Source of the DNA: Candidatus Gottesmanbacteria bacterium
GTDB lineage: Bacteria > Patescibacteriota > Microgenomatia > UBA10105 > UBA927
Reading direction: 5' to 3'
DNA: 64,000 nt
Assembly: GCA_963809665.1 (NCBI GenBank)
Contig: CAWEKC010000005.1
Location: 11,878 to 75,877, forward strand
In this document: one piece after another, positions 1-64,000 of the stretch
Position numbering within the stretch: position 1 is the stretch's first letter
Layout of the letters: every line of letters begins with the position of its first letter
The notes under the pieces: model-generated
The model's database searches: none
Told to the model about the DNA's origin: nothing
Seen by the model: only the letters and a program-made list of their open reading frames with translations
Translations under genes and position numbers: made by a program

Positions 1-517
1 CCAGCCGTAAGAAACAATACATAAATATGACCAACATGCTCATGAGCGGTATATCTTTGGCATCAGCACGCATTTGACCGATAATAGTCGGATAAAAAGC
101 AAAAAGGAGCGTGGTGGCTGCCGCAATAGGTACTACAAGACCTACTTCAATGGCCACACCGTAAAAAGCCGCGACTCCGAAACTTGCCAATAATACTTCG
201 CCCATATGGTGCGCATCAATAACCGGCAACAAATGCAGATGTTCGGCAAATATCCACGAAAACCCCGATGCTACGACAAACGGAAACGGCGGGTACACAT
301 CTTCGCCGAAGAGGTAAAAAAACGGGCTGTCGGTAAACAACGTTTTGCTTTTGAAATCATTAAGATATGCACGGTTTCCGGTAAGCCAAAATTTGATATT
401 CGCCCGTCCGAAGAAAAAACTCGACGGCTCATCCCACGTAAGCCCCGCGCCGTGGATCAGCATAAGCTGGACGCCGAATACAATGATTGCCAAAAATATT
501 CCTATATACTTCTTCAT
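1..517 (-). CDS. GT-C family glycosyltransferase (family 39 / ArnT-PMT-like), N-terminal part; gene continues beyond window start
   Basis: Manual minus-strand translation from ATG at 517..515 gives an uninterrupted membrane protein (MKKYIGIFLAIIVFGVQLMLIHGAGLTWDEPSSFFFGRANIKFWL...) with a WDE motif in the first loop like the two downstream paralogues. Its start overlaps the stop of the next gene in ATGA fashion. It is not in the ORF track because it is truncated by the window edge. Confidence 0.5.
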   Translation of the reverse strand, partial: MKKYIGIFLAIIVFGVQLMLIHGAGLTWDEPSSFFFGRANIKFWLTGNRAYLNDFKSKTLFTDSPFFYLFGEDVYPPFPFVVASGFSWIFAEHLHLLPVIDAHHMGEVLLASFGVAAFYGVAIEVGLVVPIAAATTLLFAFYPTIIGQMRADAKDIPLMSMLVIFMYCFLRL

Positions 518-2103
518 TGATTCCTCTTCCACAATCTACTGCCCCATCCCGGAACCGGAGTAAAATGCGATTTAATATACGCAACGTTTTCCGGCAAAAG
601 ATGTACAAGTCTCTCTGTACCTCCGTCATACAGATAATCGGCAGGGTGAGCGGATAAATACGTTGCTAAAGAGGGCGGCCCGTGAGAAATATTTGGCACA
701 AAATCATCAAGCGACACACAGCACATTGGATATCCGTCTGACCAAAATACCATTTTACCTTCCAGATCAACGACGCGGGCTGACAATGGCACGGTAACCA
801 CTAATCGGTCGAATTCTGCGCGCTGATCGGCATTTGTTGACAAAATCTTCGGAGCATTAACAGACTGGGTTACCGTGACAAGGACATATCCCAATCCAAC
901 CAACGCAATTGCAAGAGATTGATATCCGCCGACATGGGCAAGCCGGTCAAAAAAAAGAGATATACCATCAGCTGCATAATACGCCACAAATACAGCAGTC
1001 GGAATGAGATACTGGCTATACCTAACCGGAGAAAACTTTAGATATACAATACTAAGCAGTATAAACGTCAGTGCCAAAAGCAGTTCAATTTGCATTTTTT
1101 CCCTATTTCCCTGAGCCTTTACATACGGTGTAACCACGCGATATGCAGCAACGACAAATGCAAGTATCCATATCGCATGATTCACAAGTAACCCTGCTGA
1201 AATTGTACGACCGTCACCGCCGTAGAAGAAAGCGTTCGGGTAGAAAAATAAAAATGGCGCCAGATATTGCCCCCCCTGATAATACTTAGAGATTTCAAAC
1301 GGCATATTCACCACCGAGTACCATGTTACCTGCAGAGTCCCGGTTAGCACAGCCCAACCGAAAAATCCACATAGTACAATCAATATTCCTCCGCTCACGG
1401 CTTCCAGACCCGCCCAGGCAATCTTTTTTCGTTGCAGGCTGAACGACTGAATACTCACCATTGCCGCAACTGCCCACCCGACAAAAACAAGTGGCGCCAG
1501 TTTAATAAGAAATACCAACGATATTCCATACAATACTCCGCTCGTGAACCATACACGCATCGCGTGTATCTTTCTAATAGCGATCACTTCAGTAAGCAAG
1601 CCTGCGCATGCAAAAAGCATGGCTAGTATATCCGGCCTAACTTCCAAAAACTTGTCATACGGCATGGGCAGGAATGCAAGAATAATGACAGGAAGCAGGG
1701 CCCAACGCCACGACCGCGTATACCCAAAGAGAAACCAGAGAACACCGAGAAGTGCGAGAAATATGCCGAATGATAGCTCCCGCGCCGCGATAAATATCTG
1801 AAATGAAATGCCGTAAACCCAAATCAGCGGTGCTAATACCCACATAAATCCGGGTGAAAAGTACGTAATAAAATCAATGTATGGACGCTCCCCACGGGCA
1901 ACCTGTGCGGCCAAATGCAGGTGCAAAAATTCATCAATGTCGAAATACCTCATCTGGCCTACCTGCCAACGCCAAAATACAAGATATGCAAGAATTCCGG
2001 CAAGAAACAAGATAATAATAGTCTTCCATACATGTTTTTTTCCACCAAGATACGGCAGAAGAAAATTTTTTTGTTTTTGAACATACCACGACATGATACT
2101 CAT
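514..2103 (-). CDS. GT-C family glycosyltransferase (ArnT / PMT_2 / family 39-like polyprenyl-phosphate-sugar-dependent transferase)
   Basis: 529-aa polytopic membrane protein. The first extracytoplasmic loop carries the RYFDIDEF (DE) motif typical of ArnT/PMT GT-C enzymes. It has a soluble C-terminal domain and is a tandem paralogue of 2100..3650, with a 4-nt ATGA overlap with the upstream gene. Confidence 0.7.
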   Translation of the reverse strand: MSIMSWYVQKQKNFLLPYLGGKKHVWKTIIILFLAGILAYLVFWRWQVGQMRYFDIDEFLHLHLAAQVARGERPYIDFITYFSPGFMWVLAPLIWVYGISFQIFIAARELSFGIFLALLGVLWFLFGYTRSWRWALLPVIILAFLPMPYDKFLEVRPDILAMLFACAGLLTEVIAIRKIHAMRVWFTSGVLYGISLVFLIKLAPLVFVGWAVAAMVSIQSFSLQRKKIAWAGLEAVSGGILIVLCGFFGWAVLTGTLQVTWYSVVNMPFEISKYYQGGQYLAPFLFFYPNAFFYGGDGRTISAGLLVNHAIWILAFVVAAYRVVTPYVKAQGNREKMQIELLLALTFILLSIVYLKFSPVRYSQYLIPTAVFVAYYAADGISLFFDRLAHVGGYQSLAIALVGLGYVLVTVTQSVNAPKILSTNADQRAEFDRLVVTVPLSARVVDLEGKMVFWSDGYPMCCVSLDDFVPNISHGPPSLATYLSAHPADYLYDGGTERLVHLLPENVAYIKSHFTPVPGWGSRLWKRNQ

Positions 2104-3650
2104 AGTCTTTTTAATAATCTCCCCCCAAATCCCGGAACCGGCGTATAATGTGTGCTGATATACCTGCTGTCTTGGGCTGTGAATGCGGCAAGTCTATTGC
2201 TGTCTCCGTCATAAATATAATCTGCAGGGTGTTTGTCAATGTACTGTGCGAGCGGCAACGGCGGACGGCTCACAAAGGATAAAAATGAACCAAAATCAAA
2301 ACTGGAAATTGGGTATCCATCCCGCCAAAATACCATCCTCCCCTCAAGGTCCACAACGCGCGCGCTCAAGGGAACAGTCCGTAGAAGCGTGGTTAACTCC
2401 GCCATCTGCGATCTGTTCGTGTCCAGTAATTTCGGTCCATTCACGTCTTTATTCACCACGATCAATAGATACGCAAAACCGAGGAGTACGAGCACCAGCG
2501 ATAGATATCCGCCGGCACGCTCAAGCCAGTCAAAAAAACCACTAAATACATCCGCCGCATAGTATGCGACGAATACGGCAATCGGGATGAGGTACTGCGT
2601 ATGCTTCCAGGGAAAAAATTTTACATACGCCGCAGCACTCACAAAAAATACGCCTGCCACAAGAAGTTCAACAAACGTCTCGTTTTTTTTACCTGCCCTT
2701 ATTGGTGTCACCAGCCGATACGCGCCGCCAATTAATCCCACGATCCACATTGTGTGGTTGACAATAAGCCCAAGTGTTATCGTACGTCCGGTTCCCCCAT
2801 AAAAAAATGCGTTCGGGAAAAAAAACAGATCGGCTCCCATATAGTAATTAACTGTGCTTTTATATACTTCAAACGGCAGCTTCGTAAGCGAATACCATAC
2901 AACACTAAAGTGACCTTGAGCTGCCGCACCGAGGAAAAATAGTACCCACGGACCCGTAAGTCCAAGAAAAAACATAAGTATCTTAGGTAACCTAGGTAAC
3001 TTAGAATAAAAAGCCGATAAAACAGCAATTCCTGCCCCCACTGCTACAATCGGTACTGTTTTGGCAAGTACAAACAATGACGCGCTGTATACGAGTCCCG
3101 ACACGAACCATATCCAGTTTTTCTTTTCCCGAATCGCTATAATCTCCCCTACCACACCTAGTATTGCCAACAATGTCGCCAGATTATCAGGCCGAATCTC
3201 TAAAAATTTATCATACGGCATCGGCAAAAAAGCTAATAAAACAACCGGAAGTACTGCCCACTTCCAGCCTCGTGTTATGCCAAATAAATAACCTAAACTC
3301 GCTAATATCCCTAAAAATATGACAAAGGAAACAGTACGGGCCGCCGTAAAGACCTGAACGCTCACCCCATAAATCCAAAATATCGGTGCAAATACCCACA
3401 TAAATCCGGGCGTAAAGTACGAGAAAAAATCCGTGTACATATGCTCTCCCCGTGCCACCTGTGCCGTCCAATGCATATAGGAAAATTCATCAACATCAAA
3501 AAATCGCATGGCGCTGACACGAAACCGCCACACGAGAAGAAACAGGAGAAGTATGATAAGAATGATGTACGATACCTTCCTCATGAGATTCATTGTACTA
3601 TAGAGGTAATCATACGGTCTATTTCTTTTTTCTTTCACCACCTCGCTCAA
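2100..3650 (-). CDS. GT-C family glycosyltransferase (ArnT / PMT_2-like), tandem paralogue
   Basis: 516-aa membrane protein with RFFDVDEF motif and a conserved C-terminus (ARVVDLEG.MVFW.DGYP) shared with 514..2103. Its stop overlaps the next gene's start. Confidence 0.7.
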   Translation of the reverse strand: MSEVVKEKRNRPYDYLYSTMNLMRKVSYIILIILLLFLLVWRFRVSAMRFFDVDEFSYMHWTAQVARGEHMYTDFFSYFTPGFMWVFAPIFWIYGVSVQVFTAARTVSFVIFLGILASLGYLFGITRGWKWAVLPVVLLAFLPMPYDKFLEIRPDNLATLLAILGVVGEIIAIREKKNWIWFVSGLVYSASLFVLAKTVPIVAVGAGIAVLSAFYSKLPRLPKILMFFLGLTGPWVLFFLGAAAQGHFSVVWYSLTKLPFEVYKSTVNYYMGADLFFFPNAFFYGGTGRTITLGLIVNHTMWIVGLIGGAYRLVTPIRAGKKNETFVELLVAGVFFVSAAAYVKFFPWKHTQYLIPIAVFVAYYAADVFSGFFDWLERAGGYLSLVLVLLGFAYLLIVVNKDVNGPKLLDTNRSQMAELTTLLRTVPLSARVVDLEGRMVFWRDGYPISSFDFGSFLSFVSRPPLPLAQYIDKHPADYIYDGDSNRLAAFTAQDSRYISTHYTPVPGFGGRLLKRL

Positions 3651-3710
3651 AGAAAAAGCGGACGTAACCGTCTAAACATGTAATAATGGCATGGTCCATA
3701 TCTTCAAATA

Positions 3711-4487
3711 TTATCCTGCCGGCGGTGTCATGAAAGGATCTTTTCTCCCTACTGTGAGTTCATCACATGAAATAATTTCTTTCCTGTGAAATACCGGAAG
3801 TTGATATGGTTTAAAGATCAATGATCGCACATAATTGACTACTGAGCGCGTAGGGAGACGAAATTCGGTGATGTTCCGATTCCGAAAATCAACGGAGGAC
3901 CGTGAATAATAACTCGCTCCTTTCTTTGTTTGCCGATGCGCGCGTATCCTTCTGCCGGAAAGAAGCCTACGGATGTTTTTTTTAAATAATTCGAAGCCAT
4001 AGGACTGATAGAGCTGATAGATATCCCGGCTCGTCATAAATGACGTGATCTTAAACTGTATTTGGTCAATAATCGGCCCGGCATCAATCCGGGGAGAAAT
4101 CACATGGAGGGTCACACCTGTTTTCGCTTCTCCATTACGAAGAGGCCAAACACTCGTTAAACAACCGCGGTAGCTTGGGAGTGCAGAAAAGTGAATATTG
4201 TATGCTCGCCACGTTCCAACTTCATGAGTCCGTATGATCCTATCATATTCTAGTGAAAGAATGATACCATGTGGCGTCGTACGTCCCTCTTTTAAATTTC
4301 CAATAATACGTATACCAAGCTTTTGTGCGCACTTCACAAGCGATGGTTGCCATGTATCCATACCCGTATCTTCCTTATTGGGCAACACAGACATCTCTAT
4401 CGGACCGGAAACTTTTTGCAGATCCCGCAGATATTGCAATGCCGAACATGCGATGGAATTTTTACCGCAAAGGATTATGTTGGACAT
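3711..4487 (-). CDS. sugar N-formyltransferase (formyl_trans_N family, ArnA/FdtF/WlaRD-like)
   Basis: Formyltransferase catalytic motif YNIHFSALPSYRG...TGVTLHVISPRIDAGPII (SLLP/HxSLLPxxRG type). The start is chosen at MSNIILCG; the track ORF extends to 4532. Divergently arranged with the FdtA-like gene. Confidence 0.7.
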   Translation of the reverse strand: MSNIILCGKNSIACSALQYLRDLQKVSGPIEMSVLPNKEDTGMDTWQPSLVKCAQKLGIRIIGNLKEGRTTPHGIILSLEYDRIIRTHEVGTWRAYNIHFSALPSYRGCLTSVWPLRNGEAKTGVTLHVISPRIDAGPIIDQIQFKITSFMTSRDIYQLYQSYGFELFKKNIRRLLSGRRIRAHRQTKKGASYYSRSSVDFRNRNITEFRLPTRSVVNYVRSLIFKPYQLPVFHRKEIISCDELTVGRKDPFMTPPAG

Positions 4488-4582
4488 CTTTTTGCTCGTA
4501 ATTGCCGGTAGTGTCTTTCTCAAGATGGCCATATCATAGCGTCATGGAGCAAACCTTACAACTATGTTACAATTGCCGCGAA

Positions 4583-4990
4583 ATGACTTCGCCAAAAAAA
4601 ATAGTTTTCAACAAACACGGAGCTCCTGTCATCGGGTATTTGACTGCGCCGACCGTGCGGGAAATTCCCTTCCATATCCGGCGCGTATTCTGGACATATT
4701 TTACGCCGGAACGCATTACCCGCGGACGGCATGCCCATAAAAAAACGTCCATTGTACTCGTTGCCGCCACCGGAAAAATAATCGTTACAACCGAAACACT
4801 TGACGGCAGGAAAAAAACATTTGTACTCGATAAACCCAATGTGGGCCTCCTTATACCGCCGATGGTCTGGCACATTCAGCGCTATTCCCATACCGCGATC
4901 CAACTAGCTCTTGCCTCCCGTCCGTTTGAGGAGATGGAGTATATTCGTAATTACCAAACGTTTAAAGCGTATAAAAAAAACAAAAAGTAG
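4583..4990 (+). CDS. WxcM/FdtA-like dTDP-4-keto-6-deoxyhexose 3,4-ketoisomerase (cupin)
   Basis: ~135 aa with the RGRHAHKK motif (RGxHAH of the FdtA/WxcM C-terminal domain family). The start is taken at the internal ATG 4583. The stop TAG at 4988-4990 lies 8 nt before the GT2 start. Confidence 0.6.
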   Translation: MTSPKKIVFNKHGAPVIGYLTAPTVREIPFHIRRVFWTYFTPERITRGRHAHKKTSIVLVAATGKIIVTTETLDGRKKTFVLDKPNVGLLIPPMVWHIQRYSHTAIQLALASRPFEEMEYIRNYQTFKAYKKNKK

Positions 4991-4997
4991 CACCACA

Positions 4998-5679
4998 ATG
5001 GAATCATTGACTTTTATTATCCCCGCCTACAATGACGAAACGACGATAGAAACGGTCATCGATAAAACCGCTGACGTTGGTAAAAAACTTCGGATTCCTT
5101 TTGATATTTTAGTTATTAATGATGCAAGCAGAGATTCTACAGGACACATTCTTAAAAAACTTGAGAGACGTTACGCACATCTGCGTGTCATTACCCATAC
5201 TAAAAATGCTGGCTACGGTCAAACAATCAAAGAATTGTATCAGAAAGCAACTCACACATGGCTCTTTTCGTTGCCGGGTGACTATCAAATTGACCCCCGC
5301 GAGTTTCTAAAGATTTGGCAGCGTCGCGGTGAAGCAGATATGATCATTGGATGGCGCCGTATACGGGCTGACAGCCCAGCAAGACTTTATCAATCACATA
5401 TATATAATAAACTTTTATCTTTCATATTTAGTCTTCCTATACACGACGTAAATTCCGTGCGACTCATGAAAACGTCGATTATAACTACCGTTCAATTGTC
5501 ATCATTATCTGCGTTTGTTGATGCGGAACTTGCTATTCAAGCCCGTAAAGCACGGATTTCACGTAACCGAGGTGCCCATTGCACACCGTGCACGCGCAGG
5601 AACGGGAGCCAGCGGCGGGAAACTCACAACTATATTACCAACCATAAAAGATATGATCGTGTTCTTTTTTCGGTTATGA
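4998..5679 (+). CDS. GT2 polyprenyl-phosphate glycosyltransferase (DPM1/ArnC-like), frameshifted in this assembly near 5550
   Basis: MESLTFIIPAYNDE...VINDASRD...NAGYG is a GT2 signature. After ELAIQARKA the track frame runs into an implausible R-rich peptide, whereas the -1 frame reads GFHVTEVPIAHRARAGTGASGGKLTTILPTIKDMIVFFFRL*, the expected GT2 C-terminus. One extra base around 5551-5555 separates the two frames. The stop TGA at 5677-5679 overlaps the aminotransferase ATG. Confidence 0.65.
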
Positions 5680-6752
5680 TTCCGATTTTTGATCTCACCC
5701 GTGAGTATAAAACCATCGCAGCAGAGCTGACTCTTTCGTTTACCCGCACGGCAAAAAGGGGTATGTTTATCCTCGGCCAAAACGTATCGGTCTTTGAAAA
5801 GGAATTTGCTGACTTTACCGGGGTTACATACGCCGTTGGCGTGGCAAGCGGTACCGATGCCCTTACGCTCGGACTCAGGGCGCTTGGTATTCAACATGGC
5901 GATGAAGTCATCCTACCTGCAAACGCCTACCCAACGGCATTCGGTGTCGCTCTTAGCGGCGCGCGCATACGTCTTGTTGACGTTAAAGGCGACGGCACGA
6001 TGGATCCGGTGCGTCTTGCTGATACCGTTTCCAACCGTACCCGCGTCGTTATCCCCGTCCACTTGTACGGCAACCCCGCCGATGTCGTTTCCCTGATAAA
6101 AATAGTCAAAAATAAAAAAATTGCTTTGGTTGAAGATGCCGCGCAGGCTCATGGAACTGATTCGGCGGGGTCGCTGGGCGATATTGGCTGTTTCAGCTTT
6201 TACCCGACGAAAAACCTCGGGGCACTCGGTGATGCCGGCATAGTGGTGACAAATAAAAAATACATTGCCGACCGCATCACGCGACTTCGCATGTACGGGG
6301 AAACCAAGCGGTATGAGAGTATTGAGGTCTCCGGCGTCAGCCGGCTGGACGAACTACAGGCGGCTTTTCTTCGTGTTAAACTACACCACTTAAATGCTTG
6401 GGTTACCCGCCGACGTGATATCGCAAAACAATACATTGAAGAATTACGCGGCACCGGTGATATTCAATTTGTCACAAATAATACCCGGGGTGCCTATCAT
6501 GTGTTTGTCATCCGCACAAAACACCGGAACGCCCTCCGACAGTATCTCGCTGTCCGCGGTATCGGAACTGCAATTCACTACCCCGCGCCTATTCATCTCG
6601 TTCGTGCATTCCGGGATCTGGGATACAAAAGCGGTGATTTTCCTGTATCCGAGTCGCTCTCGCGGGAAATCCTCTCCATCCCGATGTTTCCGAGGCTTAC
6701 TGACGGCGAAATTCTCCGGGTGGTCCGAACTGTCAAAAAATATTTTCAATAG
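5676..6752 (+). CDS. DegT/DnrJ/EryC1/StrS family PLP-dependent sugar aminotransferase (ArnB/FdtB-like)
   Basis: MIPIFDLTREYK... with the full DegT-family fold sequence (GVASGTDALTL, DAAQAHG, SFYPTKNLGALGDAG). The track fuses it to the upstream GT2 because of the frameshift. The true start ATG 5676 overlaps the GT2 stop (ATGA). Confidence 0.8.
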   Translation: MIPIFDLTREYKTIAAELTLSFTRTAKRGMFILGQNVSVFEKEFADFTGVTYAVGVASGTDALTLGLRALGIQHGDEVILPANAYPTAFGVALSGARIRLVDVKGDGTMDPVRLADTVSNRTRVVIPVHLYGNPADVVSLIKIVKNKKIALVEDAAQAHGTDSAGSLGDIGCFSFYPTKNLGALGDAGIVVTNKKYIADRITRLRMYGETKRYESIEVSGVSRLDELQAAFLRVKLHHLNAWVTRRRDIAKQYIEELRGTGDIQFVTNNTRGAYHVFVIRTKHRNALRQYLAVRGIGTAIHYPAPIHLVRAFRDLGYKSGDFPVSESLSREILSIPMFPRLTDGEILRVVRTVKKYFQ

Positions 6753-8414
6753 CTACCAGTGATACACGCGAAAAAGGCCGAGGTTGTAGATCTCTGTAAG
6801 AAACGGGTATGTCGTTGACAAATTCCCCAGTCCGCCGTCCGCCATTTCCTGCGGACCGAAAAATATATAGTGAAGATTATTGGCACCCAAAAACTCCTTC
6901 GCCTGCATTGGGCTCATGGTACCGGCGAAAAAATCCTTTACTACCATCTCTTTTTTCTCCGTATTGACCGTATTGGCGTGCCCCACATACACCGTGTTGC
7001 CGGAGATTACCGGCAGATAATTACCTGCCGTGGTTTCTGAAAGGATCACCGTATCGCGGCTCGTGTGGTCCTGGATAAATATCATCGTGGTAATATAATC
7101 TTTTAAAGGATACATCACATAACTTCCGGTCGGCACCAGTGGTTGGGTTGCGCTGATTTTCTGATCCAAAAATTCCTTTTGCCACCGCCACGAGGAATAC
7201 ATTTGTCCCAGACCCATGGTTACCAAAAGGACCGGGACAACGATAAACAGGTACCGGTACGGCTTAATACATACCCGATACAGCGAATAAAAAAGGTAAC
7301 ACGCAAGGAATCCCAATGGTACCTGCGGCATCATTTCCGTAAACCTCAGGGGCGATTCCTGCGGGATAAATTGAAATGCGATAATACATACAAACCATGC
7401 GATAGCCCAGGCAACGAAAATAAATAACCTGCGTTCACGCTTAATAAGCACCAATACCCCTCCGATTGCACCCAATAGAAGTATCGGTCCTACAGCCAAA
7501 AGATACTCCCTCAGGATAAACGGCGGCGGATGCAGTATGGAATAATCAATGAGCCGTTTCCACGGATATACTTTTACGATAAGGGAAAAATATAAAAGCG
7601 TCGGGGTGCTGATCGCGCCGGCAACCGCGGGTCCCGCAACGCGTTCAATTATCCATGACCGGATCTCGCGTCGCGCCAGCGGCAATCTGTACAAAAAATC
7701 AATGATGACAAATACCCCCCACGCGGCGAACACGAACCCGAGACCAGCAGGAAATACGATGCCCAGCATAAACGCCAAAAACCCAAGCATCACCCAATTC
7801 CCCGCTTTTCTCATGACTTCGCGCTGGGCCATCGCAATCAGAAGAAATACAATTATTGCTTGGCCTGCCAGCATATGCGGGACAAACGTAATCCGCTGTA
7901 ACGAATCCATGATGCTCCACCACGGCATGTACCCGCCGAACCGCCACTCATTCTGATGAAAGACAAGCATCGGCCAGGATGCGGCGGTAACGGCAAGTAA
8001 AAATGCCAATAGTTGCCATCTATAGCGGAATATTTCAAACGCCCATTTGGCGGCATACGCTATAAGAAATAAGAGTGCAGCAGCAAGAACTATCCGTGCC
8101 GCGTGATAGGTATCTCCGCTATTGGACCATGGCACGTCATACCATGCGGACACTTTTCCCATCAGGAGGTACAGTATCTGGACATAGGACCCCTTGTGAG
8201 GTTCGGACGTGTACTTTTCCGTTACCGAAATAGCCCCTTCCCTCCCCTCGCGTATCCGGGAAAGGTAAAAATTATAATCCGTGTAAAAATTATGGACGAG
8301 TTCAAACTGCCGGTTAGGGTGCAGATCACCTTGACGGGACAACTCGTAAAACATCGGCACGAGAGAAAACAGCAAGAAGAAAAAAACTAATAGTCCCCAA
8401 TATAATCGCCGCAT
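6753..8414 (-). CDS. large polytopic membrane protein, putative GT-C-type glycosyltransferase
   Basis: 553 aa with more than 10 predicted TM helices and a soluble C-terminal domain. It is convergent with the aminotransferase gene. The family is not recognised confidently. Confidence 0.45.
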   Translation of the reverse strand: MRRLYWGLLVFFFLLFSLVPMFYELSRQGDLHPNRQFELVHNFYTDYNFYLSRIREGREGAISVTEKYTSEPHKGSYVQILYLLMGKVSAWYDVPWSNSGDTYHAARIVLAAALLFLIAYAAKWAFEIFRYRWQLLAFLLAVTAASWPMLVFHQNEWRFGGYMPWWSIMDSLQRITFVPHMLAGQAIIVFLLIAMAQREVMRKAGNWVMLGFLAFMLGIVFPAGLGFVFAAWGVFVIIDFLYRLPLARREIRSWIIERVAGPAVAGAISTPTLLYFSLIVKVYPWKRLIDYSILHPPPFILREYLLAVGPILLLGAIGGVLVLIKRERRLFIFVAWAIAWFVCIIAFQFIPQESPLRFTEMMPQVPLGFLACYLFYSLYRVCIKPYRYLFIVVPVLLVTMGLGQMYSSWRWQKEFLDQKISATQPLVPTGSYVMYPLKDYITTMIFIQDHTSRDTVILSETTAGNYLPVISGNTVYVGHANTVNTEKKEMVVKDFFAGTMSPMQAKEFLGANNLHYIFFGPQEMADGGLGNLSTTYPFLTEIYNLGLFRVYHW

Positions 8415-8448
8415 ATGTCACCTATTCTACAAGTTTTTATGATACTAT

Positions 8449-9081
8449 GTGTGTGTGGAAAATGATATGTCTTCTTATAAAAAAGCTGCCGCAGTAGCTG
8501 TTGTGATTACCGTTATCGGCATTGTGTTGGTCATAATAAATTACCGTCAGATATCAGGGAGACAGGGTACTATCGTTATTCCGGCCGGGAATACGTACCT
8601 CGGGCCTACTCCCACACAGGCGCCCGGTACTGCAGCGTGGCAAACGGTAAAAGGACACATCTATCCCTATACCCTGAGTGTTCCGGGGACGATTACGCTT
8701 ACAACATTCCCCAACGACCCATACGACATGTACGCCCTCGGGGGCAACGACCCTTCTTCAAATGTCCTCATTGGCGTTGATGATCTTTCAAAAAATGCCG
8801 ATCGCAATGCGTATATCAATCAACCAAAAACCGTCTATATCAACCAATGGTGGAAACAATTCAGTGTGCTTACCGGCGTTAAACGTATCGACCCGTTTAC
8901 AAACAGCAAAGGGCTTAAGGGATATAAAGTAAAATTTCTTGCTACCGGCGGCGAGAGCCCGAGTCTGGATATTTTTTTTGAAGTCGCGGCAGCACCCCAA
9001 TATGTCATCCATTTAAGTAACGGTCAGTTGGACGCGGCCGTATTTGACAGGATTGTTGACAGTGTCGGGTGGGAGCAATAA
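8449..9081 (+). CDS. hypothetical membrane-anchored protein
   Basis: 210-aa ORF with one N-terminal TM helix (AAAVAVVITVIGIVLVII) and a secreted domain. Its TAA overlaps the next ATG by 1 nt (TAATG). Confidence 0.4.
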   Translation: MCVENDMSSYKKAAAVAVVITVIGIVLVIINYRQISGRQGTIVIPAGNTYLGPTPTQAPGTAAWQTVKGHIYPYTLSVPGTITLTTFPNDPYDMYALGGNDPSSNVLIGVDDLSKNADRNAYINQPKTVYINQWWKQFSVLTGVKRIDPFTNSKGLKGYKVKFLATGGESPSLDIFFEVAAAPQYVIHLSNGQLDAAVFDRIVDSVGWEQ

Positions 9082-10934
9082 TGAAAAAATCCTCCCTGCC
9101 TCTTATCTTTATTGCAGGATGCATGCTCGCATTATTTATCCGACTGCTGCTTATTCCCAATCCGGGTTTTGAAGCGGATATTTCTTTTTGGAAATCCTGG
9201 GGGCTTGCGGTTTTGGACTTCGGTATCATCAAAGGGTTATCTGTCACGAATTTCAACTACCCCACACCGTTCGGGTATTTCCTTGCACTCATGCCGGCCG
9301 TGTACAGGATCTTCGCCGACCCGCATAATTTCGATCAATATTGGCAAAATACCAATGTATTATTCCTGATCATTTCCAAACTGCCGGCAGTTATAGCAGA
9401 CTTCGGGATTGCCGGACTGATTCTTTGGATCGGCAGGAATGCCAAAAAAATCGGATTCCCTGATCTTTCAATGCCGTTCTATGCAGTGCTGGCTCTTGCT
9501 TTTTTACTCAATCCCGTTTCATGGATGGACAGCGCATGGTGGGGCCAGGTTGACAGCCTCGGGGTGATCGTCTTTTTTGGTGCGTTTCTTCTCGTGGTTA
9601 CGAAAAGACCGTTTTTAGCGGGTGTTGTGTACATGATCGCCATGCTGACCAAACTCCAAAACATGATTTACGGACCGATTTTTTTTCTGTTTATCTGGCA
9701 ATACTTGGGTTTTAACGGACTCGTACGCAGTCTTGCAGGGTCGCTGGTCACGTTCATTGGCCTCAATATTGAATTCATACTTTCCGGCAGCATGTGGAAG
9801 GTCATTGAGTCTCTTACGGGCAATTACGATTATTTCCCTTGGCTCTCGCTTAATGCGTTCAATCTCTGGTGGATCGTATCCGGCGCCCGCGGGATGCAAT
9901 TTTCGGACAAATTGCTATCAGTGGGTCTTGCTAACGCCAAAACCGTTGGCCTTACCCTCTTCTCTGCCGGATATTTGCTTGCAGCGTTACTTCTGAAACC
10001 GTTCGCGTTTCTTAAAAAAAATAAGGACGACCCGCCAACAGTTGTCTATCAATTCCTTACCGCTATCGTTATTGCCAACGCTTCCTTTTTCCTGTTTCAG
10101 ACGGAATCACATGACCGCTATGCATACCCTCTTATTGTCTTCCTGCTCCTCTGGGGTGCTTTTTGGATCCGGCGCCATTTGACGACAAAAGAAATGCCGG
10201 ATGTTTTTACCAGTAAACCGTTTCGCGCAGTTGCCTTTTTCTATGTGCTCTTCACGCTCTTTTACTTCTATAACCTCCATACGGCGTTGGTGTTTAATTA
10301 TCCGGGAAACGGTGTGCCCATCCTCTCATCGCTCATTCAACCCAACCTGACCATCAGCATATCGCTTCTTTTTATCGGTTTGTTTTTCTTCTTTCTGTAC
10401 ATCATCCGGCACGATACATCAATCTGGACCTTCATGGCGCCTTCCGCGTTGGTCATTTGTATGCTTACGTCAAAAAATATGCCGCTTATTACACATGCGC
10501 CGGTTTTCCTTACTGCAATGACCCCGGTTTCCGCATCCCAGGATTATGGAATACGGCAGATAAACATGCCGGTCAACGCATTTTCGGGATTTGATAAATG
10601 GGGATCCCTGTCGGTCCAGTATGCCTTCTACCGTCACGGGATCGGGACGCACGCCAACAGCACACAAACATTTGACGTACATAAATATTTCAGCCGGTTT
10701 TCATTCGACTATGGCATCGATACCGAGGCCGGACCCAAAGGAACGACCATCTTTGAAGTAATCGGTGATGACAAAAAACTTTTTGTATCGGAAAAAATCG
10801 GCCGGTATGATCCGCCGCGGCATGCGGATGTTGATATTACGGGAGTGAGTACCCTGAAACTCGTCGTTACCGATGCCGGGGACGGTATTACCGATGACCA
10901 TGCAGATTGGCTGAATCCGAAATTAAGTTGGTAA
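9081..10934 (+). CDS. GT-C-like polytopic membrane protein with C-terminal NPCBM (NEW2) carbohydrate-binding domain
   Basis: The N-terminal ~480 aa are multi-TM. The C-terminal ~130 aa match the NPCBM domain motifs closely (GIGTHANS..., FSFDYGIDTEAG, TTIFEVIGDDKKLFVS, LKLVVTDAGDGITDDHADWLNPKL). The start is taken at ATG 9081 (MKKSSLPLIF). Confidence 0.6.
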   Translation: MKKSSLPLIFIAGCMLALFIRLLLIPNPGFEADISFWKSWGLAVLDFGIIKGLSVTNFNYPTPFGYFLALMPAVYRIFADPHNFDQYWQNTNVLFLIISKLPAVIADFGIAGLILWIGRNAKKIGFPDLSMPFYAVLALAFLLNPVSWMDSAWWGQVDSLGVIVFFGAFLLVVTKRPFLAGVVYMIAMLTKLQNMIYGPIFFLFIWQYLGFNGLVRSLAGSLVTFIGLNIEFILSGSMWKVIESLTGNYDYFPWLSLNAFNLWWIVSGARGMQFSDKLLSVGLANAKTVGLTLFSAGYLLAALLLKPFAFLKKNKDDPPTVVYQFLTAIVIANASFFLFQTESHDRYAYPLIVFLLLWGAFWIRRHLTTKEMPDVFTSKPFRAVAFFYVLFTLFYFYNLHTALVFNYPGNGVPILSSLIQPNLTISISLLFIGLFFFFLYIIRHDTSIWTFMAPSALVICMLTSKNMPLITHAPVFLTAMTPVSASQDYGIRQINMPVNAFSGFDKWGSLSVQYAFYRHGIGTHANSTQTFDVHKYFSRFSFDYGIDTEAGPKGTTIFEVIGDDKKLFVSEKIGRYDPPRHADVDITGVSTLKLVVTDAGDGITDDHADWLNPKLSW

Positions 10935-11021
10935 ACGGCTGAACCAGTTTTTTCGCGCGCAAATGGGAACCCTGAAAGGGACGTGAGAACGAAAAACTTG
11001 GTGAAGCCGCAAAAATGTCAT

Positions 11022-13349
11022 ATGAAACATATTGGAAAATATATCAGTATTGCAATGTTAGTTTTTGCCGTCGGGTTTAATCTGTGGCTGTACCGCACGG
11101 AACCTACGGCGAAAGTAGATCCGAATGACAATACATTCCAATTCGCGCTGGTCTACCGGACGAACCAGATATGGGATTTTGCAACCAAAAAGTGTTCAGG
11201 GAATATTTTGACGTTTCCCGTCTGTCACTTCTCCTATCTTGCCGACCACTGGGTTCCTAACTGGAATGAAGGATATAATCTTCCCTTTTATTATTCCCAT
11301 ATCCCACAAATTGTTATCGTCGCCTCCTGGCGGTTCATTCATTTATTCGCGGGATCCATGTCTCTGTTTCAGTATTACCACTATGTTATTTATTTTCTTC
11401 TGTGCCTGTTCCCTCTATCGGTATTTTTAGCCCTCCGGGTTACGGGTCTCCCGTTGATTACTGCGGGACTGGGTACACTATTGGCATCCCAGATCTCCAC
11501 AGACGGGTTATACGGCCTTGATCCGTCGTCATTTTTATGGCGCGGGTACGGCCTAAGCAGCCAGTTGTTTGCCATGATCTGGCTCCCGCTGGCTATCGCG
11601 TACTGCTGGCGCGCGCTATCTTCCAAACGCGCAGTTATTCCTGCGACGATATTCCTCATTCTTACCACGGCCGGACATCTTGGTATTGGTATGATGACAT
11701 TTTTAGCCCTTATTCCCCTGACGCTTGCCGCACCCATATTGGCTTTTTTTCAAAAGCAATCTCCGCAAAAAATATTCGAACCGCTCAAAAAAAATATCAT
11801 AGTGCTTGGTATTATTGCAGTCATCGCCATAGGGTTCTTAAGCTACTGGATCCTGCCGGCAATATCCCTTGATCGATTCCACAATTTTTCCTTCTGGGAT
11901 CCGATATGGAAATTTAACTCCTACGGCGCCAAGGAGACACTGACCCGCCTCGGGAACGGCGCGCTTTTCGATTTCGGGAGGCTGCCTCTTATGACCGGAT
12001 TGGTTCTCGTTGGGCTATTCGCCGGTAGTGCGGAATTTACCATGCTTTTGGTATTTTTCATTCTCCTCTATTTCGGCCGGACAACGTGGGGCAACGTGCT
12101 CGATATTATTCCCGGCATGAAGGAATTCCATTTATCACGTTTTATCGTCGGCGTCCACATGGCCGGCCTCTTTTTGGCTCCAATCGGACTTGCGTGGCTT
12201 TGGGAAAACGCGTCGTCGGCTGTCGCCCGGATTATTCTCATTCCGAAAAAATATATATCGATCGTTCTGTTAATTCTGATTATTGTTTTTATCTTTCCCG
12301 CCATCTACGGGCAAACTGTCCGGTACGCCAAATATAACGATACGCTTATTGCACAGGCCAATGCCAATTATACCAAACAGTCTGCGGGAGCAAGCCGCCT
12401 CGTCGCGGCCCTGCAGGAACTGGAAAAGACAGCGCCCGGCCGGGTGTTTAGCGGGAGGGGCGGCGGGTGGGGCCATAGCTTCGTTCTGGCCGAAACCACG
12501 ATGACGATGTACCTGGGAAATTTTGCATTACCGACCGTATTATGGCTTCCGGAAACCTGGTCACCAAACGGCGACACCGAACAGTATTTCCGCGAAAATT
12601 TCAGCGAAGATTATGATCTTTACAATATCCGCTATGTGGCCGCGCCTGCAAATTTAGCCAAAACCGACATACAACCATTCTGGAAAATGATTCAAAAAAA
12701 TCCGTCATGGAATATTTATGAGGTAAAAACTTCTGGATATTTTACGGCGGGTGTACGGCCTGCAGTTGTTGCATCTGATAAATACTCGTTCACCAACGTC
12801 ATACGTCTCTGGATCCAGTCAAGCGACCCCAAAAACGACCTGTACCCGCAGCTCTCGTTCGACACAAAAAGCTATCCGGTGAACGTAGGATTACCTAACT
12901 TCAAAATGACTGATGAGGTAACGTTTCAGGTGCCAAACGGCTCACTGCACAACATTTTTGCGGAACCGCCGAAATATGAATCCCCCTACCTGCCTGCCGG
13001 CAGGCAGGTTGCCATATCGAACCAGACTGACGACACTGATATGATTTTCACAGCCCGGGCGAGCGTTCCGGATGGCTGCACCGAATGTATGGTAATTTTA
13101 AAACAAACGTTTCATCCCGGATGGCGCATCACTGTGGATGGAAAATCTGTGACGCCTATTATTACATTCCCTTTCTTTATCGGCATTCCGGTTTCCGCAG
13201 GAACACACGAGATCGTCGCCGCATATCAGCCTTCTGCTATAAAAGTAGTATTGATCTGGATCGAATTCCTGACCGTTATTGCCCTCGTTATATGGTTCAT
13301 CGCACGAAAACTGGGGATTGACAAGAAAGCCGTTCATATCCCACACTAA
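11022..13349 (+). CDS. very large polytopic membrane protein (YfhO/GT-C-like putative glycosyltransferase)
   Basis: ~775 aa with many TM helices and a large extracytoplasmic C-terminal domain. Start is at ATG 11022; the track starts at GTG 10983. It contains one copy of the palindromic LPAGRQ element at 12989-13008. Confidence 0.45.
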   Translation: MKHIGKYISIAMLVFAVGFNLWLYRTEPTAKVDPNDNTFQFALVYRTNQIWDFATKKCSGNILTFPVCHFSYLADHWVPNWNEGYNLPFYYSHIPQIVIVASWRFIHLFAGSMSLFQYYHYVIYFLLCLFPLSVFLALRVTGLPLITAGLGTLLASQISTDGLYGLDPSSFLWRGYGLSSQLFAMIWLPLAIAYCWRALSSKRAVIPATIFLILTTAGHLGIGMMTFLALIPLTLAAPILAFFQKQSPQKIFEPLKKNIIVLGIIAVIAIGFLSYWILPAISLDRFHNFSFWDPIWKFNSYGAKETLTRLGNGALFDFGRLPLMTGLVLVGLFAGSAEFTMLLVFFILLYFGRTTWGNVLDIIPGMKEFHLSRFIVGVHMAGLFLAPIGLAWLWENASSAVARIILIPKKYISIVLLILIIVFIFPAIYGQTVRYAKYNDTLIAQANANYTKQSAGASRLVAALQELEKTAPGRVFSGRGGGWGHSFVLAETTMTMYLGNFALPTVLWLPETWSPNGDTEQYFRENFSEDYDLYNIRYVAAPANLAKTDIQPFWKMIQKNPSWNIYEVKTSGYFTAGVRPAVVASDKYSFTNVIRLWIQSSDPKNDLYPQLSFDTKSYPVNVGLPNFKMTDEVTFQVPNGSLHNIFAEPPKYESPYLPAGRQVAISNQTDDTDMIFTARASVPDGCTECMVILKQTFHPGWRITVDGKSVTPIITFPFFIGIPVSAGTHEIVAAYQPSAIKVVLIWIEFLTVIALVIWFIARKLGIDKKAVHIPH
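12989..13008. repeat. GC-rich palindromic element copy A (CCTGCCTGCCGGCAGGCAGG), in frame in a membrane-protein gene (LPAGRQ)
   Basis: 20-nt perfect palindrome read directly from the sequence. Confidence 0.8.
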
Positions 13350-13355
13350 GATCGT

Positions 13356-13565
13356 ATGGCAAAAAGACATGTTCGCCGGGTACATCATACGCCGGTGCGC
13401 CACAAAGCACATACGTCCGGAGACTACCTCGTGGTAGTACGCGGATGGATGTTTGTTGTCGCATTCGCCCTCATGTTGGGGATTGGAGCGATTGTCGGGC
13501 AGTTTATCAGCGCCTACATCGCCTCTTCGACCCCGACAGTAGCAGGGATCACAACAACGAAATAA
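13356..13565 (+). CDS. small hypothetical membrane protein
   Basis: 69-aa ORF with a TM helix, located 7 nt after the previous gene and followed by a terminator hairpin. Confidence 0.3.
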   Translation: MAKRHVRRVHHTPVRHKAHTSGDYLVVVRGWMFVVAFALMLGIGAIVGQFISAYIASSTPTVAGITTTK

Positions 13566-13588
13566 TCAAAGAAGCATAGGCATCCGGT

Positions 13589-13616
13589 CATAGGATTACG
13601 GCCTATGTTTTTTTTG
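13589..13616 (+). terminator. rho-independent terminator
   Basis: A CATAGG/CCTATG 6-bp stem with a 7-nt loop is followed by a run of nine T (13608-13616). A longer alternative stem runs 13575-13607. Confidence 0.5.
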
Positions 13617-13689
13617 TGGACCTGACCGGATTCGAACCGGTGATCTCCGCAATGCGAATGCGGCGCATTACCAACTGTGCTACAGGCCC
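13617..13689 (-). tRNA. tRNA-Ala (anticodon CGC)
   Basis: Cloverleaf folded by hand: acceptor GGGCCUG with a G3:U70 Ala identity pair, anticodon stem CCGCA/UGCGG, loop UUCGCAU, T-arm ACCGG-UUCGAAU-CCGGU. No encoded CCA. Confidence 0.75.
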
Positions 13690-13701
13690 CTTGCCGATGG
13701 G

Positions 13702-13772
13702 TGGACCCGAGGGGAATTGAACCCCTTTCTACTCCATGCCATGGAGTCGTTCTACCGGTATACTACGGGCCC
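13702..13772 (-). tRNA. tRNA-Ala (anticodon GGC)
   Basis: Acceptor GGGCCCG with G3:U70, anticodon stem ACUCC/GGAGU with loop AUGGCAU, T-arm AGGGG-UUCAAUU-CCCCU. The D-stem is weak with one A-A mismatch. Confidence 0.65.
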
Positions 13773-13797
13773 GTTGGAACAGTTAATTATATCAAAT

Positions 13798-14880
13798 CTA
13801 CTGGAAGAATTGTGAGGGGTTGATGGCGATACCGTTGACGCGGGTTTCAAAATGCAGATGCGTCCCTGTGGAGCGGCCGGTCGAACCCATTTTCCCGATC
13901 ACCTGACCGCGTGACACCCGATCTCCCACACTCACATAATATTCATACATGTGTCCATAGAGCGTAGATATTCCCCCACCGTGATCAATGATCACGTGAT
14001 TGCCGTACCCGTAGCGGTCAAATCCCGTAAATACGACGACCCCATTATCGGCAGCCATAACGCCGGGCCCGGACGGATTGGCGATATCAAATGCCATATG
14101 GTACCAAATCGGATACTGCGTGATCATGCCGCTTGCCGGCCACAGGAATCTTCCCGTCCCGATGGGAGCCGAAAGGAATGACGGCGCGATAAATGCGATA
14201 GGAGCGGCCGCAGGCGGCACACCATCCGGGACAATCAGTGTCTGGCCAACGTTGAGCGCAAACGATTCCAAATCCGCAAAGTCATTAAACGGGAAGTTCA
14301 CAATCTTTTGCGCATCTGTTTTATATTTTTTAGCGATACTCTGGACCGTATCCCCTTCCTGTACCTTATAGACGATACCGGTCACCGGCGGAATCTTCAG
14401 CGCATCCCCGATCGATATGTCATCCGTTTTTAGGGAATTTGCCCACCGGATCGTATCCGTCGAAATCCCGAATTTATCCGCAACGGTGGAAAGCGTATCG
14501 CCTTTTTCCACGACGTAACTTATTACCTGATCACGCGGTTTTTGGGATACCTGTGTCTGGATGCCGTAGTCGGAAAAATCCAGCGATGTGGCGACGGCAG
14601 ACGAGGGCGTAAATTGAGCAAGCTGGTTGTTAATCCCGCCCGGATAGGCATTGGCGATAATGGGTGCACTCATGACGCCTGCGACAAGGAGAATTCCTAG
14701 GGAGATGGTTAAAAACGGCCGCTGGTACGTCCCGCGCCGAGCCATGAGCAGGTCAACGACAATATCTTTCTGCGTTTCAAAACCCGTTCCCCATCGTTTT
14801 AATTTCCGTTCTATGTAGTTGTACCACCCCTCACGCCAGAGGCCGACATCTTCAAAAAAGTTTCGTATATGTTTTCGCAT
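13798..14880 (-). CDS. LysM-domain M23 family metallopeptidase
   Basis: Two LysM repeats (YVVEKGDTLSTVADKFG; YKVQEGDTVQSIAKKY) and an M23 catalytic region (HxxxD, GHMYEY, GSTGRSTGTHLHFE). Confidence 0.8.
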   Translation of the reverse strand: MRKHIRNFFEDVGLWREGWYNYIERKLKRWGTGFETQKDIVVDLLMARRGTYQRPFLTISLGILLVAGVMSAPIIANAYPGGINNQLAQFTPSSAVATSLDFSDYGIQTQVSQKPRDQVISYVVEKGDTLSTVADKFGISTDTIRWANSLKTDDISIGDALKIPPVTGIVYKVQEGDTVQSIAKKYKTDAQKIVNFPFNDFADLESFALNVGQTLIVPDGVPPAAAPIAFIAPSFLSAPIGTGRFLWPASGMITQYPIWYHMAFDIANPSGPGVMAADNGVVVFTGFDRYGYGNHVIIDHGGGISTLYGHMYEYYVSVGDRVSRGQVIGKMGSTGRSTGTHLHFETRVNGIAINPSQFFQ

Positions 14881-14939
14881 ACAAAAGGGTGCCCTTCAGG
14901 GTATCACGTAAAAATTTATTGTGCAAATCGGCAGTAGAA

Positions 14940-16565
14940 TCAACCCTGCGACAACGTATCGAGGAATTCGGCGTTGGTTTTAGTTTTTTGCAGCCGTTCA
15001 ATAAGCATCATCGTACGCTCTTCATCTCCGAGCATCGAAAGCATATGGCGAAGTGTCGTCACTTTTTTCATCTGGTCTTCACCGATTAACAGTTCGTCGT
15101 GACGCGTACCGCTTTTGCCGATATCAATGGCAGGAAAAATTCTCCGCTCCTGCAGGGCGCGGGAAAGATGCAGTTCCATATTGCCGGTCCCTTTAAATTC
15201 TTCGTAGATAAGGTCATCCATACGGCTGCCGGTTTCCACAAGTGCCGTACCGATAACCGTGAGTGATCCGCCTGTTACACCTGCTATCCCCTTGCCCCCC
15301 GAAGCTTCAGCGGAGGAGGGTTCCACACAACGGGCCGCACCAAGAAATTTTTTTGCAGGATATAACGCAGCCGGATCAAATCCGCCGGACAGCGTACGGC
15401 CGGAAGGATTGACTACCAGGTTATATGCCCTCGCCAGCCGTGTTATGGAATCCAGAAGTACCACCACGTCTTTACCCATTTCCACAAGACGCTTCGCGCG
15501 ATCCAGTGTCACCTCCGCAATCCTGGTTTGCTCTGCAGGAGACTCATCAAAATTACTTGCCAATACTTCTCCTTTAATGCTTCTGGTTAAATCCGTTACT
15601 TCTTCCGGCCGCTCCCCGATAAGTGCCGCCATGAGGTGGACCTTCGGATAATTGGCGGTAATTCCTGCAGCAAGTTCTTTCAGAATTGTCGTTTTGCCGG
15701 CTTTCGGCGGAGATACTATTAATCCCCGTTGTCCGAATCCGATGGGTGCAACAAGATCAATGATGCGTGTTGAAAGGGGTTGTTCTGTAGTTTCCAGCTT
15801 TAGCTGCTTGTTCGGGTACAGGGGTGTGAGATCTTCAAATTTCGGCCGTGAGGCCATTTCCTCCGCCGGTTTGTCATCAACTTTTTCAACTTTCAGAAGT
15901 CCGAAATACCGTTCGTTGTCTTTCGGAGCTCTGGCCTGGCCTTCCACCATGTCGCCGTTCCGCAGTAAAAACCGACGGATCTGGGACTGGGAAATATACA
16001 CGTCGTGATCGCTCGGGGTAAACTTCGGCCGCAAAAACCCGTGGCCCTCCGGCATAACGTCAAGAATTCCCTTAACGGTTTCCGTCGGTACGTCTATATC
16101 CGCAGTAAACCTGCCTGCCGGCGAGGCAGGTCCGCCGGCCAGCGGTTCGCCGTTTTGAGGCCGCGGCGTCCATTCCCTTCGGTAGCCAGTTGCCGGTCCG
16201 CTTGGTGAATACCCGCGATTTCCGCCATACCCGCCCGGACGGTTTTGATATCCGGCCCCCTGTCTCCGGAATCCGCCGTTAAATCCGCCGCGATTGCGGT
16301 CAAATCCCATACGGGGACGTTCGCTTCTGGGAGGAGGCGTATACGGCAACGGTGCCGGATCAGCCGTTTTTGGTGCAACTACTTTTTGTTCTTCCTTAAC
16401 TACTTTAGGTTCGAATTTCGGACCGCCGATAAGGTCGTCAATGCTCAAGGACGGCGCAACAACTACCGGCTCGATTCGCTGAGTCGAAGTGGGCTCGTCT
16501 GCAGGCGAAGCCTCCGGAACTGTTTTTTTCGGTTTTGCTGATTTTGTGGATGCGCGAAAGGCCAT
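14940..16565 (-). CDS. rho: transcription termination factor Rho with RG-rich N-terminal extension
   Basis: RNA-binding and RecA-like ATPase motifs (GHGFLRP, PPKAGKTTILKEL, Q/R loops). The N-terminal ~170 aa are low-complexity (GGFRRQGAGYQNRPGGYGGNRGY). Confidence 0.85.
   Translation of the reverse strand: MAFRASTKSAKPKKTVPEASPADEPTSTQRIEPVVVAPSLSIDDLIGGPKFEPKVVKEEQKVVAPKTADPAPLPYTPPPRSERPRMGFDRNRGGFNGGFRRQGAGYQNRPGGYGGNRGYSPSGPATGYRREWTPRPQNGEPLAGGPASPAGRFTADIDVPTETVKGILDVMPEGHGFLRPKFTPSDHDVYISQSQIRRFLLRNGDMVEGQARAPKDNERYFGLLKVEKVDDKPAEEMASRPKFEDLTPLYPNKQLKLETTEQPLSTRIIDLVAPIGFGQRGLIVSPPKAGKTTILKELAAGITANYPKVHLMAALIGERPEEVTDLTRSIKGEVLASNFDESPAEQTRIAEVTLDRAKRLVEMGKDVVVLLDSITRLARAYNLVVNPSGRTLSGGFDPAALYPAKKFLGAARCVEPSSAEASGGKGIAGVTGGSLTVIGTALVETGSRMDDLIYEEFKGTGNMELHLSRALQERRIFPAIDIGKSGTRHDELLIGEDQMKKVTTLRHMLSMLGDEERTMMLIERLQKTKTNAEFLDTLSQG
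16110..16130. repeat. palindromic element copy B (CCTGCCTGCCGGCGAGGCAGG, 1-nt variant), in frame in rho (PASPAGR)
   Basis: 21-nt near-palindrome read directly. Confidence 0.7.
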
Positions 16566-16662
16566 AAACTATTGGGACAAATCTTAGGGATTCATGAAAT
16601 AGATTGTCACTACGAGGAAACGCTTAATCTAAACGGTATTTAACCACGTTTACCTGCTCTTG

Positions 16663-17262
16663 TCAATGCCGTTCTTCCAGCGGAGTTATCACCCTTACCG
16701 TTTCCCGTAGCGCAAAATCCACCAATTTTTCACCGATTTTCAACTCTTCTTTTAACCAATCAGCCCCCTGGGTCAAGTCTCTTCCTCTTACCATGGCGCT
16801 TTTGATTGATTCCGGCTCCCGTGCCGATGAAGTTGACCAAAAATCAACAGACATCGTAGCGTCATTCCATGCCACCCGGGTTGTGATTTCAATGTGCCGG
16901 TCTGTCCCGCTTGACGTGCCGACACTAACCCTCAGGCGGTTGAGTGAGTCCTTGCCTTTATACGCCTGCACTCTGACTTGTTCATCCTTATCTCTCTTTT
17001 CACTCTTACCCAAAAAATCAGCTACACAATTATGCAAGTCTGTAAAATCATCAACGCGGCCAAGATTAATAAATATACCATCCACTTCTGAATCTCTAAA
17101 TTTCTGATCTTGCCGGAGAAGTTTAATGAATTGTTTAATTTTATTATCCGTAAGGCGGACACCGCGTTTGTAGGCTTCTCTCGCTTCTTTCTTTTCCTTC
17201 TTTTCAAGCTTCGTCTGTTCCAGATGCTTCTTCATCGCTTTTTCTATATTTTCAATCGACAT
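16663..17262 (-). CDS. hypothetical protein
   Basis: 199-aa ORF with a K/E-rich N-terminus and no recognisable family. Confidence 0.35.
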   Translation of the reverse strand: MSIENIEKAMKKHLEQTKLEKKEKKEAREAYKRGVRLTDNKIKQFIKLLRQDQKFRDSEVDGIFINLGRVDDFTDLHNCVADFLGKSEKRDKDEQVRVQAYKGKDSLNRLRVSVGTSSGTDRHIEITTRVAWNDATMSVDFWSTSSAREPESIKSAMVRGRDLTQGADWLKEELKIGEKLVDFALRETVRVITPLEERH

Positions 17263-17322
17263 AATGTTCTCCTTCCGGCAGGTTAGCGAGTGTTATATCA
17301 CAACGGCGCCGCAAAAGGCAAA

Positions 17323-19458
17323 TCAGAGCACTTTATAAATGACCGTTTCGCCGGAGGTGAAGACAGGAGTCCCTAGCTCGTTGAATTTCGATTCCTGAAG
17401 ATTGGTAAATTTCTGCCGTTCCAGTGTTCCGACAAAAATATATCTCACCTGATATTTTTCCAAAACCGCTTTCGTCTCATTGATATCCGTTGATTCATAA
17501 ATCAGCTTCACTTCTTCTTTGCGCGGCGCAACGATGTCATAGGACCCGCGCCAGAGCCATTCATGGACGGACCATCCCACAATGGTCGGTATCCCAGTAA
17601 ACACGCTTACCTGGTCGTAATCGGTGTAACTGTCTCCGTCGGCTTCCACAAGCACGGGATTGTGGCCTAATTTCCCATTTTTAAGTCCTTCATTCAACCA
17701 TTGAATTCCCGCCCAATTATCCTGATACTGGGTACTGATCCATCCCGTCCCGTTAATTCCCTCATACTGTTTCAGGCTATTGAAATACGACCGTACGCTG
17801 AAAATGGGATAAATGGACACCAGGAACAGTTGCGGGGCTAATAATATAAAAAACAGCATCCGTTTTTTGTGCCGTGTCATCGTAGCGATCACATATCCGG
17901 AAATAATCGAAAACATGATAAATGCCTGATACCCCAGTTTGAACATTGTGTTGCTACGGAAATGCATGGGGTAGATATCTTTAAAATAGAAAAATTCAGG
18001 AAAAATAATAAGAAGAATTGAAAACACAAAAAATATTCCCAGCAGGAGATCCTGATGTTCCGGCAATTTATTACGTGTGATTTTTTTAATCAACGGGACG
18101 AGTAAAAATAATCCGCAGTAGATGAAAAATCCCCACAGCAACCACATCATCCACAGCGGGCTATGCTGGCACTTTTCCACTCCCTCAAACAGAACCGGCC
18201 CGAATTTCGTATCGGCAAGAGCCGCGGGCGGACAATTGACGGCAATCCCCGAAACAAACGATTTGAAATATAGTAAAAACGGCAAACTGCATATACCCGC
18301 CGTAATTATCGTAATGCCGCCCGTAATGGCCGCCTTTTCCCATGATAGCTTTTTGAAAACCGCGTTGAATACAACTAACGCTATGAGAAATAATCCCAGA
18401 TATATCGGCCCGTCCAGTGCGTTGGTCATCAGGAGCACGCTGCACAAAAATCCGTAAAAAATATAGATACCCCATTCGCTTTTTTCCTGCCTGCCGGCAG
18501 GCATATCCATAAACAACCGTATAAGAAGCGCTATGGCCAAAAGCACAAACGGGATTGACAGTACGTGCCCGTGGACGTCCGACACGACAAACGAGTAGCT
18601 CGGAAATTCATGGATCGTATACGGGATAAACCGCGTAGCATTGGCATACCAGTAACGGTTCAGGCCGTCCGGCAGGCGGGAAATGAAATTCCCGATCGGC
18701 CACAGAATTGTCCAGAACGGCACAACCTTGTCCCCATCATACCCCTGGGTAAACGCGTAAATCGTCTGCATGTTGCCCGCAAGGGTTACCAGAAATGCGG
18801 TAAAGAGTCCTCCCCCGATTTTCCCGGCAATACTCATCCCTTTTCTGACGCGTAACAGTTGCACCCCGATACCAAACGACATGGTGCAGGTGAATGCAAA
18901 AATCGCCGCCAGCATAAGATTAAACGTATACGTAAGATCGATACCGCTCATCCGTGTCAGGACCGCCATGACGGTATGCCCGAAATAATAGTAGTTAATG
19001 GTGCCTCCGGCGTACCACATATCCGGCGCCGGAAAAAATTTGCTATCAAGGATGGATTTGGTAAAACCGAAATCCATAAATTTTTCAAGATTATGGATGC
19101 TCGGCTCGTGCGCTTTTACCCAGGACCACAATAAAAGTGCGGCAAAAAAGAACAGTTCCTCCGATACCATACGGAGAGCGTTATTCCGTATATTTCCCTT
19201 TTCCCCTGAATTTTTTCTCCGGAGGATTACTCCGGCTGCAAATGTGAGTCCCATGGCGCCCCACACAGCCCCCTGAGTAAACGGGATGATGTGGAGTACT
19301 CCGGCCAAATACACGAGGAACGTCACTACCGCCATACCCACGGCTTTGGAGAAAATATACGATAACCCTAATTTTCGGGTGAGAGGATATGCCACCGCGC
19401 CGATCAAAAATAACGTTCCCCACCATTGGAAAACTATTACCACATCTGACATCGGCAT
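17323..19458 (-). CDS. DUF2298 / Chlor_Arch_YYY family polytopic membrane protein (putative GT-C-like)
   Basis: 711 aa, multi-TM, with the signature GGTINYYYFGH (YYY motif). Carries the palindromic element at 18486-18503 (MPAGRQ). Confidence 0.6.
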   Translation of the reverse strand: MPMSDVVIVFQWWGTLFLIGAVAYPLTRKLGLSYIFSKAVGMAVVTFLVYLAGVLHIIPFTQGAVWGAMGLTFAAGVILRRKNSGEKGNIRNNALRMVSEELFFFAALLLWSWVKAHEPSIHNLEKFMDFGFTKSILDSKFFPAPDMWYAGGTINYYYFGHTVMAVLTRMSGIDLTYTFNLMLAAIFAFTCTMSFGIGVQLLRVRKGMSIAGKIGGGLFTAFLVTLAGNMQTIYAFTQGYDGDKVVPFWTILWPIGNFISRLPDGLNRYWYANATRFIPYTIHEFPSYSFVVSDVHGHVLSIPFVLLAIALLIRLFMDMPAGRQEKSEWGIYIFYGFLCSVLLMTNALDGPIYLGLFLIALVVFNAVFKKLSWEKAAITGGITIITAGICSLPFLLYFKSFVSGIAVNCPPAALADTKFGPVLFEGVEKCQHSPLWMMWLLWGFFIYCGLFLLVPLIKKITRNKLPEHQDLLLGIFFVFSILLIIFPEFFYFKDIYPMHFRSNTMFKLGYQAFIMFSIISGYVIATMTRHKKRMLFFILLAPQLFLVSIYPIFSVRSYFNSLKQYEGINGTGWISTQYQDNWAGIQWLNEGLKNGKLGHNPVLVEADGDSYTDYDQVSVFTGIPTIVGWSVHEWLWRGSYDIVAPRKEEVKLIYESTDINETKAVLEKYQVRYIFVGTLERQKFTNLQESKFNELGTPVFTSGETVIYKVL
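18486..18503. repeat. palindromic element copy C (CCTGCCTGCCGGCAGGCA), in frame in the DUF2298 gene (MPAGRQ)
   Basis: 16-nt perfect palindromic core TGCCTGCCGGCAGGCA. Confidence 0.75.
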
Positions 19459-19490
19459 ATGAAGTCGATTATACGTGATACAATCTTCTC

Positions 19491-20711
19491 ATGAAAGTTG
19501 CGGTTGTCGGCGGCGGTTTCACGGGACTTGCCGCGGCATATGAACTGACAAAACATGGGGCCACGGTGACGCTGTTTGAATCTGCACCGGTAGTTGGGGG
19601 GTTGGCGCACGGATTCAAAAAGGCCGGTTGGACATGGCACCTAGAATATGCCTATCACCACTGGTTTACCGGTGACCGCGCGGCACTGGATCTGATTAAA
19701 GAATTAGGCCTCACACAGAAACTTATTATTACCCGGCCGATTACTGCTTCCCTGTATGATGGAAAGCCGTATGAATTAGATTCACCCGTGAATTTATTAA
19801 CATTTCCGGGGCTTTCACTATCCGATAAGTTCCGTACTGCGGCGCTCCTTGGATTTCTTAAAATCAATCCATTTTGGAAACCTTTGGAAAATATCTCTGC
19901 TGAACACCTTTTAACCTCAATAGGTGGTCGGCGTTCATACGCCATGCTTTGGGAACCGCTACTTGCCGGCAAGTTCGGTACCTTGGCACCAACTATCCAG
20001 GCAGCTTGGTTCTGGGCGCGGATAAAAAAGCGGACGCCGCGTTTAGTATATATGGAGGGAGGCTTCCATACGCTGATTGCTGCACTCGAAAGCACTATAA
20101 AAAAAGGGGGCGGTATAATCCGCACGAATACCACGGTTGCTTCAATGAATGACCTGTCAGGATTTGATAAAATTTTATTTACCGTACCCAGCCCGGTTGC
20201 CCAAAAAATCGTTCCTCAACTCCGGATCGATCTTATCCCCCATCTCACGGCACAAACCTTAATTCTGGAAACCGACAGCCCGGTTCTGAAAAACGTGTAT
20301 TGGCTTAATATCACGGACCGTTCGTTTCCGTTTTTAGCGGCAGTATTCCACACAAATTTTATGGAAAAAAAATATTACGGTGGTCACCACCTGACATACT
20401 TCGGCAATTATCTTCCGGCGGATCACCCCTATCTTTCCATGACCAAAGATCAATTATTGAAAAAATTCATGCCGTATATCAAACGTCTTTCACAAAATTT
20501 TCCAATAAAAATTTTAGACTCTTTTATATTTACCGGATCGTTTGCCCAGCCGGTCCACCAACTGCATTATTCATCCCATACACCAAAACTTATTACATCC
20601 ATTCCGAATGTCTATATGGCCAACATGGACAGTATCGTACCCTGGGATCGTGGGACCAATTATGCTATTGAATTAGGACAAAAGGCAGCGCAGAAAATCA
20701 TGGAAACATGA
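19491..20711 (+). CDS. FAD-dependent oxidoreductase (amine oxidase / protoporphyrinogen oxidase-like)
   Basis: N-terminal dinucleotide-binding motif VAVVGGGFTGLAAAYEL...LFE...GGL. 406 aa. Stop overlaps the next gene's start. Confidence 0.65.
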   Translation: MKVAVVGGGFTGLAAAYELTKHGATVTLFESAPVVGGLAHGFKKAGWTWHLEYAYHHWFTGDRAALDLIKELGLTQKLIITRPITASLYDGKPYELDSPVNLLTFPGLSLSDKFRTAALLGFLKINPFWKPLENISAEHLLTSIGGRRSYAMLWEPLLAGKFGTLAPTIQAAWFWARIKKRTPRLVYMEGGFHTLIAALESTIKKGGGIIRTNTTVASMNDLSGFDKILFTVPSPVAQKIVPQLRIDLIPHLTAQTLILETDSPVLKNVYWLNITDRSFPFLAAVFHTNFMEKKYYGGHHLTYFGNYLPADHPYLSMTKDQLLKKFMPYIKRLSQNFPIKILDSFIFTGSFAQPVHQLHYSSHTPKLITSIPNVYMANMDSIVPWDRGTNYAIELGQKAAQKIMET

Positions 20712-22333
20712 AAAAACTACTTATTTTTATCATAATTTTTGGAGCCATTCTGCGCTTTACCGCAATCAACTGGGATTCGTTCGGCGCGTTCCACCCGGAC
20801 GAAAGAAATATTTCCTGGGCCGTGACACGTATCCGGTTTTTCTCGCAGATGAACCCGAAATTTTTCGCGTATGGGGGGTTGCCGGTCTATCTGTACCGCG
20901 CGCTGGGCGAAGGCGTTGTAGCGGCGACACATAACGATATCTGGCTTGCAGACTGGGGGCACATTGCCGTTATCGGGCGCTCCGTTTCTGCCGTACTGTC
21001 GACCATAAGCATATTCTTAATCTACGTAGCCGGCGCCGCGTATTTCACTCCCGGAGTCGGACTTCTTGCGGCTTCACTCCTTGCGTTTTCCCCATGGGCA
21101 ATACGGGAAGCGCATTTCGAAACCACCGAAACCATGCTGGTATTTTTCCTACTGGCTATGAGTATCGTTGCGCGCCGGCTATTCCAAAAACCAAACCGCC
21201 GCAGCGTCGTACTTATCGGGTTAGTGTGGGGCCTCGCTATGGCGGCCAAAACTACGAGCATACTGTTCGGCCTTATACCAACCGCAGCCATCTGGTTTCC
21301 GCATCACATCTTTAAAAATATTCCTAAAAAAATCCTGTACACGTTCATGTTGGGCTGTACATCTGTTTTTATTTTCTTCCTTTTCTCTCCGTATACGCTC
21401 CTGGACTTCACACATTTCCGCGAGTCCATGACGTATGAATCCGGAGTGGCCCTGGGGCGTTTTTCGGTTGTCTATACACTTCAGTTTCTGAATACCACTC
21501 CGTATCTTTTCCAACTGCAAACAATGCTCTGGCAGGCGGGGCCGTTAGGTATCATCGGAATGTTCGGTCTTATCGGACTGGTAATCATAGTGTTCAGGAA
21601 AAAATTTTATCTTGTGCCGTTGTTACTATTCCCCGTTCTCTATTTTAGTTGGGTCGGTTCGTGGTATGCAAAATTCAACCGCTACAACGTGCCGTTCTTA
21701 CCGTTTGTCACCATTGCGGCGGCATGGTTTTGTGTTGTCATCAGTAAACGTTTTCGTATAGCCGGCACAGCGTTAACTCTGCTTGTACTTTCCGCAACCA
21801 TCTTGTGGGGACTGGCTAATTGGACTGTATACCTGCGGCCCCAAACGCGTTTGACTGCATCCGAATGGATGTTTACCCATATTCCCTCAGGTGCCACGAT
21901 CTACACGGAACACTGGAATGACGGACTGCCGATCGACCTGCCTGCGCAGGCAGGCCTGCCGGATGCAGTTAGGTATAACCGCGAACTACTTACAGTATAC
22001 GACGAAGACAATGCAGCCAAAAAAAACTACTATGCCGATAAGCTTGTCACCGGAGATTTCATCGTCCTATCGACCCGGCGTATGTGGGCTACGATGCCGC
22101 GGCTTGGTGAAAAATATCCGCTGACAAAATTATTTTACCAACGGTTATTAGACGGATCTTTAGGATACAAAGAGGTCGGCCGCTTTACGTCCTATCCGCA
22201 ACTATTCGGCGTCTCTGTCAATGATGACGGCGCGGAAGAATCCATCCAGGTCTTTGATCATCCCACGGTCTTAATTTTCCAAAACGTAGCGCACTATTCC
22301 AATGGGGAATATCTCACATTGTTGACGCCATAA
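20708..22333 (+). CDS. GT-C family 39 / ArnT-like glycosyltransferase
   Basis: 541-aa multi-TM protein with an N-terminal FHPDERN DE-motif loop and a soluble C-terminal domain. Carries the palindromic element at 21937-21954 (LPAQAG). Confidence 0.7.
   Translation: MKKLLIFIIIFGAILRFTAINWDSFGAFHPDERNISWAVTRIRFFSQMNPKFFAYGGLPVYLYRALGEGVVAATHNDIWLADWGHIAVIGRSVSAVLSTISIFLIYVAGAAYFTPGVGLLAASLLAFSPWAIREAHFETTETMLVFFLLAMSIVARRLFQKPNRRSVVLIGLVWGLAMAAKTTSILFGLIPTAAIWFPHHIFKNIPKKILYTFMLGCTSVFIFFLFSPYTLLDFTHFRESMTYESGVALGRFSVVYTLQFLNTTPYLFQLQTMLWQAGPLGIIGMFGLIGLVIIVFRKKFYLVPLLLFPVLYFSWVGSWYAKFNRYNVPFLPFVTIAAAWFCVVISKRFRIAGTALTLLVLSATILWGLANWTVYLRPQTRLTASEWMFTHIPSGATIYTEHWNDGLPIDLPAQAGLPDAVRYNRELLTVYDEDNAAKKNYYADKLVTGDFIVLSTRRMWATMPRLGEKYPLTKLFYQRLLDGSLGYKEVGRFTSYPQLFGVSVNDDGAEESIQVFDHPTVLIFQNVAHYSNGEYLTLLTP
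21937..21954. repeat. palindromic element copy D (CCTGCCTGCGCAGGCAGG), in frame in the GT39-like gene (LPAQAG)
   Basis: 18-nt perfect palindrome, followed by a third partial half-site CCTGCC. Confidence 0.8.
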
Positions 22334-22790
22334 CAAAATCGCGCATTATTCTATTCTCTAAGGGAGATTGACAGCCTGCCCAACTATCAATCCCCCATTA
22401 TAAAACAGAACTCTGCGCGACTTTTTTGAAATAACTTTTCTTGCTCAGTAATTTACCTTTAGCACGACTCGCCGCGATTGTATATCGAGAATTCCATATT
22501 GTCAACGGGATAACGCGCGGAGAACATAATAAAAAATACCATACAGCAAAACACGTAAAAAATTATTGTTTTTTTGGAGAAAATCCTGAAGGTTTTGGAG
22601 AACTGGAAACTTCCCGATCAAACGGGCTAAATAAAATATTCAGCTTCACTTTTTTATTTGACAACGCAGAAATGCGTTGATATCGTGATCAAATAGATAT
22701 TGTTCTTTTGCCCAAAAAACAATATCAACACTAAAAGGCATTACTACTCGTAGGCCATCCAAAGTCTAGCGGTAGTGATGCTTTTTTTCC

Positions 22791-22808
22791 GCTGCCTGCG
22801 CAGGCAGG
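22791..22808. repeat. palindromic element copy E (GCTGCCTGCGCAGGCAGG), intergenic
   Basis: 16-nt perfect core preceded by a T-run on the + strand. Lies just 3' of the small minus-strand ORF. Confidence 0.75.
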
Positions 22809-22970
22809 TTAGAGCGTAAACACCGGAATACTTAACCCTTTATCTTTCAGCTTCTGGAACTGTTCCTTTACTTCTGCCTCAAACCGTTCCCTCTCGCGGG
22901 TCATCGGCGATTTACGTTCCGTTTTAACGCCAAAACGGCCGCCCAACCCTAAACGCATTAAAAGTAGTTT
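22809..22970 (-). CDS. small hypothetical protein (~53 aa)
   Basis: MKLLLMRLGLGGRFGVKTERKSPMTRERERFEAEVKEQFQKLKDKGLSIPVFTL. A TTGACA-like hexamer and a GGATG spacing lie upstream. Palindrome copy E lies immediately 3' of the stop. The track ORF is longer (to 23021). Confidence 0.25.
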   Translation of the reverse strand, partial: KLLLMRLGLGGRFGVKTERKSPMTRERERFEAEVKEQFQKLKDKGLSIPVFTL

Positions 22971-23190
22971 CATGTTCATACATCCATTCAAACACGACTG
23001 CAATCTCTTGTCAAGTCCCATAGGTTTTTTATATACGGAAATTGTGATGACTTATAGTTAAATATATATTAATTAGAAGGTATTAACGGTCTATAATTAT
23101 TTAGGAAAATAATTGTGGATAACTTGGGGAAACAGAAAACTTGCGGATTGGTTATTTTACCTATAATGTAGTAGTAGGCAACTTAGGATC

Positions 23191-24465
23191 ATGAAACATA
23201 AAATAATAGCATTTATTTTATTCTGGACGGCAATAATCTTTTTCGGACTATTTCCCCTTCCCCGCCCGACGTATGCAGACTATCAGGAACTTGGAAAAAA
23301 AGAGTTGTTGGGTCCGATTGGTCAAAATAGTTCCCAATATTCACCATGGATCATGCACGGACAGGGATGGGGCAGCTACGTGATGTATTACTGTAAAAAT
23401 TCGCCGATTAACAATGTCTGGCGCGACCGGGTATATCGGATTGAAAACTTTAATGACGGCATATCAGGAAGCTGGATCGGCGACCAACCGGTAATCGAGG
23501 GTTCTGACGGCCAAAATGATGATTTGTCCTGTTCCCCCGGGGTTCTTATAGACAATCAAAATACGTGGCATATGTATTACGTCACGGCAAACAGGAACAC
23601 CGGTTGTGATGTGTACCTATACCACGCAACAGCAACCGCCCCGGGAACAAATTGGGTGAAACAAGGTGTTATCAATATCGATGGGAAACCGATGTCCGCT
23701 GTTCCAAACTGTAATCTTGAAACACCAAGTCCGTATTTTATTAACGGTACATATGTACTTTATTATGCAGGCGCCCCCGGTAAAATAGTTCGTCTTGAAA
23801 GTACTGACGGATATAATTTTACCAATCAGACAACCATAAGTCTTCGCGAACCGTTGGGAGGATCCGGCAGGGTAATAATCGTTAACGGACAGTATTACTA
23901 TACGTACAACAGGAATCCTACAAGCGGATACTTACCCTCCACACAAATACTTATAACACAATCGTCGGACGGGATACATTTCTCTCCATCTGAATTACTT
24001 ATGGCTTCGTCAGGATCAGGTTGGGATGGTGACAGGATGTGGAGCCCTTTTCCGATGTTTGTTAATAATGAATTACGGGTGTATTACGCCGGCAATATCG
24101 GTAATTATGGGTGGTTTGGTGCAAATACGTCAATTGGCGTCCGTTGGTTCAGTATGCCAACTATGACTACGCCTACGCCAACGAAAACACCCACGCCGAC
24201 GCCAACCAGAACCCCGACACCTACCCCGACACGCACTCCTACATTGACTCCCACGGCAACAATCAGATTAACCCCGACTCCTACTCCTGCTTCCATACCC
24301 GGTGATCTCAATGGTGATCATACGGTCAATATTTTTGACTACAACATACTGATCGGCGATTTCGGGAAAACCGGTTCACCGGGCTGGATTCCGGCTGATA
24401 TCAATAAAGACGGAAAAGTAGATATTTTCGATTATAATGCGCTGGTAGGTAATTTTGGAAAATAA
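23191..24465 (+). CDS. secreted beta-propeller (glycoside-hydrolase-like) protein with Pro/Thr linker and C-terminal type-I dockerin
   Basis: N-terminal signal peptide. Repeated WHMYY/YVLYYAG/YYYTYN blade-like motifs. Linker [25 protein letters not shown]. Two dockerin repeats [21 protein letters not shown] and [21 protein letters not shown]. Confidence 0.7.
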
Positions 24466-24494
24466 TTTACTGTATATGGAACGCATGTTGCGAT

Positions 24495-25682
24495 GTGAAT
24501 ATGCCGAAACGTAAATCAATACAGAGTATCTCCGATACTGATCATCCGGTTGAACCCATCGACCAAATGAATACGTCACCGGTACGGTATTCAAAAATAC
24601 ATATATTGCCTCTCATACCCATTCTATTCCTGCTTGTCGTATTAGTGGGAGTGGTAATACTGTCGCAGAAAAGAACGCAGGACCTGCGCAGCCGTGCTAC
24701 TTTAATCGGCCCTAAGCTTTCTCTCTCACCCGCTACGAAAACCGCGGCAGTAGGGGAAACATTTTATCTGGCAAGCACACTGGATACCGATACGGATAAG
24801 GTGTCCGCGGCCGAACTGCATCTTTCATACGATCCGACCGCCGTACAAATACTCGGGTTTGCCCCCGGCAGCGTTTTGCCGGTCGTCCTGATGCAGGAAT
24901 CACACAACAACGGCGCCATATCCGTCACCCTTGGAGCACAGCCGTCAAACCCGTATAAAGGTGTCGGTATTTTGGGAACGTGGAATATAAAAATTCTTGC
25001 TGCAAAACAATCATCAGTCAGTTACACCAATTCCACCCAGGTTGCAGCCATAGGAAAACCGACAAATGCGCTCGTTTCAATGACGGGCAGCTCAATCACC
25101 GGGGGCTCAGGCAGCACGCCAACTCTTACTCCCACACCGACAAAAACACCGACACCGACGCCCACCCGTACCCCCACGCCGACCCGTACGCCGACACCGA
25201 CAGTAACACCAACTCCCGGCGCAATGGCAACTCCCACGCCGACCCGTACGCCGACGCCGACAGTAACACCAACTCCCGGCACAACGGCAACTCCCACGCC
25301 GACCCGTACGCCGACGCCGACCCATACACCTGCCCCGACTCCCACACCAACCAATACACCTACACCCACGCCCACGCCTTCTCAGGGCACACCAACGGCA
25401 ACACCAACTCCCACACGCACGCCGACACCAACCGCAACCGCGACACCGAAGCCGCCGTTTAATCCGTTTCGCTTCTTATACCCAACCTCAACGCCTACAC
25501 CGACGCCAAAAAAGACATCATCTACAGGATTTGGACAATTCAACACAGAGACTCAATATTCCGTTACATCAGTAACGCCGTCTCCCACAGAGGCACCAAT
25601 ACAACAAGCACCTGCTCCGACATTTATTGAACAGATTATTAACACAATCGTTTTATTCTTCAAAAATCTTTTCGGAAAATAA
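24495..25682 (+). CDS. membrane-anchored cohesin-domain protein with long Pro/Thr-rich linker
   Basis: N-terminal TM helix. ~120-aa region with cohesin-like beta-sandwich pattern ([44 protein letters not shown]...[10 protein letters not shown]). ~130 aa of (T/P)n repeats. Confidence 0.55.
25140..25330 (+). repeat. tandem ~60-nt coding repeats (Pro/Thr linker)
   Basis: ACTCCCACGCCGACCCGTACGCCGAC(A/G)CCGACAGTAACACCAACTCCCGGC repeated about 2.5 times. Encodes [17 protein letters not shown] units. Confidence 0.6.
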
Positions 25683-25694
25683 CGCCAGGAAGAA

Positions 25695-26516
25695 TTATTT
25701 TATTCTCGCAAAAAACAGCTGTCCTGCCGCGGTCTGATGGATCTTGGTGACGATCACAAGGATGTCCTGCCCTATCCTGTCACGGGCGTTGTCTACGACG
25801 ACCATGGTGCCGTCTGCCAGATACCCTACGCCCTGGGCCCGTTCCTTCCCTTCATGAGTAACACGCACGGTAAATTCTTCGCCGGGCATGAGTGATACTT
25901 TAAGCGCCTGGGCGATATCATTAATATTGAGGACCTTAACACCCTGTATACGCGCCACATGTGCGAGGTTAAAATCAACCGTCAGGAGTCTTACTTTCTG
26001 GTTTGACCAACGTTTTGCAAGTGCCACAAGCTTCGCATCCACTTCTTTCACATCCGCAGGATCTGCGGATACAACTTTGACGCTGAGAAGTTTATTTACT
26101 TTCTGTCCTTTGAGTTTGTTGACGATATCTAAGCCCCTCCTCCCTTTGGCGCGCCGAAGGGAATCATCCGAATCGGCAATGTGCTGAAGCTCCCCTAAAA
26201 TAAACTGCGGAATTATGAGCGTACCGGTAATAAAACCGCTGTTGGCGATCGGCAGGATTCTGCCGTCAATAAGAACGCTGGTATCGACCAAAATAGGATA
26301 CTCGCCCAATACATCATCTTTTCCGTTCGTCTTGGGTCGGCGGATAAACGGGCGCGCAGTAAACCGGCCGATATTCGTAAGATTTTTGACGATCTCCGCG
26401 GCGAGGGCCCGCGTAAACTCCGCCGGGGGTTTTGCCACGATAGGTACCTGCGTAACCGGTTTTTTTGCCTTGGTCAATAAATTCTTTTTATTATTCACCG
26501 TTAGGGATTGTACCAC
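25695..26516 (-). CDS. PIN/TRAM domain protein (YacL-like)
   Basis: PIN domain (ILVDTSVLIDGRI) plus C-terminal TRAM-like beta-barrel. Immediately downstream of radA, as in Firmicutes radA-(disA)-yacL synteny. Confidence 0.7.
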   Translation of the reverse strand: MVQSLTVNNKKNLLTKAKKPVTQVPIVAKPPAEFTRALAAEIVKNLTNIGRFTARPFIRRPKTNGKDDVLGEYPILVDTSVLIDGRILPIANSGFITGTLIIPQFILGELQHIADSDDSLRRAKGRRGLDIVNKLKGQKVNKLLSVKVVSADPADVKEVDAKLVALAKRWSNQKVRLLTVDFNLAHVARIQGVKVLNINDIAQALKVSLMPGEEFTVRVTHEGKERAQGVGYLADGTMVVVDNARDRIGQDILVIVTKIHQTAAGQLFFARIK

Positions 26517-26547
26517 AAAAAAACTGGGGGGTAGCTGAGAATAACCG

Positions 26548-27837
26548 TCAACCGATAGCCAGACCTGCCTGTTTTACGTTATGAACCGTTTTCGGGGAAA
26601 TGATTGTCGTAAATCCGAGACGCTTGGCTTCCTTCGTCCGCCGCTCGTCCGAACCGATTGAACGTACCTCTCCTAAGAGCCCTACCTCGCCGAACACCGC
26701 GGTTTTAGGGTCCAGCGGTTTATTTTTAAACGAAGAAAGAATAGACAATGCAACCGCAAGATCCGCGGCCGGTTCCGTAATCTTCATGCCCCCGCTCACA
26801 TTGACGAATACATCAAAATTTCCCAACGGAATAGTAAGGCGCTTCTGCAAGATGGCAACAAGCAGCTGCAACCGGTTGTAATCTATCCCGTTTGCAATTC
26901 GTCGCGGCATTGCCAACTGGCTGGGCACCACCAGCGCCTGGATTTCCACTAACATCGGCCGGGTTCCCTCCATCACGACGGTGACAATACTGCCGGGAAC
27001 ATTTTTTACCCTATCCTGCAAAAATAGAGCGGAAGGATTTGCTATCTCCTTCAGGCCTTTCTCGTCCATTTCAAATATTCCCACTTCTTCGATTGCCCCG
27101 AACCGATTTTTGTAGGTACGCAAAATTCTGGCATTGGCAAACCGTTCCCCTTCCAGATATAAAACCGTGTCCACCATATGTTCCAATACTTTCGGCCCTG
27201 CGATTGTCCCCTCTTTCGTAACGTGTCCTATGATGATAATGGAAATACTTTTACGTTTGGCAACGCCCACCAGTAACTCGGCGCAATGCCGGATCTGCCC
27301 CACCGACCCCGCCATTCCGTCCAAATCCCCCGACGATAATGTCTGGATGGAATCCACAACCACCAGTCTTCCCTCAAGACTATCAACGATATGTTCGACT
27401 GACGTCTCTGCCAATACACTGATATTCCCGCCTTCAACACCGAGCCGTTTCGCGCGTAGTTTAATCTGTTCCGCCGATTCCTCACCGGATACGTATAGTC
27501 CTCCGGTTTTGGCAATGACATGAAGCAGCAAGGTTGACTTCCCGATCCCCGGGTCGCCGGCCAGCAGTGTTACCGATCCCGGTACAATCCCCCCGCCCAT
27601 CACGCGGTCAAACTCCGCAAACCCGCTTTTGAGGCGGTTTTTTTCAATATGTTTTACGTCTGAAAGCCTCTGAGGTTGAGAGGTAGAAATATTTTTCAAA
27701 AATTTATTTTGTGTTTTTTCTTCTTCCTTAACCGTCTCAACCAGAGAATTCCATTCACCGCAGTTCGGACACTTCCCGTACCAGCTGGGGCTCTCAAACG
27801 CGCACTGCTGGCAAACGTAGGATGTCCGGAGTTTCAT
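26548..27837 (-). CDS. radA: DNA repair protein RadA/Sms
   Basis: N-terminal C4 zinc finger (CQQCAFESPSWYGKCPNCGEW), RecA-like Walker A GDPGIGKST, KNRFG motif, Lon-like C-terminal domain. Confidence 0.9.
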   Translation of the reverse strand: MKLRTSYVCQQCAFESPSWYGKCPNCGEWNSLVETVKEEEKTQNKFLKNISTSQPQRLSDVKHIEKNRLKSGFAEFDRVMGGGIVPGSVTLLAGDPGIGKSTLLLHVIAKTGGLYVSGEESAEQIKLRAKRLGVEGGNISVLAETSVEHIVDSLEGRLVVVDSIQTLSSGDLDGMAGSVGQIRHCAELLVGVAKRKSISIIIIGHVTKEGTIAGPKVLEHMVDTVLYLEGERFANARILRTYKNRFGAIEEVGIFEMDEKGLKEIANPSALFLQDRVKNVPGSIVTVVMEGTRPMLVEIQALVVPSQLAMPRRIANGIDYNRLQLLVAILQKRLTIPLGNFDVFVNVSGGMKITEPAADLAVALSILSSFKNKPLDPKTAVFGEVGLLGEVRSIGSDERRTKEAKRLGFTTIISPKTVHNVKQAGLAIG

Positions 27838-27895
27838 TGTGGGGATATTCTACAGCATATCGACAATACGCGATAGACGGTATTGACTTAAATAT

Positions 27896-28963
27896 GTGGA
27901 CAACGCATTATGGAAGTTAAGATTTAATTGTATGACAGAAAAATCACCAGCAGCAACGAGTCAACAGAATCCTTCGGATGGGAAATACACACGTGATCCG
28001 CTCGCCGTTGTGGAACCACCGGACCCTTGGTATTTGGGCGGATGGAAAGCCCTAAAAAATCCCAAAGTTGCTCCGTACTTGGGGGTCGGATTATTTCTGA
28101 TCATCGGGATCATATTTACTGTCGCAACCCTGAATCCTCTGCAGATGACTACCCGTGCAACAGCCCATCAAGCGTCGATCACCGTTCTGCCGGCTAAACT
28201 TTCCCTGCCACCAAACGGAACCCTGCAGGTGTGGGCTACAGCAGACAGTCCCGTAGCATTTATCAACGTCCAGATCACGTTTAACCCGGCGGTCGTGAAG
28301 CTAACCACGGAACCCGTTCTGACGACATCAACATGGGGAAGAATCGTCAAACTATCTACCATGGCTGATACCAACACTTCCGGCAAACTGGATATGGTTA
28401 TAGGATTGGATCCCGCGCACGTCCAGTCTCCTCCCAATGGGACATTCCAGATTGCAACCCTGCAGTTCGAAGCAAATACTGCAAATTCTAATGTAACTAC
28501 CTCCGTCGTCGCGTCTGCCATATCCCAACTGGTGGCGGTGGATACGACCGTATTCACCGTCACGGCAGCGGGAAGTACCATTACCGTGAACCCTCTTCCC
28601 TCTCCGACACCCACCACGACTCAGGGCGTCACCCCGATACACACCCGTAAACCGACTCCGACGACTCCGCCTAACGATATCACCCCGCCGGTGGTAACCA
28701 TCACGTCTCCTACGCATGGATCTGTCGTTCCGAATAAAGGCAGCATCTCCATTAAGGTCACGGCATCTGATGCTAGCAAAATTGCCACCATCACAATCAC
28801 CATGGATGGCACCATCGATAAAACCTGCAAAAACACAGCTTCTTGCCAAGATAAAATCGCGGTTAATAAAATACCGGCGGGGAGCCACACTATCACGGCA
28901 ACGGCAATGGACAAAAGCACGAACCATAACACCGCAACAACCACCATCGCCGTAACGAAATAG
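27896..28963 (+). CDS. membrane-anchored protein with cohesin-like domain, Pro/Thr linker and Ig-like domain
   Basis: TM helix near the N-terminus. Cohesin-like segment (ITVLPAKLSLPPNGTLQVWATADSPVAFINVQITFNPAVVKL...FQIATLQFEA). PT linker. C-terminal Ig-like domain (VVTITSPTHGSVV...TATAMDKSTN). Confidence 0.5.
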   Translation: MDNALWKLRFNCMTEKSPAATSQQNPSDGKYTRDPLAVVEPPDPWYLGGWKALKNPKVAPYLGVGLFLIIGIIFTVATLNPLQMTTRATAHQASITVLPAKLSLPPNGTLQVWATADSPVAFINVQITFNPAVVKLTTEPVLTTSTWGRIVKLSTMADTNTSGKLDMVIGLDPAHVQSPPNGTFQIATLQFEANTANSNVTTSVVASAISQLVAVDTTVFTVTAAGSTITVNPLPSPTPTTTQGVTPIHTRKPTPTTPPNDITPPVVTITSPTHGSVVPNKGSISIKVTASDASKIATITITMDGTIDKTCKNTASCQDKIAVNKIPAGSHTITATAMDKSTNHNTATTTIAVTK

Positions 28964-28984
28964 AGGGCTAAAGAACAAAATTCC

Positions 28985-30101
28985 TTATCTGTAGCCGATA
29001 GGCTTTTCAGTGAGCGTCATTGAGAGGCTGATTTTCCGCTGGTCGGGCTTGATATCTTCGATAATACACTGGATTTCGTCCCCTGCTTTCGGTTCCTCGC
29101 CGGGAGAAATTTTGCTGATGTGGATGAGTCCTTCAATTCCGGGGTGAAAGAATCACAAAAATACCGTACGGCGACACACGGGAAACGGTCCCTTTAACAG
29201 TGCTGTCCTTCTCAAACATATCCAGGACGTGTTCCCACGGATCGGGTAACAGCTGTTTGAGGGATAATGTAAGTTTGCCCGAAGCCGCATCAATGCCGAT
29301 GACTTTCACCTTTATATTGTCCCCTGTTTTGAGGTATTGGTTTGGATCATCGACCTTTTCCCATGCAATTTCTGAGATATGGATTAATCCTTCAATTTCG
29401 TGTTCTGTACCGTCCTTGGTGACCTTCAATTTGGCAAACGCCCCGAATGGTACTACTCCGGTAATGGTGGCGGCTACGGTCTCTCCGACGGTCAGTGCGG
29501 ACAATACGTCCTTTTGTTTGGCGAGGGCCGCGCCTTCAGTGACTGCGCGTTGGGAAAATACCAGACGGTTTGTATCACGGTCCACCTCGACGATTTTCGC
29601 GCTTACTCTGCGGTTAATGGATTTGTCTAACTGTTTAAATGTTGCGCCATCCAGCTGTGACTGCGGAATATAGCCACGTAGCCCGCCGTAATCAACCAAA
29701 ATACCGCCGCGGACCGGCTCTTTGAGCGTTACTTCAACCACTTCTCCGCTCTTTTGTTTTTCAGTCAGGGCTGCCCACCGTTTTTCAAAAATACTCCGGC
29801 GCAGGGACAGTACGGACTGTCCGCGGTCGTTTTCTGCAACGATGACCTGGGCAACCACCGTATCCCCGACTTTAAGGGACATAAGCATGTCTCGGTACGT
29901 CTCCAGCTCCCGGTCGATAACCACGCCCTCGGTTTTTCCGCCAATATCTATAGTAATTTCCTTGCGGGATATACGCGTGATTTTCCCCTCAACGACATCA
30001 CCTTTTTTTACGCCTTTAAGGGTATACGAAGTTTGCGCGAGCAGCTCCTCCATGGTCTGGGGAGCAGAAGTCTTAGATGAGGATTTTGTTGATTTGGCCA
30101 T
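28985..30101 (-). CDS. rpsA: 30S ribosomal protein S1 (short form), frameshifted in this assembly near 29150
   Basis: Four S1 repeats. The track ORF stops at 29133 (…GTVSRVSPYGIFVILSPRN*). The +1 frame continues FFHPGIEGLIHISKISPGEEPKAGDEIQCIIEDIKPDQRKISLSMTLTEKPIGYR* to a TAA at 28985-28987, completing the last S1 domain. The shift sits at a T5 homopolymer (GGTATTTTTGTGA). Confidence 0.75.
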
Positions 30102-30159
30102 TCATGAATACCGCCTTTCGATAGGATAAGGGGTATTATAGCCTATTTTGTGCTTGCGC

Positions 30160-30549
30160 TCAATGCTCAGCTTTTTCCGCCACTGCAGCCTCGGCCTTGG
30201 TTTTATGCACCGTCCCATCGGGATGGTTCGGCGGCGAATATATCGTGTAGAGTTTCAGTTCCTCCGCTCCGGTATTCACCACATTATGCATATTGCCTGC
30301 CGGAACAATCGCCACGTCGCCGTCGGCAACGTCATAATCCACGCCGGCGATAGTCACTCTCCCTTTCCCGGTCTCAAACCGGAAAAACTGGTCCACCTGC
30401 GGGTGAACTTCCATACCGATTTCCTCCCCGGGCTTCAGTGTCATGAGCACGAGCTGCGCATGCAGTCCGGTGTAGAGAACCTGCCGGAAATAGGTATTTG
30501 CCCGCGTGAGCTCCTCAATATTTGCTTTATATCCGATCATATTTTTCAC
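30160..30549 (-). CDS. cupin domain protein
   Basis: 129 aa with a cupin beta-barrel signature (GEEIGMEVHPQVDQFF...GDVAIVPAGNMHNVVN). Confidence 0.6.
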   Translation of the reverse strand: MKNMIGYKANIEELTRANTYFRQVLYTGLHAQLVLMTLKPGEEIGMEVHPQVDQFFRFETGKGRVTIAGVDYDVADGDVAIVPAGNMHNVVNTGAEELKLYTIYSPPNHPDGTVHKTKAEAAVAEKAEH

Positions 30550-30666
30550 CTCCTATGAGTATCATACCACGCCTTTGCCATATACCATTCTGTAATAGAG
30601 ATTACAGATAACCAAACAGGAATACTTCATACTTCAAGTATAGGTAACATTTATAGGAGGTATTTT

Positions 30667-31047
30667 ATGATTAAAAAAATTGATGCAGTCCTTTTATCAA
30701 GTCCGAATGCCAAAAAACTCGCGGCATTTTACACGGATACAGTCGGAGTAAAATTTCAGTTTGAAGGTGAAATGGGAGACGGAGACAATGTCTACGGGGC
30801 TAGTTTCAAAGGAAGCGGTGACTTTACCGTCATGGACCACAGTAAAGTCAAAGGAAAAAGTACGCAGCCGGAGCGGTTTATGGTTAATTTCGAGGTAGAT
30901 AACGTTCAAAAAGAATTCAACCGGCTGAAAAAGAACGGTGTTAAAGTGATTTCACCGGTCTATCACATACAGGACTACGGCTACATTGCTACCTTTGAGG
31001 ACCCGGACGGTAATTATTTCCAGCTCGTGCAGGTCCGGGCAAAATAA
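30667..31047 (+). CDS. VOC (glyoxalase/bleomycin-resistance) family protein
   Basis: 126 aa with glyoxalase-like betaalpha-beta-beta-beta modules (ATFEDPDGNYFQLVQ). Confidence 0.6.
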   Translation: MIKKIDAVLLSSPNAKKLAAFYTDTVGVKFQFEGEMGDGDNVYGASFKGSGDFTVMDHSKVKGKSTQPERFMVNFEVDNVQKEFNRLKKNGVKVISPVYHIQDYGYIATFEDPDGNYFQLVQVRAK

Positions 31048-31051
31048 CCGT

Positions 31052-31579
31052 ATGAAAGCAGTCATACTTACCGCGGATGAGTTTGAGGATATGGAGGTTA
31101 TGTATCCTCTATTCCGTCTGCAGGAAGCGGGGTGGAAGATCGACGTAGCGGCGCCGACAAAAGAGTCGATCCACGGGGAATTCGGGTACGGCGAACTGGT
31201 CCCCGATGTCACGATTGGCAAGGTAAATCCCGACGACTATGATCTCCTCATTATTACCGGCGGGGCGCCTACGGGCGCGCCGGCGGTTGTACGGAAAATC
31301 AAAAAGGCGCAGGAAATAACCAGATCGTTTTTTGCCAAAAACAAGCCCGTTGCGTCCATCTGTCACGGTCCGTGGACCCTTGCGGATGCGGGGGTTGTTG
31401 CAGGCCGTCATCTCACATGTTACTGGCACGACGGCGTTCCGGAGTCAGTGAAAGCCGCAGGCGGTATCTGGGAGGATAAAGAGGTTGTCGTGGACGGAAA
31501 TCTTGTTACATCGCGCTGGCCGCCGGATCTTCCGGCGTTCATGCGCGAAACGCTTAAACTCGTAAGTGCGAAAAATTAA
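31052..31579 (+). CDS. DJ-1/PfpI family protein
   Basis: MKAVILTADEFEDMEV...LLIITGG...nucleophile elbow SICHGPW. Start at internal ATG 31052, 2 nt after the previous stop. Confidence 0.8.
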   Translation: MKAVILTADEFEDMEVMYPLFRLQEAGWKIDVAAPTKESIHGEFGYGELVPDVTIGKVNPDDYDLLIITGGAPTGAPAVVRKIKKAQEITRSFFAKNKPVASICHGPWTLADAGVVAGRHLTCYWHDGVPESVKAAGGIWEDKEVVVDGNLVTSRWPPDLPAFMRETLKLVSAKN

Positions 31580-31609
31580 GCGGCTCAACGTCCATTACCA
31601 CCAAACGGT

Positions 31610-31783
31610 CTATTTTGACACCGCTGTAGCCGGTTTTTCAGCCGGTGAATTATTCTGGGGGTTCTGTCCCGAATATATAATGATATCGTTCAGCGAGTCT
31701 TTCAGGTCGCGGACGAGCGTTGCTTTCAGGATTTCCCCATTCTTATGAACAGTAATAGGAATTTCTTGTTCTATATGTACCAA
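31610..31783 (-). CDS. possible small protein (57 aa) with TTG start
   Basis: A perfect RBS AAGGAGGTG lies 8 nt upstream of a TTG. The ORF reads (M)VHIEQEIPITVHKNGEILKATLVRDLKDSLNDIIIYSGQNPQNNSPAEKPATAVSK. It is absent from the track (non-ATG start, under 60 aa). Confidence 0.25.
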   Translation of the reverse strand: MVHIEQEIPITVHKNGEILKATLVRDLKDSLNDIIIYSGQNPQNNSPAEKPATAVSK

Positions 31784-31809
31784 TTGTTCTTCACCTCCTT
31801 TTTTACCAT

Positions 31810-31833
31810 AAAAAAACCAGAGATTGGCTCTGG
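31810..31833 (-). terminator. rho-independent terminator (minus strand)
   Basis: CCAGAG-ATTGG-CTCTGG hairpin followed on the minus strand by T7. Lies 65 nt downstream of the 31899..32447 ORF. Confidence 0.4.
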
Positions 31834-31898
31834 GATTCTAGTATAGGGGGGTATTTTGCGGTCTGTCAATGCATCAAAAAACCGATCCGGGACTTTTA

Positions 31899-32447
31899 TT
31901 ACTTTTTCAGGAGGGTTTCCGGTGTTTGGCCGGTCCGGGCGATCACGGCTGCGCGGTACCGCAAGCGGTTGGGATTATCCTCAGTTGCGATTGTATACAT
32001 AAGTAATACCGCTTCGGGTGGGTATTCGGTCAACCAATCTCGGCGGACAGGTTGTGCGAGCCACGGAACGTCTTTCTGTTCCGTGTCGGGAACCAGAAGA
32101 TGTACGACGGGACCGCCGAGCTCTTTTTCCCAGGCTTTCATCTGTTGAGATGCACGGAAATTATCACGCACCGTCCATAACTTATCATCAGGTTGCAAAA
32201 GATATAATGCACTTTTCACCTTTTTGAATATATCTACATCAGAGAAATCGACAATCCAACCCTTGGATAAATTTTTCGGGATCTCATCGTCCAGAACCAA
32301 GTCCGTAATGCGGCGCCGGTTGTTATTAAGGTTCTCCAAAGCCCACAGTAATCCGCTCGAGATTCTATTCTTATACTCTTGGCTTTCTATCTCCGGTCTT
32401 TGCGACATGATGGGCGCACTATAGCGCGAATACCAGCGGGAAGTCAA
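31899..32447 (-). CDS. hypothetical protein
   Basis: 182-aa ORF immediately downstream of 5S rRNA. No family recognised. Confidence 0.4.
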   Translation of the reverse strand: MTSRWYSRYSAPIMSQRPEIESQEYKNRISSGLLWALENLNNNRRRITDLVLDDEIPKNLSKGWIVDFSDVDIFKKVKSALYLLQPDDKLWTVRDNFRASQQMKAWEKELGGPVVHLLVPDTEQKDVPWLAQPVRRDWLTEYPPEAVLLMYTIATEDNPNRLRYRAAVIARTGQTPETLLKK

Positions 32448-32475
32448 ATAAAAACCGCTCCAATGTCCCCCAGCC

Positions 32476-32591
32476 TTGACCTATCTTCCCGGTTCCTTGC
32501 GGAATAGGTATTGTCAGCGCTGACGCGTTTCACTTCCGAGTTCGGAATGGGATCGGGTGGGTCCACGTCGCTCAAAAGACTGGAAGACACC
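32476..32591 (-). rRNA. rrf: 5S ribosomal RNA
   Basis: The reverse complement contains CCCAUUCCGAACUCGGAAGUGAAACGCGUCAGCGC (loop C / helix III consensus) and complementary termini (GGUGUCUUCC / GGAAGAUAGG). Confidence 0.75.
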
Positions 32592-33013
32592 GGAGCGGTT
32601 CTTCCAAAATAAAAGTATTCACTTGTTAATAAAGTAGTTGTACGTAAGGGATAATCCATGCGGACTTCCTTACTGTTTTACAATTTGTTGGAATAAAGAA
32701 CGAATGTACGTTTGTAAACGTAAACCTTTGTTCTCCACAACATCGATCGATTAGTACGAGTAAGCTAAGCACCTTACGGTGTGTACACTTCTCGCCTATC
32801 AAACCCGTATTCTCCGGGTGATCTGTAACGATTCTTCATCTTGGGTTGGGCTTGGTGCTTGAGATGCTTTCAGCACTTATCCCGTCCGGATCTAGCTACC
32901 CAACGTTGCCTGTTGTCAGACAATTGGCACACCAGGGATCCGTTCCTCCCGGTCCTCTCGTACTAGGGAGAACTCCCCTCAAGAATCTAACGCTTGCACA
33001 GGATAGAGACCGA

Positions 33014-33325
33014 CAAATTTGTTAATCTGAATGTCGCCATTCAGTTCGGACTATATCTTCCACGCCTCATCGGCGGGTCTGACATATAGTCTCTGAGGGG
33101 TCCGTCGTATGACAGACTTCCCTGCTGATTGTCTGCATTGAACGATTTTTACTCGTAAAAGTACGTTCAAATACTCAGAGTTTCCAGCAAATAGTCAGAT
33201 TTACACTTTGCACAACATTGCGCAAAGTATGCTTTCAAAATATAACAGTAATAATTCTCGATGGAGTTTCCAAAAAACGTCTGAAAGCGGACAGCTCTTC
33301 TTACGTACGGTCGTACGTATTGTCT
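33014..33325 (-). mobile_element. group I intron (ORF-less) at 23S position ~L2593 (E. coli numbering)
   Basis: It interrupts GAGACAGU|UCGGUC. It contains Q-like AAUCAGCAGG, R CCUCAGAGACUA and S AAGAUAUAGUCC core elements, followed by a P9 GCGA-tetraloop hairpin. It ends with G. Confidence 0.6.
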
Positions 33326-33361
<36 letters not shown>

Positions 33362-33472
33362 CTTTTAACCGGCGAACAGCCGGACCCTTGGGACCTTCTC
33401 CAGCCCCAGGATAGGATGAGCCGACATCGAGGTGCCAAACCGCCTCGTCGCTATGGACTCTCGGAAGCGATC

Positions 33473-33505
<33 letters not shown>

Positions 33506-33830
33506 AAGCCCGCTACCTCCCACGAGGTATGCGAGGATCACTAACACCTACTTTCGTACCTGCTCGACTTGTATGTCTCGCAGTCAAGCTGGCTTATGCG
33601 TTTGCACGACAAGTCCTGATTTCCATTCAGGATTAGCCAACCTTTGTACGCCTCCGTTACACTTTTGGAGGCAACCTCCCCAGTTAAACTGCCCACCAGA
33701 CAGTGTTCTTCTCCCGGATTTTTATGCGGGAGTAAGTAAGATTTCGTCATTCCAAAGAGTGGTATTCCATGTTTCGCCCGAAGGCTCCCACCTATTCTCG
33801 ACAGTCAAAATAACGTCCTCAGTGCCAAGT

Positions 33831-33861
<31 letters not shown>

Positions 33862-33939
33862 ATGTGTAAGTAGGCCGCATCTTCACAGCCATTTCAATTT
33901 CGCCGGGTAACAGTTCAAGACAGTCACTAAGTCATTCTA

Positions 33940-33974
<35 letters not shown>

Positions 33975-33981
33975 CTTCGCT

Positions 33982-34258
33982 CATAAATCGTGTTAGCTTC
34001 ATGTCGCCATGAAGATCAGACTATATCTTCTCGCCGATGTGATCGGGATCGCACGTGTAGTCGTTGAGGATTTCTCGATATTGTTATCGAGATCTTTCCT
34101 GCTGATTGACTCCACTCGAACAGATTATTACCTTGTGGTACTGTTGATATTCAGAGTTATTCCAGCATATAGTGCAATTTTTCTATATACCCACTTTCCT
34201 ATTTGCACGGTGAATATACGAGAGGTTTGGCTACCTCACTATGGCAGCGAAAATATCT
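33982..34258 (-). mobile_element. group I intron (ORF-less) at 23S position ~L1931
   Basis: It interrupts CUAUGGU|AGCGAAGUUCC. P1 is formed by exon CUAUGGU with intron GCCAUAG, giving a U.G pair at the splice site. Q AAUCAGCAGG, R-like UCAACGACUA, S AAGAUAUAGUCU, P9 GCGA hairpin. 3' end ...GAUUUAUG. Confidence 0.6.
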
Positions 34259-34272
34259 ACCATAGAACAGTT

Positions 34273-34982
34273 CACTTTGTTATATACTCCGGTTGGTTAC
34301 GTAATCTCATAGTCGCCTATGAGGTCGGACTATATCATCTCCTGATTACATCGGAGGTCGAGCGTATAGTCTCTGAGGATTCTTGAAGAGGAAATACATC
34401 GTTAATACCATATTTTCTTGTTCTTCCTTTTCCTTCATTGATTGTTTCCCGAAGAAGAAGGATTTTCTTTAACCCGGATTGAGTTCTATGCTCCCCTCTC
34501 TCCATCAAATCGGCGATCTTGCAAAAAATCGCAAAATTTCGCTTTTTTGACTGGGAAAGGACCGGATATCGTCGAAAATACGGAATAACGTGCTTGATTA
34601 AATCGTCCGGATTCGTAGCATCAAATGAATGAAGTCCGTCCCGTTTTCGAACCTTAATAATCCCGCATTGAAGTTCATCCTTCAGTATTTGTAATATTGT
34701 CGGATCCTTCTGCGATACATTAAAGCTCATGACGACTTGCCAGTTGACCTTATAGTCAGCTTTCCGTCGTAACGAAACGTTAAAACTTCCCTCACCTTCT
34801 ACAAACCCGGCTAAGAAATAACCAAGTTTTTCCTTTTTCAAGTCTTTCCTGCTGATTTGCTGCACTGACCGCATTGTCACCAGTATATCTGGTAGCGTCA
34901 GATACTTCAACCGTTCGCTTTTCCGCGACGGTACAGCTCTTCCAGCATTTAGTCAACTTTTACAACTACAAAACTGTATTTT
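34273..34982 (-). mobile_element. group I intron at 23S position ~L1917 carrying a LAGLIDADG homing endonuclease ORF
   Basis: It interrupts GUAACUAU|AACUGUUC (H69). Q AAUCAGCAGG at ~34855 lies inside the ORF 5' end. R AUAGUCUCUGAGG and S GAUGAUAUAGUCC follow at 34363/34327. It ends ...CAAAGUG. Only 14 nt of exon (34259-34272) separate it from the L1931 intron. Boundaries are +/-2 nt because of an AA ambiguity. Confidence 0.6.
34335..34910 (-). CDS. LAGLIDADG family homing endonuclease (single-motif), intron-encoded
   Basis: LAGFVEGEGSF motif in a ~190-aa protein, located inside the 23S rRNA L1917 intron. The real start may be an internal Met (for example MRSVQQ). Confidence 0.85.
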   Translation of the reverse strand: MKYLTLPDILVTMRSVQQISRKDLKKEKLGYFLAGFVEGEGSFNVSLRRKADYKVNWQVVMSFNVSQKDPTILQILKDELQCGIIKVRKRDGLHSFDATNPDDLIKHVIPYFRRYPVLSQSKKRNFAIFCKIADLMERGEHRTQSGLKKILLLRETINEGKGRTRKYGINDVFPLQESSETIRSTSDVIRR

Positions 34983-36430
34983 ATAGTTACTGCTGCCGTT
35001 CACCGGAGCTTAAAAAATCGGCTTCTCTCTTGCGAAAGTTACCAACCTTTTTTAACTTACCGGCACTGGGCAGGTGTCAGCCCCTATACGTTGCGTTTCC
35101 GCTTCGCAGAGACCTGTGTTTTAGTTAAACAGTTGCTTAGTGTCGTGTGTTGAAACCCGGATTGCTCCAGGCAAGGCATCTCCCATAAGTTACGCCTAGT
35201 TTTTGTTGCCGAGTTCCTTTAACTGCTGTCGCCCGCTTGCCTTGGTATACTCTACCAGCGCACCTGTGTCGGTTTGTGGTACGGAAAACATATGCTTCTC
35301 AACGGAAATTTTCTCGAAAACAGAACTATCTCTGTTGCCCTCGCCTTGCGGCTCAGACTTCCCTACTTCTCAATTAATCGCAATAACGGATTTACCAGTT
35401 ATCACTATTTCGAAGCTTGGCGGCCAACGAATCAACCGCGAGACCAATCCTCTTTTGTCAATCCTTTGAGTCTTAATTAGCATACACTTGTAACGGAATA
35501 TAAACCGTTTCTACATCGAGCTACGCCCCCCATAGGGGCCTCGCCTTAGTTCCGACTAACCCGAAGTCGACGAACGTTGCTTCGGAAACCTTGCGCATTC
35601 GGCATGAAGGATTCGCACCTTCAAACGCTACTCATTCCGGCATTCTCACTTCTGTCCGCTCCAGCTGCCCTCACGGGCTGGCCTTCACTGCTGAACAGAA
35701 CGCTCCCTTACCACTTACTCCCGATAAATCGGGAATAAATTTCAATCGTCGGTAACATACTTGAGCCTCGATCATTTTCGGCGCCACGGCTTTCGTCCAG
35801 TGCGCTGTTACGCTTTCTTTAAAAGGTGGCTGCTTCTAAGCCAACTTCCTGGGTGTTTTAAAACCATGACTTCCTTAACCACTTAGTATGTATTTAGAGA
35901 CCTTAGATGTGAATCTGGGCTGTTGCCCTTTAGACACACGCGCTTAGCCGTGCATGTCTGACTGGCCAGGTACGGACGAAAGTATTCGGAGTTTGATTAA
36001 TGCGCGTTCCTTGCGAAACTCACATCATTCAGTGCTCTACCCCTTCGTACGAGTGACTGACCGCTATACCTAAATATATTTCAGGGAGAACCAGCTATCT
36101 CCAGGCTCGATAGGCATATTACCCCTAACCACAAGTCATCTCACAGATTTGTAACTCTGAAGAGTTCGGGCCTCCACCCATCTTTCGATAGGCTTCACCC
36201 TGCTCATGGTTAGCTCGCCCTGGTTTCGGGTCTACCGCCTGCTGCTAGTGTTTCGCCCAATTAGGGCTCGCTTTCACTACGCCTCCTCAACTCGCGTTGA
36301 TTAGACTTGCAGTAGATCGGTAACTCACCGGATCATTCTTCAATAGGCACGACGTCATCTATCTTGCGATAAACTTCGTCTGTTTGTTAGCTGACAATTT
36401 CAGGTACTATTTCATTCCCCTTCCGGGGTG

Positions 36431-36469
<39 letters not shown>

Positions 36470-36682
36470 GTATTCATGTATTTAGCCTTGGATCGTGGTC
36501 GACCCAGATTCCCACAGACCCTTCGTGGTCCATGGTACTTAGGAACCAATTAGCGGAAATTATCATGTCGAATACGAGGCTTTCACTCTCTCTGGCCGCC
36601 TATTCCGAGGCGTTCTTCTACAACAATTTCATCACATATCACTGGCCCTACAACCCCAATCCTTGCGGATTGGTTTAGGCTG

Positions 36683-36714
<32 letters not shown>

Positions 36715-37196
36715 TCTATTGATTTATTTTCCTCACCTTACTGAGATGTTTCAGTTCAGATGGTATCCCACACAACACTATGACCATCTTTCGATAATTT
36801 TTATGTTGTGCTCCCCCTTGCGGGGTGGGTTGCCCCATTCGGAAACCGTCGGATCGGTGGATTATAGCTCCTCCCCGACGAATATCGCTGCTATATACGT
36901 CCTTCCTCGGCATGAATACCCTGGGCATCCATTGTCAACTTGTAGCGTTGCAGAGAACAAAGGTCGCAATCTGCTTTTGGCAAATTGCACTTTGTTCTTT
37001 CTCCAACAAAATTGTTATGCAGTAAGAAATAATCCGAAGGATTACCCCTTACGATGCAACTACTTGTTTTTCAAATTCTTTCCATAATAGGAATTGCACC
37101 TACACTATGGAAAAGTCGTTAAATTTTTAACGTGCTGCGCTAAAAAGTTATGCGTAGTAAGGCAGTACCCTGCCCTAGTACCCATAACCTTTCCAG

Positions 37197-37269
37197 TGGA
37201 CCCGGGCGGAGTCGAACCGCCTGCCTCTTCATTGCAAATGAAGCGTTCAACCAGGTAAACTTCGGGCCC
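37197..37269 (-). tRNA. tRNA-Ala (anticodon UGC), first gene of the tRNA-23S-5S operon
   Basis: Acceptor GGGCCCG with G3:U70, D-arm GUUU-ACCUGGUU-GAAC, anticodon stem CUUCA/UGAAG with loop UUUGCAA, T-arm GGCGG-UUCGACU-CCGCC. Confidence 0.8.
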
Positions 37270-37312
37270 GCGATTTTCTCCGTTGTCCAATTGTTTAACG
37301 TGCGTGGGGCAT

Positions 37313-37339
37313 TAAAAAACCCCGCCTGAGATGCGGGGC
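37313..37339 (-). terminator. rho-independent terminator (minus strand)
   Basis: CCCCGC-CUGAGAU-GCGGGG hairpin followed on the minus strand by UUUUUUAA. Lies between the 37534..39072 gene and the rRNA operon. Confidence 0.45.
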
Positions 37340-37533
37340 TAAATTCACTCATTCGAGGCAACTACACACGCAAACACTGCCAAATTTGGTTTAGGTTTGA
37401 ATATGATTTGTTGTGTCTCATGAATTGAATTTCGGCCTTCTCGTGGTGAAGCGAAAAAGCGCTCGTGCCTTGCATCTAAGGGCAAATATGTATTCTACTC
37501 ACTCCCGCTTCGCTTGTCAACAACCATGCGGGG

Positions 37534-39072
37534 CTATTTTGTACCGCTCTTGGCCCGTTGAAAAATAATGTACGTCTCTCCAAGCCCATATCGCTTATAA
37601 GGTAAAGCGGTACCCATATCGTATTGATCCACTTTTTGGTTTAACGGGGCTTTCCCTGTTTTCTCTTCTTCCGCCCGCTGCTTCAGTATTTGCTGATAAT
37701 GAGCGACAATATCAGTGGTAGCGCCTGTTACTTTACGTACAATTTCTGCAGCCTGATCATAGGTGATACAACCGTCAGCAGTTATCCAATACGGAGGGTC
37801 TGTTTCCTCATTCGGTTCAGGATGCCACTCCGCTTGATCCCTCTCATATATAGCTGATACCTGTTGAAATTCGCTGTCTGTGGAAACCGGTAATTTATAA
37901 TCTGCAGGATTAGAATCGTCAAAGTAAACGTCACCCGTATACCTTTTATGTGTTAAAACCCCGACCGGTATATAGTCTTTCCGGCGGATGGCTGAATTAT
38001 CTAACGCCTGAATAACATATCCCCCGTCGGCGACGGAAGACAGAAGAACATTCTTATCCTGATTAAGGAACAATATATCGATTTTTTCCTCCGGCTTAAA
38101 TCTTATGGGATTTTGGTGATATGTCATGAATCCTATATTAGCAAGCGTATATGCGAGTTGCCTCGACCGCGTAACATACCGGACGTTCGGAAATATCGAC
38201 GAAAGGCTCATATCCGCATCTCCCCGACTATCCGTAACAGGCTGTACTACGATATTTGCCTTCGGATGTAACGTATCCTTAAATGCTCCCAACAGATTTA
38301 CTGTTGATTTGTTCATACGCATTCCGGGATAATCAGGGTCTCCTATTCTGTGTTCCCACTGATCGGAATCCGGATACCATGACGCCCGTTTCCATGTCTG
38401 AAGTGTTTGAAATTGTAATAGACGGGGCTTAAGGATAGTCACGCTCATTTTATTCAGTAATCGATATGCTTTGTTTAACTCCTCGTCGCTTGGAGTAGCA
38501 ATAGGGTCTATGTTCTCCCCCTTCAATAAGAACTTAATTGCTTCAATTTCTTCATTATGTTCTTTTACCCCTTTATTATCGTAAAAACGAAGTTGATACT
38601 TTGCATGTATGAGTAAAAATGCGTCCCTGGTTGAATATCCAACGGCTTCACGCAGCTGGTCTACACACTTTTTGTACGTAACGGAAAAATCGGGGTCTAG
38701 TTGAGTAAGTTGAATGAGATTGTACCAAACATCAGCCAGTTCGGATAATACGTTAGGCACATTTCGTTCCCTCTCAAAATGATCGCTAATTGCTGATGCT
38801 GCCTCGAAAATTTCGGGCGCCTTCACATGATTTGCTTTTTTTGTATAAATAGTAATACCGGTACATGTCTCTGCCTTGGTTATATCCACTTCCTCCGTCC
38901 CCACCAGAAAAAGCAGTTTTGCATCCGGTGATAAGACCCATCCGTTTCTATAATGCAGCTCTTCACGACGCAAATAGTTCCGTGCGACGGTACGATACAT
39001 CAGACGTTCCCACCAAGAATCCACACCCTGTTTTTCCGGGTAATCGTAATAGCGCTCAGCCTCCATTCTCAT
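37534..39072 (-). CDS. hypothetical protein (512 aa); N-terminal region weakly MazG/all-alpha NTP-pyrophosphohydrolase-like
   Basis: Long ORF with good coding appearance. The ERERNVPNVLSELADVWYNLIQL segment resembles the MazG EExxE/ADxxxxL helix, but the assignment is uncertain. No other family recognised. Confidence 0.45.
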   Translation of the reverse strand: MRMEAERYYDYPEKQGVDSWWERLMYRTVARNYLRREELHYRNGWVLSPDAKLLFLVGTEEVDITKAETCTGITIYTKKANHVKAPEIFEAASAISDHFERERNVPNVLSELADVWYNLIQLTQLDPDFSVTYKKCVDQLREAVGYSTRDAFLLIHAKYQLRFYDNKGVKEHNEEIEAIKFLLKGENIDPIATPSDEELNKAYRLLNKMSVTILKPRLLQFQTLQTWKRASWYPDSDQWEHRIGDPDYPGMRMNKSTVNLLGAFKDTLHPKANIVVQPVTDSRGDADMSLSSIFPNVRYVTRSRQLAYTLANIGFMTYHQNPIRFKPEEKIDILFLNQDKNVLLSSVADGGYVIQALDNSAIRRKDYIPVGVLTHKRYTGDVYFDDSNPADYKLPVSTDSEFQQVSAIYERDQAEWHPEPNEETDPPYWITADGCITYDQAAEIVRKVTGATTDIVAHYQQILKQRAEEEKTGKAPLNQKVDQYDMGTALPYKRYGLGETYIIFQRAKSGTK

Positions 39073-39125
39073 AGAATGAGAGGATTATAGGGTGTCAGGA
39101 CAGGAAGATCAACTAATAGACGGCC

Positions 39126-40406
39126 TTATCTGTTTATTGCCTTGAGGATCCGCGTGAGGGCGAGGTAGAAAGCTGCGGTGCGCAGGTCCGTTTTGAACTT
39201 TTTGGAGGCCAGCCAGACATTCGTGGCCTGCGTCTGCATTTTTGCTTTCAGCTTCCGGTTGACCGCCTCTTTGGTCCAATGCTGGCCTTTGAGATTCTGT
39301 TCCCATTCAAAACAGGAGACCGAGACACCACCGGAGTTAGATAACACATCGGGGATAACCGGTATGCCGCGCGTATGTAAAATGGCATCCGCCTCGGGAG
39401 CCGTCGGGCCGTTGGCCATCTCCAGGACCACTTTTGCTTTAATCTTCGATGCGTTTTCACGCGTTAATACGTTTTCCAATGCAGACGGTACTAAAATGTC
39501 GACCGGCAATTCCAACAGTTCGGCGTTGGTTATCATCCTCCCTTTCTTCAGATCGCAGACGGAACCCGAACAATAACAGCCCGCTAGGTACCCGTTTTTC
39601 TTTTTACAGTCCAGCGTCAGCTCCGGGTTTATCCCTTCCGGAACAAAAATGCCGCCCTTGCTGTCCGACACCCCAACCACCTTGATCCCTGCATCAACGA
39701 GGAACTTCGTAACGTTGTAACCGACATTCCCGAATCCCTGAACTGCGGCAGTCAGTTTTCCCGCCAGTTTATGATGCCTAAGGATTGTTTGCAATACGTA
39801 CAGTCCGCCCAAACCCGTCGCCTCTGCCCTCCCTTCCGAGCCGCCGTCTTTGATAAGTTTTCCGGTAAATGTTGCGCGAAGATAATTCTTCTCTTTTTGT
39901 GTTTTTGCGTGACGCACCTTGATGAGTTCATCCGTCATCCACCCCATGATCATGCCGTTGGTGTTCACGTCCGGCGCCGGTACATCCGCTGCCGGCCCGA
40001 TATTATCGGCAATGGCGCGTACATAGGCGCGCGATAACCGTTCCAATTCACCCTCCGAAAGTGTTTTGGGGTCCACAATAATACCGCCTTTTCCCCCGCC
40101 CAACGGGAGATCGGCAACAGCGCATTTTATAGCCATCCAAAATGATAATGCTTTTACCTCATCCAGGTTAACGTCACGGTGATACCGGATGCCCCCTTTG
40201 TACGGCCCGAGCGCGTTATTGAACTGCGACCGGTATCCCTGAAAAATCCGCAGAGATCCGTTGTCCATCGTTACGGGTATCGCGACATTAAGAATCCGCT
40301 GCGGTTGGGAAAGAAGGGTCAGAAGAAGTGTTGACTCTTTTTTAGGGAATAATGTTGCTGCTTTTTTCAGCTGTTGCATCGCGCTTTCAAACGGGTTGAT
40401 GTTCAT
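39126..40406 (-). CDS. gdhA: NAD(P)-specific glutamate dehydrogenase
   Basis: Glu/Leu/Phe/Val dehydrogenase motifs (GPYKGGIRYH; DLPLGGGKGG catalytic Lys region) and a C-terminal Rossmann GFGNVG. Confidence 0.9.
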   Translation of the reverse strand: MNINPFESAMQQLKKAATLFPKKESTLLLTLLSQPQRILNVAIPVTMDNGSLRIFQGYRSQFNNALGPYKGGIRYHRDVNLDEVKALSFWMAIKCAVADLPLGGGKGGIIVDPKTLSEGELERLSRAYVRAIADNIGPAADVPAPDVNTNGMIMGWMTDELIKVRHAKTQKEKNYLRATFTGKLIKDGGSEGRAEATGLGGLYVLQTILRHHKLAGKLTAAVQGFGNVGYNVTKFLVDAGIKVVGVSDSKGGIFVPEGINPELTLDCKKKNGYLAGCYCSGSVCDLKKGRMITNAELLELPVDILVPSALENVLTRENASKIKAKVVLEMANGPTAPEADAILHTRGIPVIPDVLSNSGGVSVSCFEWEQNLKGQHWTKEAVNRKLKAKMQTQATNVWLASKKFKTDLRTAAFYLALTRILKAINR

Positions 40407-40407
40407 A

Positions 40408-41127
40408 TTAATAAAATAATTCAGATTTCACCTGGTTGTCCTGGACGCCGGCGGCTTTCAATTTCGCACGAATATCCGCCACCATCGCTTTATTGCCACA
40501 CACATAGTACTCTGCGTCCTTGAGATTTTGCTGAGAAAATAGGTAATCCTGTACATGTCCTCCGCGCCAGCCGGCGGACTGACCTGTCGTATGGGGCTGC
40601 GAAAGAATAAGCATATAATGAAAATTCGGATATTGATTCTGTAGCTGCTCAAATTCTTTTTGCCAAAAAATATCCTCCTCATGGCGGAGCCCCCAATAGA
40701 GCATGACGTCCGCTGCACCCCCGGAAGCTAAATAATCCCTCGCTATCACGTAAAACGGCGTCATACCGGTACCGGTGGCAACTAATACTTTATTCCGCGG
40801 GCTTTTCCGATCGAGGATAAACGCACCCAGTGGCCCCATAAACTCCATTTCGTCCCCGACCTTGGCCGAAATCGCCCACTTCGAATACGGTCCCATGGGC
40901 GACACGTCATGGAAAAATGTTATTGAGTTCTTTTCCGAAGGAGGAGACGCAATGGACATGGTGCGGTTGATGCCGGGCGCCACATACAACATCACTGTTT
41001 GACCCGCGATAAAGGTAATTTCTTTAGGCTCAATGAGTTCGAACCGTTCAAGATACACCTTGCTTGAAATTTTATCGATCGCCGCGAGCCGGGCTTTAAA
41101 TCTTTGAGGGGTGGTAAGTGTCATCAT
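40408..41127 (-). CDS. FAD/NAD(P)-binding oxidoreductase, ferredoxin-NADP+ reductase-like
   Basis: FNR-like beta-barrel FAD domain (RxYS-type MSIASPP) plus NAD(P)-binding motif LVATGTGMTP. Four-nt overlap with trxB. Confidence 0.65.
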   Translation of the reverse strand: MMTLTTPQRFKARLAAIDKISSKVYLERFELIEPKEITFIAGQTVMLYVAPGINRTMSIASPPSEKNSITFFHDVSPMGPYSKWAISAKVGDEMEFMGPLGAFILDRKSPRNKVLVATGTGMTPFYVIARDYLASGGAADVMLYWGLRHEEDIFWQKEFEQLQNQYPNFHYMLILSQPHTTGQSAGWRGGHVQDYLFSQQNLKDAEYYVCGNKAMVADIRAKLKAAGVQDNQVKSELFY

Positions 41128-42068
41128 ATGGAGGTGGCTTCAAGATATCTCTGCACATCAAGAGCAGCCATACAGCCCATACCAGCAGCTACAACGGCCT
41201 GGCGGTATTGGAAATCCACACAATCGCCTGCGGCAAATATCCCGGGGACATTCGTTCCGGTATGGTAATCGCCGGGTTTGCGAAGACCATGGACAGACAC
41301 ATATCCTTTCGGATCGTGTTCCAGCAATTCACCTAAGAATCCTGTGTTTGGCTTATGTCCGATTGCCAAAAACACTCCCTGAGTCGGATATACCTCGACC
41401 GTACCGGTCGAGGTATCTTTCATACGCACGCCCGTCACTGCAGTATCGCCTAAAATTTCTTCGATGATTTTATTCGTGAGCATGGTGATCTTGGGATTCT
41501 TTTTGGCACGCGCCAGCATTATTGGGCTTGCCCGGAACGCTTCCCTTCTATGAATAATCGTTACTTTTGTTGCGAATGTCGTTAAGAAATTTCCATCTTC
41601 CATCGCCGTATCCCCGCCGCCTATAACGACCACTTCTTTGCCTTTGAAGAAAAATCCGTCACACGTGGCACATGCGGATACACCGTGACCGGTTAGTTTT
41701 TTTTCTGACGGCAGCCCTAAATACATCGCAGAGGCGCCGGCGGCTACAATGACCGCCCGTGCCTCATATTGCTTTCCGCCTGCGGTAATAACGAATGTAT
41801 TCCCTTTTTGTGCTTTTGACACGTTTGATACTTCGGATACCTCTATCTCCGTCCCGAACCGGCTAACCTGCGCCTTCATGTCGAGCATCAGCTGCGGTCC
41901 CGTTATCCCTTTCGGAAACCCGGGGAAATTTTCGATTTCCGTCGTTGTGGTAAGCTGCCCGCCCTCCTCCAAACCCGTAAAAATCTTCGTTTTCAGGAAT
42001 GCACGTGAGGTATAGAGGGCTGCGGTGTATCCGGCAGGACCGCTGCCGATAATGATGACGTCGTACAT
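41124..42068 (-). CDS. trxB: thioredoxin-disulfide reductase
   Basis: GSGPAGYTAA FAD motif, redox-active CATCDG, second Rossmann VVVIGGGDTA. Confidence 0.9.
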   Translation of the reverse strand: MYDVIIIGSGPAGYTAALYTSRAFLKTKIFTGLEEGGQLTTTTEIENFPGFPKGITGPQLMLDMKAQVSRFGTEIEVSEVSNVSKAQKGNTFVITAGGKQYEARAVIVAAGASAMYLGLPSEKKLTGHGVSACATCDGFFFKGKEVVVIGGGDTAMEDGNFLTTFATKVTIIHRREAFRASPIMLARAKKNPKITMLTNKIIEEILGDTAVTGVRMKDTSTGTVEVYPTQGVFLAIGHKPNTGFLGELLEHDPKGYVSVHGLRKPGDYHTGTNVPGIFAAGDCVDFQYRQAVVAAGMGCMAALDVQRYLEATSI

Positions 42069-42072
42069 ACCT

Positions 42073-42396
42073 TTAATGTATTAATTTATTCAATTCGCCC
42101 ATCAACGTTTCTTTCGATTGTACCCCGATAAACTGCTTTACGACCGTGCCGCCTTTGAAAATCATCAGGGTCGGTATGCTCATAATCCCGAATTTCTGCG
42201 AGACTTCTGGGTTTTCATCAACATTGAGCTTCCCGACTTTCGCTTTGCCGTCCAAAGCTTTGGCAACATCCTCCACGATGGGTCCCTGTATTTGGCACGG
42301 ACCGCACCACACTGCCCAAAAATCCACTAATACCGGCTTGTCATGCTTAATGACTTCCGCATCAAAATTTTTATCGGTAATCGTAACATCTGCCAT
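42073..42396 (-). CDS. trxA: thioredoxin
   Basis: 107 aa with the WCGPC active site. Confidence 0.9.
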   Translation of the reverse strand: MADVTITDKNFDAEVIKHDKPVLVDFWAVWCGPCQIQGPIVEDVAKALDGKAKVGKLNVDENPEVSQKFGIMSIPTLMIFKGGTVVKQFIGVQSKETLMGELNKLIH

Positions 42397-42459
42397 ATAT
42401 CTGCCTCCTTAAGGCTCTTAAGTGTACCACTGTTAATTTTATTGTACAATAAGTTTCTT

Positions 42460-42885
42460 ATGCGTATATTTTTTGCCGGCCCGCTAACGGATCTTAAGAA
42501 CCCTGTAAAAACAAAAGCATTCTATCGCCGCCTGGCTGACGTGGCCAAAGCAAACGGCCATGACTACTTTTGGGCATTTTTAAACGGCAATGACCCGATA
42601 CTCAATCCCGACGTGTTACCTACGGATATCTACCAATCGGACATAGCGCAACTATCCAAAAGCGATGTCATGGTCGCCTACATGGGCGAGCCCTCAATCG
42701 GAACCGGTATCGAAATTGAATATGCCAACGCACACACTATCCCCGTCTATATCCTCTATGAAAAGGGAAAACGCGTCTCACGAATGCTTCGCGGCTGTCC
42801 GGCAGTCAAAAAGGAAATCGTTTTCACATCCCCCGAAGACGCACTCAAACAATTTGATACCCTGCTTTCGCAACTACGTCCGTGA
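42460..42885 (+). CDS. nucleoside 2-deoxyribosyltransferase-like protein
   Basis: MRIFFAGPL...YMGEPSIGTGIEIEYA, pattern of the Nuc_deoxyrib_tr fold. Start at the internal ATG 42460; the long N-terminal extension of the track ORF is implausible. Confidence 0.55.
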   Translation: MRIFFAGPLTDLKNPVKTKAFYRRLADVAKANGHDYFWAFLNGNDPILNPDVLPTDIYQSDIAQLSKSDVMVAYMGEPSIGTGIEIEYANAHTIPVYILYEKGKRVSRMLRGCPAVKKEIVFTSPEDALKQFDTLLSQLRP

Positions 42886-43045
42886 TCTTTTTTTCTCCCG
42901 TCGTTTTCTCGTTAAATTCGACAGAAAGCGTTTGTGAAGCATAGTTGCATACTGCCCTAACCCCGGCATCCTCGAGGTCGCTTTCGATGAGAAGCGCACA
43001 GCTTGTGCAGTGCATCCCTTTCACTTTGAATGTTTTAGTCGTCAT
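42845..43045 (-). CDS. copZ: heavy-metal-associated (HMA) copper chaperone CopZ-like
   Basis: MTTKTFKVKGMHCTSCALLIE, the GMxCxxC metal-binding motif. 66 aa. Start 3 nt after the upstream stop. Confidence 0.7.
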   Translation of the reverse strand: MTTKTFKVKGMHCTSCALLIESDLEDAGVRAVCNYASQTLSVEFNEKTTGEKKITDVVAKAGYQIV

Positions 43046-43047
43046 AG

Positions 43048-44067
43048 TCAGTCCACCACGGTAAATGCGCCGGTATACATGCCCATACTGCATGAATATG
43101 CAAGCCGTCCGGCTTTTTGCGGCGTAAATTCTATCGTCTCATTGCCCGTCACAGGCAGAACTTTGGAAATATTGAGGTCCGGTATGGTGAAGGCTCTCGC
43201 ACACCCCTGTGTGTTATTCGTCGAAAGGGTGAGCTTCACGGGCGAACCGCGTTTTAACGTATCTGCGTTTGCAGAATACCCGCGGCTGGTTACCGTAATC
43301 GTAACGTCCTGTACCCCGCCTGTAACCGCTGCCGCATTTCCCGCGGCAATCTGGCCGGCGGGTGTGGTTGCCGCACGCCAATAATTCTGCAGCGTATACG
43401 GCGATCCGTTGAGTCCCAATCCCCCGTTAATCGACAAAACGGCAAATACCGCGATAATCCCTGCGGCTGCATAGGAAAATGCTTTCTTTTGTAAAAGCTG
43501 GACAACGGTCGCGCCCAATACAAAAAATACCGGACTTGTTCCCAAAATGAAGGCAAACATGATGGCCGCGCCGCTAAACGGGTTGCCGCTGGCTACCGCA
43601 ACCGCCATGGTTGCCTGTGTAACCCCGCAGGGCAACAGAATGGTCAGGAACCCCAGCAGTGCCGGCGCAAAGAGAGATTGGCTCCGGCTCGTGTTTTTCA
43701 TCAGCCGGAATGCCCACCGCGGCGGCTGGATCACAAAATACCGGAAGACGGGATGGGCGTCGATCATGCGAAGCGCCGTTGCGATCATAAAGATTCCCGC
43801 CGCAATTTGCACCCATCCTAATACTTTCGGGGTCAGGGTCAATGTTGATCCGATAAACCCGAGCAAAAATCCCAGGAAGGTATAGGCTACGAGTTTGGCA
43901 ATGACAAACATGCCAACCTGCAGCCACCGGTTGGCGGGTACGGCCTGCGGATCCGGTGATTCGCCCGGTTTGCTCATGGCTGTTGCCAGAAGCCCCCCTT
44001 GCACAGCCAGACATGAAATGCCGCCTGTTGTGAGCCCTGTTATAAACGCAAGCCACAAAATATTCAT
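43048..44067 (-). CDS. DsbD_2/HupE-UreJ-like metal transporter membrane domain fused to C-terminal cupredoxin-like domain
   Basis: Conserved paired cysteines in TM segments (GGISCLAVQGG; LLPCGVTQ). The C-terminal ~100 aa form a cupredoxin-like beta-sandwich (YSCSMGMYTGAF). Confidence 0.5.
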   Translation of the reverse strand: MNILWLAFITGLTTGGISCLAVQGGLLATAMSKPGESPDPQAVPANRWLQVGMFVIAKLVAYTFLGFLLGFIGSTLTLTPKVLGWVQIAAGIFMIATALRMIDAHPVFRYFVIQPPRWAFRLMKNTSRSQSLFAPALLGFLTILLPCGVTQATMAVAVASGNPFSGAAIMFAFILGTSPVFFVLGATVVQLLQKKAFSYAAAGIIAVFAVLSINGGLGLNGSPYTLQNYWRAATTPAGQIAAGNAAAVTGGVQDVTITVTSRGYSANADTLKRGSPVKLTLSTNNTQGCARAFTIPDLNISKVLPVTGNETIEFTPQKAGRLAYSCSMGMYTGAFTVVD

Positions 44068-44104
44068 ATTATTGACAATAAAGGAATTTTACCGTAAAGT
44101 CATT

Positions 44105-44124
44105 ATATCCCCCATGGGGGGATA
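44105..44124. promoter_or_regulatory. probable CsoR operator (GC-tract inverted repeat) in the divergent promoter region
   Basis: ATATCCCCCATGGGGGGATA, a near-perfect inverted repeat of C5/G5-6 tracts. Lies ~20 nt upstream of the csoR RBS AAGGAGG (44131-44137). Resembles known CsoR operators (TACCC...GGGTA type). Confidence 0.45.
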
Positions 44125-44142
44125 AAAGTCAAGGAGGCAATT

Positions 44143-44421
44143 ATGCCGAAAGGAATACCGAGAGATCAATCCGTCCAGCAAAAAATTCTACACCGCTTTA
44201 AAATTGCACGCGGCCAGCTGAATAGTGTTATTGCGATGGTCGAAAAAGGTCATTACTGTATCGATATTATTCATCAGTCTATTGCCGTGCAGGCGGCCCT
44301 CCGACAAGCCGATGAGGCAATTCTCAAGAATCACATGCAGACATGTGTGGCGGAGGAAGTGAAAAAAGGCAATACCAAAGAAGTGATAGACGAAATCATG
44401 AAAGTAATGGAGAAAAAATAA
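44143..44421 (+). CDS. csoR: CsoR/RcnR family metal-sensing transcriptional repressor
   Basis: 92 aa with the HYCIDIIHQ C-H-C metal-ligand motif of DUF156. Confidence 0.8.
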   Translation: MPKGIPRDQSVQQKILHRFKIARGQLNSVIAMVEKGHYCIDIIHQSIAVQAALRQADEAILKNHMQTCVAEEVKKGNTKEVIDEIMKVMEKK

Positions 44422-44422
44422 T

Positions 44423-44776
44423 ATGGAAAAATTTGTTGTTACCATCGGGGGACTTGGCCTTATTGCCGGTATTTATTGGTTCTTCTTCGGCAAAAAAGAA
44501 TATGCAGTGTCTGTCGATAAATCGGTCACGATCACGGTAGACGGCGGATATAAGCCACGGTCCATACATATCAGTCTGAAGAAAAAAACGATTCTCGTGT
44601 TTATCCGCAAAGACCCGAACACGTGTCTTGAGGAATTGGTAATCCCGGATTTAAAGATAAAAAAATACTTACCCATGCATACGCCGGTCACCGTTACGAT
44701 CTCCCCTACCAAACCCGGCACCTATGATTTCCACTGCGGGATGAATATGTTTCATGGCTCGATACACGTCACATAG
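44423..44776 (+). CDS. small cupredoxin-like copper-binding protein
   Basis: TM anchor plus beta-sandwich with FHCGMNMFHG ligand-like motif. Lies between csoR and copA. Confidence 0.5.
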   Translation: MEKFVVTIGGLGLIAGIYWFFFGKKEYAVSVDKSVTITVDGGYKPRSIHISLKKKTILVFIRKDPNTCLEELVIPDLKIKKYLPMHTPVTVTISPTKPGTYDFHCGMNMFHGSIHVT

Positions 44777-44780
44777 GTAT

Positions 44781-47010
44781 ATGAAGACAACATTTCCCAT
44801 CGTCGGTATGCACTGCGCCAGCTGCGCAAATCTGATTGAAAAAAAATTAAAAAAAACACCCGGTGTATCGTCTGCTGATGTTAATTACGGCAGCGAACAG
44901 GCGATGGTCGAGCATGACAACACGGTTACTCCTTCCGTATTATCCGGAGCGGTTTCTGACATCGGCTACAAAGCGGTGTTTGCCGAGACTTCGGAAGCGG
45001 CTGTTGATACAAAAAGTGCGGACGAATTAAAAGAACAGGCAAAAAAGAACGAACTTCAGATACTACGCCGTAAAGTGACCGTGTCAGCCGTCCTCACAAT
45101 TCTTATTCTCATAGGAAGCATTCCGCATATGATCCCCGGCTTCCGGATGTTTGTAGAACTCCCCGCGTGGACTACTGCTTCTTTTAACTCTGCCGGTACA
45201 ATTTTGGGCCGGACGTGATTTTTATCTGGCGACCTGGTCGGGCCTGAAAAACCGGACGGCAAGTATGGACACCCTTATCACCATCGGTACAACCGCTGCA
45301 TTCGGCTACTCACTGGCAATAACCCTGTTCCTCCCGCAAATGATCGCATGGGGATTCCCGCAAACGCTCTATTTTGATGTCGCGACGGTCGTTATCACCC
45401 TCATTTTACTGGGCAGATTCCTTGAAGCCAAAGCCAAAGCGCATACAGGTGATGCGATAAAAAAACTCCTGCATCTTGCGGCAAAAACCGCAAGAGTTGT
45501 CAGAAACGGATCGGAAGCAGATATTCCAATAGATGACGTTGTTGCAGGTGACGTAATCCGCGTACGGCCGGGTGAAAAAATTCCTGTGGACGGTAAAATT
45601 ACCCAAGGGTTTTCCAGTGTTGATGAGTCGATGATCACCGGCGAATCCATACCGGTTGAAAAAAAGACGGGAGATGCAGTGATCGGTGCGACGATCAATA
45701 AAACCGGAACGTTTCTTTTCATCGCGACGAAAGTCGGGAACCAAACCATGCTTTCCCAAATTATCCGGATGGTCGCAGAGGCCCAAAGCTCCCGCGCACC
45801 AATTGCAAGGCTCGCCGATACCGTCTCTTCGTATTTCGTTCCCATCGTCCTCATGCTGGCGGCCGCAACGTTTATTGTGTGGTTTGATACCGGCACGTTT
45901 ATCCAGGCGTTTACCAATATGATTGCCGTCCTTATTATTGCCTGCCCGTGCGCAATGGGTTTGGCGACCCCAACGGCAATTATGGTCGGCACGGGACGCG
46001 GAGCGGAACTCGGGATCCTAATTAAAAATGCGGAAAGCCTGGAAATTGCAAACAAAATAAATGTTGCAGTATTTGATAAAACAGGCACGCTGACGACAGG
46101 AAAACCGGTCGTAACGGATATTGTCGCTCTCGATGGAAATGAACATAGTCTCGTTACCATCGCGGCGTCTCTTGAGCAGGGATCGGAACATGCACTCGCT
46201 GACGCCATTGTCCAAAAAGCGAAATCAGACGGAGGAAAACTCATTGAGGTCACTAAATTTGCCGCAATTCCGGGCCATGGTATATCAGGGATAGTGAATA
46301 AACAGCGGATGTATTTTGGCAACAGATTGCTCATGAACAAAGAAAAAATTCCGTTAACGATGGAAGAAAAAAGCATAGAAACACTGGAACACCAGGGTAA
46401 AACTGTTATGCTTCTGGCCGGCAAAACACTGCTGGGTGCCATAGCAGTTGCCGATACGCTGAAACCGGAGTCTAAAGAGACAGTTAGCTCTCTTGAGCGT
46501 ATGGGTGTTGCCGTATGGATGGTCACGGGAGATAACGCGCGGACAGCGGGAGCCATTGCCAAACAGGCAGGCATTTCGCGGGTTGCTGCGGGTGTCTTAC
46601 CGCACGAAAAAGCAGATAAAATCCGGAGTCTGAAAGAAAATAATCAGGTGGTCGCTTTTGTCGGCGACGGCATCAACGACGCGCCCGCCCTTGCTGCCGC
46701 GGATGTCGGAATCGCCATGGGAACCGGAACAGATGTAGCGATAGAGTCTGCCGGAATTACATTATTGAACAAGAATCTTACTAGTGTAATTTCTGCGATC
46801 AAATTATCACGGGCGACCCTTTCCATCATCAAACAAAACCTCTTTTGGGCATTCGGCTACAATGTTATTCTTATTCCTGTCGCAATGGGAGTCCTCTACC
46901 CTATTGCCGGGATATTTTTAAACCCCGCACTTGCCGCATTTGCCATGGCGGCAAGCAGCGTATCGGTTGTTACCAATTCGCTGCGCCTGAAAAATGCACG
47001 GATTACTTGA
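44781..47010 (+). CDS. copA: copper-translocating P1B-type ATPase CopA, frameshifted in this assembly near 45160-45190
   Basis: N-terminal HMA domain (GMHCASCA). After FRMFVELP the frame is lost and the next frame carries [22 protein letters not shown]...MDTLI..., then [24 protein letters not shown]. The track splits the gene into 44754..45218 and 45265..47010. Start ATG 44781. Confidence 0.85.
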
Positions 47011-47410
47011 CAGTGAGCGTCCCGACCATTCCTTTATCTTTGTGCGTCGGCACGCTGCAGAAATACGTAAACGTTCCAGCCTGGTCGGCCGTAAATGTCA
47101 CGGTGTCAGATTCCCCAGGGGAAAGTGTTTTACTTTTCACGTTTAGCTCCGCAATGGTGAAATTGTGAGGGAATGCACCGCCATTGGTAAACGTTACGTT
47201 CACCGTATCACCTTTGTTTACGCTCAGGGTATTAGGTGAAAATGCAAATTCACTCCCCGAAACTGTAAAGTTTTTCACCGCCCCGGTTGACGACGAAGTC
47301 GGTAGTGCCGTCACTTGAGCCGAACTATACGCGCCTCCGCCTTTCATAAGAAAATATCCCACTGCACCCAAAACAATAACGATAACAGCTATCATAAGTA
47401 CTTTATTCAT
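47003..47410 (-). CDS. membrane-anchored type-1 copper cupredoxin (plastocyanin/azurin-like)
   Basis: FPHNFTI...[21 protein letters not shown], the His/Cys/His/Met type-1 Cu ligand pattern. N-terminal TM anchor. Confidence 0.75.
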
Positions 47411-47502
47411 ATATTAACCTCCTTTCCTACTCTAGGTATAAAGTAATCTCCTGGTATAAGTCTGTAATCCTGGTTACATACCGCTACGCGTATAATAGAA
47501 AT

Positions 47503-47811
47503 ATGACCCCATTGGCAATAAAAACATACAAGCTTCTTAAAATCGTCCCCGCAGGCCGCGTGACGACATACAAGGCCGTAGCTGACGCACTGGGAACCCG
47601 CGCATACCGCGCGATCGGACAATTCATGAAACATAATCCCTACGCCCCCGTAGTCCCCTGCCACCGTGTCGTGGCTTCGGACGGTACAATCGGTGGGTTT
47701 AACGGAGGAATTGCTAAAAAGATACGGATGCTTCGAAAAGAAGGGGTCAAAATCACGGGGAACAGGATTATCGATTTCCCCGCCGTACTATTTCTTTTTC
47801 CAGCCTCCTGA
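47503..47811 (+). CDS. methylated-DNA-[protein]-cysteine S-methyltransferase (MGMT) DNA-binding domain protein
   Basis: YKAIGQFMKHNPYAPVVPCHRVV contains the PCHR active-site motif. Confidence 0.7.
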   Translation: MTPLAIKTYKLLKIVPAGRVTTYKAVADALGTRAYRAIGQFMKHNPYAPVVPCHRVVASDGTIGGFNGGIAKKIRMLRKEGVKITGNRIIDFPAVLFLFPAS

Positions 47812-48426
47812 GGCTCGGGATGACAAGCCGCCTCCTGCGGCAGCAAATCAATCCGATTTTTTTCAGTAGTGCTACCTGCACACTCGCCGTTTCGCGTGTT
47901 GTGCCGATCCATGCAGCAATTTCCCTGTGAGTTACAGGTACGGGAAAAACGATAATTACTCCTTCTTTTTCTCCGAGATTATGAGCCAAATACAACAGTA
48001 GAAGAATCGTCTTTTTATATGCAGAGCCTGATATGAGGTATTCGATACGATGCCGATACCGCAGAGACCCGAAAGAAGCAGCCGCGTCAGATCGTAGACG
48101 ACCGGAGGATTATTGTGTAAGAATTCCCTTACCGCTTTTTTGGGCGCCCGCCATAGTTCAACCGGCGTGACCGCCTTCAGATAATACCGGTTCGGCTCAT
48201 CATTCACGACCCACGTCACCGGGAAAAATGAGTTCGGCTTAAAAATGTGAAACATAAGCATCGTTCCCCATTCGTCCACCATATACTGACGCACATACCC
48301 TTTCGTAAGGTACATCACGCCCTGCGGGGCATCCTCAGCACGGAGAATGATGTCTCCTTTCCGGTATGTAAGATGCGTAAACTTACCGAAGAACGCATCG
48401 AGCGCTCCCGTTACAATACCATCCAT
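47768..48426 (-). CDS. Crp/Fnr family transcriptional regulator, frameshifted in this assembly near 47995-48060
   Basis: cNMP-binding beta-roll (47956..48426 ORF) and wHTH (THREIAAWIGTTRETASVQVALLKKIGLI, 47768..47995 ORF) are in different frames. The HTH frame is open upstream (…YLISGSAYKKTILLLLYLAHNLGEKEG) back to a TAA. Confidence 0.6.
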
Positions 48427-48489
48427 ACGGACAAATAATTACGAATATAGATATGTAGTATTCCATGCGCGGTATGGTATAGTAAACAT

Positions 48490-48918
48490 ATGAAACGCTC
48501 GCTGTACCTGAACCGGATTATTTTTGTTCTTGCTATAGTCGGAATATTGATTGCTGCCTACGTCACCCAGAGCTTCTTACGGAAAGTCGGCATTATCTGT
48601 GTGTCTTCGGGCTGTGAGCTGGTGCGTAAAAGCCCGGCAAGTTATCTTTGGGGCGTACCGGTACCTTCCGTTGGACTTTTAGGATACTCCACAATCGCAA
48701 TCCTCGCGTTTTTACGTACGACAAATCCCGCAAAAGGTTTGTTATACGGAATTCTGGGAATGACAATCTTCGGCGTCCTCTTTACCGGCTGGTTTACGTA
48801 TACGGAACTCTTTGTCATTAAAGGTGTATGCACGTGGTGTGCCATATCCACCGTGAACATGTTTGTCCTCTTCTGCCTCGCTCTCAAAAGTTATACATTG
48901 GAAAAGAAAGGCAAATAA
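48490..48918 (+). CDS. vitamin K epoxide reductase (VKOR) family protein
   Basis: Four TM helices, loop Cys pair CVSSGC and active-site CTWC. Confidence 0.7.
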   Translation: MKRSLYLNRIIFVLAIVGILIAAYVTQSFLRKVGIICVSSGCELVRKSPASYLWGVPVPSVGLLGYSTIAILAFLRTTNPAKGLLYGILGMTIFGVLFTGWFTYTELFVIKGVCTWCAISTVNMFVLFCLALKSYTLEKKGK

Positions 48919-48920
48919 TT

Positions 48921-49682
48921 ATGTTTGATTTGACCGGCAAAGTCGCGCTCGTGACCGGCGCTTCAAGTGGTATCGGAAGAGCCTCAGCACTCGCCCTCTC
49001 AGCCCAGGGAGCTAAAGTGGTCGTTGCTGCACGCCGAATTGATCGTCTGCAGGCGCTTGTGGCAGAAATTAAAAACCACGGAAAAGACGCCCTTGCGGTT
49101 CAAACGGATGTTCTGAAAAAATCTGAAATCGACAATGCAGTCGCTTTGGCGGTCAAAACGTTCGGTCGGCTGGATATACTCCTCAATAACGCCGGGGTGG
49201 GCGCACTCTCCCCCGCACTCGAAATGACGGAGGAAGTGTGGGATACCGTCCTTAATACAAATCTGCGCGCCTACTTTTTGGTCGCACAGGCAGCAGCCCG
49301 CGAAATGGTCAAGAATAAATGGGGTCGCATCATCAATATCGCGTCCATTCTCTCCGGCGGCGTCGGTAGCGGCATGACCGGTGCCGTCAATTATTGTGCC
49401 AGTAAAGGCGGTGTGGTCGCCATGACCGAAGCGCTTGCCGATGAGTTTGCCCTGCAAGGCATCACGGTAAATGCCATAGGACCGGGATTTATAGAAACGG
49501 AAATGACCAAACAGGTGCAGGAAATGCCCGATTTCTACAAAATGCTGTTGGCACGAATTCCGATGCAACGATTCGGTAAAGCGGAAGAAATTGCCGCGGT
49601 CGTGGCATTTTTAGCTTCCGATGAAGCAAGCTATATGACCGGCTCCACACTGTACACCGATGGAGGTTGGACGGCGGCATAA
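48921..49682 (+). CDS. SDR family oxidoreductase (FabG-like)
   Basis: TGASSGIGRA Rossmann motif, NNAG, catalytic YxxxK (YCASK). Start at ATG 48921, 2 nt after the VKOR stop. Confidence 0.85.
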   Translation: MFDLTGKVALVTGASSGIGRASALALSAQGAKVVVAARRIDRLQALVAEIKNHGKDALAVQTDVLKKSEIDNAVALAVKTFGRLDILLNNAGVGALSPALEMTEEVWDTVLNTNLRAYFLVAQAAAREMVKNKWGRIINIASILSGGVGSGMTGAVNYCASKGGVVAMTEALADEFALQGITVNAIGPGFIETEMTKQVQEMPDFYKMLLARIPMQRFGKAEEIAAVVAFLASDEASYMTGSTLYTDGGWTAA

Positions 49683-49753
49683 TTGCATGGGATGTGCTAG
49701 TATGAATGAAGATACACATGTCGTACTTCTGACCCTGGAGGGAGGTGATACTT

Positions 49754-49900
49754 ATGGCAAAGGCAAAAACGAAAATTAAATTAGATGTAATGAGTATCAC
49801 CGTTCTCTTGGTAATGGCGGTTTTCGGCGGACTCATCGGTTTCTACGTCGGACAGGCGGCGGGAATCAATGCAGCAATTCAGGCAGTCGGAATAAAATAA
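49754..49900 (+). CDS. small membrane protein (48 aa), not in ORF track
   Basis: Strong RBS GGAGGTGATACTT-ATG. MAKAKTKIKLDVMSITVLLVMAVFGGLIGFYVGQAAGINAAIQAVGIK. Followed by a terminator. Confidence 0.35.
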   Translation: MAKAKTKIKLDVMSITVLLVMAVFGGLIGFYVGQAAGINAAIQAVGIK

Positions 49901-49921
49901 GAAACATTGTTTAACCGGAAT

Positions 49922-49955
49922 ATCCCCCGAAGCTTTAGCGGAGGGGGATTTTTCG
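49922..49955 (+). terminator. rho-independent terminator
   Basis: ATCCCCC…GGGGGAT 7-bp GC stem followed by TTTTT. Confidence 0.5.
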
Positions 49956-49964
49956 TGCATGGCG

Positions 49965-50624
49965 TCAAAGATACAGCGCTACGGTCATGTTCCAGAAGAT
50001 GTGGACCAGAATCGGGGCAACGAGTGACCCCGTGTTGTAATAGAGGAGGCTGTTGGCGATCGCAAGAACCAAATCCGTCACCAAAAAGAGAATGAGTGTC
50101 GGTCCCTGCAGTTTTGTCATCGTAACCAGAATCGGAATATGGAGGAGGACAAACATCACCGAAGAAACAAGGGATGAGTACATCAGGTTCTTTGTTTTTT
50201 CATACAAACGGTTAAAAACAAACCCGCGCGCGAGTAATTCTTCCGTACAGGCCGTTGCCAGCGACAAAATAATGAGGAAAAATCCGTACTGCTGGAATGC
50301 GGCAATCGGGTTAACGTCCCATGTTCCGTATTTGACGGCATGAGTAACCATGCCTTCAAGCGCAAATACAATACCGAACCCCAACCCGATATATACGCTG
50401 GAAAAAAAATTACGACGGGTGATCCCTAGCGTTGCTAAACTCTGTTTTTCTTTATTGCGGACGTACCAGATGACCGGTGCCACAAACACGAGCGGCTTGA
50501 AGATAAACTCATCGGCCCATTCGGGGAGTTTGAAAAAATACCGGTACAGGCTCCACGCCAGGAGAATCCATGCCCAGAGACGAAAAACACTGGAAACCGA
50601 CGTCACTACTTTTTTGGCAGCCAT
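49965..50624 (-). CDS. CPBP family intramembrane metalloprotease (CAAX protease-like)
   Basis: EELLARGF (EExxxR), FxxxH and HIFWN motifs in TM helices. Confidence 0.8.
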   Translation of the reverse strand: MAAKKVVTSVSSVFRLWAWILLAWSLYRYFFKLPEWADEFIFKPLVFVAPVIWYVRNKEKQSLATLGITRRNFFSSVYIGLGFGIVFALEGMVTHAVKYGTWDVNPIAAFQQYGFFLIILSLATACTEELLARGFVFNRLYEKTKNLMYSSLVSSVMFVLLHIPILVTMTKLQGPTLILFLVTDLVLAIANSLLYYNTGSLVAPILVHIFWNMTVALYL

Positions 50625-50645
50625 ACTATTACAATACCCACTCGT

Positions 50646-51137
50646 TCATTTTGGTGCAAGTATCAATACCGCCTCGCGCATGGTACCTACCAACTGATTC
50701 ACCTGTTCCACGGCCATATCACGTGTAAGCGACCGGTAGTTGTGGGGGAAATAGTGGAATACCATGTTCCTCCCCTCTTTCCACGTATGCCAAAGCCGTG
50801 CCGCCAGCTGATCGCCGTATCGGTCGCTGATTTGTTTATACGCACTTCTGTCGCCGAGACGGTGGACCATATTCGGAGACAATACTTTACCGATACGGAA
50901 ATGGTCGCTCCTGTACTCGCGGTCGGATATAATGTGTGCGTCCAGAAATAATTTTTTCAAAAATCCTTCGTAGAGCTTCGCGAACGGGAATACAAGGTAT
51001 GAAAAATCCTGCCTGCCGGCAGGCAGGCCGTCGGCTGTATGCCTGATACTGTCTTCAATCAAGAACTCCCCGTCCCGGACGAGCGCCCGCATATCCGGCG
51101 CCAAATACTGCCAAAGTGCTGAGGTTTCTTCCATCAT
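50646..51137 (-). CDS. hypothetical protein (contains palindromic LPAGRQ insert)
   Basis: Start taken at MMEETSALW (ATGA overlap with the upstream gene stop). No family recognised. Confidence 0.4.
   Translation of the reverse strand: MMEETSALWQYLAPDMRALVRDGEFLIEDSIRHTADGLPAGRQDFSYLVFPFAKLYEGFLKKLFLDAHIISDREYRSDHFRIGKVLSPNMVHRLGDRSAYKQISDRYGDQLAARLWHTWKEGRNMVFHYFPHNYRSLTRDMAVEQVNQLVGTMREAVLILAPK
51008..51027. repeat. palindromic element copy F (CCTGCCTGCCGGCAGGCAGG), in frame in a hypothetical gene (LPAGRQ)
   Basis: Identical to copy A. Confidence 0.8.
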
Positions 51138-51679
51138 GACCAGCGTAAGAATAGAAGCGTTTCTACGACAAAAAGTGCGGCGAAAATAAGCATTCCCCAA
51201 CGCTGGAGTGCGGGAGCAACCGGTCCTTCAACCATGCGGTACCACGAGTTGAGATTACCCGTAATCTGCCATTCACCGACCTGCCAAAGAATCATGGTTA
51301 AATAGAGCGTCAGCACCAATCCTTCGGCAAGCATACTGTCTGCGCTCGTTACGACAAACAGCGACAGAACGACAAATGCTCCGGCAAATACGATGCTCCG
51401 AAACGGTGAGGGGCTGATGGCAAAAAATACTTCTGACGCATCCAATAAATAGACGCCTACAACGCCGCCGAGGATAAACCAGACGGAATCAAGGGGCGGA
51501 TGTATAAACCACTTCAGGATTCCGGCTACAAGCAGATATCCGAGTGAGATAAATAGAAACAGAAGCGGCTTGCGGGAGATTATCTGTTTGAACATATCTC
51601 TAGTATACAACGGTGAAGTTAAAAAATTCACCCGTTTCACGGAGCCACGTAATCTCAACGCGTTCAACCCACGCCACAT
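51134..51679 (-). CDS. hypothetical membrane protein
   Basis: 181 aa with 5-6 TM helices. Confidence 0.4.
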   Translation of the reverse strand: MWRGLNALRLRGSVKRVNFLTSPLYTRDMFKQIISRKPLLFLFISLGYLLVAGILKWFIHPPLDSVWFILGGVVGVYLLDASEVFFAISPSPFRSIVFAGAFVVLSLFVVTSADSMLAEGLVLTLYLTMILWQVGEWQITGNLNSWYRMVEGPVAPALQRWGMLIFAALFVVETLLFLRWS

Positions 51680-51872
51680 CCGGGCCGTGTTTACAATATT
51701 TTATTAATTCGTCGAGTTTTTCTTTTTTGCCCTCCGCGACAATCTCCACAGCACCATCTTCCCTGTTTTTTACCCACCCCGTAAGCCCCAAACCCTGAGC
51801 TCGTCGTACAACCCACGCGCGATACCCCACGCCTACGACATCTCCGGAGATTATTAGACGTACCCGTTTCAC
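51600..51872 (-). CDS. acyP: acylphosphatase
   Basis: ISGDVVGVGYRAW and GWVKNREDGAVE motifs, 90 aa. Confidence 0.8.
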   Translation of the reverse strand: MKRVRLIISGDVVGVGYRAWVVRRAQGLGLTGWVKNREDGAVEIVAEGKKEKLDELIKYCKHGPDVAWVERVEITWLRETGEFFNFTVVY

Positions 51873-52147
51873 TCCTTGCCTTTCCGCAACTCACCCATTT
51901 TCCACATAAAAAGCTTGGCGCGGCTCCTGGCATTGGCATCCTTGACGAAACTTAATGCTTTCTCCAGTACGGCACGCGGAACCGTCTTGGCCAGACGTAT
52001 GTAGAGCGCCTTGTGTTTGTAATCATCCAGAGATTCTGCCAGATAAATCCCGTAGGACTGGAATTCGCGGGAAATGTATTTGTCTTCCAGCGGGTTAAAT
52101 TTTTTGAGGATATCTCCGATCGCTGGGATAACGGTTTGGTCTGCCAT
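51869..52147 (-). CDS. hypothetical protein
   Basis: 92-aa ORF between pth and acyP with 4-nt overlaps. Confidence 0.35.
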   Translation of the reverse strand: MADQTVIPAIGDILKKFNPLEDKYISREFQSYGIYLAESLDDYKHKALYIRLAKTVPRAVLEKALSFVKDANARSRAKLFMWKMGELRKGKE

Positions 52148-52149
52148 AC

Positions 52150-52716
52150 CTAATTAAATCTGTTCATCGCCACGTCAATACCCTTGAGAATGGCCATCTG
52201 GACCGCCTGCGTTCCGTGTTTGATAAGGTGTTTAAACGATCCGGCCTCCGACTGGCGGAACCGCGACAATACAAATGAAATCACGGATCGGTCGTTTGTA
52301 TCTGTCCCTCTCCCTATACCGAGGCGGAACCGGATAAATTCATCGGTACCCAGTTCTTTAATAACGGATTCTATGCCGTGATGCCCGGCGCTCCCGCCTT
52401 TCTCACGGATTTTTATCTTCCCGAGGGGCAGATCGATATCATCATGAATAACCCATACGTCGGCGGGAGTCAGTTTGTAAAAATTCACGAGCGCGCGGAC
52501 CGCAAACCCGGATTTGTTCATAAACGTCTGGGGTTTTACCAACAGCACTTCGCCGATTTTCGCCGTCAGCACATTCTTTTTCTCATCCTTTTGCCATGCT
52601 GGCGGCACACCGGCTCCTAATTCTTTCTCCAACTTATCGATTACCATGAATCCGATGTTGTGGCGGGTATCTTTATATTCACTCCCGGGATTACCAAGGC
52701 CGACAATGAGTTTCAT
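52150..52716 (-). CDS. pth: peptidyl-tRNA hydrolase
   Basis: MKLIVGLGNPG...TRHNIGF...GGHNGL-like motifs. Confidence 0.9.
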   Translation of the reverse strand: MKLIVGLGNPGSEYKDTRHNIGFMVIDKLEKELGAGVPPAWQKDEKKNVLTAKIGEVLLVKPQTFMNKSGFAVRALVNFYKLTPADVWVIHDDIDLPLGKIKIREKGGSAGHHGIESVIKELGTDEFIRFRLGIGRGTDTNDRSVISFVLSRFRQSEAGSFKHLIKHGTQAVQMAILKGIDVAMNRFN

Positions 52717-53210
52717 GAGAGTAATTGTACCACGTCTCCGTCGGAGACCTGCGTAAAATCGCGGTAGAACTGCCCGACAGATTCGAAATTATCAGGTTTT
52801 TCCAACACGATGACCTTATCTGCCAGCGATTGAAGCGTATGAACGACATCCGGCGGGGCGACCGGCAACGCAACGATGATTTTTTTAACACCGTGGTCAC
52901 GAACCCAACGGATCGCGGCTGCTATAGTCGCGCCTGTTGCCGCCCCGTCGTCCGTTAAAATGATAATTTTGCCGCGGACATCAAGCGATTGCCTGTCCGG
53001 CACAATGGCACCGGTAGCCAGTTCGGGATTTCCGGGACTTCCGATTTTTTTTACCACGAGTACATCAAACGGTTTTTGAATGACCTTTGAAACTCCTGAG
53101 GCAACCACTGCCCCGCCGTGCGCTATTCCGATGACAAGATTGGTGGCTTTTGAAGAAGCTGTCAGTTGTTTACCCAACAATTTGCCTGCTTCGAAGCGAT
53201 CCGTAAACAC
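52713..53210 (-). CDS. phosphoribosyltransferase domain protein
   Basis: PRPP-binding motif KIIILTDDGAATGATI. Confidence 0.65.
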   Translation of the reverse strand: MFTDRFEAGKLLGKQLTASSKATNLVIGIAHGGAVVASGVSKVIQKPFDVLVVKKIGSPGNPELATGAIVPDRQSLDVRGKIIILTDDGAATGATIAAAIRWVRDHGVKKIIVALPVAPPDVVHTLQSLADKVIVLEKPDNFESVGQFYRDFTQVSDGDVVQLLS

Positions 53211-53285
53211 GATTGTTCCCCTTCCTCACAACAACAAGTACTTGGGTAATACCCCAAGTACTCATTGTTTAACATCTCAAAACCA

Positions 53286-53621
53286 TTACTTCATTTTCGC
53301 CAACTGTTTTTCCGCGAGTTCTCCGACGTACGGAACCTTATACATCTCTCCCTGGAAGGACTTCCACATAAGAACTATCCAGAGGATAAATGCGACAAAA
53401 GATAAAAGGAGTCCCGTGAGCCATCCCAATATCGGGATGAATCCCAACACAATATTGACGACGAATATGCCGCCGAACAATATGGTGGACTGCATCGCAT
53501 GAAAACGGACGAATTTATTCTGCTTTTCGACAAGAAGAATAATGATACCGGTAACAAACCCCAGTAAGTAGGATGCTGCTGCAAGTAAATTTTCGTTGCT
53601 TTTTTCTGCCATTCTATTCAC
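53286..53621 (-). CDS. DUF4870-like small membrane protein
   Basis: LLAAASYLLGFVTGIIILLVEKQNKFVRFHAMQS pattern, 3 TM helices. Confidence 0.55.
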   Translation of the reverse strand: MNRMAEKSNENLLAAASYLLGFVTGIIILLVEKQNKFVRFHAMQSTILFGGIFVVNIVLGFIPILGWLTGLLLSFVAFILWIVLMWKSFQGEMYKVPYVGELAEKQLAKMK

Positions 53622-53698
53622 CTCCCCTCAAAAATTCATTATCTATATTTTACCACAACTATCTACACGATAACGAAGCGGTACCATGCCGTCAATGG

Positions 53699-55015
53699 CT
53701 AAAAAATCGACAATTGTTCTTTGGAAGCATCAATGAGCGGTTTTTGTTCGCCTTCGCGCCAGAGCTTCACGACACCGAATACGCCATCATAGCCCGGATC
53801 TATAACGATGTCCCCGGCGCGTACTTTATCAACACCGGCCGCCACCCGTTCCCCGGCAATTTTGGCAATGTCCGCATGGCCAGCTTTCAAAAGAACACTA
53901 AATTCTCCGCCCAGCGCATCGGTTAATACACGGTAGGGTGTTTGCACTTTCGGACTGGCAACCGGCGACCCGAGGCATTCGGAAATAATTTCCTGGAGGG
54001 GTACCAGCATGACAAACGGCGGACGTTTCGGAAACGCGCCGCTCATAATCATTCCTGTTTTTGTCTTAGTAAGCCGCAGATCCTCTTCACTTCGTCCGGC
54101 GAGCTCTCCGACACGCTGCTCAACTCCCTGAACGAGCGGTTTCCCGCACACCGGACAGATCGAACCTTTTTCCGCAGTCTCTTTCGGTCCCCAACGGATA
54201 TTGCACGCGCGGTGGCCGGACCAGTGATACTTCCCCTCCTCCGGGTAAAATTCTATCGTATAGGCGATTTTTGATGGCCCTTTTTGTTTGATAGCATCTG
54301 TAATTGCCGCATAACTGAGGTTTCCCTCGGGAATTTCAAATACCGTGGATTCCCGGCCTAATTTTGGCCCGCTGTGTGCGTCGGAAAAAGAAACGATTGA
54401 ACGGGTATCCAATTCTTTAATCCGCCAGTTCATCGCGGGACTGCTCGAAAGACCGGTCTCAACAGCATAGACGTATTTCGCAAACGGGCCGTATGCTTCT
54501 TCTATGCTGTTAAATCCGCTTTTGGCGCCGTATACGGAAAACCACGGCGTCCAGGCGTGCGCCGGAATTATCATTGCACGGGGTTCGATCGTGAGCACTA
54601 ACTCTGCTACCTGTATTGAAGTGAGACCGATAATCGGCCTGCCGTCGCTCATAAGGTTACAACCCTGTCTGGTCATTTCTTTATTAATTTTGTCGGCAGC
54701 CTCAAGGGACGGTACCCAAATCAATGTGTGGATGCGGCGGCCTTTACCATTTTGTGTATAAATACAGGAAACTTCGGTTGCAAGAAGAAATAACGGGGCG
54801 TTTCGCGCAGATGCTTTTAACTTTAATAACCCGTTGCCGAGTTCTTCAAGGTTTGCCTTGATCTCCCGCATCCAGAGGGGATGCGTCCAATCGCCGGTTG
54901 CCACAAGCCCCATGCCTTTGCGTCCCGTCCACGCAGAAATTTCCGGTAACACCATATTGGGTGATACAGCACGCGAGTATTTTGAGTGTAATTGAAGATC
55001 CGCGATAACCTGCAT
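53699..55015 (-). CDS. PHP-domain nuclease, endonuclease Q-like (TIGR00375 family)
   Basis: N-terminal IADLQLHSKYSRA (PHP metal-binding His motif) and a C-terminal zinc knuckle CPVCGKPL. Length ~440 aa, as in EndoQ. Confidence 0.5.
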   Translation of the reverse strand: MQVIADLQLHSKYSRAVSPNMVLPEISAWTGRKGMGLVATGDWTHPLWMREIKANLEELGNGLLKLKASARNAPLFLLATEVSCIYTQNGKGRRIHTLIWVPSLEAADKINKEMTRQGCNLMSDGRPIIGLTSIQVAELVLTIEPRAMIIPAHAWTPWFSVYGAKSGFNSIEEAYGPFAKYVYAVETGLSSSPAMNWRIKELDTRSIVSFSDAHSGPKLGRESTVFEIPEGNLSYAAITDAIKQKGPSKIAYTIEFYPEEGKYHWSGHRACNIRWGPKETAEKGSICPVCGKPLVQGVEQRVGELAGRSEEDLRLTKTKTGMIMSGAFPKRPPFVMLVPLQEIISECLGSPVASPKVQTPYRVLTDALGGEFSVLLKAGHADIAKIAGERVAAGVDKVRAGDIVIDPGYDGVFGVVKLWREGEQKPLIDASKEQLSIF

Positions 55016-55021
55016 GGAATG

Positions 55022-55840
55022 TTATTCGAACAGTTCTTTCATTAAAGACTTCAATCTAGCATCGTACCGCTTCAGTACCGTCTGTTGCGTTCTTTTTTTC
55101 TTTTCGTAGACATGTCCTCCGGTAAGATACCCGGGTATGAAACGTACGGGATATTTAAAAAATAAGTAGGGCAACCCGGACATGAGATATTGCTGTAAAA
55201 GTTTCAGTTTTCCTTCTTTCCGTAACCGTCTCATGGACCAGATATACAGTGTTTCGGGAATGACCGTAAACGGAAAGCCTTTTTTGTGCAACCGCATACT
55301 AAGGTCTACGTCCTCATTAAACACACGGGTCTCATCGTATCCTCCCACGATATTGAAAACGCTTCGTAACACAACAGTCAGAGGTCCCGGCGCCATCGGC
55401 CTATGGAGGATAATGGACATTTCAAAAATCATATTCGCCAGCAGAGCAATATTTGCATCGCTTGGCAGTTTGGAGTCCGGCCGGGTCCATGTGGTAAAAA
55501 TTTTTGGATGTTCCGTTTCAATATATTGACCGATGCGTTCAATAAACGTCGGCAAGAGTACGCTGTCAGCATCCACAAACACCAGCCACTCCCCTGACGA
55601 TTCTCCTGCTCCCACGTTCCGTTGCCTGGAAACACCGGGGCCATCGGTTACCAGAACGGTAAGGTGCGGTAATTTCCGTTTATACCCTCCGGCAACCGCA
55701 ACTGTTTTATCTTTGGACGCGCCGTCCACGACGACTACTTCAAAATCCTTCCGGGTCTGCGCCGTAAGTGATTCCAGTAATGTGGGCAGATATTTCTCTT
55801 CGTTTAAGGTAGGGATGATGACGGAATAGTGAATGGCCAT
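55022..55840 (-). CDS. glycosyltransferase family 2
   Basis: SVIIPTLNEEKYL...VVVDGASKD...FVDADS DxD region. Confidence 0.8.
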   Translation of the reverse strand: MAIHYSVIIPTLNEEKYLPTLLESLTAQTRKDFEVVVVDGASKDKTVAVAGGYKRKLPHLTVLVTDGPGVSRQRNVGAGESSGEWLVFVDADSVLLPTFIERIGQYIETEHPKIFTTWTRPDSKLPSDANIALLANMIFEMSIILHRPMAPGPLTVVLRSVFNIVGGYDETRVFNEDVDLSMRLHKKGFPFTVIPETLYIWSMRRLRKEGKLKLLQQYLMSGLPYLFFKYPVRFIPGYLTGGHVYEKKKRTQQTVLKRYDARLKSLMKELFE

Positions 55841-55854
55841 ACGTGTGGCCCGTA

Positions 55855-57573
55855 TTATACCTTAGACCCCTGATTTTTGTACATTGCGGTTAGCTCCGCA
55901 ACGGTCGTTGCCTCCCGTGGTGATTTATCGTCACGGATACGTACCAGGCGCGGGAACCGGACCGCAATACCCGCCCCGTGAGTCGGTGAGCGGGTCAGAT
56001 CGTCACCGGCAAGCTCAACGACTATTTTAGGCGCCACCCAAACATCCGGGTAAAGCTGCTTGTTCACGTCCTTGTATTCTCGGGGTTGTTTTAACACTTT
56101 AATATCGTTTAAGCGTTTACGGATTTCTTTCCACAGTTCGTCCGTGACCCCGGTACCGATTTTCGTTACCGTCACAATGCTTTCCCCCTCCGCCACACCC
56201 ACAAGAAATGCGCCTATCCCGAAGCGGCTACGCTTGCCTTCTCCGCGGTAATATCCCATGATGACGGCATCTATCGTATCCGTCAGTTTACCGGTTTTGC
56301 CTTCTTCCTCTTTAAATTTCACCCAGTGGTACCCGGCCCGGCCCGGCTCATAGATGCTGTCCCATTTTTTAACCACCGCGCCCTCGAGTCCTTTCTTAAG
56401 TTGTTCATCATGATACCGGCGGATATCATCGGCATCGTGTGTCACTATCTGCGGCGAAAGCATGAGGTGATTGTTTTTCCGGATTGTCTCCTCCAATATC
56501 TTCCGGCGCCCGGATAGCGGCAGGGATAACAGCTCTTTGCCGTTTTTATAAAGGATGTCAAATACGAAAAATTTCAGAGGAATGTTTTTGGCGGATTCGG
56601 TGATCCCGTGCTTCCGTTTTCTTGTCGAAGTTTCCTGGAACGGAACCAGTTTGTCGTGTTTGGCATCATACCCTACAGCTTCACTGTCCAATATCACGTC
56701 GTCTACGGCAAGCTCCCGGCCTATATCGGTCAATTCGGGAAACATGGGTGATGTATTTTCAAGATTCCTTGAAAACGAGGAAACTCCCGTGCCGCGCTTG
56801 AAATGAATTTGTACACGCACGCCGTCATATTTGGGTTCTACCGCCACCTCGCCCATTTTTTTAATCATCTCATCTGCATTAGGCAGGCGGGCGCAAAGGG
56901 ACGCTAAAATCGGCGCACCGACTTTCACATGGATATGCGCGAGTCCTTTCATCCCGTCCTTTTTTACTTCGGTCGCCAAAAGCCCGATATCCGGCCGGAC
57001 GTTATATGCCGCCTCGAGCCTGCTACGAAGCGATTTATCCCCCGCTTTCATCCATGAAAGCGCATCCAGAATAGTCATATCCGAAAATCCTAACCGGAGT
57101 TTATCCAGAGGTATACGCGCGATGTATCGAGCCGAAAGCGCATCAGTGCCTCTGAGTAGATCCGCAAGCAATCCGATTTTTTTCTCCTGCGATCCTTCCC
57201 CTCCCACGCGTGCAAGTGCGTCGAGATTAACAAAAACCTCATGAACGGATAAGTTTTTATTATCATGTAACGAAACATGATAACAATCCTCTGCCGCTTT
57301 ACCCAAATCCCCATATTTTCTAAATGACTGCCGGACTTTGTTTTCATCGCATCCGTAGGCTTTGGCAATGGCGCGGATCATAAACTTATCGGCAACACCG
57401 AATTCAACCGCTTCGTAGAGGGGAACCGTGCGCCCCTGCACAAGATAACAGATTTCACCGATTTCCTGCGGTTTGGCATGGCGGAATAGTTCTGAAAGTA
57501 TCTCGGTCATGCTGTTCCGGGATGCCGTCACCTCAAGGCGCTGAAAATACTTTGCAAGCTCGGAAAATGTCAT
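55855..57573 (-). CDS. ATP-dependent DNA ligase (archaeal/eukaryotic Lig1-type)
   Basis: Adenylation motif I EPKYDGVRVQIH, motifs III-V (EGAVVKKWDSIYEPGRAGYHWVKFK), C-terminal OB domain. Confidence 0.85.
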   Translation of the reverse strand: MTFSELAKYFQRLEVTASRNSMTEILSELFRHAKPQEIGEICYLVQGRTVPLYEAVEFGVADKFMIRAIAKAYGCDENKVRQSFRKYGDLGKAAEDCYHVSLHDNKNLSVHEVFVNLDALARVGGEGSQEKKIGLLADLLRGTDALSARYIARIPLDKLRLGFSDMTILDALSWMKAGDKSLRSRLEAAYNVRPDIGLLATEVKKDGMKGLAHIHVKVGAPILASLCARLPNADEMIKKMGEVAVEPKYDGVRVQIHFKRGTGVSSFSRNLENTSPMFPELTDIGRELAVDDVILDSEAVGYDAKHDKLVPFQETSTRKRKHGITESAKNIPLKFFVFDILYKNGKELLSLPLSGRRKILEETIRKNNHLMLSPQIVTHDADDIRRYHDEQLKKGLEGAVVKKWDSIYEPGRAGYHWVKFKEEEGKTGKLTDTIDAVIMGYYRGEGKRSRFGIGAFLVGVAEGESIVTVTKIGTGVTDELWKEIRKRLNDIKVLKQPREYKDVNKQLYPDVWVAPKIVVELAGDDLTRSPTHGAGIAVRFPRLVRIRDDKSPREATTVAELTAMYKNQGSKV

Positions 57574-57755
57574 TTGATGTAGAAAAAGTAGGCAAGGGCG
57601 ATAAGTATAAGGAAGACGATGCCAAATCCTATTGCAACCCCGCCGTCGGGCTCATGTTTACTTACCTTTTCTATCCCCTGAAAGATAACAACAACCACAA
57701 ACAATGAAGGGATAATCATGAGGGCGTACACGACACCCGGTCCGGATAGATCCAT
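57570..57755 (-). CDS. small hypothetical membrane protein
   Basis: 61 aa with 2 TM helices. ATGA-type overlap with the ligase start. Confidence 0.3.
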   Translation of the reverse strand: MDLSGPGVVYALMIIPSLFVVVVIFQGIEKVSKHEPDGGVAIGFGIVFLILIALAYFFYIK

Positions 57756-57771
57756 ACCCCTCTATCATCTC

Positions 57772-58824
57772 TTACTCTCCGCCGGTCGTCAAGACGTATT
57801 TGACCCCTTTGGTGGAACCTTCTTTCCGCAGAATCCCTTTTTTGATAAGGTCCTTAATTTCCCGAAGAACTGTATCCTCAGAAATCATGGGGAACAATTC
57901 AAAAAACGCTTTGTTCTGCAAAAATCCGTTTTCCTGAATGAACTCAACCACCTTAATCTGCCGTTCTGAAAGTGCCAGTTGCTGTCCTCCCAGCGATTTT
58001 TTAATCTTCAGATCCGTCGAAAGCGACTTTACTTTTTCTTTGATGCGTGTAAGTTCAATGGCAAGCCCCTCGGTAAAGTATTCTATCCAGTTGGTGAGAT
58101 TTCCTTCCTGCTTTGCCACGCTCTGCAAGGCGTCATAATATTGCAGGGGCTCGCGGTCATAATATTCCTCAAGTGAGAAAAAACGCTTGATATCATAGCC
58201 TTCTTTCACGAGTACCAGCGTTGCGGCGGCACGTGCGACCCGTCCGTTTCCGTCCAAAAACGGATGGACCCGCACCAGTTCATAATGGACAATGGCAGCT
58301 TTGAGGACCGCATGCATATCATCCGGGCTGACGCCGTTGAGCCAGCGGAGAAACGAGTCAATGAGAAACGGGATTTCAACGGCAGGCGGCGGGCGGAACG
58401 TAATTTCTCCTGTTGCCGAGTTTTTTACCACCACCTGGGTTCTCCGGTATTCCCCCACAACGTCGTCTGCGAGCATCCGGTGCACCGTAAGGGAATGGAC
58501 GTGTTTGAGCGTCTCCGGGGAAATTTCGTTATTGTCATACTGCTCGATAAACTGCAATACATTCCGGTAATTGAGTACTTCCTGTATATCCCGGTCGCGG
58601 CCTACAATTTTTGCACCCGCCAACACTTTTTCCGCTTCGGTAATATTGAGTTCATTTCCTTCTATATGCGTTCCGTGGTGGACAGTGCGTACCAGGGCGT
58701 CTTCGCGGAATTTAGCTTCCCAGGCAGGCACCAGCGGCGCATTTTCAATAATTTCCCTGGCCGACTCAACGACGCCGATATACTTAAGAATTTTATTGGT
58801 GATCGTAAATTTAGGAGTGTACAT
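57772..58824 (-). CDS. Fic family protein (Fic/DOC domain + C-terminal wHTH)
   Basis: Fic motif HPFLDGNGRVARA. Start chosen at MYTPKF; the track ORF extends to 58854. Confidence 0.8.
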   Translation of the reverse strand: MYTPKFTITNKILKYIGVVESAREIIENAPLVPAWEAKFREDALVRTVHHGTHIEGNELNITEAEKVLAGAKIVGRDRDIQEVLNYRNVLQFIEQYDNNEISPETLKHVHSLTVHRMLADDVVGEYRRTQVVVKNSATGEITFRPPPAVEIPFLIDSFLRWLNGVSPDDMHAVLKAAIVHYELVRVHPFLDGNGRVARAAATLVLVKEGYDIKRFFSLEEYYDREPLQYYDALQSVAKQEGNLTNWIEYFTEGLAIELTRIKEKVKSLSTDLKIKKSLGGQQLALSERQIKVVEFIQENGFLQNKAFFELFPMISEDTVLREIKDLIKKGILRKEGSTKGVKYVLTTGGE

Positions 58825-58846
58825 AGATTTCCTGTATAATAACCGC

Positions 58847-59116
58847 ATGGCCAAAGAAAATCAACACCGAAAGCGTTTGCACCTGCTAATTCTCAAACAA
58901 ATGTTGACCCTTACCGCCAGCGGCTTCGGGTTAGTAGCGGCTCTGGCGTGGAATAATGTTATCCAGGAATTCGTTTCAACAAAAATAAAACCATTCCTGC
59001 CTTCCGGAAGCGGACTTCTCTCCCTGGCTATCTATGCAATCATCGTCACGGTGATAGCTGTCACTGTTACCTACCAATTGACGGCACTTATTGATAAGCT
59101 GGAAGAGAAGTCATGA
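58847..59116 (+). CDS. small membrane protein (89 aa)
   Basis: MAKENQHRKRLHLLILKQMLTLTASGFGLVAALAWNN... with 2 TM helices. Its stop overlaps the next gene start. Confidence 0.4.
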   Translation: MAKENQHRKRLHLLILKQMLTLTASGFGLVAALAWNNVIQEFVSTKIKPFLPSGSGLLSLAIYAIIVTVIAVTVTYQLTALIDKLEEKS

Positions 59117-60453
59117 AACGCATCAAGTCACTCTGGTCCCACTACGTCCTCCGGTACCTGAGGACTATCTCCCGTATTGCCCTTTCTCAGTCACAGGCAA
59201 CCATTATCGGAGTAGCTGGATCAGTCGGGAAAACCAGCACCCGCGAGGCACTCTACGCAATCCTTAGGGATATTGCTCCCACGCATATGGTCTCGGGAAA
59301 CTCGGAAACCGGTGTCCCCTTGGGTCTCGTCGGGCTGTTCCCCCGCGACTATTCCCCCCTCGACTGGGTACGGATGATGATAGCGGCCCCACTGCGCGTC
59401 GGATTTTTGAAAAACAAACGCTATATTATCGTTGAAATGGGCATAGACGATCCGTACCCGCCTAAAAACATGGGGTACTTACTTACTATCGTTAAACCGG
59501 ACATCGGCATTATCACGGAAGAATCGGCCGCCCACACGATGCAGTTTGAAAAAATCTTCGGACCCGATATGGTAATTTCCGATACGGAACGTCTGGAACT
59601 TCTTATCGAGGCAATTACAAAAGAAGATGCCAAAATGCTCGCATCGTGCAAAATCAGCATTGTAAACGGAGACAATACATATCTCACGAAAGAAGCACCT
59701 GCCGCCCTCACATTCGGAACCAAAAAATCGTCTGCATTACAGATAACCGGCTATACGGTAGATATCAAAAAAACCGCGTTTTCATACGCTCTGGGCAAAA
59801 CCCCGATGGATCTTCAGTTTAAAGGATATGCGTTCCCGCAGGATCTAGCGTATGTGTTTGCGCCGGCCATACTTGCCGCCCATAAACTCAATATTCCTCT
59901 TAACGACATCCGTAAAAATCTTGAGATAAATTTCACCCCGCCGCGCGGCCGCGAAAGTTTGCTTGCCGGAGTCAATAATTCCGTTATCATCGACTCTTCC
60001 TACAACGCATCAAAACCATCCGTTCTCTCGTTCCTGACTCTGACGGCAACGTTAAAGCAGCAGAGCAGCCGCCATACAATTATTGTTTTAGCGGATATGC
60101 TGGAGCTTGGGAACGAATCGCAAATCGAGCACGAGGCGGTCGCCCGCGCAATCGGTACTATTCCGGACGCGCTCTATTTAATCGGCCCGTTAACCAAACG
60201 CTTCATTCTGCCGATCGTTGAAAAGAAACTCAAACAGGTCGAGTGGTTTCCGTCCGTCATCGAACTAAACCGGGCGCTCACTGGCCTCCCCAACCGATCC
60301 CTTATACTTTTTAAAGGGTCGCAGGGCGATCTCTGGCTTGAGGAAAGTATTAAATTACTTCTGAAAAACAAGGATGATGCCGCACTGCTATGCCGCCAGA
60401 ACGCTTTCTGGCAGAAGGTAAAAAAAGCCGCCGGCAAGTGGGTCGAGGTGTGA
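59113..60453 (+). CDS. Mur ligase family protein (MurF-like)
   Basis: ATP-binding P-loop IGVAGSVGKTSTRE. Mur ligase middle and C-terminal domains. Confidence 0.65.
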   Translation: MKRIKSLWSHYVLRYLRTISRIALSQSQATIIGVAGSVGKTSTREALYAILRDIAPTHMVSGNSETGVPLGLVGLFPRDYSPLDWVRMMIAAPLRVGFLKNKRYIIVEMGIDDPYPPKNMGYLLTIVKPDIGIITEESAAHTMQFEKIFGPDMVISDTERLELLIEAITKEDAKMLASCKISIVNGDNTYLTKEAPAALTFGTKKSSALQITGYTVDIKKTAFSYALGKTPMDLQFKGYAFPQDLAYVFAPAILAAHKLNIPLNDIRKNLEINFTPPRGRESLLAGVNNSVIIDSSYNASKPSVLSFLTLTATLKQQSSRHTIIVLADMLELGNESQIEHEAVARAIGTIPDALYLIGPLTKRFILPIVEKKLKQVEWFPSVIELNRALTGLPNRSLILFKGSQGDLWLEESIKLLLKNKDDAALLCRQNAFWQKVKKAAGKWVEV

Positions 60454-60465
60454 TACACTAAACGT

Positions 60466-61431
60466 ATGGATGATAATGTTATCCAACCGCCCGCACAGGT
60501 GGAAACTATACCGATTCCCCCTACCCCGCCGCCGCGAAAGAATTATTCAGTCGTTTTGATCGTCATTCTCGTGATTTTAATAGGCATACTCGTCGGTATG
60601 GAGCTGGACGAAACCACGCTTATAGCCAATTTCCGCGCTCGGTTTCTGCGCCCCACCCCAACCCCGAATGTACATATTACTCCGTCCCCCTCCCCCGATC
60701 CGACGGCGGGGTGGAAAACGTATACAAACACCGCCGGGGACTATTCAATAAAATATCCTGCAACGGCGACGATTGAGGCTGCTCAAAAACCTTCAGTTTC
60801 GATATCCTTTATGGGACAGGAACAGGTTCAATCCGGAAGAACACAAACGGAGTTGTTTGACGGATATAAAGTGACTGTCTCCAGCGAACAAATTGCCCCC
60901 GGCCAAACCGCTCAATCTGCCGCCCTGTATCAAAATAAGAATGTTATTAACGGATGTCCGGCTCCCGAAGTTGCGAAAGTGTCCGGGGTTGAAACAGCCA
61001 AAATATCCGGGCTTACCGCGTATCATTACACCATAATGAACTGTCTTGGGGATTATGATATGTATTTAGTCCAAAATTCAAATACTATTTACTCAATCAA
61101 TCTTTTATATACCGCATCAACAGCCAGCCAAAAGGACGCGTATTATCAAACAGCCACCCAAATCCTCTCTACGTTTAAGTTTGTTGACCAAACACCCACT
61201 CCCACCTGCCGGCCGCGGCCGGCGTGTCTAGATGCAACCCCGCGATGCCTGATGCCCGAAACAGCTGATATGTGTCCGCCGAGCCCGAAACCCACTTCAA
61301 CCACCTTTACCTGTCCGCCCAACGGCTGGGTGGATTGTATGCCCGGTCCTGCTGTAAAACCGGAGTGTTCAGCGGAGGCTATGGCGTGGTATCAGGCTAA
61401 TTGTCCGGACTTCAAGGGCGGGGCGCTATAA
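60466..61431 (+). CDS. hypothetical membrane-anchored secreted protein with Cys-rich C-terminus
   Basis: N-terminal TM helix, Pro/Thr-rich segments, C-terminal CxC-rich tail. Confidence 0.4.
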   Translation: MDDNVIQPPAQVETIPIPPTPPPRKNYSVVLIVILVILIGILVGMELDETTLIANFRARFLRPTPTPNVHITPSPSPDPTAGWKTYTNTAGDYSIKYPATATIEAAQKPSVSISFMGQEQVQSGRTQTELFDGYKVTVSSEQIAPGQTAQSAALYQNKNVINGCPAPEVAKVSGVETAKISGLTAYHYTIMNCLGDYDMYLVQNSNTIYSINLLYTASTASQKDAYYQTATQILSTFKFVDQTPTPTCRPRPACLDATPRCLMPETADMCPPSPKPTSTTFTCPPNGWVDCMPGPAVKPECSAEAMAWYQANCPDFKGGAL

Positions 61432-62227
61432 GAAGTTCCTTCATAGTTATAGGAATCTGATTTGCTAAATCCGTGGCGTTAAAGAACGGACCGGTCTTAT
61501 TATAGAGCGCGTCTCCGGCTTTTTTATTGATAAAACTTCCTGCAATCGTCGACAAGAACGGATCATTCGTGCAGGCGAGCGCCGCAATAAGTCCCGCCAG
61601 TACGTCTCCGGTGCCGCCTTTGGTCATGCCGGGATTTCCACCCTCGATGACACGACAATTCCCTCTCTGGTCACAGGCAATATCCTTCTCCCCTTTCAGA
61701 AGCACAATACACTGATATTTTTTCGCCACTTCGGCCACATCAGCATCGCCGAACGCATGGATAAACTCTCCGTGATGCGGCGTGAGAATTGCCCCTTTGG
61801 GAATTTTAGTAACGTCCATCATTTGCAGGCTTCCCGCATCAATGACCCACTGTTTATGAGGATATGTGGTGAATAATGTGTTGGTAACCGTTTCCGTATC
61901 AGCATCTCGCGTCATCCCGGGTCCGATAAGAATGCAATCGTCTTCTTCGATATACGGCGCAAGTTCTCCGCGGGGAACCACGATACCGTTTCGGAATTCT
62001 TTCTTTTCTTCGTGAACGATTGCGTTGTTTTCCGGCACCGATGAATAATGGACCAGATCCACAATCCGCGAGGCCACGGTAAGTGACCAGAGGCTGGCGG
62101 CATGAAATAAATGGGATCCGCCGATAATAAGGAGCCTGCCGTTTTGTCCTTTGTGCGACCCCGGGACCGGCAAACGCAGTTTATTAACATCACCAATTGT
62201 TACTGGTTTCATACGTGTATTGTACAC
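61412..62227 (-). CDS. ADP-dependent NAD(P)H-hydrate dehydratase (YjeF C-terminal domain)
   Basis: GxGDVLAG motif (GGTGDVLAGLIAAL) and carbohydrate-kinase-like fold. Confidence 0.8.
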   Translation of the reverse strand: MYNTRMKPVTIGDVNKLRLPVPGSHKGQNGRLLIIGGSHLFHAASLWSLTVASRIVDLVHYSSVPENNAIVHEEKKEFRNGIVVPRGELAPYIEEDDCILIGPGMTRDADTETVTNTLFTTYPHKQWVIDAGSLQMMDVTKIPKGAILTPHHGEFIHAFGDADVAEVAKKYQCIVLLKGEKDIACDQRGNCRVIEGGNPGMTKGGTGDVLAGLIAALACTNDPFLSTIAGSFINKKAGDALYNKTGPFFNATDLANQIPITMKELLIAPRP

Positions 62228-62229
62228 AA

Positions 62230-63273
62230 TTACGCGCCCAAACGGATAATTTCAGCCGGAATCTTACGTTTTTTAAACAGGACCGGCACGTCTTCCTCCG
62301 CAGAACTTACAATGGTCTGCTGCTTACCGAGGAGATCCAATACCAACTCCCTGTGTTCGCGGTCAAATTCGGAAAAAATATCATCCAAAATAAGCAGCGG
62401 CCGCTCTCCGACTGCTTGCTCTATAAATGCCACTTCCGCCAGTTTCAGCCAGAGTATGGCCAGCCGTTGTTCTCCGCGGCTCCCGTACTTACGTACATCA
62501 AGCCCGTTTTTTGCAACGAGAAAATCATCGCGGTGAGGCCCGACGAGTGTAGACTTGGCTGCCACCTCCTCCCCGGCATACTGAGCGAGGCGTGACTGGG
62601 AAATCACGCTTTTGTCATATTCCACGCGGTACGCAACACCGGGCATGGCATATCTGTTTATAAAATCAATAAATGCCGCCCGTGAATCCGTGATTGACCC
62701 TCCTGCGCGGATAAGTAACTGATCCCAGAATTGAAGCTGGTGATGATGAGCTTTTCCCTCGCTCATCAAATCCAGAAGCCGGTTCCTCTGCCGAAGTCCC
62801 CGCTCATATGACAGGAGGTTCCGCCGGTATTCCCGGTCAACCTGGACCAGTACGCCGTCTAAATATTTACGCCGGAGGGACGGGCTGCCGGTAATCAGTT
62901 CCAGGTGTTCCGGCCAAAACAGAACGGCCCGAAGGTGCCCGACGAAATCCAGCTGGCGGCGCGCAATCCCGTTAACCATGAACTTTTTAGACTGAGTTTT
63001 CCGGTCCCCCACCGCGCCCGTCGTCACTATCACTTCAAGTTTTGTCTCACCGTCTGTTGCCCTCGCTCTGCCGATCTCGGCACCCCACCGTACCATCTGG
63101 GCATCGGCATCGGCCCGGAAACTTTTTCCGGTAGCAATGACCATAATTGCCTCGAGAATATTCGTTTTCCCTGCGGTATTGGGGCCCACGAGAAGCGTGG
63201 TTGTCGGGGCAAATGTAATTGCCTGTTTCGTATAGCTGCGAAAGTTAACAAGTGTAAGATCCGAAAGAATCAT
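62230..63273 (-). CDS. recF: DNA replication and repair protein RecF
   Basis: N-terminal Walker A GPNTAGKTNILEAI and C-terminal signature/Walker B (LLILDDIFSEFD). Confidence 0.9.
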   Translation of the reverse strand: MILSDLTLVNFRSYTKQAITFAPTTTLLVGPNTAGKTNILEAIMVIATGKSFRADADAQMVRWGAEIGRARATDGETKLEVIVTTGAVGDRKTQSKKFMVNGIARRQLDFVGHLRAVLFWPEHLELITGSPSLRRKYLDGVLVQVDREYRRNLLSYERGLRQRNRLLDLMSEGKAHHHQLQFWDQLLIRAGGSITDSRAAFIDFINRYAMPGVAYRVEYDKSVISQSRLAQYAGEEVAAKSTLVGPHRDDFLVAKNGLDVRKYGSRGEQRLAILWLKLAEVAFIEQAVGERPLLILDDIFSEFDREHRELVLDLLGKQQTIVSSAEEDVPVLFKKRKIPAEIIRLGA

Positions 63274-63971
63274 GCGATCGTGGTTCCGTGGAATTCCTTA
63301 TTATCCAGTGCTTTTGCAAGGTTCACGAGGTCTTTTCCGTTGAGGATTTTCACCGACACTCCCAACTCCTGTGCCAACCGCGAGGCTATCGGGTCAAAGG
63401 GTGCGTTCATCCGCGGCGTCCAGGTGTTGCCGACCATCGCTCTGTATGTTTTCCAGGTTATTGTATCAATGGGTTTAGCGTCCGGAAATGACCTGGGATC
63501 TTTGGTATATACTTTATCAATATTTGTTAAATTAATAACCGACCGGATTCCGTAATCTTCGCATAATGTCACGGCATCATAATCCGTGCTCCAGCCGGGT
63601 TTCCAGCCTGCGGCGATGGCCACGGGTTTGTCAATTTTCAAAATAATTTCATAATGTTTAATGACACGGGGATCGGCAATATCCTGAAAAATGGTACGCA
63701 CGAGCTGGGCATTAAGCCGCGTGGCGTGAATACCGAGCCAGTCTTTATCCGCATCGGTCAGTTCCTGGCCGCGGACGTCTTTGGCGCCCTCGATATATTT
63801 TGCGGCAATCGACCCGCCGCCGATCACAATAAAAAATCTCCGCTTTTTTGCGGAGACCTGGTGACGGATGAATGCGTTAAATTCGCTCAGGAATTTGGTG
63901 TCAACAATGCCGCCGGGGACGATAAGTGATCCCCCGACGGATAGAACGAACGTGTTGTTCTGGTCAACCAT
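63270..63971 (-). CDS. pyrH: uridylate (UMP) kinase, amino acid kinase family
   Basis: Amino-acid-kinase fold (VLSVGGS...IVIGGG...) in a 233-aa protein. Confidence 0.7.
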   Translation of the reverse strand: MVDQNNTFVLSVGGSLIVPGGIVDTKFLSEFNAFIRHQVSAKKRRFFIVIGGGSIAAKYIEGAKDVRGQELTDADKDWLGIHATRLNAQLVRTIFQDIADPRVIKHYEIILKIDKPVAIAAGWKPGWSTDYDAVTLCEDYGIRSVINLTNIDKVYTKDPRSFPDAKPIDTITWKTYRAMVGNTWTPRMNAPFDPIASRLAQELGVSVKILNGKDLVNLAKALDNKEFHGTTIA

Positions 63972-64000
63972 GATTTCTAGCTTGAAAAACGCGCACCCTG

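Follow-up and report, generated by a model that had tools for sequence, protein, structure and literature searches.

Multi-component (three-component) transmembrane glycosylation systems have been described in monoderm bacteria, namely CsbB/GtcA/YfhO, GtlA/GtlB, GacI-J/GacK/GacL and the streptococcal Pgf system (PMC8035078, PMC12041528). The sugars that these systems transfer are common ones (Glc, Gal, GlcNAc) and come from UDP donors. In the characterised Fdt/Qdt/WlaR systems (FdtA/QdtA, FdtB/QdtB, FdtC/QdtC, FdtF/QdtF/WlaRD), cytoplasmic Leloir glycosyltransferases take the dTDP-sugar as donor when they build the repeat units of O-antigens or S-layer glycans, and the Arn system (PmrHFIJKLM; ArnB, ArnA, ArnC, ArnD, ArnT, ArnE/F) serves lipid A with Ara4N.

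The window analysed here, 64,000 nucleotides of an uncultivated Candidatus Gottesmanbacteria (CPR) genome, carries at positions 1-22333 the island listed in Table 1. As in the three-component systems, the host has no LPS and a GT-A/GT2 glycosyltransferase of the polyprenyl-phosphate class is encoded beside membrane transferases of GT-C fold; an acidic motif follows the first transmembrane (TM) helix of the GT-C proteins, and one GT-C-like protein bears a carbohydrate-binding domain. Unlike those systems, the island surrounds its GT2 with a predicted complete pathway to a dTDP-3-formamido-3,6-dideoxyhexose, a rare type of sugar, contains no recognisable GtrA- or Wzx-type flippase, and clusters at least six GT-C-type families, two of which have no Pfam model. 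From these sequence comparisons we favour, with a probability of roughly 0.55, a multi-component transmembrane glycosylation island in which the sugar of dTDP-Fuc3NFo or dTDP-Qui3NFo would be loaded onto polyprenyl phosphate and transferred outside the membrane by a GT-C enzyme.

Table 1. Features of the island, with window positions, strand and supporting matches or remarks.
Feature	Position	Strand	Match or remark
Third tandem multi-TM protein (N-terminal 172 residues), own family, candidate GT-C	1-517	-	Gene runs past window start
Family A GT-C paralogue 2, 529 aa	514-2103	-	~11 TM helices; RYFDIDEF after TM1
Family A GT-C paralogue 1	2100-3593	-	497 aa from ATG 3593; ORF extends to TTG 3650
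Sugar 3-N-formyltransferase, WlaRD/FdtF/QdtF type, 273 aa	3711-4532	-	PF00551 3.3e-12
Divergent intergenic region, formyltransferase/FdtA	4533-4582		Given as 51 bp; conserved in L011
FdtA/QdtA-type dTDP-4-keto-6-deoxyglucose 3,4-ketoisomerase, 135 aa	4583-4990	+	PF05523 5.5e-32
Small GT2, polyprenyl-phosphate glycosyltransferase type, 226 aa without extra A5552	4998-5679	+	PF00535 1.9e-17
DegT-family C-3 aminotransferase, QdtB/DesV-like, 358 aa	5676-6752	+	PF01041 2.6e-89
Family B GT-C, 553 aa, OST/AftA-like C-terminal domain	6753-8414	-	GT-C status demonstrated by fold
Conserved 210-aa protein, one TM helix	8449-9081	+	No family match
Multi-TM protein (~10 TM) with C-terminal NPCBM domain, candidate GT87-like GT-C	9069-10934	+	NPCBM 1.5e-33
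YfhO/PgfM1-like large membrane protein, 788 aa	10983-13349	+	Sub-cut-off YfhO match
DUF2298 / chlor_Arch_YYY membrane protein, 711 aa	17323-19458	-	PF10060 2.9e-95; TIGR03662 3.9e-138
FAD amine-oxidase-fold oxidoreductase	19491-20711	+	PF01593 5.5e-24; NF005560 359.9 bits, above cut-off
PMT_2 family (ArnT/PMT-like) GT-C, 541 aa	20708-22333	+	PF13231 1.9e-10, above cut-off

The sugar cassette and its predicted product

The cassette encodes four enzymes, a sugar 3-N-formyltransferase, an FdtA/QdtA ketoisomerase, a polyprenyl-phosphate-type GT2 and a QdtB-like C-3 aminotransferase, all of which the first-pass annotation had named and which are present where it put them, although in another order; the profiles PF00551, PF05523, PF01041 and PF00535 match them with strong statistics, and the PMT_2 profile PF13231 is matched as well. 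The order is FdtA-GT2-DegT, with the formyltransferase divergent from FdtA, and not FdtA-DegT-GT2 as had been given. The GT2 gene sits inside the sugar cassette, its TGA stop overlapping the ATG of DegT (ATGA). After the formyltransferase, on the same strand, follow three translationally coupled membrane-protein genes (two of family A, then the ORF at 1-517). The 50-bp region proposed as a shared promoter is present as a divergent gap of 51 bp, in which a promoter scan found four sites against 3.1 expected, no better than chance.

The closest solved relatives of the formyltransferase are sugar 3-N-formyltransferases (7n7a, 3.6e-49; WlaRD, 9e-47; the FdtF-type 5uij, 2e-42; QdtF, 2e-38). It possesses the catalytic motif Asn112-His114-Asp150 and lacks an ankyrin domain, and thus resembles WlaRD rather than FdtF/QdtF. 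The ketoisomerase matches the solved FdtA/QdtA structures at 1e-18 and contains the His50-x-His52 pair, its His97 aligning with the histidine of the FdtA VWHEM motif. For the aminotransferase, whose PLP lysine is K179 (within SFYPTK), the matches are 5e-87 to QdtB and 2.5e-80 to DesV, and only 2e-35 to ArnB. Homology thus shows the three sugar enzymes to be of the Fdt/Qdt type: the Fdt/Qdt/WlaR pathways share all three enzyme types and their catalytic residues with the island and supply their closest solved relatives. Since the formyltransferase and the aminotransferase match C-3/3-N enzymes far above ArnA/ArnB, the predicted product is a 3-formamido-3,6-dideoxyhexose and not a 4-formamido sugar, so that the 3-/4-formamido-deoxyhexose proposed initially narrows to C-3.

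The same comparison bears on a true Arn-like system, in which a 4-amino sugar would carry its formyl group only transiently: once loaded onto undecaprenyl phosphate it would lose that group, and a cationic amino sugar would be transferred. The general Arn scheme (formyltransferase, aminotransferase, ArnC-like GT2, ArnT-like GT-C) can be traced in the island, and in structure or sequence ArnC and ArnT rank highest among the relatives of the GT2 and of family A, respectively. However, the formyltransferase scores 1e-38 to 1e-49 against 3-N enzymes and only 8e-11 against ArnA, the aminotransferase 1e-80 to 1e-93 against C-3 enzymes and 2e-35 to 1e-37 against ArnB, and the island has an FdtA 3,4-ketoisomerase, an enzyme that plays no part in making Ara4N. 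Pfam and NCBIfam family searches found neither an ArnD-type deformylase nor an ArnA decarboxylase domain, and the replacement of the formyltransferase by acetyltransferases in relatives argues for a stable N-acyl group. Arn chemistry, moreover, concerns C-4 of a UDP-pentose, whereas the island would act at C-3 of a 6-deoxyhexose presumably carried on dTDP; ArnC has two TM helices that the island GT2 lacks, and a CPR bacterium offers no lipid A acceptor. We regard this reading as largely refuted and highly improbable. Of the Arn pathway with which the first-pass annotation drew its analogy, the ArnC-like GT2 and the ArnT-like fold have counterparts in the island; the ArnD deformylase, the GT2 TM helices and the flippase have none, and family searches of the window detected no GtrA-, ArnE/F- or Wzx-like protein.

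The GT2 and the lipid-linked step

As assembled, the GT2 gene contains an extra A at 5552. Beyond residue ~184 the frame is shifted, the conserved C-terminal E-x-P...R..G.S segment is lost, and the sequence continues in frame into DegT as a single 613-aa ORF. The insertion does not lie within a homopolymer run. Taken as they stand, these observations would suit a GT2 gene that is truly a pseudogene, or that is aberrantly fused to DegT, in a decaying island, with the sugar either not made or not transferred in this strain. An independent contig (L012, 97.9% identical) nevertheless lacks exactly this base, which restores the codon GCC found in the L006 orthologue; with 19 gap openings in 3.2 kb, however, L012 has many indels of its own, and the error could lie in L012. 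The L006 orthologue is intact at 226 aa and 64% identical without gaps, homologues (more than 100) are 224-235 aa long, the remaining frame aligns with them at 64-73% identity, again without gaps, and the neighbouring genes are all intact. A broken pathway is, in our estimation, improbable.

The only solved relatives of the GT2 are ArnC (1e-10) and GtrB (1e-6), and its near-full-length NCBIfam matches, all far below equivalog cut-offs, are exclusively to polyprenyl/dolichyl-phosphate transferases (AglJ, ArnC and the Dol-P-hexose transferase). Its C-terminal E-V-P-I..R.R.G..AS segment also aligns with polyprenyl-phosphate enzymes. The protein has P-G-D at the position of D-A-D in DPM1/ArnC/GtrB, and dTDP-sugars are, to our knowledge, not established as donors for DPM1-type enzymes. 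No TM helix is predicted in it; for this GacI provides a precedent, a cytoplasmic GT-A that likewise lacks TM helices and produces C55-P-sugar together with its membrane partner GacJ (PMC8035078).

The GT2 might instead be an ordinary cytoplasmic Leloir transferase that extends a growing lipid-PP-linked oligosaccharide (S-layer glycan or O-antigen-like), the GT-C proteins being polymerases, ligases or oligosaccharyltransferases or using other donors, e.g., polyprenyl-P-hexoses; the cassette would still make dTDP-Fuc3NFo/Qui3NFo. The lack of TM helices and of a canonical DAD motif, the sub-threshold family assignments, the resemblance of family B to STT3/AglB/AftA (including the OST-like C-terminal domain) and the further GT2 genes in related loci are consistent with such a role, as is the direct use of dTDP-sugars in known Fuc3NAc/Qui3NAc pathways (PMC2943079, S-layer glycan review). 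Yet the closest affinities of the GT2, in solved relatives, family alignments and C-terminal segment, are with polyprenyl-phosphate enzymes, it is tightly embedded beside ArnT-like GT-C genes in several genomes, and no initiating phosphoglycosyltransferase, Wzx or Wzy is recognisable within the 22 kb. Unlike the Fdt/Qdt/WlaR loci, the island has a polyprenyl-phosphate-type enzyme as its only cassette-encoded transferase, with GT-C enzymes as neighbours. We consider the Leloir role rather unlikely.

In the favoured transmembrane route, FdtA/QdtA would isomerise dTDP-4-keto-6-deoxyglucose supplied by RmlA/RmlB encoded elsewhere (neither turned up in the ORFs scanned, a set that beyond 22 kb excludes several of the smaller ones). 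The QdtB-like DegT enzyme would then aminate C-3, and the WlaRD-like formyltransferase would N-formylate the amine to yield dTDP-3-formamido-3,6-dideoxyhexose (Fuc3NFo or Qui3NFo). Judging from its family and context, the 226-aa GT2 may move this sugar to polyprenyl phosphate, after which a flippase would expose the lipid-linked sugar on the outer face of the membrane and a GT-C enzyme, most likely the ArnT-like family A protein whose gene comes right after that of the formyltransferase, would pass it to an extracytoplasmic acceptor, protein or cell-wall glycopolymer. The enzyme types, the GT2 relatives, the ArnT-like fold and the co-varying loci thus agree with the initial proposal of GT2 loading and GT-C transfer, in which the lipid-linked intermediate and the acceptor are inferred.

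The GT-C-like membrane proteins

Eight GT-C-like ORFs are indeed present, but the common paralogy ascribed to them is not: they are heterogeneous, fall into at least six unrelated families, three of them weakly supported, and include a single close pair, the two family A proteins (49% identity). A GT-C fold is demonstrated for family A paralogue 1, which carries no annotation and is ArnT-like, and for family B. Paralogue 2 has no Pfam, NCBIfam or PDB sequence match. The tandem arrangement of three genes described earlier is confirmed; in the third, whose ATG (517-515) overlaps the stop of paralogue 2 (ATGA), topology and a W-D-E-P motif after TM1 suggest a GT-C protein, with no Pfam match, and in L002 the gene after family A encodes a 566-aa protein that shares 66% identity with it.

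The NPCBM protein shows an E-A-D motif after TM1 and a GT87 match below cut-off (E 0.004, weak support for GT-C), and has orthologues in L003 and L008; the 210-aa protein upstream is 79% identical to its syntenic L008 orthologue. The 788-aa protein scores 27.2 bits for YfhO, where the cut-off is 28.5, over the C-terminal 46 residues only, likewise weak support; it also matches the PgfM1 C-terminus (2.8e-5), its L008 orthologue reaches 29.1 bits for YfhO, and its layout of TM bundle, large loop and final TM helix fits the YfhO architecture. The DUF2298 protein is counted as GT-C because this family is, we presume, a member of the GT-C clan. The PMT_2 protein, whose gene is overlapped by that of the oxidoreductase by 4 nt, has ~11 TM helices and H-P-D-E-R after TM1.

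Variation among related loci

In loci of related Gottesmanbacteria the GT-C frame is retained at 59-79% identity, and the acyl slot is occupied by a formyltransferase, by a GNAT or by a hexapeptide acetyltransferase. The arrangement of FdtA divergent from the formyltransferase, followed by family A, recurs in L011 (83-90% identity); L010 has the same three genes, but there an Acyl_transf_3 gene separates FdtA from the formyltransferase. The layout is identical in L014 and L006, where a GNAT replaces the formyltransferase, and hexapeptide acetyltransferases are carried by L013, L003 and L008. Between L008 and the window, flanking genes are 73-79% identical, compared with 21% for the cassette GT2 and 27% for DegT. 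In each of the four loci that have the full cassette on the contig (window, L006, L013 and L014), the 226-aa GT2 subfamily is found together with FdtA and a QdtB-like DegT; L012, within the limits of its noisy gene calls, shows the same. The GT2 therefore co-varies with the sugar cassette, and the GT-C genes form the conserved frame. Family A remains 59-68% identical across these changes of cassette, which gives no clear sign that its donor specificity depends on the formyl group.

As in O-antigen and capsule loci, conserved flanks surround a replaceable sugar-modification cassette, with formyl and acetyl enzymes exchanged in one slot; unlike in those loci, the frame consists of GT-C membrane transferases and not Wzx/Wzy/Wzz, and the host belongs to the CPR and has a reduced genome. 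The locus thus looks like a strain-variable surface-glycosylation island, in which swapping of the N-acyl slot among formyl, GNAT-acetyl and hexapeptide-acetyl enzymes would point to strain-level diversity of the surface glycans.

Gene order and sugar-building enzymes

The region from position 1 to 22333 is nearly all coding. ATGA stop/start overlaps couple its three outermost minus-strand membrane genes, and a promoter scan of the divergent gap between the formyltransferase and FdtA-like genes gave results at chance level. Candidatus Gottesmanbacteria (CPR, Microgenomates) is the source of the named homologues of window proteins, which agrees with other traits of the window: two group I introns in the 23S rRNA gene, a DNA ligase of the ATP-dependent type and compactly arranged genes. 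The introns account for the length of the 23S rRNA gene, and the ORFs inside it are possibly homing endonucleases. No 16S gene adjoins the 23S gene on its tRNA-Ala(TGC) side.

Features of the window, with positions, strands and remarks
Feature	Position	Strand	Remarks
Multi-TM gene (truncated ORF)	1-517	-	cut by window edge
Multi-TM gene, family A	514-2103	-	49% identical to the next gene
Multi-TM gene, family A	2100-3593/3650	-	
Formyltransferase	3711-4532	-	273 aa
Divergent gap	4533-4582		51 bp
FdtA-like isomerase	4583-4990	+	
GT2	4998-5679	+	
DegT aminotransferase	5676-6752	+	ATGA overlap with GT2
Membrane protein, family B	6753-8414	-	
Single-TM protein			210 aa; between family B and NPCBM-fused genes
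NPCBM-fused multi-TM protein	9069-10934		
YfhO-like protein	10983-13349		
tRNA-Ala (CGC and GGC), tandem	13616-13689, 13700-13772	-	between YfhO-like and LysM-M23 peptidase genes
LysM-M23 peptidase, Rho, 199-aa unknown			with the tRNA-Ala pair, between YfhO-like and DUF2298 genes
DUF2298 protein	17323-19458	-	
FAD oxidoreductase	19491-20711	+	4-nt overlap with PMT_2 gene
PMT_2 protein	20708-22333	+	
Secreted protein	23191-24465	+	
Secreted protein	24495-25682	+	
Segment of the cohesin gene	24980-25462	+	repetitive
(GVGV)n-like ORF	25022-25375	-	opposite the cohesin gene
5S rRNA	32468-32584		
23S rRNA	32731-36955	-	4.2 kb; with 33027-33251 and 33997-34222
ORF within 23S rRNA gene (example)	34335-34910		
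tRNA-Ala(TGC)	37196-37269		
4-TM ORF	48490-48918		142 aa

Family profiling placed the cassette enzymes, together with the PMT_2 protein, where the first-pass annotation had expected them. The formyltransferase matches PF00551 at 3.3e-12 (47 bits; cut-off 26.1) and has the Formyl_trans_N fold. Among solved structures it is closest to C-3 N-formyltransferases (7n7a, 3.6e-49; WlaRD, 9e-47; 5uij, 2e-42; QdtF, 2e-38), whereas the matches to C-4 enzymes are far weaker (ArnA, 8e-11; VioF, 2e-6). An Asn-His-Asp catalytic triad is characteristic of N10-formyl-THF transferases, and N112 and H114 in YNIHFSALPSYRG and D150 in RIDAGPI can be read off the sequence. The enzyme thus belongs, as judged by homology, with the sugar 3-N-formyltransferases of the WlaRD/FdtF/QdtF group, with predicted activity on dTDP-Qui3N or dTDP-Fuc3N. 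A search of genome contigs with this protein returned only a distant Clostridia locus (24% identity). Its exact sequence is absent from a collection of 5.8 billion proteins (best match 83%), in which the neighbouring family A protein (2100-3650) is present at 100% identity; the formyltransferase gene was possibly uncalled, or called differently, in the deposited record.

The FdtA-like isomerase matches PF05523 (5.5e-32) and the FdtA/QdtA structures (about 1e-18), and keeps the catalytic His-x-His pair: H50-A-H52 corresponds in the alignment to HAH in FdtA and to HSH in QdtA. Its His97 (VWHIQ) aligns with a His in the VWHEM motif of FdtA, a position occupied by Arg in 7n67 (MWREM). This position bears on product stereochemistry (galacto for FdtA, gluco for QdtA): wild-type QdtA likewise carries Arg, and 7n67 is an enzyme of the gluco type that makes Qui3N. 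His97 favours, though not decisively, a galacto product (Fuc3N). The DegT aminotransferase (PF01041, 2.6e-89) has its PLP lysine, K179, in SFYPTK, and resembles C-3 aminotransferases (QdtB, 5e-87; DesV, 2.5e-80; WlaRG-type, 1.7e-67) much more closely than ArnB (2e-35).

Since the formyltransferase and aminotransferase are of C-3 type and the isomerase is of FdtA/QdtA type, the predicted product is dTDP-3-formamido-3,6-dideoxyhexose. Of the 3- or 4-formamido sugar proposed earlier, the first form is therefore retained and the second dropped, the C-3 enzymes being by far the better matches. Neither RmlA nor RmlB was found among the window ORFs scanned, so the precursor must come from elsewhere.

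The same chemistry bears on the proposed likeness to the Arn (Ara4N) pathway, which does not hold in detail. Unlike the C-4 type ArnA, the formyltransferase here is of C-3 type, and searches of the window ORFs found no ArnA decarboxylase, no protein of the deacetylase (ArnD) family and no SMR-type (ArnE/F) protein. A true Arn-like pathway, in which formylation is transient, is contradicted by the C-3 chemistry and the ketoisomerase, no deformylase was found, and related loci carry acetyl variants, which together make this explanation very improbable.

The GT2 enzyme and its reading frame

As assembled, the window contains a single 613-aa ORF spanning the GT2 and DegT domains. Three-frame translation places the conserved GT2 C-terminus (GFHVTEVPIAHRARAGTGASGG...FFFRL, then the stop) in another frame; when one base near 5546-5552 is taken out, the GT2 reads as a protein of 226 aa whose stop overlaps the DegT start. 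The orthologue in a related locus (L006) is intact, at 226 aa and 64% identity without gaps, and DNA alignment with it reveals one surplus window base in GC[A]C-GGATTT. More than 100 GT2 homologues, all intact, measure 224-235 aa. A contig that is 97.9% identical over window positions 2918-6171 (L012; ENA ERZ25039554 contig_122137) is without exactly A5552, which restores a GCC codon. With 19 gap openings in 3.2 kb and fragmented gene calls, L012 looks like an uncorrected long-read assembly, and it serves as an independent check of this single site rather than as a reliable sequence in itself. The frameshift probably stems from an error of assembly or from strain-level variation. A true pseudogene, with the pathway broken in this strain, is improbable in view of the L012 sequence and the intact homologues. 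A natural GT2-DegT fusion was considered and rejected, since every homologue is a separate protein of about 226 aa and the extra base is missing from L012.

ArnC (1e-10) and GtrB (1e-6) are the only solved structures to which the corrected GT2 shows a match. Near-full-length NCBIfam alignments were obtained with AglJ (2e-15), ArnC (9e-14) and Dol-P-hexose transferase (1.6e-7), all scoring far under the curated equivalog cut-offs; PgfS aligns over about two-thirds of the protein, and other GT2 families reach only its N-terminal, nucleotide-binding half. The canonical metal-binding motif of polyprenyl-phosphate GT2 enzymes is D-A-D. In the corresponding region the present enzyme has L-P-G-D-Y-Q (D95), in which the second Asp alone seems to be kept, and PGDYQ occurs in its orthologues as well. 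No TM helices were predicted in the 226-aa protein, the C-terminal helices of the ArnC/GtrB type thus being absent. On account of the low scores, the lack of a TM helix and PGD in place of DAD, the GT2 is a likely, rather than a proven, member of the polyprenyl-phosphate class (DPM1/GtrB/ArnC/AglJ). The same features can be read differently, the GT2 being an ordinary Leloir enzyme that acts on lipid-PP-glycan while the GT-C proteins serve other roles. We view this as an unlikely but serious alternative, given that the structural matches are confined to ArnC and GtrB. For an enzyme of the polyprenyl-phosphate class, a TM-less GT-A protein that needs a membrane partner has a precedent in GacI/GacJ (PMC8035078), which the present GT2 resembles in being TM-less.

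Membrane glycosyltransferases and candidate acceptors

Eight GT-C-like proteins were counted in the region, as in the first-pass annotation, which had described them as paralogues; they instead fall into at least six families, and four of them are firmly GT-C or GT-C-clan. For families A (2100-3650) and B, searches against the PDB with sequences and profiles gave nothing useful, and fold comparison alone was informative: the predicted structure of each is similar to solved GT-C enzymes. Pfam, NCBIfam and PDB sequences gave no match to the family A protein, even when it was searched as a profile of 43 sequences; about 210 matches were collected for the family. In its AlphaFold model (pLDDT 89.4, pTM 0.91), D52, D54 and E55, invariant in the 43 sequences, lie directly after TM1. 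The second family A gene is counted as GT-C because of its identity to the first. Family B, also without a Pfam match, is represented by 1283 cluster representatives at E<=1e-3; its model has a pLDDT of 95.8, and D46 is invariant. An hhalign comparison of the two families gave 75% probability over 414 columns, and family A profile comparisons with single PMT_2 and NPCBM sequences (about 1% or less) were uninformative.

The DUF2298 and PMT_2 proteins show clear family matches, and phmmer found no PDB match for either. Three further assignments to GT-C are provisional: the NPCBM-fused protein has a GT87 match under threshold; the YfhO-like protein fits in architecture, its match being confined to the last ~50 residues of YfhO/PgfM1 and likewise under threshold for YfhO; and the truncated ORF is assigned by topology and its WDEP motif only. 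The acidic motif (DxD/DE) anticipated in the first extracytoplasmic loop was indeed present in families A and B, in the PMT_2 protein (HPDER) and in the truncated ORF. The FAD oxidoreductase has an amine-oxidase/phytoene-desaturase fold and passes the threshold of the NCBIfam model NF005560, titled "hypothetical protein"; its substrate may be the sugar, or else the polyprenyl carrier, which it would modify.

Two secreted proteins are encoded right after the PMT_2 gene, one (23191-24465) containing a dockerin with a long Pro/Thr-rich linker and the other (24495-25682) a cohesin domain. In Actinobacteria, linkers rich in Pro and Thr are classic sites of O-glycosylation by PMT-type GT-C enzymes, which makes the two proteins candidate acceptors. 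The (GVGV)n-like ORF opposite the cohesin gene owes its repeats to a linker of low complexity that the coding strand encodes. In five related loci (L002, L003, L006, L008/L009 and L010), a GT2 and methyltransferases come after the family A gene, and beyond them are genes for a large TPR protein and for two or three type IV pilin-like (N_methyl) proteins; this is the side away from the acyltransferase, and its equivalent in the window lies beyond position 1. Type IV pilins are accordingly another candidate acceptor, beside the PT-rich surface proteins.

Cassette exchange and a proposed glycosylation route

Related loci carry different N-acyl enzymes in the cassette. One of them (L011, 83-90% identity) shares the window's arrangement of FdtA divergent from a formyltransferase that is followed by family A. 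In L010 a family A gene comes immediately after a 62%-identical formyltransferase, and an Acyl_transf_3 gene stands between that formyltransferase and FdtA. L014 and L006 have the same FdtA-GT2(226 aa)-DegT order with a GNAT acetyltransferase replacing the formyltransferase; a family A gene follows the GNAT in L014, and L006 is 82% (FdtA), 64% (GT2) and 75% (DegT) identical to the window. This GT2-DegT pair is also found in L013, where it is accompanied by FdtA, a family A gene and, as acyl enzyme, a hexapeptide acetyltransferase. The flanks of L008/L009 are well conserved (YfhO-like 73%, NPCBM 79%, 210-aa protein 79%, family B 76%), and the cassette between families B and A is non-orthologous (GT2 21%, DegT 27%, hexapeptide transferase) and has no FdtA.

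In these loci the N-acyl enzyme is an exchangeable slot (formyl, GNAT-acetyl or LbH-acetyl). The small GT2 always lies within a sugar cassette, and its subfamily follows the sugar-building enzymes rather than the flanks. Both patterns would be expected, as circumstantial evidence and not as proof, if the GT2 donor were the cassette product, delivered across the membrane by the GT-C frame.

The enzyme families, GT-C folds, operon coupling and cassette co-variation point, with a probability of roughly 55%, to a multi-component transmembrane glycosylation of the general scheme in PMC8035078, with dTDP-Fuc3NFo or dTDP-Qui3NFo as putative donor and polyprenyl phosphate as presumed lipid acceptor. 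The GT2 would load the sugar onto polyprenyl phosphate, the lipid-linked sugar would be flipped across the membrane, and a GT-C enzyme, most likely of family A, would pass it to an extracytoplasmic acceptor. The GT-A and GT-C parts of the published scheme are present in the window; the postulated flippase has no GtrA- or Wzx-type counterpart there, and small multi-TM candidates were found only far from the region, the nearest to a flippase in size being the 142-aa ORF. In L006 (5676-6164, 6168-6647, 9516-10004) and L014 (4191-4670, 4673-5149), proteins of 158-162 aa without a Pfam match lie between GT-C genes; the three of L006 have hydrophobic N-terminal and soluble C-terminal halves, and these proteins have no counterpart in the window. 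Either the missing flippase or a membrane partner of the TM-less GT2 might be sought among them.

Every part has known counterparts, and known three-component systems follow the same logic; the combination is new. A rare dTDP-sugar pathway is wrapped around a probable lipid-sugar synthase, and exchange of the N-acyl enzyme is joined, in a CPR genome, with diverse GT-C enzymes that are densely clustered. In the searchable literature we found no account of this arrangement or of either GT-C family, and no report of a lipid-linked 3-acylamido-3,6-dideoxyhexose. A broader proposal is offered tentatively and at less than even odds: that Gottesmanbacteria use a polyprenyl-phosphate-linked 3-acylamido-3,6-dideoxyhexose, made from a dTDP donor by a DPM1/ArnC-type enzyme, for extracytoplasmic glycosylation by undescribed GT-C families, with the N-acyl cassette exchanged between strains. 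The soluble enzymes are small and like crystallised homologues, so that the sugar pathway and the GT2 acceptor could be tested in vitro without culture.

If correct, the proposal would add a new lipid-linked donor (polyprenyl-P-Fuc3NFo or polyprenyl-P-Qui3NFo), extend the DPM1/ArnC-type enzymes to dTDP-dideoxy-amino sugars and define two or more GT-C families that lack annotation. Cell surfaces have hardly been studied in CPR/Patescibacteria, despite a host-attached life and exposure to phages. In a reduced genome of monoderm-like character, an O-antigen-like exchange of formyl and acetyl cassettes would provide these LPS-less episymbionts with a means of surface variation akin to that of O-antigens.

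Follow-up and report, generated by a model that had tools for sequence, protein, structure and literature searches.

The gene under study lies within a 64-kb window, i.e. the whole stretch of DNA that was analysed, from the genome of an uncultured Gottesmanbacteria-like member of the Patescibacteria. According to the list of open reading frames, it extends from an ATG at 9081 to a TAA at 10932-10934 as a single uninterrupted frame of 617 aa, and a 100% identical protein (P0001) was found in NCBI/ENA. The N-terminal ~470 aa of the product, referred to as NPCBM-GT-C below, are polytopic and are followed by an NPCBM/CBM51 domain. A Shine-Dalgarno-like motif (GGGAG) is located 7 nt 5' of the ATG, and the TAA of the upstream gene shares one base with it (TAATG), so that the alternative start at GTG 9069 appears less likely. 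No second copy of either the NPCBM or the GT-C domain was found in the window. The coordinates of the features are listed in Table 1.

Table 1. Features of the NPCBM-GT-C gene and its surroundings (positions in the 64-kb window).
Feature	Position	Strand	Basis or remarks
N-formyltransferase, candidate donor-sugar gene	3711-4532	-	Pfam/NCBIfam
FdtA-like 3,4-ketoisomerase, candidate donor-sugar gene	4502-4990	+	Pfam/NCBIfam
GT2-DegT aminotransferase fusion, candidate donor-sugar gene	about 4998-6752	+	Pfam/NCBIfam
553-aa polytopic membrane protein	6753-8414	-	Divergently transcribed; conserved beside the module
Small upstream protein, 204-210 aa	8449-9081	+	Start predicted by gene callers at ATG 8467; stop overlaps the ATG of NPCBM-GT-C
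Complete NPCBM-GT-C fusion CDS	9081-10934	+	617 aa plus stop; ORF list, Shine-Dalgarno-like motif and TAATG overlap
GT-C-fold membrane domain, aa 1-445 (TM1-TM12)	9081-10415	+	AlphaFold, Foldseek, family profile, Pfam matches of homologs
D33 codon, candidate catalytic base	9177-9179	+	First turn of juxtamembrane helix 1, just after TM1
W154-G-Q-V-D158 motif	9540-9554	+	Outer end of TM3/TM4; W154, G155, Q156 and D158 invariant
K191 codon, candidate donor-phosphate ligand	9651-9653	+	Invariant
H344-D-R346-Y347 motif	10110-10121	+	Outer end of TM9/TM10
TM13 (aa 448-465)	10422-10475	+	Extra helix returning the chain to the outside; in both AlphaFold models
NPCBM/CBM51 beta-sandwich (aa 475-615)	10503-10925	+	Pfam, PDB sequence matches, Foldseek, positive-inside rule; predicted extracytoplasmic
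YfhO-like polytopic partner, 775-788 aa	10983-13349	+	Downstream; likely start ATG 11022

The C-terminal region had been assigned to the NPCBM/NEW2 family in the initial annotation, and a search against PF08305 returned a significant match to aa 475-615 (116.1 bits, E = 1.5e-33, gathering cut-off 23.9) that covered profile positions 3-136/137. The same profile matched 54/54 homologs tested. The motifs quoted in that annotation were all located in the protein, namely GIGTHANS (aa 520), FSFDYGIDTEAG (aa 540), FEVIGDDKKLFVS (aa 558) and VTDAGDGITDDHADWLNPKL (aa 596). Foldseek retrieved the CBM51 crystal structure 2vmg (E = 1.8e-8, TMt 0.78, rmsd 3.3 Å) and additionally 7js4, 7jrl, 2vng and 2ygl, and sequence searches of the PDB matched ZmpB CBM51-1 and GH95CBM51. 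By AlphaFold, the block-averaged pLDDT of this region ranged from 46 to 95 (mostly 70-95), with very low values only in a loop at aa 501-510. The domain is more conserved than the TM domain (mean pairwise identity 41.8% vs 34.1%). In GH95CBM51, the galactose site comprises a Tyr platform and two His residues according to a secondary description (PMC9513282); in a tentative HMMER-based mapping onto this site, Y517 and H524 are kept and the second His is replaced by N526, suggesting that it is partly retained. H524 is invariant across the family alignment. The CBM51/NPCBM modules of GH95, GH98, GH110 and M60 (ZmpB) enzymes belong to the same domain family, adopt the same fold (24-31% identity) and share the motifs Y..GIGTHA, GxD.E and DAGD..DHA with NPCBM-GT-C. 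They are, however, attached to secreted degradative enzymes targeting host glycans, whereas the module described here resides on a membrane enzyme of biosynthetic type and is held at the membrane surface. Other contexts of CBM51, such as predicted intracellular immunity proteins, have so far only been proposed, and an apparent CBM51 in a paper on a diatom chitin synthase turned out to be a text match to CBM_5_12.

The membrane portion had been described as GT-C-like, and this designation was borne out by both fold and profile evidence. AlphaFold models (pLDDT 87.7 and 88.0) contain 13 TM helices; outer loop 1 includes juxtamembrane helices (aa 31-54 and 64-78), and another outer loop, aa 236-285, is long. 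The frequency of K and R in the predicted loops (cytoplasmic 11/48, 23%; outer 7/145, 5%) conforms to the positive-inside rule. The N-terminus is therefore predicted to lie inside and the active-site face as well as the CBM outside; the CBM is predicted to be placed at the membrane surface, connected to TM13 by a linker of about 8 residues or fewer. The polytopic layout, the cytoplasmic N-terminus and the loop-1 juxtamembrane helices after TM1, as judged by the models and the positive-inside rule, are those of the GT-C superfamily, as is the likeness to solved GT-C enzymes (ALG6 by Foldseek, PIG-M by profile). With the full model, Foldseek matched ALG6 (E = 1.1e-4, TM 0.47/0.59) and EmbB (E = 4.7e-4), the latter being a weak fold match with an alignment TM of 0.25. 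The high-probability matches (ALG6, EmbB, STT3, PIG-U, ALG9 and AglB) all have the GT-C fold. With the TM domain alone, these were limited to STT3 (top), PIG-U, ALG9 and AglB, whose E-values of 0.04-1 are weak (best 0.037), with TM values of about 0.4-0.5; the top 50 matches did not include PimE. Together, these structure predictions support a GT-C fold joined to a CBM51 beta-sandwich.

A profile of the TM-domain family matched the solved structure of PIG-M (GPI mannosyltransferase 1) with E = 3.5e-8. The 617-aa protein itself remained below the threshold of each Pfam GT-C family, the best being GT87 (PF09594; 16.6 bits vs a cut-off of 25, covering only profile positions 32-230), and an NCBIfam search gave no match. 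Among the homologs, 24/54 matched the Pfam profile of GT87 at E ≤ 1 (best E = 1.6e-6), and the distant members (18 deep members searched) matched GT87, Alg6_Alg8, PIG-U, PMT_2 and ALG3. The GT87 cut-off was passed by the relatives P0218 and P0254 and the Alg6_Alg8 cut-off by P0146. Three NPCBM-less relatives (P0143, P0146 and P0248) stop just after TM12 and lack both TM13 and the CBM.

In the TM domain, 25 positions stay unchanged even in members with only 21% identity, among them D33, W154-G-Q-x-D158, K191 and H344-x-R346-Y347, which all map to predicted outer loops on the same face as the CBM. D33, which is invariant in 25/25 aligned family members down to that level of identity, provides the conserved acidic residue in the first extracytoplasmic loop that characterises GT-C enzymes; E31 is kept among close relatives only. 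D33 is a plausible catalytic residue whose position may parallel that of D58 in PimE and of the Asp that is catalytic in ALG6, ArnT and PglB (PMC12041525). The position of the WGQVD158 motif appears comparable to that of D160/Q163 in PimE (PMC12041525). The profile match pairs K191 with a Lys of PIG-M, and polyprenyl phosphate is bound by K195 of PimE (PMC12041525). H344, R346 and Y347 are invariant, with D or E at position 345; H344 seems to occupy the place corresponding to PimE H322, which binds phosphate (PMC12041525). Stand-alone relatives without an NPCBM domain retain the same catalytic-type residues.

Homologs with the NPCBM-GT-C architecture were found by the hundred across independent assemblies at 96-100% coverage. 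Clustering at 50% identity yields about 30 groups of them, the majority from Microgenomates, and the TQxHERY pattern retrieved genomic relatives in 252 GTDB species. The lineages concerned are very different and include high-GC ones, and the architecture was intact in 80/80 best genomic loci. The fusion is therefore not rare, and NPCBM-GT-C is confirmed as a real, conserved variant of a known design in which a GT-C enzyme carries a CBM. A frameshift, misassembly or ORF-calling error, for which the metagenome-type source of the sequence provides the sole ground and no evidence was found, can be practically dismissed, since the frame is uninterrupted and the fusion recurs in hundreds of independent assemblies, in all of the best loci and throughout the clusters. 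Outside the family, the nearest NPCBM relatives occur within giant multi-NPCBM proteins, 1000-5000 aa in length, that resemble surface proteins. In public databases, the homologs carry automated names, either 'NPCBM/NEW2 domain-containing protein' or 'Gpi18-like mannosyltransferase', the latter being a JGI label. No account of such an architecture was found in the literature on NPCBM/CBM51 in conjunction with glycosyltransferases or on Gottesmanbacteria.

The information most telling for the function of NPCBM-GT-C is its gene context, which had not been considered in the initial annotation and comprises a YfhO-like GT-C partner, a small anchored protein and a nearby aminosugar/GT2 donor pathway. 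The YfhO-like gene was located directly downstream on the same strand in 77/80 best loci, with a median gap of 58 nt. In a distant lineage (L086, 28% identity), it adjoins in the opposite order (E = 1e-50), and in P0234 the two proteins are fused (E = 9e-56), a fusion found on 4 contigs. On these grounds, the YfhO-like GT-C is regarded as an obligatory partner of NPCBM-GT-C. Pfam YfhO was matched by 12/24 orthologs of the partner (best E = 9.6e-9); PDB sequence searches with the partner gave nothing meaningful, and hhalign detected no similarity between its family and the GT-C domain of NPCBM-GT-C (probability <1%). The small protein is encoded upstream on the same strand in 60/80 best loci and appears to be translationally coupled to NPCBM-GT-C. 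It consists of a TM anchor, a conserved (I/L)P(A/G)GxTYLG motif, a variable Pro/Thr/Ser-rich linker and a globular domain; its database homologs are all 'hypothetical', and it yielded no Pfam match and no meaningful PDB match. The 553-aa membrane protein was found upstream in 61/80 best loci. Neither this protein nor its ortholog profile matched Pfam or the PDB, and its family profile showed no similarity to that of the GT-C domain (probability <1%). A scan for promoters and terminators gave signal counts no higher than in shuffled sequence, which only weakly supports a single operon from 8449 to 13349.

Further upstream, the GT2 part of the GT2-DegT fusion is nearest to polyprenyl-phosphate glycosyltransferases of the ArnC, AglJ and PgfS type, all matches being below the cut-offs. 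Within 6 kb of the module, GT2-DegT was present in only 20/80 best loci and the formyltransferase in 1/80, and the link of the donor genes to NPCBM-GT-C is therefore loose. A flippase search across the 64-kb window recognised no protein of the GtrA, Wzx, MATE or SMR-like kind and yielded only unrelated membrane proteins (DsbD, a P-type ATPase, VKOR, an Rce1-like protein and DUF4870). A region of 22 kb alone contains at least four membrane proteins with GT-C-type similarity and three large polytopic proteins of unknown family.

The attachment of an NPCBM domain to a polytopic membrane protein had initially been considered unusual. It is less so than was assumed, because the fusion is the standard form in a large Microgenomates family and GT-C enzymes with a C-terminal extracytoplasmic CBM have already been documented for EmbA/B/C, AftD and GT136 ORF12 (PMC3044687, PMC11127046). 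With its C-terminal CBM on the predicted outer face, NPCBM-GT-C belongs to the same design class, which is not a homologous family. As in EmbA/B/C and AftD, a polytopic GT-C domain is followed by a lectin-like extracytoplasmic module, and efficient chain extension by EmbC depends on its CBM, to which the acceptor polysaccharide is bound (PMC3044687; PMC11127046). In contrast to these mycobacterial proteins of about 1100-1400 aa, the patescibacterial protein comprises only 617 aa, lacks sequence similarity to GT53 and carries a CBM of family CBM51. GT136 ORF12 of Citrobacter youngae O1 is likewise a GT-C enzyme with a C-terminal periplasmic CBM, which binds the unmodified polysaccharide backbone (PMC11127046). 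This CBM is, however, Ig-like, and no homology to NPCBM-GT-C was detected. Together with the polyprenyl-phosphate sugar synthase and the flippase that supply it, ORF12 forms a three-component set for extracytoplasmic pentofuranose addition (PMC11127046), whereas the partner of NPCBM-GT-C is a second GT-C protein and the window contains no recognised flippase.

Judged by Pfam, PDB profile and fold, the GT-C enzymes nearest to NPCBM-GT-C are PimE (GT87), ALG6 (GT57) and PIG-M (GT50), which share the Asp at juxtamembrane helix 1, the Lys after TM5 and the His after TM9 (PMC12041525). All have about 12 TM helices, with a long outer loop following TM7. Unlike NPCBM-GT-C, which stays below each family threshold, the three have neither a CBM nor a thirteenth helix, and in mycobacteria and eukaryotes they act on lipids or on glycans linked to lipids. 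In the YfhO/GtlB/PgfM1/PgtC2 systems of Firmicutes, a GT2-made Und-P-sugar is transferred outside the cell by a YfhO-type GT-C to teichoic acid or to protein regions rich in Ser/Thr, and the Pgf operon encodes two GT-C proteins (PMC5836110, PMC8035078, PMC12041528). The YfhO-like partner gene and a nearby GT2 with weak resemblance to PgfS and ArnC recall these systems, but NPCBM-GT-C itself is not YfhO-like, whereas PgfM1 and PgfM2 are both of the YfhO type and lack a CBM51.

The analysis establishes which domains are present, how they fold, which residues are conserved, what topology is predicted and how the genes are linked, a natural fusion included. What follows on catalytic activity, the kind of donor, the part played by each residue, the ligand of the CBM and the acceptor is inferred. 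NPCBM-GT-C is, in our moderately confident view, a 13-TM extracytoplasmic GT-C glycosyltransferase with an outward-facing CBM51 that uses a polyprenyl-phosphate-sugar donor and acts with the YfhO-like GT-C. The coupling of glycan binding to a membrane glycosyltransferase, as suggested initially, is the best-supported reading of the fusion. K191, H344 and R346 on the outer loops and the GT2 gene 2.3 kb upstream, of the polyprenyl-phosphate type, indirectly suggest a lipid-phosphate-linked sugar used on the extracytoplasmic face. The donor could alternatively be an oligosaccharide on lipid pyrophosphate instead of a sugar on lipid monophosphate; STT3 was the top Foldseek match of the TM domain alone. 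The polyprenyl-phosphate sugar would be made by a GT2 enzyme in the cytoplasm and flipped outward, its phosphate being gripped by K191, H344 and R346 at the outward-facing active site, where D33 would deprotonate the acceptor hydroxyl. Like the CBMs of EmbC, AftD and GT136, that of NPCBM-GT-C probably serves to capture the acceptor glycan; it may hold this glycan, or a sugar newly added by the partner enzyme, at the active site and may thereby raise affinity or processivity, by analogy with the CBMs of EmbC and GT136 ORF12. NPCBM-GT-C would work with the downstream YfhO-like GT-C and probably also with the small anchored protein encoded upstream, and their joint activity may assemble or modify a glycopolymer or glycoprotein in the cell envelope of these Patescibacteria.

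Alternatively, the GT-C-like domain might be a non-catalytic scaffold or lipid-binding module like PIG-U, so that NPCBM-GT-C would serve as a lectin subunit presenting glycans to a catalytic YfhO-like partner. PIG-U is indeed among the best structural matches (TMt 0.51-0.53), one distant member matches Pfam PIG-U (E = 4.4e-7), L086 bears a weak PIG-U tag, and the tight coupling or fusion with another GT-C would suit an accessory subunit. We nevertheless consider such a role unlikely, given that the loop-1 Asp, the Lys and the His/Arg set at catalytic and phosphate-binding positions of GT-C enzymes are invariant even among the most divergent members and kept in the NPCBM-less relatives, and that homologs match catalytic families (GT87, Alg6/Alg8, PIG-M, ALG3 and PMT_2) more often than PIG-U. 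Somewhat less probable still is a function of the CBM51 as an adhesin for glycans of a host or partner cell, with a membrane domain that mainly provides an anchor or acts on the host surface. The short linker leaves the CBM at the membrane surface with no stalk to reach another cell; its conservation above that of the TM domain across diverse lineages fits poorly with host-specific adhesion; an anchor of 12-13 helices with invariant catalytic-type residues exceeds anchoring needs; and the conserved linkage to a second GT-C indicates biosynthesis. These points stand against the facts that characterised CBM51/NPCBM modules recognise foreign (host) glycans such as galactose, GlcNAc and blood-group antigens, that an episymbiotic way of life is frequent among Patescibacteria and that the giant surface-like proteins are the closest outside relatives of the module.

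It is comparably improbable that the protein is a true PimE-type alpha-1,2-mannosyltransferase of GT87 or a Gpi18-like enzyme (GT76) making a mannolipid or mannan, with the CBM as a minor add-on. GT87 is the commonest Pfam match among the homologs, many of these bear the Gpi18-like JGI name, and the motif layout resembles PimE. However, sugar specificity is unreadable from such distant similarity. An assignment to GT87 was rejected, the family being related yet the match subthreshold and partial, and so was one to GT76, since PF04188 (Mannosyl_trans2) was matched by 0/54 homologs at E ≤ 1 and by 0/18 deep members. Other members match Alg6/Alg8 or PIG-M equally well, which therefore places the family between defined GT-C families.

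The extracytoplasmic glycosyltransferase proposed here may form part of a Patescibacteria-specific, lectin-guided machine composed of the small protein, the CBM51-GT-C and the YfhO-like GT-C, which most lineages encode separately and some as a fusion. The YfhO-like enzyme would place a primer sugar either on a Ser/Thr-rich segment, which may belong to the co-encoded small protein, or on a polymer of the envelope. This sugar would be read by the CBM51 and extended by the GT-C domain, which would represent a new CAZy family between GT87, GT57 and GT50. This elaboration is tentative and, as a whole, rather doubtful.

Patescibacteria (CPR) are largely uncultured, and their envelopes are almost uncharacterised. 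An unusually tractable way into them is provided by a GT-C enzyme whose lectin module can be recognised, as the CBM51 is a soluble domain of ~145 aa and the invariant residues provide mutational targets; the ligand of the CBM51 could reveal a sugar epitope displayed by these cells. For CBM51, so far studied on secreted glycan-degrading enzymes, a biosynthetic context is added, and the family, whose YfhO-like partner is obligatory, becomes a candidate for a new GT family. The principle of combining a GT-C enzyme with an acceptor-binding CBM thereby reaches beyond Actinobacteria and Proteobacteria into a third lineage, one that branches deeply.

An uninterrupted reading frame of 617 codons encodes the fusion protein. 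Judging from the local sequence, translation could also start at a GTG codon at position 9069, four codons upstream of the ATG at 9081. However, this start is less likely, because both the spacing of a Shine-Dalgarno-like GGGAG (GGGTGGGAGcaaTAATG), 7 nt 5' of the ATG, and the one-base overlap of the ATG with the stop codon of the upstream small-protein gene favour position 9081. The four C-terminal motif strings that the initial annotation had read as NPCBM/NEW2 signatures were all recovered, at residues 520, 540, 558 and 596. An HMM search placed PF08305 on residues 475-615 (E 1.5e-33; 134 of 137 profile positions); its 116.1 bits far exceed the gathering score, 23.9, and this clearly significant hit confirms the domain.

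NPCBM corresponds to CAZy family CBM51. Both the family profile and the single target sequence matched ZmpB CBM51-1 (7js4; E 2.6e-30 and 6.9e-18, respectively), GH95CBM51 (2vmg, 2vmh), ZmpB CBM51-2 and a GH110 alpha-galactosidase, and the motifs Y..GIGTHA, GxD.E and DAGD..DHA are common to the target and the solved domains. In line with the proposed domain assignment, the AlphaFold model of the whole protein (mean pLDDT 87.7, pTM 0.87) superimposed on 2vmg (TMt 0.78, E 1.8e-8) and on CBM51 domains of GH98 enzymes. According to a secondary source (PMC9513282), the galactose site of GH95CBM51 consists of a tyrosine platform and two histidines; by alignment to this site, the target tentatively provides Y517 and the invariant H524, with the second histidine replaced by N526. 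Across the fusion proteins, the CBM was better conserved than the membrane domain (mean pairwise identity 41.8% vs 34.1%).

A word-indexed search returned at least 408 homologs, the best 120 of which had lengths of 575-682 aa, contained PF08305 and were nearly all full length (one covered 46% of the query). Their records are named 'NPCBM/NEW2 domain-containing protein' (Candidatus Gottesmanbacteria or Patescibacteria) or, at JGI, 'Gpi18-like mannosyltransferase'. An exhaustive search of representatives at 50% identity yielded about 30 clusters of full-length fusions, down to 26-28% identity and including high-GC lineages. A scan of GTDB species representatives gave 252 related loci, the best 80 of which came almost entirely from Gottesmanbacteria, Woesebacteria, Roizmanbacteria or other Microgenomates. 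The architecture is thus genuine and frequent in the Microgenomates lineage. In one Gottesmanbacteria genome, a single contig (CAVQFA010000001.1) carries two modules separated by about 18 kb (loci L024 and L061). Many module-bearing MAG records (loci L006, L008, L009 and others) are titled 'uncultured Gammaproteobacteria bacterium' despite a clearly Microgenomates-type gene cluster; these titles are probably placeholders or mislabels in the deposits.

Residues 1-470 are polytopic, and the GT-C-like character initially ascribed to them was borne out by structure models and sequence profiles. With the full-length model, the sole non-CBM Foldseek matches at E<=0.001 were ALG6 (E 1.1e-4, TM 0.47/0.59) and EmbB (E 4.7e-4), followed by PIG-U (E 0.012). 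A separate model of residues 1-472 (pLDDT 88.0, pTM 0.90) gave high-probability matches exclusively to GT-C folds (STT3, PIG-U, ALG9, AglB), with weak E-values of 0.04-1 and TM-scores of 0.4-0.5. Independently of the models, a membrane-domain profile based on 18 family members (21-63% identity; alignment A3) matched the solved GPI mannosyltransferase 1 (PIG-M) at positions 101-209 (E 3.5e-8), and 24 of 54 close homologs matched GT87 in Pfam (best E 1.6e-6). Deeper members matched GT87, Alg6_Alg8, PIG-U, PMT_2 and ALG3, with the cut-off exceeded for GT87 by the homologs P0218 and P0254 and for Alg6_Alg8 by P0146. The target itself stayed below the GT87 cut-off in the Pfam search (16.6 bits vs 25) and had no match in NCBIfam. 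Together, these fold, profile and Pfam matches assign the membrane domain to the GT-C fold and superfamily, near the GT87/GT57/GT50 group, and to no defined GT-C family.

In an alignment reaching down to 21-27% identity, 25 positions of the membrane domain were invariant, including D33, W154-G155-Q156-x-D158, K191-x-Q193, N261, W264, D276 and T341-x-x-H344-x-R346-Y347. Helix boundaries from the models and the positive-inside rule (lysine plus arginine at 11 of 48 cytoplasmic-loop residues vs 7 of 145 outer-loop residues) predict 13 TM helices with the N-terminus inside and the C-terminus outside. In this predicted topology, TM1 is followed by the first juxtamembrane helix, whose first turn carries D33. 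WGQxD and HxRY are placed at the outer ends of TM3/TM4 and TM9/TM10, respectively, K191 falls between TM5 and TM6, and TM7 is followed by an outer loop of 50 residues. The same layout has been described for PimE (PMC12041525), where D58, at the JM1 tip, is the catalytic base, K195 and H322 are ligands of the phosphate, and D160/Q163 and an arch loop behind TM7 complete the pattern; the equivalences are drawn from position and not from superposition.

TM13 is modelled at residues 448-465, with a short helix continuing to residue 471, and the NPCBM domain begins at about residue 474-475, so that at most about 8 residues separate it from TM13. In relatives lacking NPCBM (P0143, P0146 and P0248; 406-428 aa), the chain stops in a basic tail a few residues past TM12. 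The unit specific to the fusion proteins is therefore 'TM13 + CBM51', in which the additional helix takes the chain back outside. The NPCBM-less proteins are nested within the fusion clade at two places of a neighbour-joining tree of the membrane domain, which suggests loss or paralogy instead of late gain. In other lineages, the larger proteins P0217, P0218 and P0254 (836-1161 aa) each hold a region related to the target GT-C domain; P0217 may contain two.

The genes surrounding the target in the window were compared with the best 80 of the 252 loci by local tblastn (see table).

Features in the window and their occurrence among the best 80 of 252 related loci
Feature	Coordinates	Strand	Basis	Occurrence and position relative to the target
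Polytopic protein, 529 aa (tandem paralog)	514-2103	-	Reading of the window	
Polytopic protein, 516 aa (tandem paralog)	2100-3650	-	Reading of the window	
ArnA-N/Fmt-like N-formyltransferase	3711-4532	-	Profile matches	
FdtA-like 3,4-ketoisomerase	4502-4990	+	PF05523, E 5.5e-32	
GT2-DegT aminotransferase fusion	about 4998-6752	+	Profile matches	
Polytopic protein, 553 aa	6753-8414	-		61/80, upstream, mostly divergent strand
Small protein, 204-210 aa	8449-9081	+		60/80, upstream, same strand
Target, 617 aa	9081-10934 (stop TAA 10932-10934)	+	ORF reading	
YfhO-like protein, 788 aa	10983-13349	+		77/80, downstream, same strand, median gap 58 nt
DUF2298/chlor_Arch_YYY protein	17323-19458			
PMT_2 protein	20708-22333			
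Dockerin-containing protein	23191-24465			
Cohesin-containing protein	24495-25682			

By sequence comparison, the 788-aa downstream protein is YfhO-like: 12 of 24 orthologs matched YfhO in Pfam (best E 9.6e-9), the copy in the window scored 27.2 bits vs a cut-off of 28.5, and NCBIfam PgfM1 was matched weakly. In the 1325-aa homolog P0234 (locus L084, 165-4142), a YfhO-like half that aligns to the downstream gene (E 9e-56) is naturally fused to NPCBM-GT-C, and the fused gene occurs on four contigs from several samples. At the locus of P0252, a high-GC homolog with 28% identity, the fusion gene has a YfhO-like gene (E 1e-50) on its 5' side that overlaps its start. Given this adjacency, fusion and reversed order, the pairing spans the whole depth of the family, which is strong evidence that the two proteins share a function.

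The small upstream protein comprises a TM anchor, an (I/L)P(A/G)GxTYLG motif that is near-invariant among its orthologs (alignment A7), a low-complexity Pro/Thr/Ser/Ala-rich linker of about 10-70 aa, whose length differs between species, and a conserved globular domain. Every homolog of this protein carries the annotation 'hypothetical'. Its linker resembles the Ser/Thr-rich regions glycosylated by YfhO-type enzymes in streptococci. The 553-aa protein is polytopic with a soluble C-terminal domain; neither it nor its ortholog profile had a match in Pfam or the PDB, the loop that follows TM1 ('ELVHNFxTDYNFYLSRIRxG') contains the invariant residues E38, H41 and D46, and the protein may represent an undescribed family. 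The tandem 529- and 516-aa proteins had no match in Pfam or NCBIfam. In both, the loop behind TM helix 1 has an 'RYFD(I/V)DEF' motif that recalls GT-C acidic motifs, and homologs lie near the module in about 20 of the 80 loci. Positions 1-22333 are exceptionally dense in large polytopic membrane proteins (seven in 22 kb). Four of these resemble GT-C-type families, namely the target, the YfhO-like, the DUF2298/chlor_Arch_YYY and the PMT_2 protein; the tandem pair and the 553-aa protein are the three without a family match. Further downstream, adjacent genes encode a cohesin-containing protein and a dockerin-containing one whose N-terminal region is weakly GH32-like; this Patescibacteria genome thus has a cohesin-dockerin pair of the cellulosome type.

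Three genes that may supply the donor sugar form a compact aminosugar set (3711-6752) 2.3 to 5.4 kb upstream of the target. By analogy with the established Fdt/Qdt and Arn pathways, they could produce an NDP-3-formamido-3,6-dideoxyhexose and load it onto polyprenyl phosphate. The GT2 part was nearest to polyprenyl-phosphate glycosyltransferases of the ArnC, AglJ and PgfS type, with every score below cut-off. In an 80%-identical relative (locus L001), these genes are unfused and an acetyltransferase replaces the formyltransferase. GT2-DegT lay within 6 kb of the target in 20 of the 80 loci and the formyltransferase in one, so the link to the target is loose. No flippase was recognised across the 64-kb window.

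The most likely role of the target is that of an inverting GT-C transferase working on the extracytoplasmic side. In the mechanism we infer, a polyprenyl-phosphate sugar would be anchored through its phosphate by K191, H344 and R346, with D33 as the base. The CBM51, predicted to sit next to the active site on the membrane surface, would capture the acceptor glycan or a sugar newly added by the YfhO-like partner. Such an acceptor-binding role would match those of the CBMs of EmbC, which is needed for efficient arabinan extension, and of GT136 ORF12, which binds the unmodified O-antigen backbone, both shown experimentally. YfhO-family enzymes transfer sugars from Und-P-sugars to teichoic acids or Ser/Thr-rich extracytoplasmic protein segments; by analogy, plausible acceptors are a polymer of the envelope or a protein segment rich in Ser, Thr and Pro, for which the linker of the small protein encoded alongside is a possible candidate. 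The protein might instead be a non-catalytic, PIG-U-like scaffold, an adhesin directed at a host, a plain member of GT87 or GT76, or an artefact of assembly. All four readings are less likely, mainly because the catalytic-type residues are invariant, the tether between the domains is very short and the CBM is highly conserved.

The design principle of a GT-C enzyme with an acceptor-binding CBM is already known, and sequences of the target family are already public under automated names. A literature search found no paper on the NPCBM-GT-C architecture. No earlier description appears to exist of CBM51 as part of a biosynthetic membrane enzyme, of its linkage through an additional helix, the thirteenth, or of the obligatory partnership with a YfhO-like GT-C protein, in a large Patescibacteria family outside the defined GT families. 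In practice, the target offers a way into the envelope glycobiology of CPR bacteria.

Follow-up and report, generated by a model that had tools for sequence, protein, structure and literature searches.

The perfect 20-nt palindrome P20, of the form (CCTG)2-CCGG-(CAGG)2, is found with no letter changed in many bacterial phyla and is linked to small GIY-YIG cassettes at tRNA genes, both of which go beyond the earlier note on this DNA. Six palindromes of the P20 family, which includes sub-variants of 18, 19 and 21 nt, lie in the 64-kb window (the whole stretch of Candidatus Gottesmanbacteria DNA that was analysed), i.e. about one per 10 kb, and they are best read as belonging to a very small, dispersed hairpin repeat that is not specific to the source genome. 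The GIY-YIG genes lodged at tRNA genes beside P20 are a pointer to how it may spread.

All six palindromes were found where the earlier note had placed them, and five of them are indeed inside unrelated genes (YfhO-like, rho, DUF2298, PMT_2 glycosyltransferase and small HEPN-like); the sixth, copy E, is intergenic.

Copy A, 12989..13008: perfect 20-mer CCTGCCTGCCGGCAGGCAGG, which with its flanks makes a 22-nt palindrome (12988-13009); in the YfhO-like gene 10983-13349 (+), peptide YLPAGRQV.
Copy B, 16110..16130: 21-nt variant CCTGCCTGCCGGCGAGGCAGG with one extra G; in the low-complexity N-terminal domain of rho, 14940-16565 (-), peptide PASPAGR.
Copy C, 18486..18505: CCTGCCTGCCGGCAGGCAta, an ATG variant on the coding strand, matching at 18/20 positions with a perfect 16-nt core; in the DUF2298 gene 17323-19458 (-), peptide MPAGRQE.
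Copy D, 21937..21954: perfect 18-mer CCTGCCTGCGCAGGCAGG with the CG centre missing; in the PMT_2-family glycosyltransferase gene 20708-22333 (+), peptide LPAQAG.
Copy E, 22791..22808: gCTGCCTGCGCAGGCAGG, a 17/18 match to the 18-mer of copy D; intergenic, abutting the stop codon of a small 69-aa ORF, 22809-23018 (-).
Copy F, 51008..51027: perfect 20-mer; in a small conserved gene, 50646-51200 (-), annotated start Met22, whose protein has a weak HEPN_RnaseLS match; peptide GLPAGRQD.

The earlier claim that these copies exceed chance is borne out in the window. There are 9 occurrences of the 9-mer arm CCTGCCTGC where 0.21 would be expected (maximum of 2 in 100 shuffles), all of them confined to the six copies, and the full 20-mer is absent from all shuffles of the window. 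Five of the six copies fall within 9.8 kb (P ~0.012 under uniform placement). A search of the window at up to 4 edits gave no additional decayed copies except two weak candidates. As DNA, P20 folds into an 8-bp stem with a 4-nt loop (-8 kcal/mol), and it contains no stop codon in any of the three frames. No oriented flank, conserved flanking tetranucleotide or subterminal asymmetry was found for P20, its flanks showed no general hairpin-forming potential, and no separated half-site pairs bracketing an ORF were found.

In a contig scan covering 596 Gb, the exact 20-mer is present in at least 79 loci, compared with about 0.54 expected. Among the at least 120 loci listed, 81 matches have a 2-nt centre, which is CG in 79. 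The hosts of the exact 20-mer belong to at least seven phyla, including CPR, Bacteroidota, Omnitrophota, Planctomycetota and others, and 35 stretches of viral contigs also carry P20. The carriers are mostly metagenome-assembled genomes; isolate genomes with P20 include those of Winogradskyella echinorum, Flagellimonas yonaguniensis, Algoriphagus formosus and Zunongwangia pacifica. Comparison of the neighbouring genes among the at least 120 P20 loci revealed no common family and no recurrent transposase.

Alignment with related Gottesmanbacteria orthologues shows the window copies, at the level of sequence, to be lineage-specific gains in hypervariable loops, and P20 insertion within this Gottesmanbacteria lineage to have been recent and repeated. 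Empty orthologous sites are known for four of the five genic copies, so that the lineage-specific insert which the earlier note had proposed to check by orthologue alignment is upheld there. The syntenic 19-22 kb of the closest relatives hold no copy (L236) and one copy (L238), against five in the window, and the density of P20 in close relatives is about 8 per Mb.

At the copy A site the closest orthologues (L236, 82%; L238, 76%; P0002-P0005) read SPISPIPTV, the window having a net 3 nt more. The identical 20-mer is also present at this codon in the more distant P0006 and P0024/L124, and P0023 has it three codons before. The window and L124 have identical 20-mers but flanks that differ by ~27% in protein sequence, a combination that calls for recurrent insertion, gene conversion or selection acting on the DNA. 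Copy B is missing in L121 (an exact 7-aa gap), L236 and L238; the N-terminal domain of rho has its own, independent copies at three other positions in L121, L122 and L132, and the 21-mer of copy B is found again at an unrelated site, L121:3082. Compared with L121 and L124, copy C adds 21 nt to a loop that is of variable length across all 45 relatives examined and that holds an out-of-register copy in L238 and a split copy in L142. Copy D is an exact 6-aa (+18 nt) insertion relative to L122, L125 and L160. At the copy F site the majority allele among 120 homologues is IRH-RDAPPT-DFSY, and IRHTADGLPAGRQDFSY, with a net gain of 4 aa (+12 nt), is confined to the window, P0122 and P0155. In other lineages the same loops carry independent copies at different positions. 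Copies A and F are replacements with loss of flanking bases, not clean insertions.

The earlier note held that all genic copies lie in one phase, which is true only of copies A and F (LPAGRQ) and C (MPAGRQ), whose registers are identical. Copy D is in this register for its first half only (LPAQAG), and copy B (PASPAGR) is in other registers. The copies at large show a preference for the LPAGRQ frame, which is without cysteine and is used by 22 of the 37 ORF-spanning copies (P = 0.001). They also show that genic copies are kept only in length-tolerant loops and with a net change divisible by three, frame neutrality being reached either by the 18- and 21-nt variants or by a 20-mer plus loss of flanking bases (net +3 and +12 nt). 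Because the unit is 20 nt and the survivors are frame-neutral variants or compensated events, the frame is maintained by selection. Therefore, of the miniature frame-preserving insertion element envisaged earlier, the very small inserted palindrome stands, given the empty orthologous sites and the +20-nt insertions in tRNA fragments, but frame preservation is not a property of a 20-nt element. Similarly, the suggested likeness to Rickettsia palindromic elements holds for the outcome, in-frame peptides in tolerant loops, but not for frame preservation by the element itself.

Wherever the empty site is readable, the insertion is exact and without target duplication. At three loci (L056, L232 and L245) it is an exact +20-nt insertion of this kind in displaced or duplicated tRNA fragments, and the target-site duplications suggested earlier as a check are absent from the clean insertions. 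At three other loci (L031, L063 and L035) P20 is nested in P20, one base off centre, and at L015 it lies inside the loop of an SRM hairpin; its targets thus include tRNA-like DNA stem/loop junctions, the loops of other hairpin repeats and its own loop. In four independent cassettes with different tRNAs, 8-12 nt separate P20 from the end of the tRNA fragment. Flanking direct repeats of at least 7 nt or heptamer arrays accompany 11% of the copies, compared with 0.6% of control positions.

Palindromes of the P20 family are found about 10-60 nt from genes for ~80-aa single-domain GIY-YIG (UPF0213/SLX1-like) proteins, which form mini-cassettes beside tRNA genes. P20 is 19-41 nt upstream of the GIY-YIG ORF in L056, L232 and L091 and ~30 nt downstream in L115; in these four, as in L243, L245, L254 and L256, one flank of the gene has it. 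Of six genes of this kind, four are within 50 nt of P20 (P ~6e-5). When eight homologues were taken, irrespective of any palindrome, from one family of ~80-aa GIY-YIG genes next to tRNA genes, four had a palindrome of the P20 family no more than 60 nt away; a fifth had an exact P18 at ~440 nt. In 5 of 16 homologues the over-called N-terminus translates P20 right before the true Met. The family is named in Patescibacteria, Omnitrophica and Bacteroidota, in agreement with the range of P20. All partner proteins match Pfam GIY-YIG PF01541, and the solved structures nearest to them are those of UPF0213 proteins and of SLX1, a structure-specific nuclease. The 64-kb window has no GIY-YIG gene, ~1 Mb of Gottesmanbacteria-like relatives yielded only Ssn-type genes with NTS-like hairpins and not the P20-linked subfamily, and more than 90% of the P20 copies have no GIY-YIG gene in their vicinity. 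In this family, the cassettes at tRNA-Ser carry other hairpins. As a counter-point, the proximity of P20 and GIY-YIG genes could reflect their shared build-up in the scarce neutral DNA near tRNA genes.

In the NTS/SRM system a small single-strand nuclease, Ssn (GIY-YIG cd10448), goes with hairpin repeats that reach hundreds of copies and span phyla (Chenal et al. 2025, PMC11893778). By analogy with the Neisseria NTS-Ssn pair, it is an evenly balanced proposition that the window copies are orphans of a hairpin repeat whose partner is a small structure-specific nuclease. P20 would be the cognate hairpin of a UPF0213/SLX1-like nuclease, in the way that the Ssn GIY-YIG single-strand nucleases have NTS/SRM hairpins as theirs. 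The gene of this UPF0213/SLX1-like enzyme would lie elsewhere in the source genome, and its product would nick single-stranded hairpin DNA, after which repair or template switching may copy the hairpin to new sites. The cassettes could cross phylum boundaries because their tRNA target genes are universally conserved; P20 would travel along, and such transfer would account for its identity everywhere. Counting against this reading are the lack of a P20-linked GIY-YIG gene in the window and in the ~1 Mb of relatives, the distance of most copies from such genes, the other hairpins of the tRNA-Ser cassettes, the P20 flanks without general hairpin-forming potential, and the replacements at A and F together with the 20-mer shared by the window and L124.

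It is possible, though on the whole doubtful, that P20 is instead an independent hairpin parasite, moved in trans by an HUH/IS200-like, RAYT-like or other enzyme or by replication template-switching at hairpins. Its proximity to GIY-YIG genes would then be incidental, because neutral DNA is rare and P20 and the cassettes both collect in what there is of it next to tRNA genes. Single-strand 'peel and paste' elements are recognised by exact insertions that leave no target duplication, and both the excess of direct repeats and heptamer arrays (11% versus 0.6%) and the flank loss at copies A and F are expected from template switching; a GIY-YIG neighbour is missing for most copies, no neighbour family is common to them, and the other hairpins in the tRNA-Ser cassettes also agree with an incidental association. 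However, the window has no transposase and none recurs among the at least 120 loci, an HUH-type GTAG/CGTC tag or subterminal asymmetry is absent, identity across phyla is hard to reach without a conserved sequence-specific partner, and the 8-12 nt spacing in four independent cassettes looks mechanistic.

Less probable still is a selected recognition sequence (a dimeric protein site or a DNA-uptake or anti-uptake signal) spread between alleles by transformation and recombination with no inserting enzyme. That the window and L124 have one and the same 20-mer at a shared codon, with ~27% protein divergence of the flanks, agrees with it, as do the presence or absence of copies at A and F independently of overall similarity, which fits inter-lineage recombination, and the near lack of a tail of decayed copies. 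Uptake sequences (USS/DUS) in coding regions prefer tolerant loops and one frame, and the preferences of P20 resemble theirs. A further point in its favour is that surface-glycosylation genes are the surroundings in which five of the six copies cluster, much as the Neisseria NTS do near membrane-protein genes (PMC11893778). Against these points, one 20-mer is found in at least seven phyla, whereas uptake sequences are lineage-specific; exact +20-nt insertions went into non-functional tRNA fragments and into P20 itself; copies within one loop differ in register; the density in close relatives is only about 8 per Mb; and no regulator or restriction-modification gene was found nearby. The restriction or methylation site considered earlier finds no support in the window, which is without a methyltransferase, restriction, transposase or GIY-YIG gene.

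That P20 is a sequencing or assembly artefact, a chance product of composition or the result of convergent selection for the peptide LPAGRQ is refuted for practical purposes: the carriers are mostly metagenome-assembled and the head-to-head 10+10 palindrome resembles an adapter junction, but P20 occurs in four isolate genomes, is inherited at orthologous sites in independent samples, is limited to certain phyla, is run through by open reading frames and is never produced by shuffling, while its presence in intergenic DNA, tRNA fragments and all three frames cannot be explained by peptide selection.

Returning to the pairing of P20 with a nuclease, several known systems may be compared. Like REP/REPIN sequences, whose mobilisation is attributed to a single-copy gene (RAYT) acting in trans, P20 is a short GC-rich dispersed palindrome. 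In contrast, the GTAG/CGTC tag, the extragenic and species-specific occurrence and the HUH Y1 transposase of REP/REPIN do not hold for P20, which has no tag, has five of six window copies in genes and has no transposase in the window. A cut-and-paste DDE MITE disagrees with the lack of target duplication at L056, L232 and L245 and of half-site pairs bracketing an ORF. DUS/USS are lineage-specific, oriented 9-12-mers at about one per kb that arise by point mutation, whereas P20 is palindromic, spans at least seven phyla and arrives as whole insertions.

Rickettsia palindromic elements, which Ogata et al. are said to have described in 2000, are reportedly ~100-150 bp, restricted to Rickettsia and of lengths compatible with translation. 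P20 likewise adds an in-frame peptide at tolerated positions of unrelated genes, but it is 20 nt, not a multiple of three, and crosses phyla; it does not belong with them, as its frame is kept only via variants or compensating loss.

The small dispersed repeats (SDR) of cyanobacteria are, in the account given through two later papers, 21-27 nt and confined to Nostocaceae (Elhai et al. 2008 via PMC3116915, PMC5861425). Going by that account, P20 resembles SDR as a mobile-looking repeat of ~20-27 nt, without coding capacity and nested in other repeats, and differs in sequence and in a range beyond Nostocaceae; the cyanobacterial HIP1 is an 8-mer accumulating without insertion, unlike P20. SDR are also said to be associated with heptamer tandem repeats, and to our knowledge neither SDR nor HIP1 has a nuclease partner.

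Free-standing GIY-YIG homing-endonuclease genes carry a replacement piece of their target gene, and in fungal mitochondria small GC-rich palindromic clusters occur near tRNA genes and sometimes inside coding sequence. The P20 cassette similarly has its ORF in a conserved gene and, next to the ORF, a duplicated piece of that gene, and P20 is a small GC-rich palindrome scattered near tRNA genes and sometimes coding. The homing systems are, however, mitochondrial or of phages, with larger multi-domain enzymes, and the palindromes are of other sequence and not cross-phylum.

The comparison with NTS/SRM has differences as well. Unlike the SRM consensus HGTCWYN(0-2)YYVSBRHN(0-5)WNVSBRGN(0-2)RNCYNB, P20 is a perfect palindrome with no GTC head and no oriented flank, and a scan of the window for SRM and NTS matches found none. 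NTS stand on both sides of the gene, whereas P20 stands on one side, inside a displaced tRNA fragment; the P20 partners are nearest UPF0213/SLX1 and only 41% identical to the NTS-flanked Ssn-type proteins of related genomes. Only 2% of NTS are inside genes, in contrast to five of the six window copies, and tRNA genes, CPR and Bacteroidota are unmentioned in that report (PMC11893778). The likenesses are that P20 is a short GC-rich hairpin in many copies with little change across distant taxa, that in other genomes it is linked to the gene of a single-domain GIY-YIG protein (80-95 aa) while most copies are orphans, and that its copies cluster near membrane-protein genes.

Six palindromes of the P20 family (a 20-nt palindrome with sub-variants of 18, 19 and 21 nt) are found in the window, all six at the positions at which an earlier note on this DNA had placed them:

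Copy A, 12989-13008: perfect 20-mer, CCTGCCTGCCGGCAGGCAGG, in a YfhO-like membrane protein
Copy B, 16110-16130: 21-mer with one G added, in the low-complexity N-terminal domain of rho
Copy C, 18486-18505: two end bases altered, in a DUF2298 membrane protein
Copy D, 21937-21954: perfect 18-mer without the central CG, in a PMT_2 glycosyltransferase
Copy E, 22791-22808: 17/18 match to the 18-mer of copy D, intergenic
Copy F, 51008-51027: perfect 20-mer, CCTGCCTGCCGGCAGGCAGG, in a conserved small protein that matches HEPN weakly

The five host ORFs are unrelated, as the note had stated, and its claim that the repeat exceeds chance is equally borne out. The 9-nt arm of P20 occurs 9 times in the window against 0.21 expected from dinucleotide-preserving shuffles, all occurrences fall inside the six copies, and the full 20-mer is absent from all shuffled sequences. 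A search of the window allowing up to 4 edits yielded essentially no additional copies, so that there is no tail of decayed P20. The flanks of copies A-F, compared within the window, have nothing in common, and the unit is therefore the palindrome alone. As single-stranded DNA it is computed to form a hairpin (-8 kcal/mol) with a stem of 8 bp and CCGG in the loop. No Rfam family matches the window copies at the gathering threshold, and no transposase, restriction-modification or GIY-YIG gene is present within the 64-kb window. The DNA is that of a candidate-phyla-radiation (CPR) bacterium, and those homologues of its proteins that bear names belong to Candidatus Gottesmanbacteria.

Outside the window, one genome per species was scanned for two P20 arms 0-2 bases apart, which gave at least 120 loci; about 0.5 exact 20-mers would be expected by chance in the whole 596 Gb scanned. 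Among the matches listed, a 2-base centre is CG in 79 of 81. Also among the matches listed, 80 loci bear organism titles, and these comprise CPR (~26), Bacteroidota (~15, including the isolates Winogradskyella echinorum and Flagellimonas yonaguniensis), uncultured Gammaproteobacteria (~9), Omnitrophota (~6), Planctomycetota/PVC (~6), delta-type proteobacteria (~6), Acidobacteriota (~4) and others (~8); many of the P20 carriers listed have a G+C content of 35-45%. The 20-mer is also present in 35 stretches of viral contigs. From locus to locus the flanking sequences show no relationship, apart from a slight tendency to A ahead of the palindrome and T behind it. No match was found in the literature for the 20-mer, a 13-mer core, or LPAGRQ, the peptide encoded by one of its frames. 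P20 is not private to its source genome; it belongs to a cross-phylum hairpin family that appears to be undescribed.

The history of the genic copies may be judged from orthologues, for which 80 related loci with the DUF2298 protein, two closer syntenic loci (L236 and L238) and protein homologues of the hosts of copies A and F were compared. At site B, exactly 7 codons are missing in the relative L121, and 11 in L236 and L238. Site C is shorter by exactly 7 codons (21 nt) in L121 and L124, the nearest relatives, and copy D is an exact 6-codon insertion with respect to L122, L125 and L160. The loop that holds copy C differs in length in each of 45 relatives; in L238 it contains a P20 copy in another codon register, and in L142 one that a 36-nt insert interrupts. 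At site A, the window has SPYLPAGRQV and the closest orthologues (82-76% identity) have SPISPIPTV, a net change of +3 nt, and hence sequence was replaced there. The identical 20-mer occurs at the same codon in the more distant homologues P0006 and P0024 (the latter from L124), and three codons earlier in P0023. At site F, the majority allele is RH-RDAPPT-DF, which is replaced by RHTADGLPAGRQDF in the window and in two others, with a net gain of 12 nt. The earlier reading of P20 as an inserted palindromic element is largely right. B, C and D are clean gains relative to orthologues; A and F are replacements with loss of flanking sequence. Over the syntenic 19-22 kb there are no copies in L236, one in L238 and five in the window, and ~0.95 Mb of relatives contain 8 near-perfect copies. 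Together with the orthologue gaps, these counts indicate that the window copies are recent, recurrent, lineage-specific gains that persist in tolerant loops.

The rho gene is at 14940-16565 (-) of the window. Its N-terminal domain, an Arg/Gly-rich low-complexity region of ~150 aa, differs in length and sequence in every relative, and P20 lands there repeatedly: L121 (AMSAGRQG), L122 (AMPAGRQG) and L132 (GMPAGRQG) have copies of their own at three other positions. Exactly at the site of copy F (window ORF 50646-51200), the homologues P0126, P0130, P0134, P0137, P0145, P0159 and P0160 carry another insert of 6-7 aa, T(P/L)P(L/V)ASSGA (e.g. TPPLASSGA), for which back-translation, a guess from the protein alone, gives a putative CCGCTCG...CGAGCGG hairpin. 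If so, several hairpin elements would compete for the same loops.

In genes, P20 is filtered by frame and by loop tolerance. The earlier note held that the element preserves the reading frame; a unit of 20 nt does not do so by itself, and this claim has to be given up. The clean genic insertions are of 18 nt (D) or 21 nt (B and C); where the 20-mers A and F stand, flanking bases have been lost. In L121, the 21-mer seen in copy B is found again at an unrelated, non-orthologous site, and it therefore represents a sub-family and not a local repair. None of the frames of the palindrome contains a stop codon, and both alternatives to the LPAGRQ frame bring in cysteine. Of 37 copies flanked on either side by 60 or more codons of open frame, the LPAGRQ frame is used by 22 (P = 0.001), and every such copy in a low-GC genome, where open frames are credible, reads in that frame. 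Considering this bias, the length of the unit, and the 18-nt, 21-nt or compensated genic copies, frame and phase come from selection and not from P20. A relative of P20 at L234:3927-4130 forms ten 21-nt units in tandem, CCATGCCTACCGGCAGGCAGG, which would encode the repeated heptapeptide MPTGRQA.

Insertion of this constant 20-nt hairpin is recurrent, recent and exact. An exact comparison with the empty site is possible at three loci, because a tRNA 5' fragment is duplicated there and only one of the copies has the palindrome:

L056, tRNA 5' fragment: GGTAGA/P20/GCAGCGGC
L232, tRNA 5' fragment: GGTA/P20/GAGCGG
L245, tRNA 5' fragment: GGATA/P20/GAATAT

Each has exactly 20 nt more than the empty site, and target duplication is absent. 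In L031, L063 and L035, P20 lies inside another P20, one base off the centre, i.e., in its own loop. In tRNA-like DNA it is located at the stem/loop junctions of the D, anticodon and T arms, and also in the variable loop. The viral contig L225 (2239-2330) has a tRNA-Met with P20 in the variable loop, which ARAGORN still calls as a tRNA-Met of 92 nt with P20 as a long extra arm; a truncated version is found in L202. Individual cases of P20 at a hairpin do exist (L075, L015 and the tRNA arms), but P20 does not as a rule cap a larger hairpin, since the folding energies of its flanks are those of control positions. The possibility that P20 represents abutted insertion-sequence ends was rejected, as no gene lies between two separated half-sites and the 'solo' half-sites proved to be full copies that have degenerated. 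Flanking direct repeats of at least 7 nt or heptamer tandem arrays accompany 11% of the copies and 0.6% of the controls. Short tandem arrays of heptamers, e.g. AATTATC, TATTTCG and GAGTGAT, often surround P20, at times within coding loops too; they were seen at L142:4190-4243, L121:3082, L076, L051, L088, L099 and L222. In L076, the P20-heptamer unit precedes, as read by eye, a candidate four-helix-bundle (23S rRNA IVS-type) gene.

Several other features of the window were recorded:

41390-41416: 27-nt palindrome with 12-nt arms, ATACCTCGACCGTACCGGTCGAGGTAT
41124-42068 (-): thioredoxin-reductase-like ORF containing this palindrome, which encodes DTSTGTVEVY
32731-36955 (-): 23S rRNA gene with two group I introns, 33027-33251 and 33997-34222
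34335-34907 (-): LAGLIDADG_1 homing endonuclease ORF within the 23S rRNA gene
23191-24465: dockerin-domain ORF
24495-25682: adjoining cohesin-domain ORF, with Thr/Pro-rich tandem repeats of 60 and 18 nt at 25115-25432

A palindrome of 27 nt in 64 kb is far above chance, and this one may reflect a further hairpin event in frame. Group I introns and LAGLIDADG genes in the 23S rRNA gene are typical of CPR genomes. The intron-encoded LAGLIDADG enzyme was set aside as a binder of the 20-bp palindrome, since P20 occurs in many genomes and contexts without relation to that intron.

P20 is identical across phyla and is in tight physical linkage with tRNA-associated GIY-YIG mini-cassettes. When ORFs within 1.5 kb of 126 copies were clustered, no dominant family was found, the largest groups having 4 loci each among the loci listed; the link emerged only from close-range geometry. 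A small GIY-YIG ORF begins 19-41 nt past P20 in L056, L232 and L091, and in L115 one ends ~30 nt ahead of a 19-nt variant. In loci selected by the palindrome, four of six such genes lie within 50 nt of it (P about 6e-5). A profile search gave 7,802 GIY-YIG homologues, with Patescibacteria, Omnitrophica and Bacteroidota among those named, and their taxonomic range is that of P20. In 5 of the 16 homologues with an over-called start, P20 is translated (TCLPAGR, LPAGRQV), 5-17 codons upstream of the true Met. For eight homologues chosen blind to the palindrome, the DNA was fetched: a P20-family palindrome is present within 60 nt in four (L243, L245, L254 and L256), and a fifth has an exact 18-mer ~440 nt distant. 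Four tRNA-Ser cassettes, one of them that of the fifth homologue, have other GC-rich hairpins, CCAGCCCTAGGCTGG and TCCGCCTTGGGCGGA, in place of P20 at the equivalent position. A scan of viral contigs for the GIY-YIG family gave two loci only.

The order in the cassettes is a displaced tRNA fragment, ~10-20 nt, an ORF of ~80 aa and an intact tRNA, or the mirror image. The displaced fragment is identical to the real tRNA and always interrupted by one or two GC-rich palindromes; in the cassettes with a 5' fragment (n = 4), P20 lies 8-12 nt from the fragment end, at the junction of anticodon stem and loop. Mini-cassettes were seen in L056, L232, L245, L254, L256, L115 and L243, and in L242 and L246-L253, with tRNA genes for Lys, Arg, Leu and Ser; L246-L251 have two GIY-YIG genes in tandem, each ahead of a tRNA-Ser. 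The cassette proteins match Pfam GIY-YIG, and NCBIfam has no names for them; among solved structures they come closest to UPF0213 proteins and to SLX1, a structure-specific nuclease. Their identity is 41% to GIY-YIG proteins that have, in Gottesmanbacteria-like relatives, flanking hairpins like NTS, one of the repeats (NTS/SRM) paired with Ssn GIY-YIG nucleases. Ssn-type genes with NTS-like hairpins (GTCATCCC..GGGATCC) were seen in Gottesmanbacteria-like relatives and one Bdellovibrionales genome (L122:8353-8610, L130, L136, L144 and L015:3250-3453). In L015, a second NTS-like (SRM) hairpin carries P20 in its loop.

The cassette protein is a plausible nuclease partner of P20. In the reading that seems most likely, the hairpin would be the recognition structure of a cassette-type GIY-YIG nuclease encoded elsewhere in this genome; the enzyme would nick single-stranded hairpin DNA, repair or template switching would then copy P20, and cassettes aimed at the universally conserved tRNA genes would ferry it between phyla. 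It may be suggested, tentatively, that no mobile DNA yet seen is smaller than P20, which would be a bare hairpin that UPF0213/YhbQ-like GIY-YIG proteins copy in trans, these proteins acting as structure-specific single-strand nucleases and moving between phyla as tRNA-gene homing cassettes. To our knowledge, no function has so far been assigned to these widespread small proteins.

The proximity of GIY-YIG genes might instead be incidental, P20 being spread by another trans-acting enzyme or by pure template switching, which we regard as rather doubtful. It seems unlikely that P20 is kept by selection as a binding or uptake signal and spread by recombination. Artefact, chance or peptide selection is excluded for practical purposes, because P20 is found in isolates, is inherited at orthologous sites, has open frames running through it, and has intergenic, tRNA and other-frame copies.

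If copying in trans by GIY-YIG proteins is true, P20 would quite generally supply peptide insertions to the proteins of CPR, Bacteroidota and other bacteria, and a non-coding 20-nt hairpin would be able to cross phyla and remodel protein loops, those of essential genes such as rho included. The large UPF0213-type family would have a concrete, testable candidate substrate, and the newly described hairpin-nuclease (Ssn) principle would extend to tRNA-targeting cassettes of uncultivated lineages. As a practical point, P20 and its peptide LPAGRQ are marks of recent insertion, and both can lead gene callers astray and distort alignments of CPR proteins.

Among known systems, the cyanobacterial SDR elements (21-27 nt) are, by description, nearest to P20 in size. 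Rickettsia palindromic elements have the in-frame outcome in common with P20, but not the size and distribution, and P20 fails one defining feature each of REP/RAYT, cut-and-paste MITEs, HIP1 and uptake sequences. The closest functional precedent is Ssn with NTS/SRM. Ssn proteins (cd10448), which are small and consist of a single GIY-YIG domain, cut single-stranded DNA site-specifically and bind the hairpin repeat flanking their own gene, and the repeat has hundreds of scattered copies in distant taxa (Chenal et al. 2025, PMC11893778); tRNA genes, CPR and Bacteroidota go unmentioned in that paper. A scan of the window for SRM/NTS gave zero matches. P20 fails the SRM consensus and has no oriented flank. 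In contrast to NTS, it lies on one side of the gene, within a tRNA fragment, and its copies in the window are mostly genic, whereas 2% of NTS copies are (PMC11893778). On these grounds P20 is not counted in the SRM family, and is treated here, by analogy, as working like an SRM.
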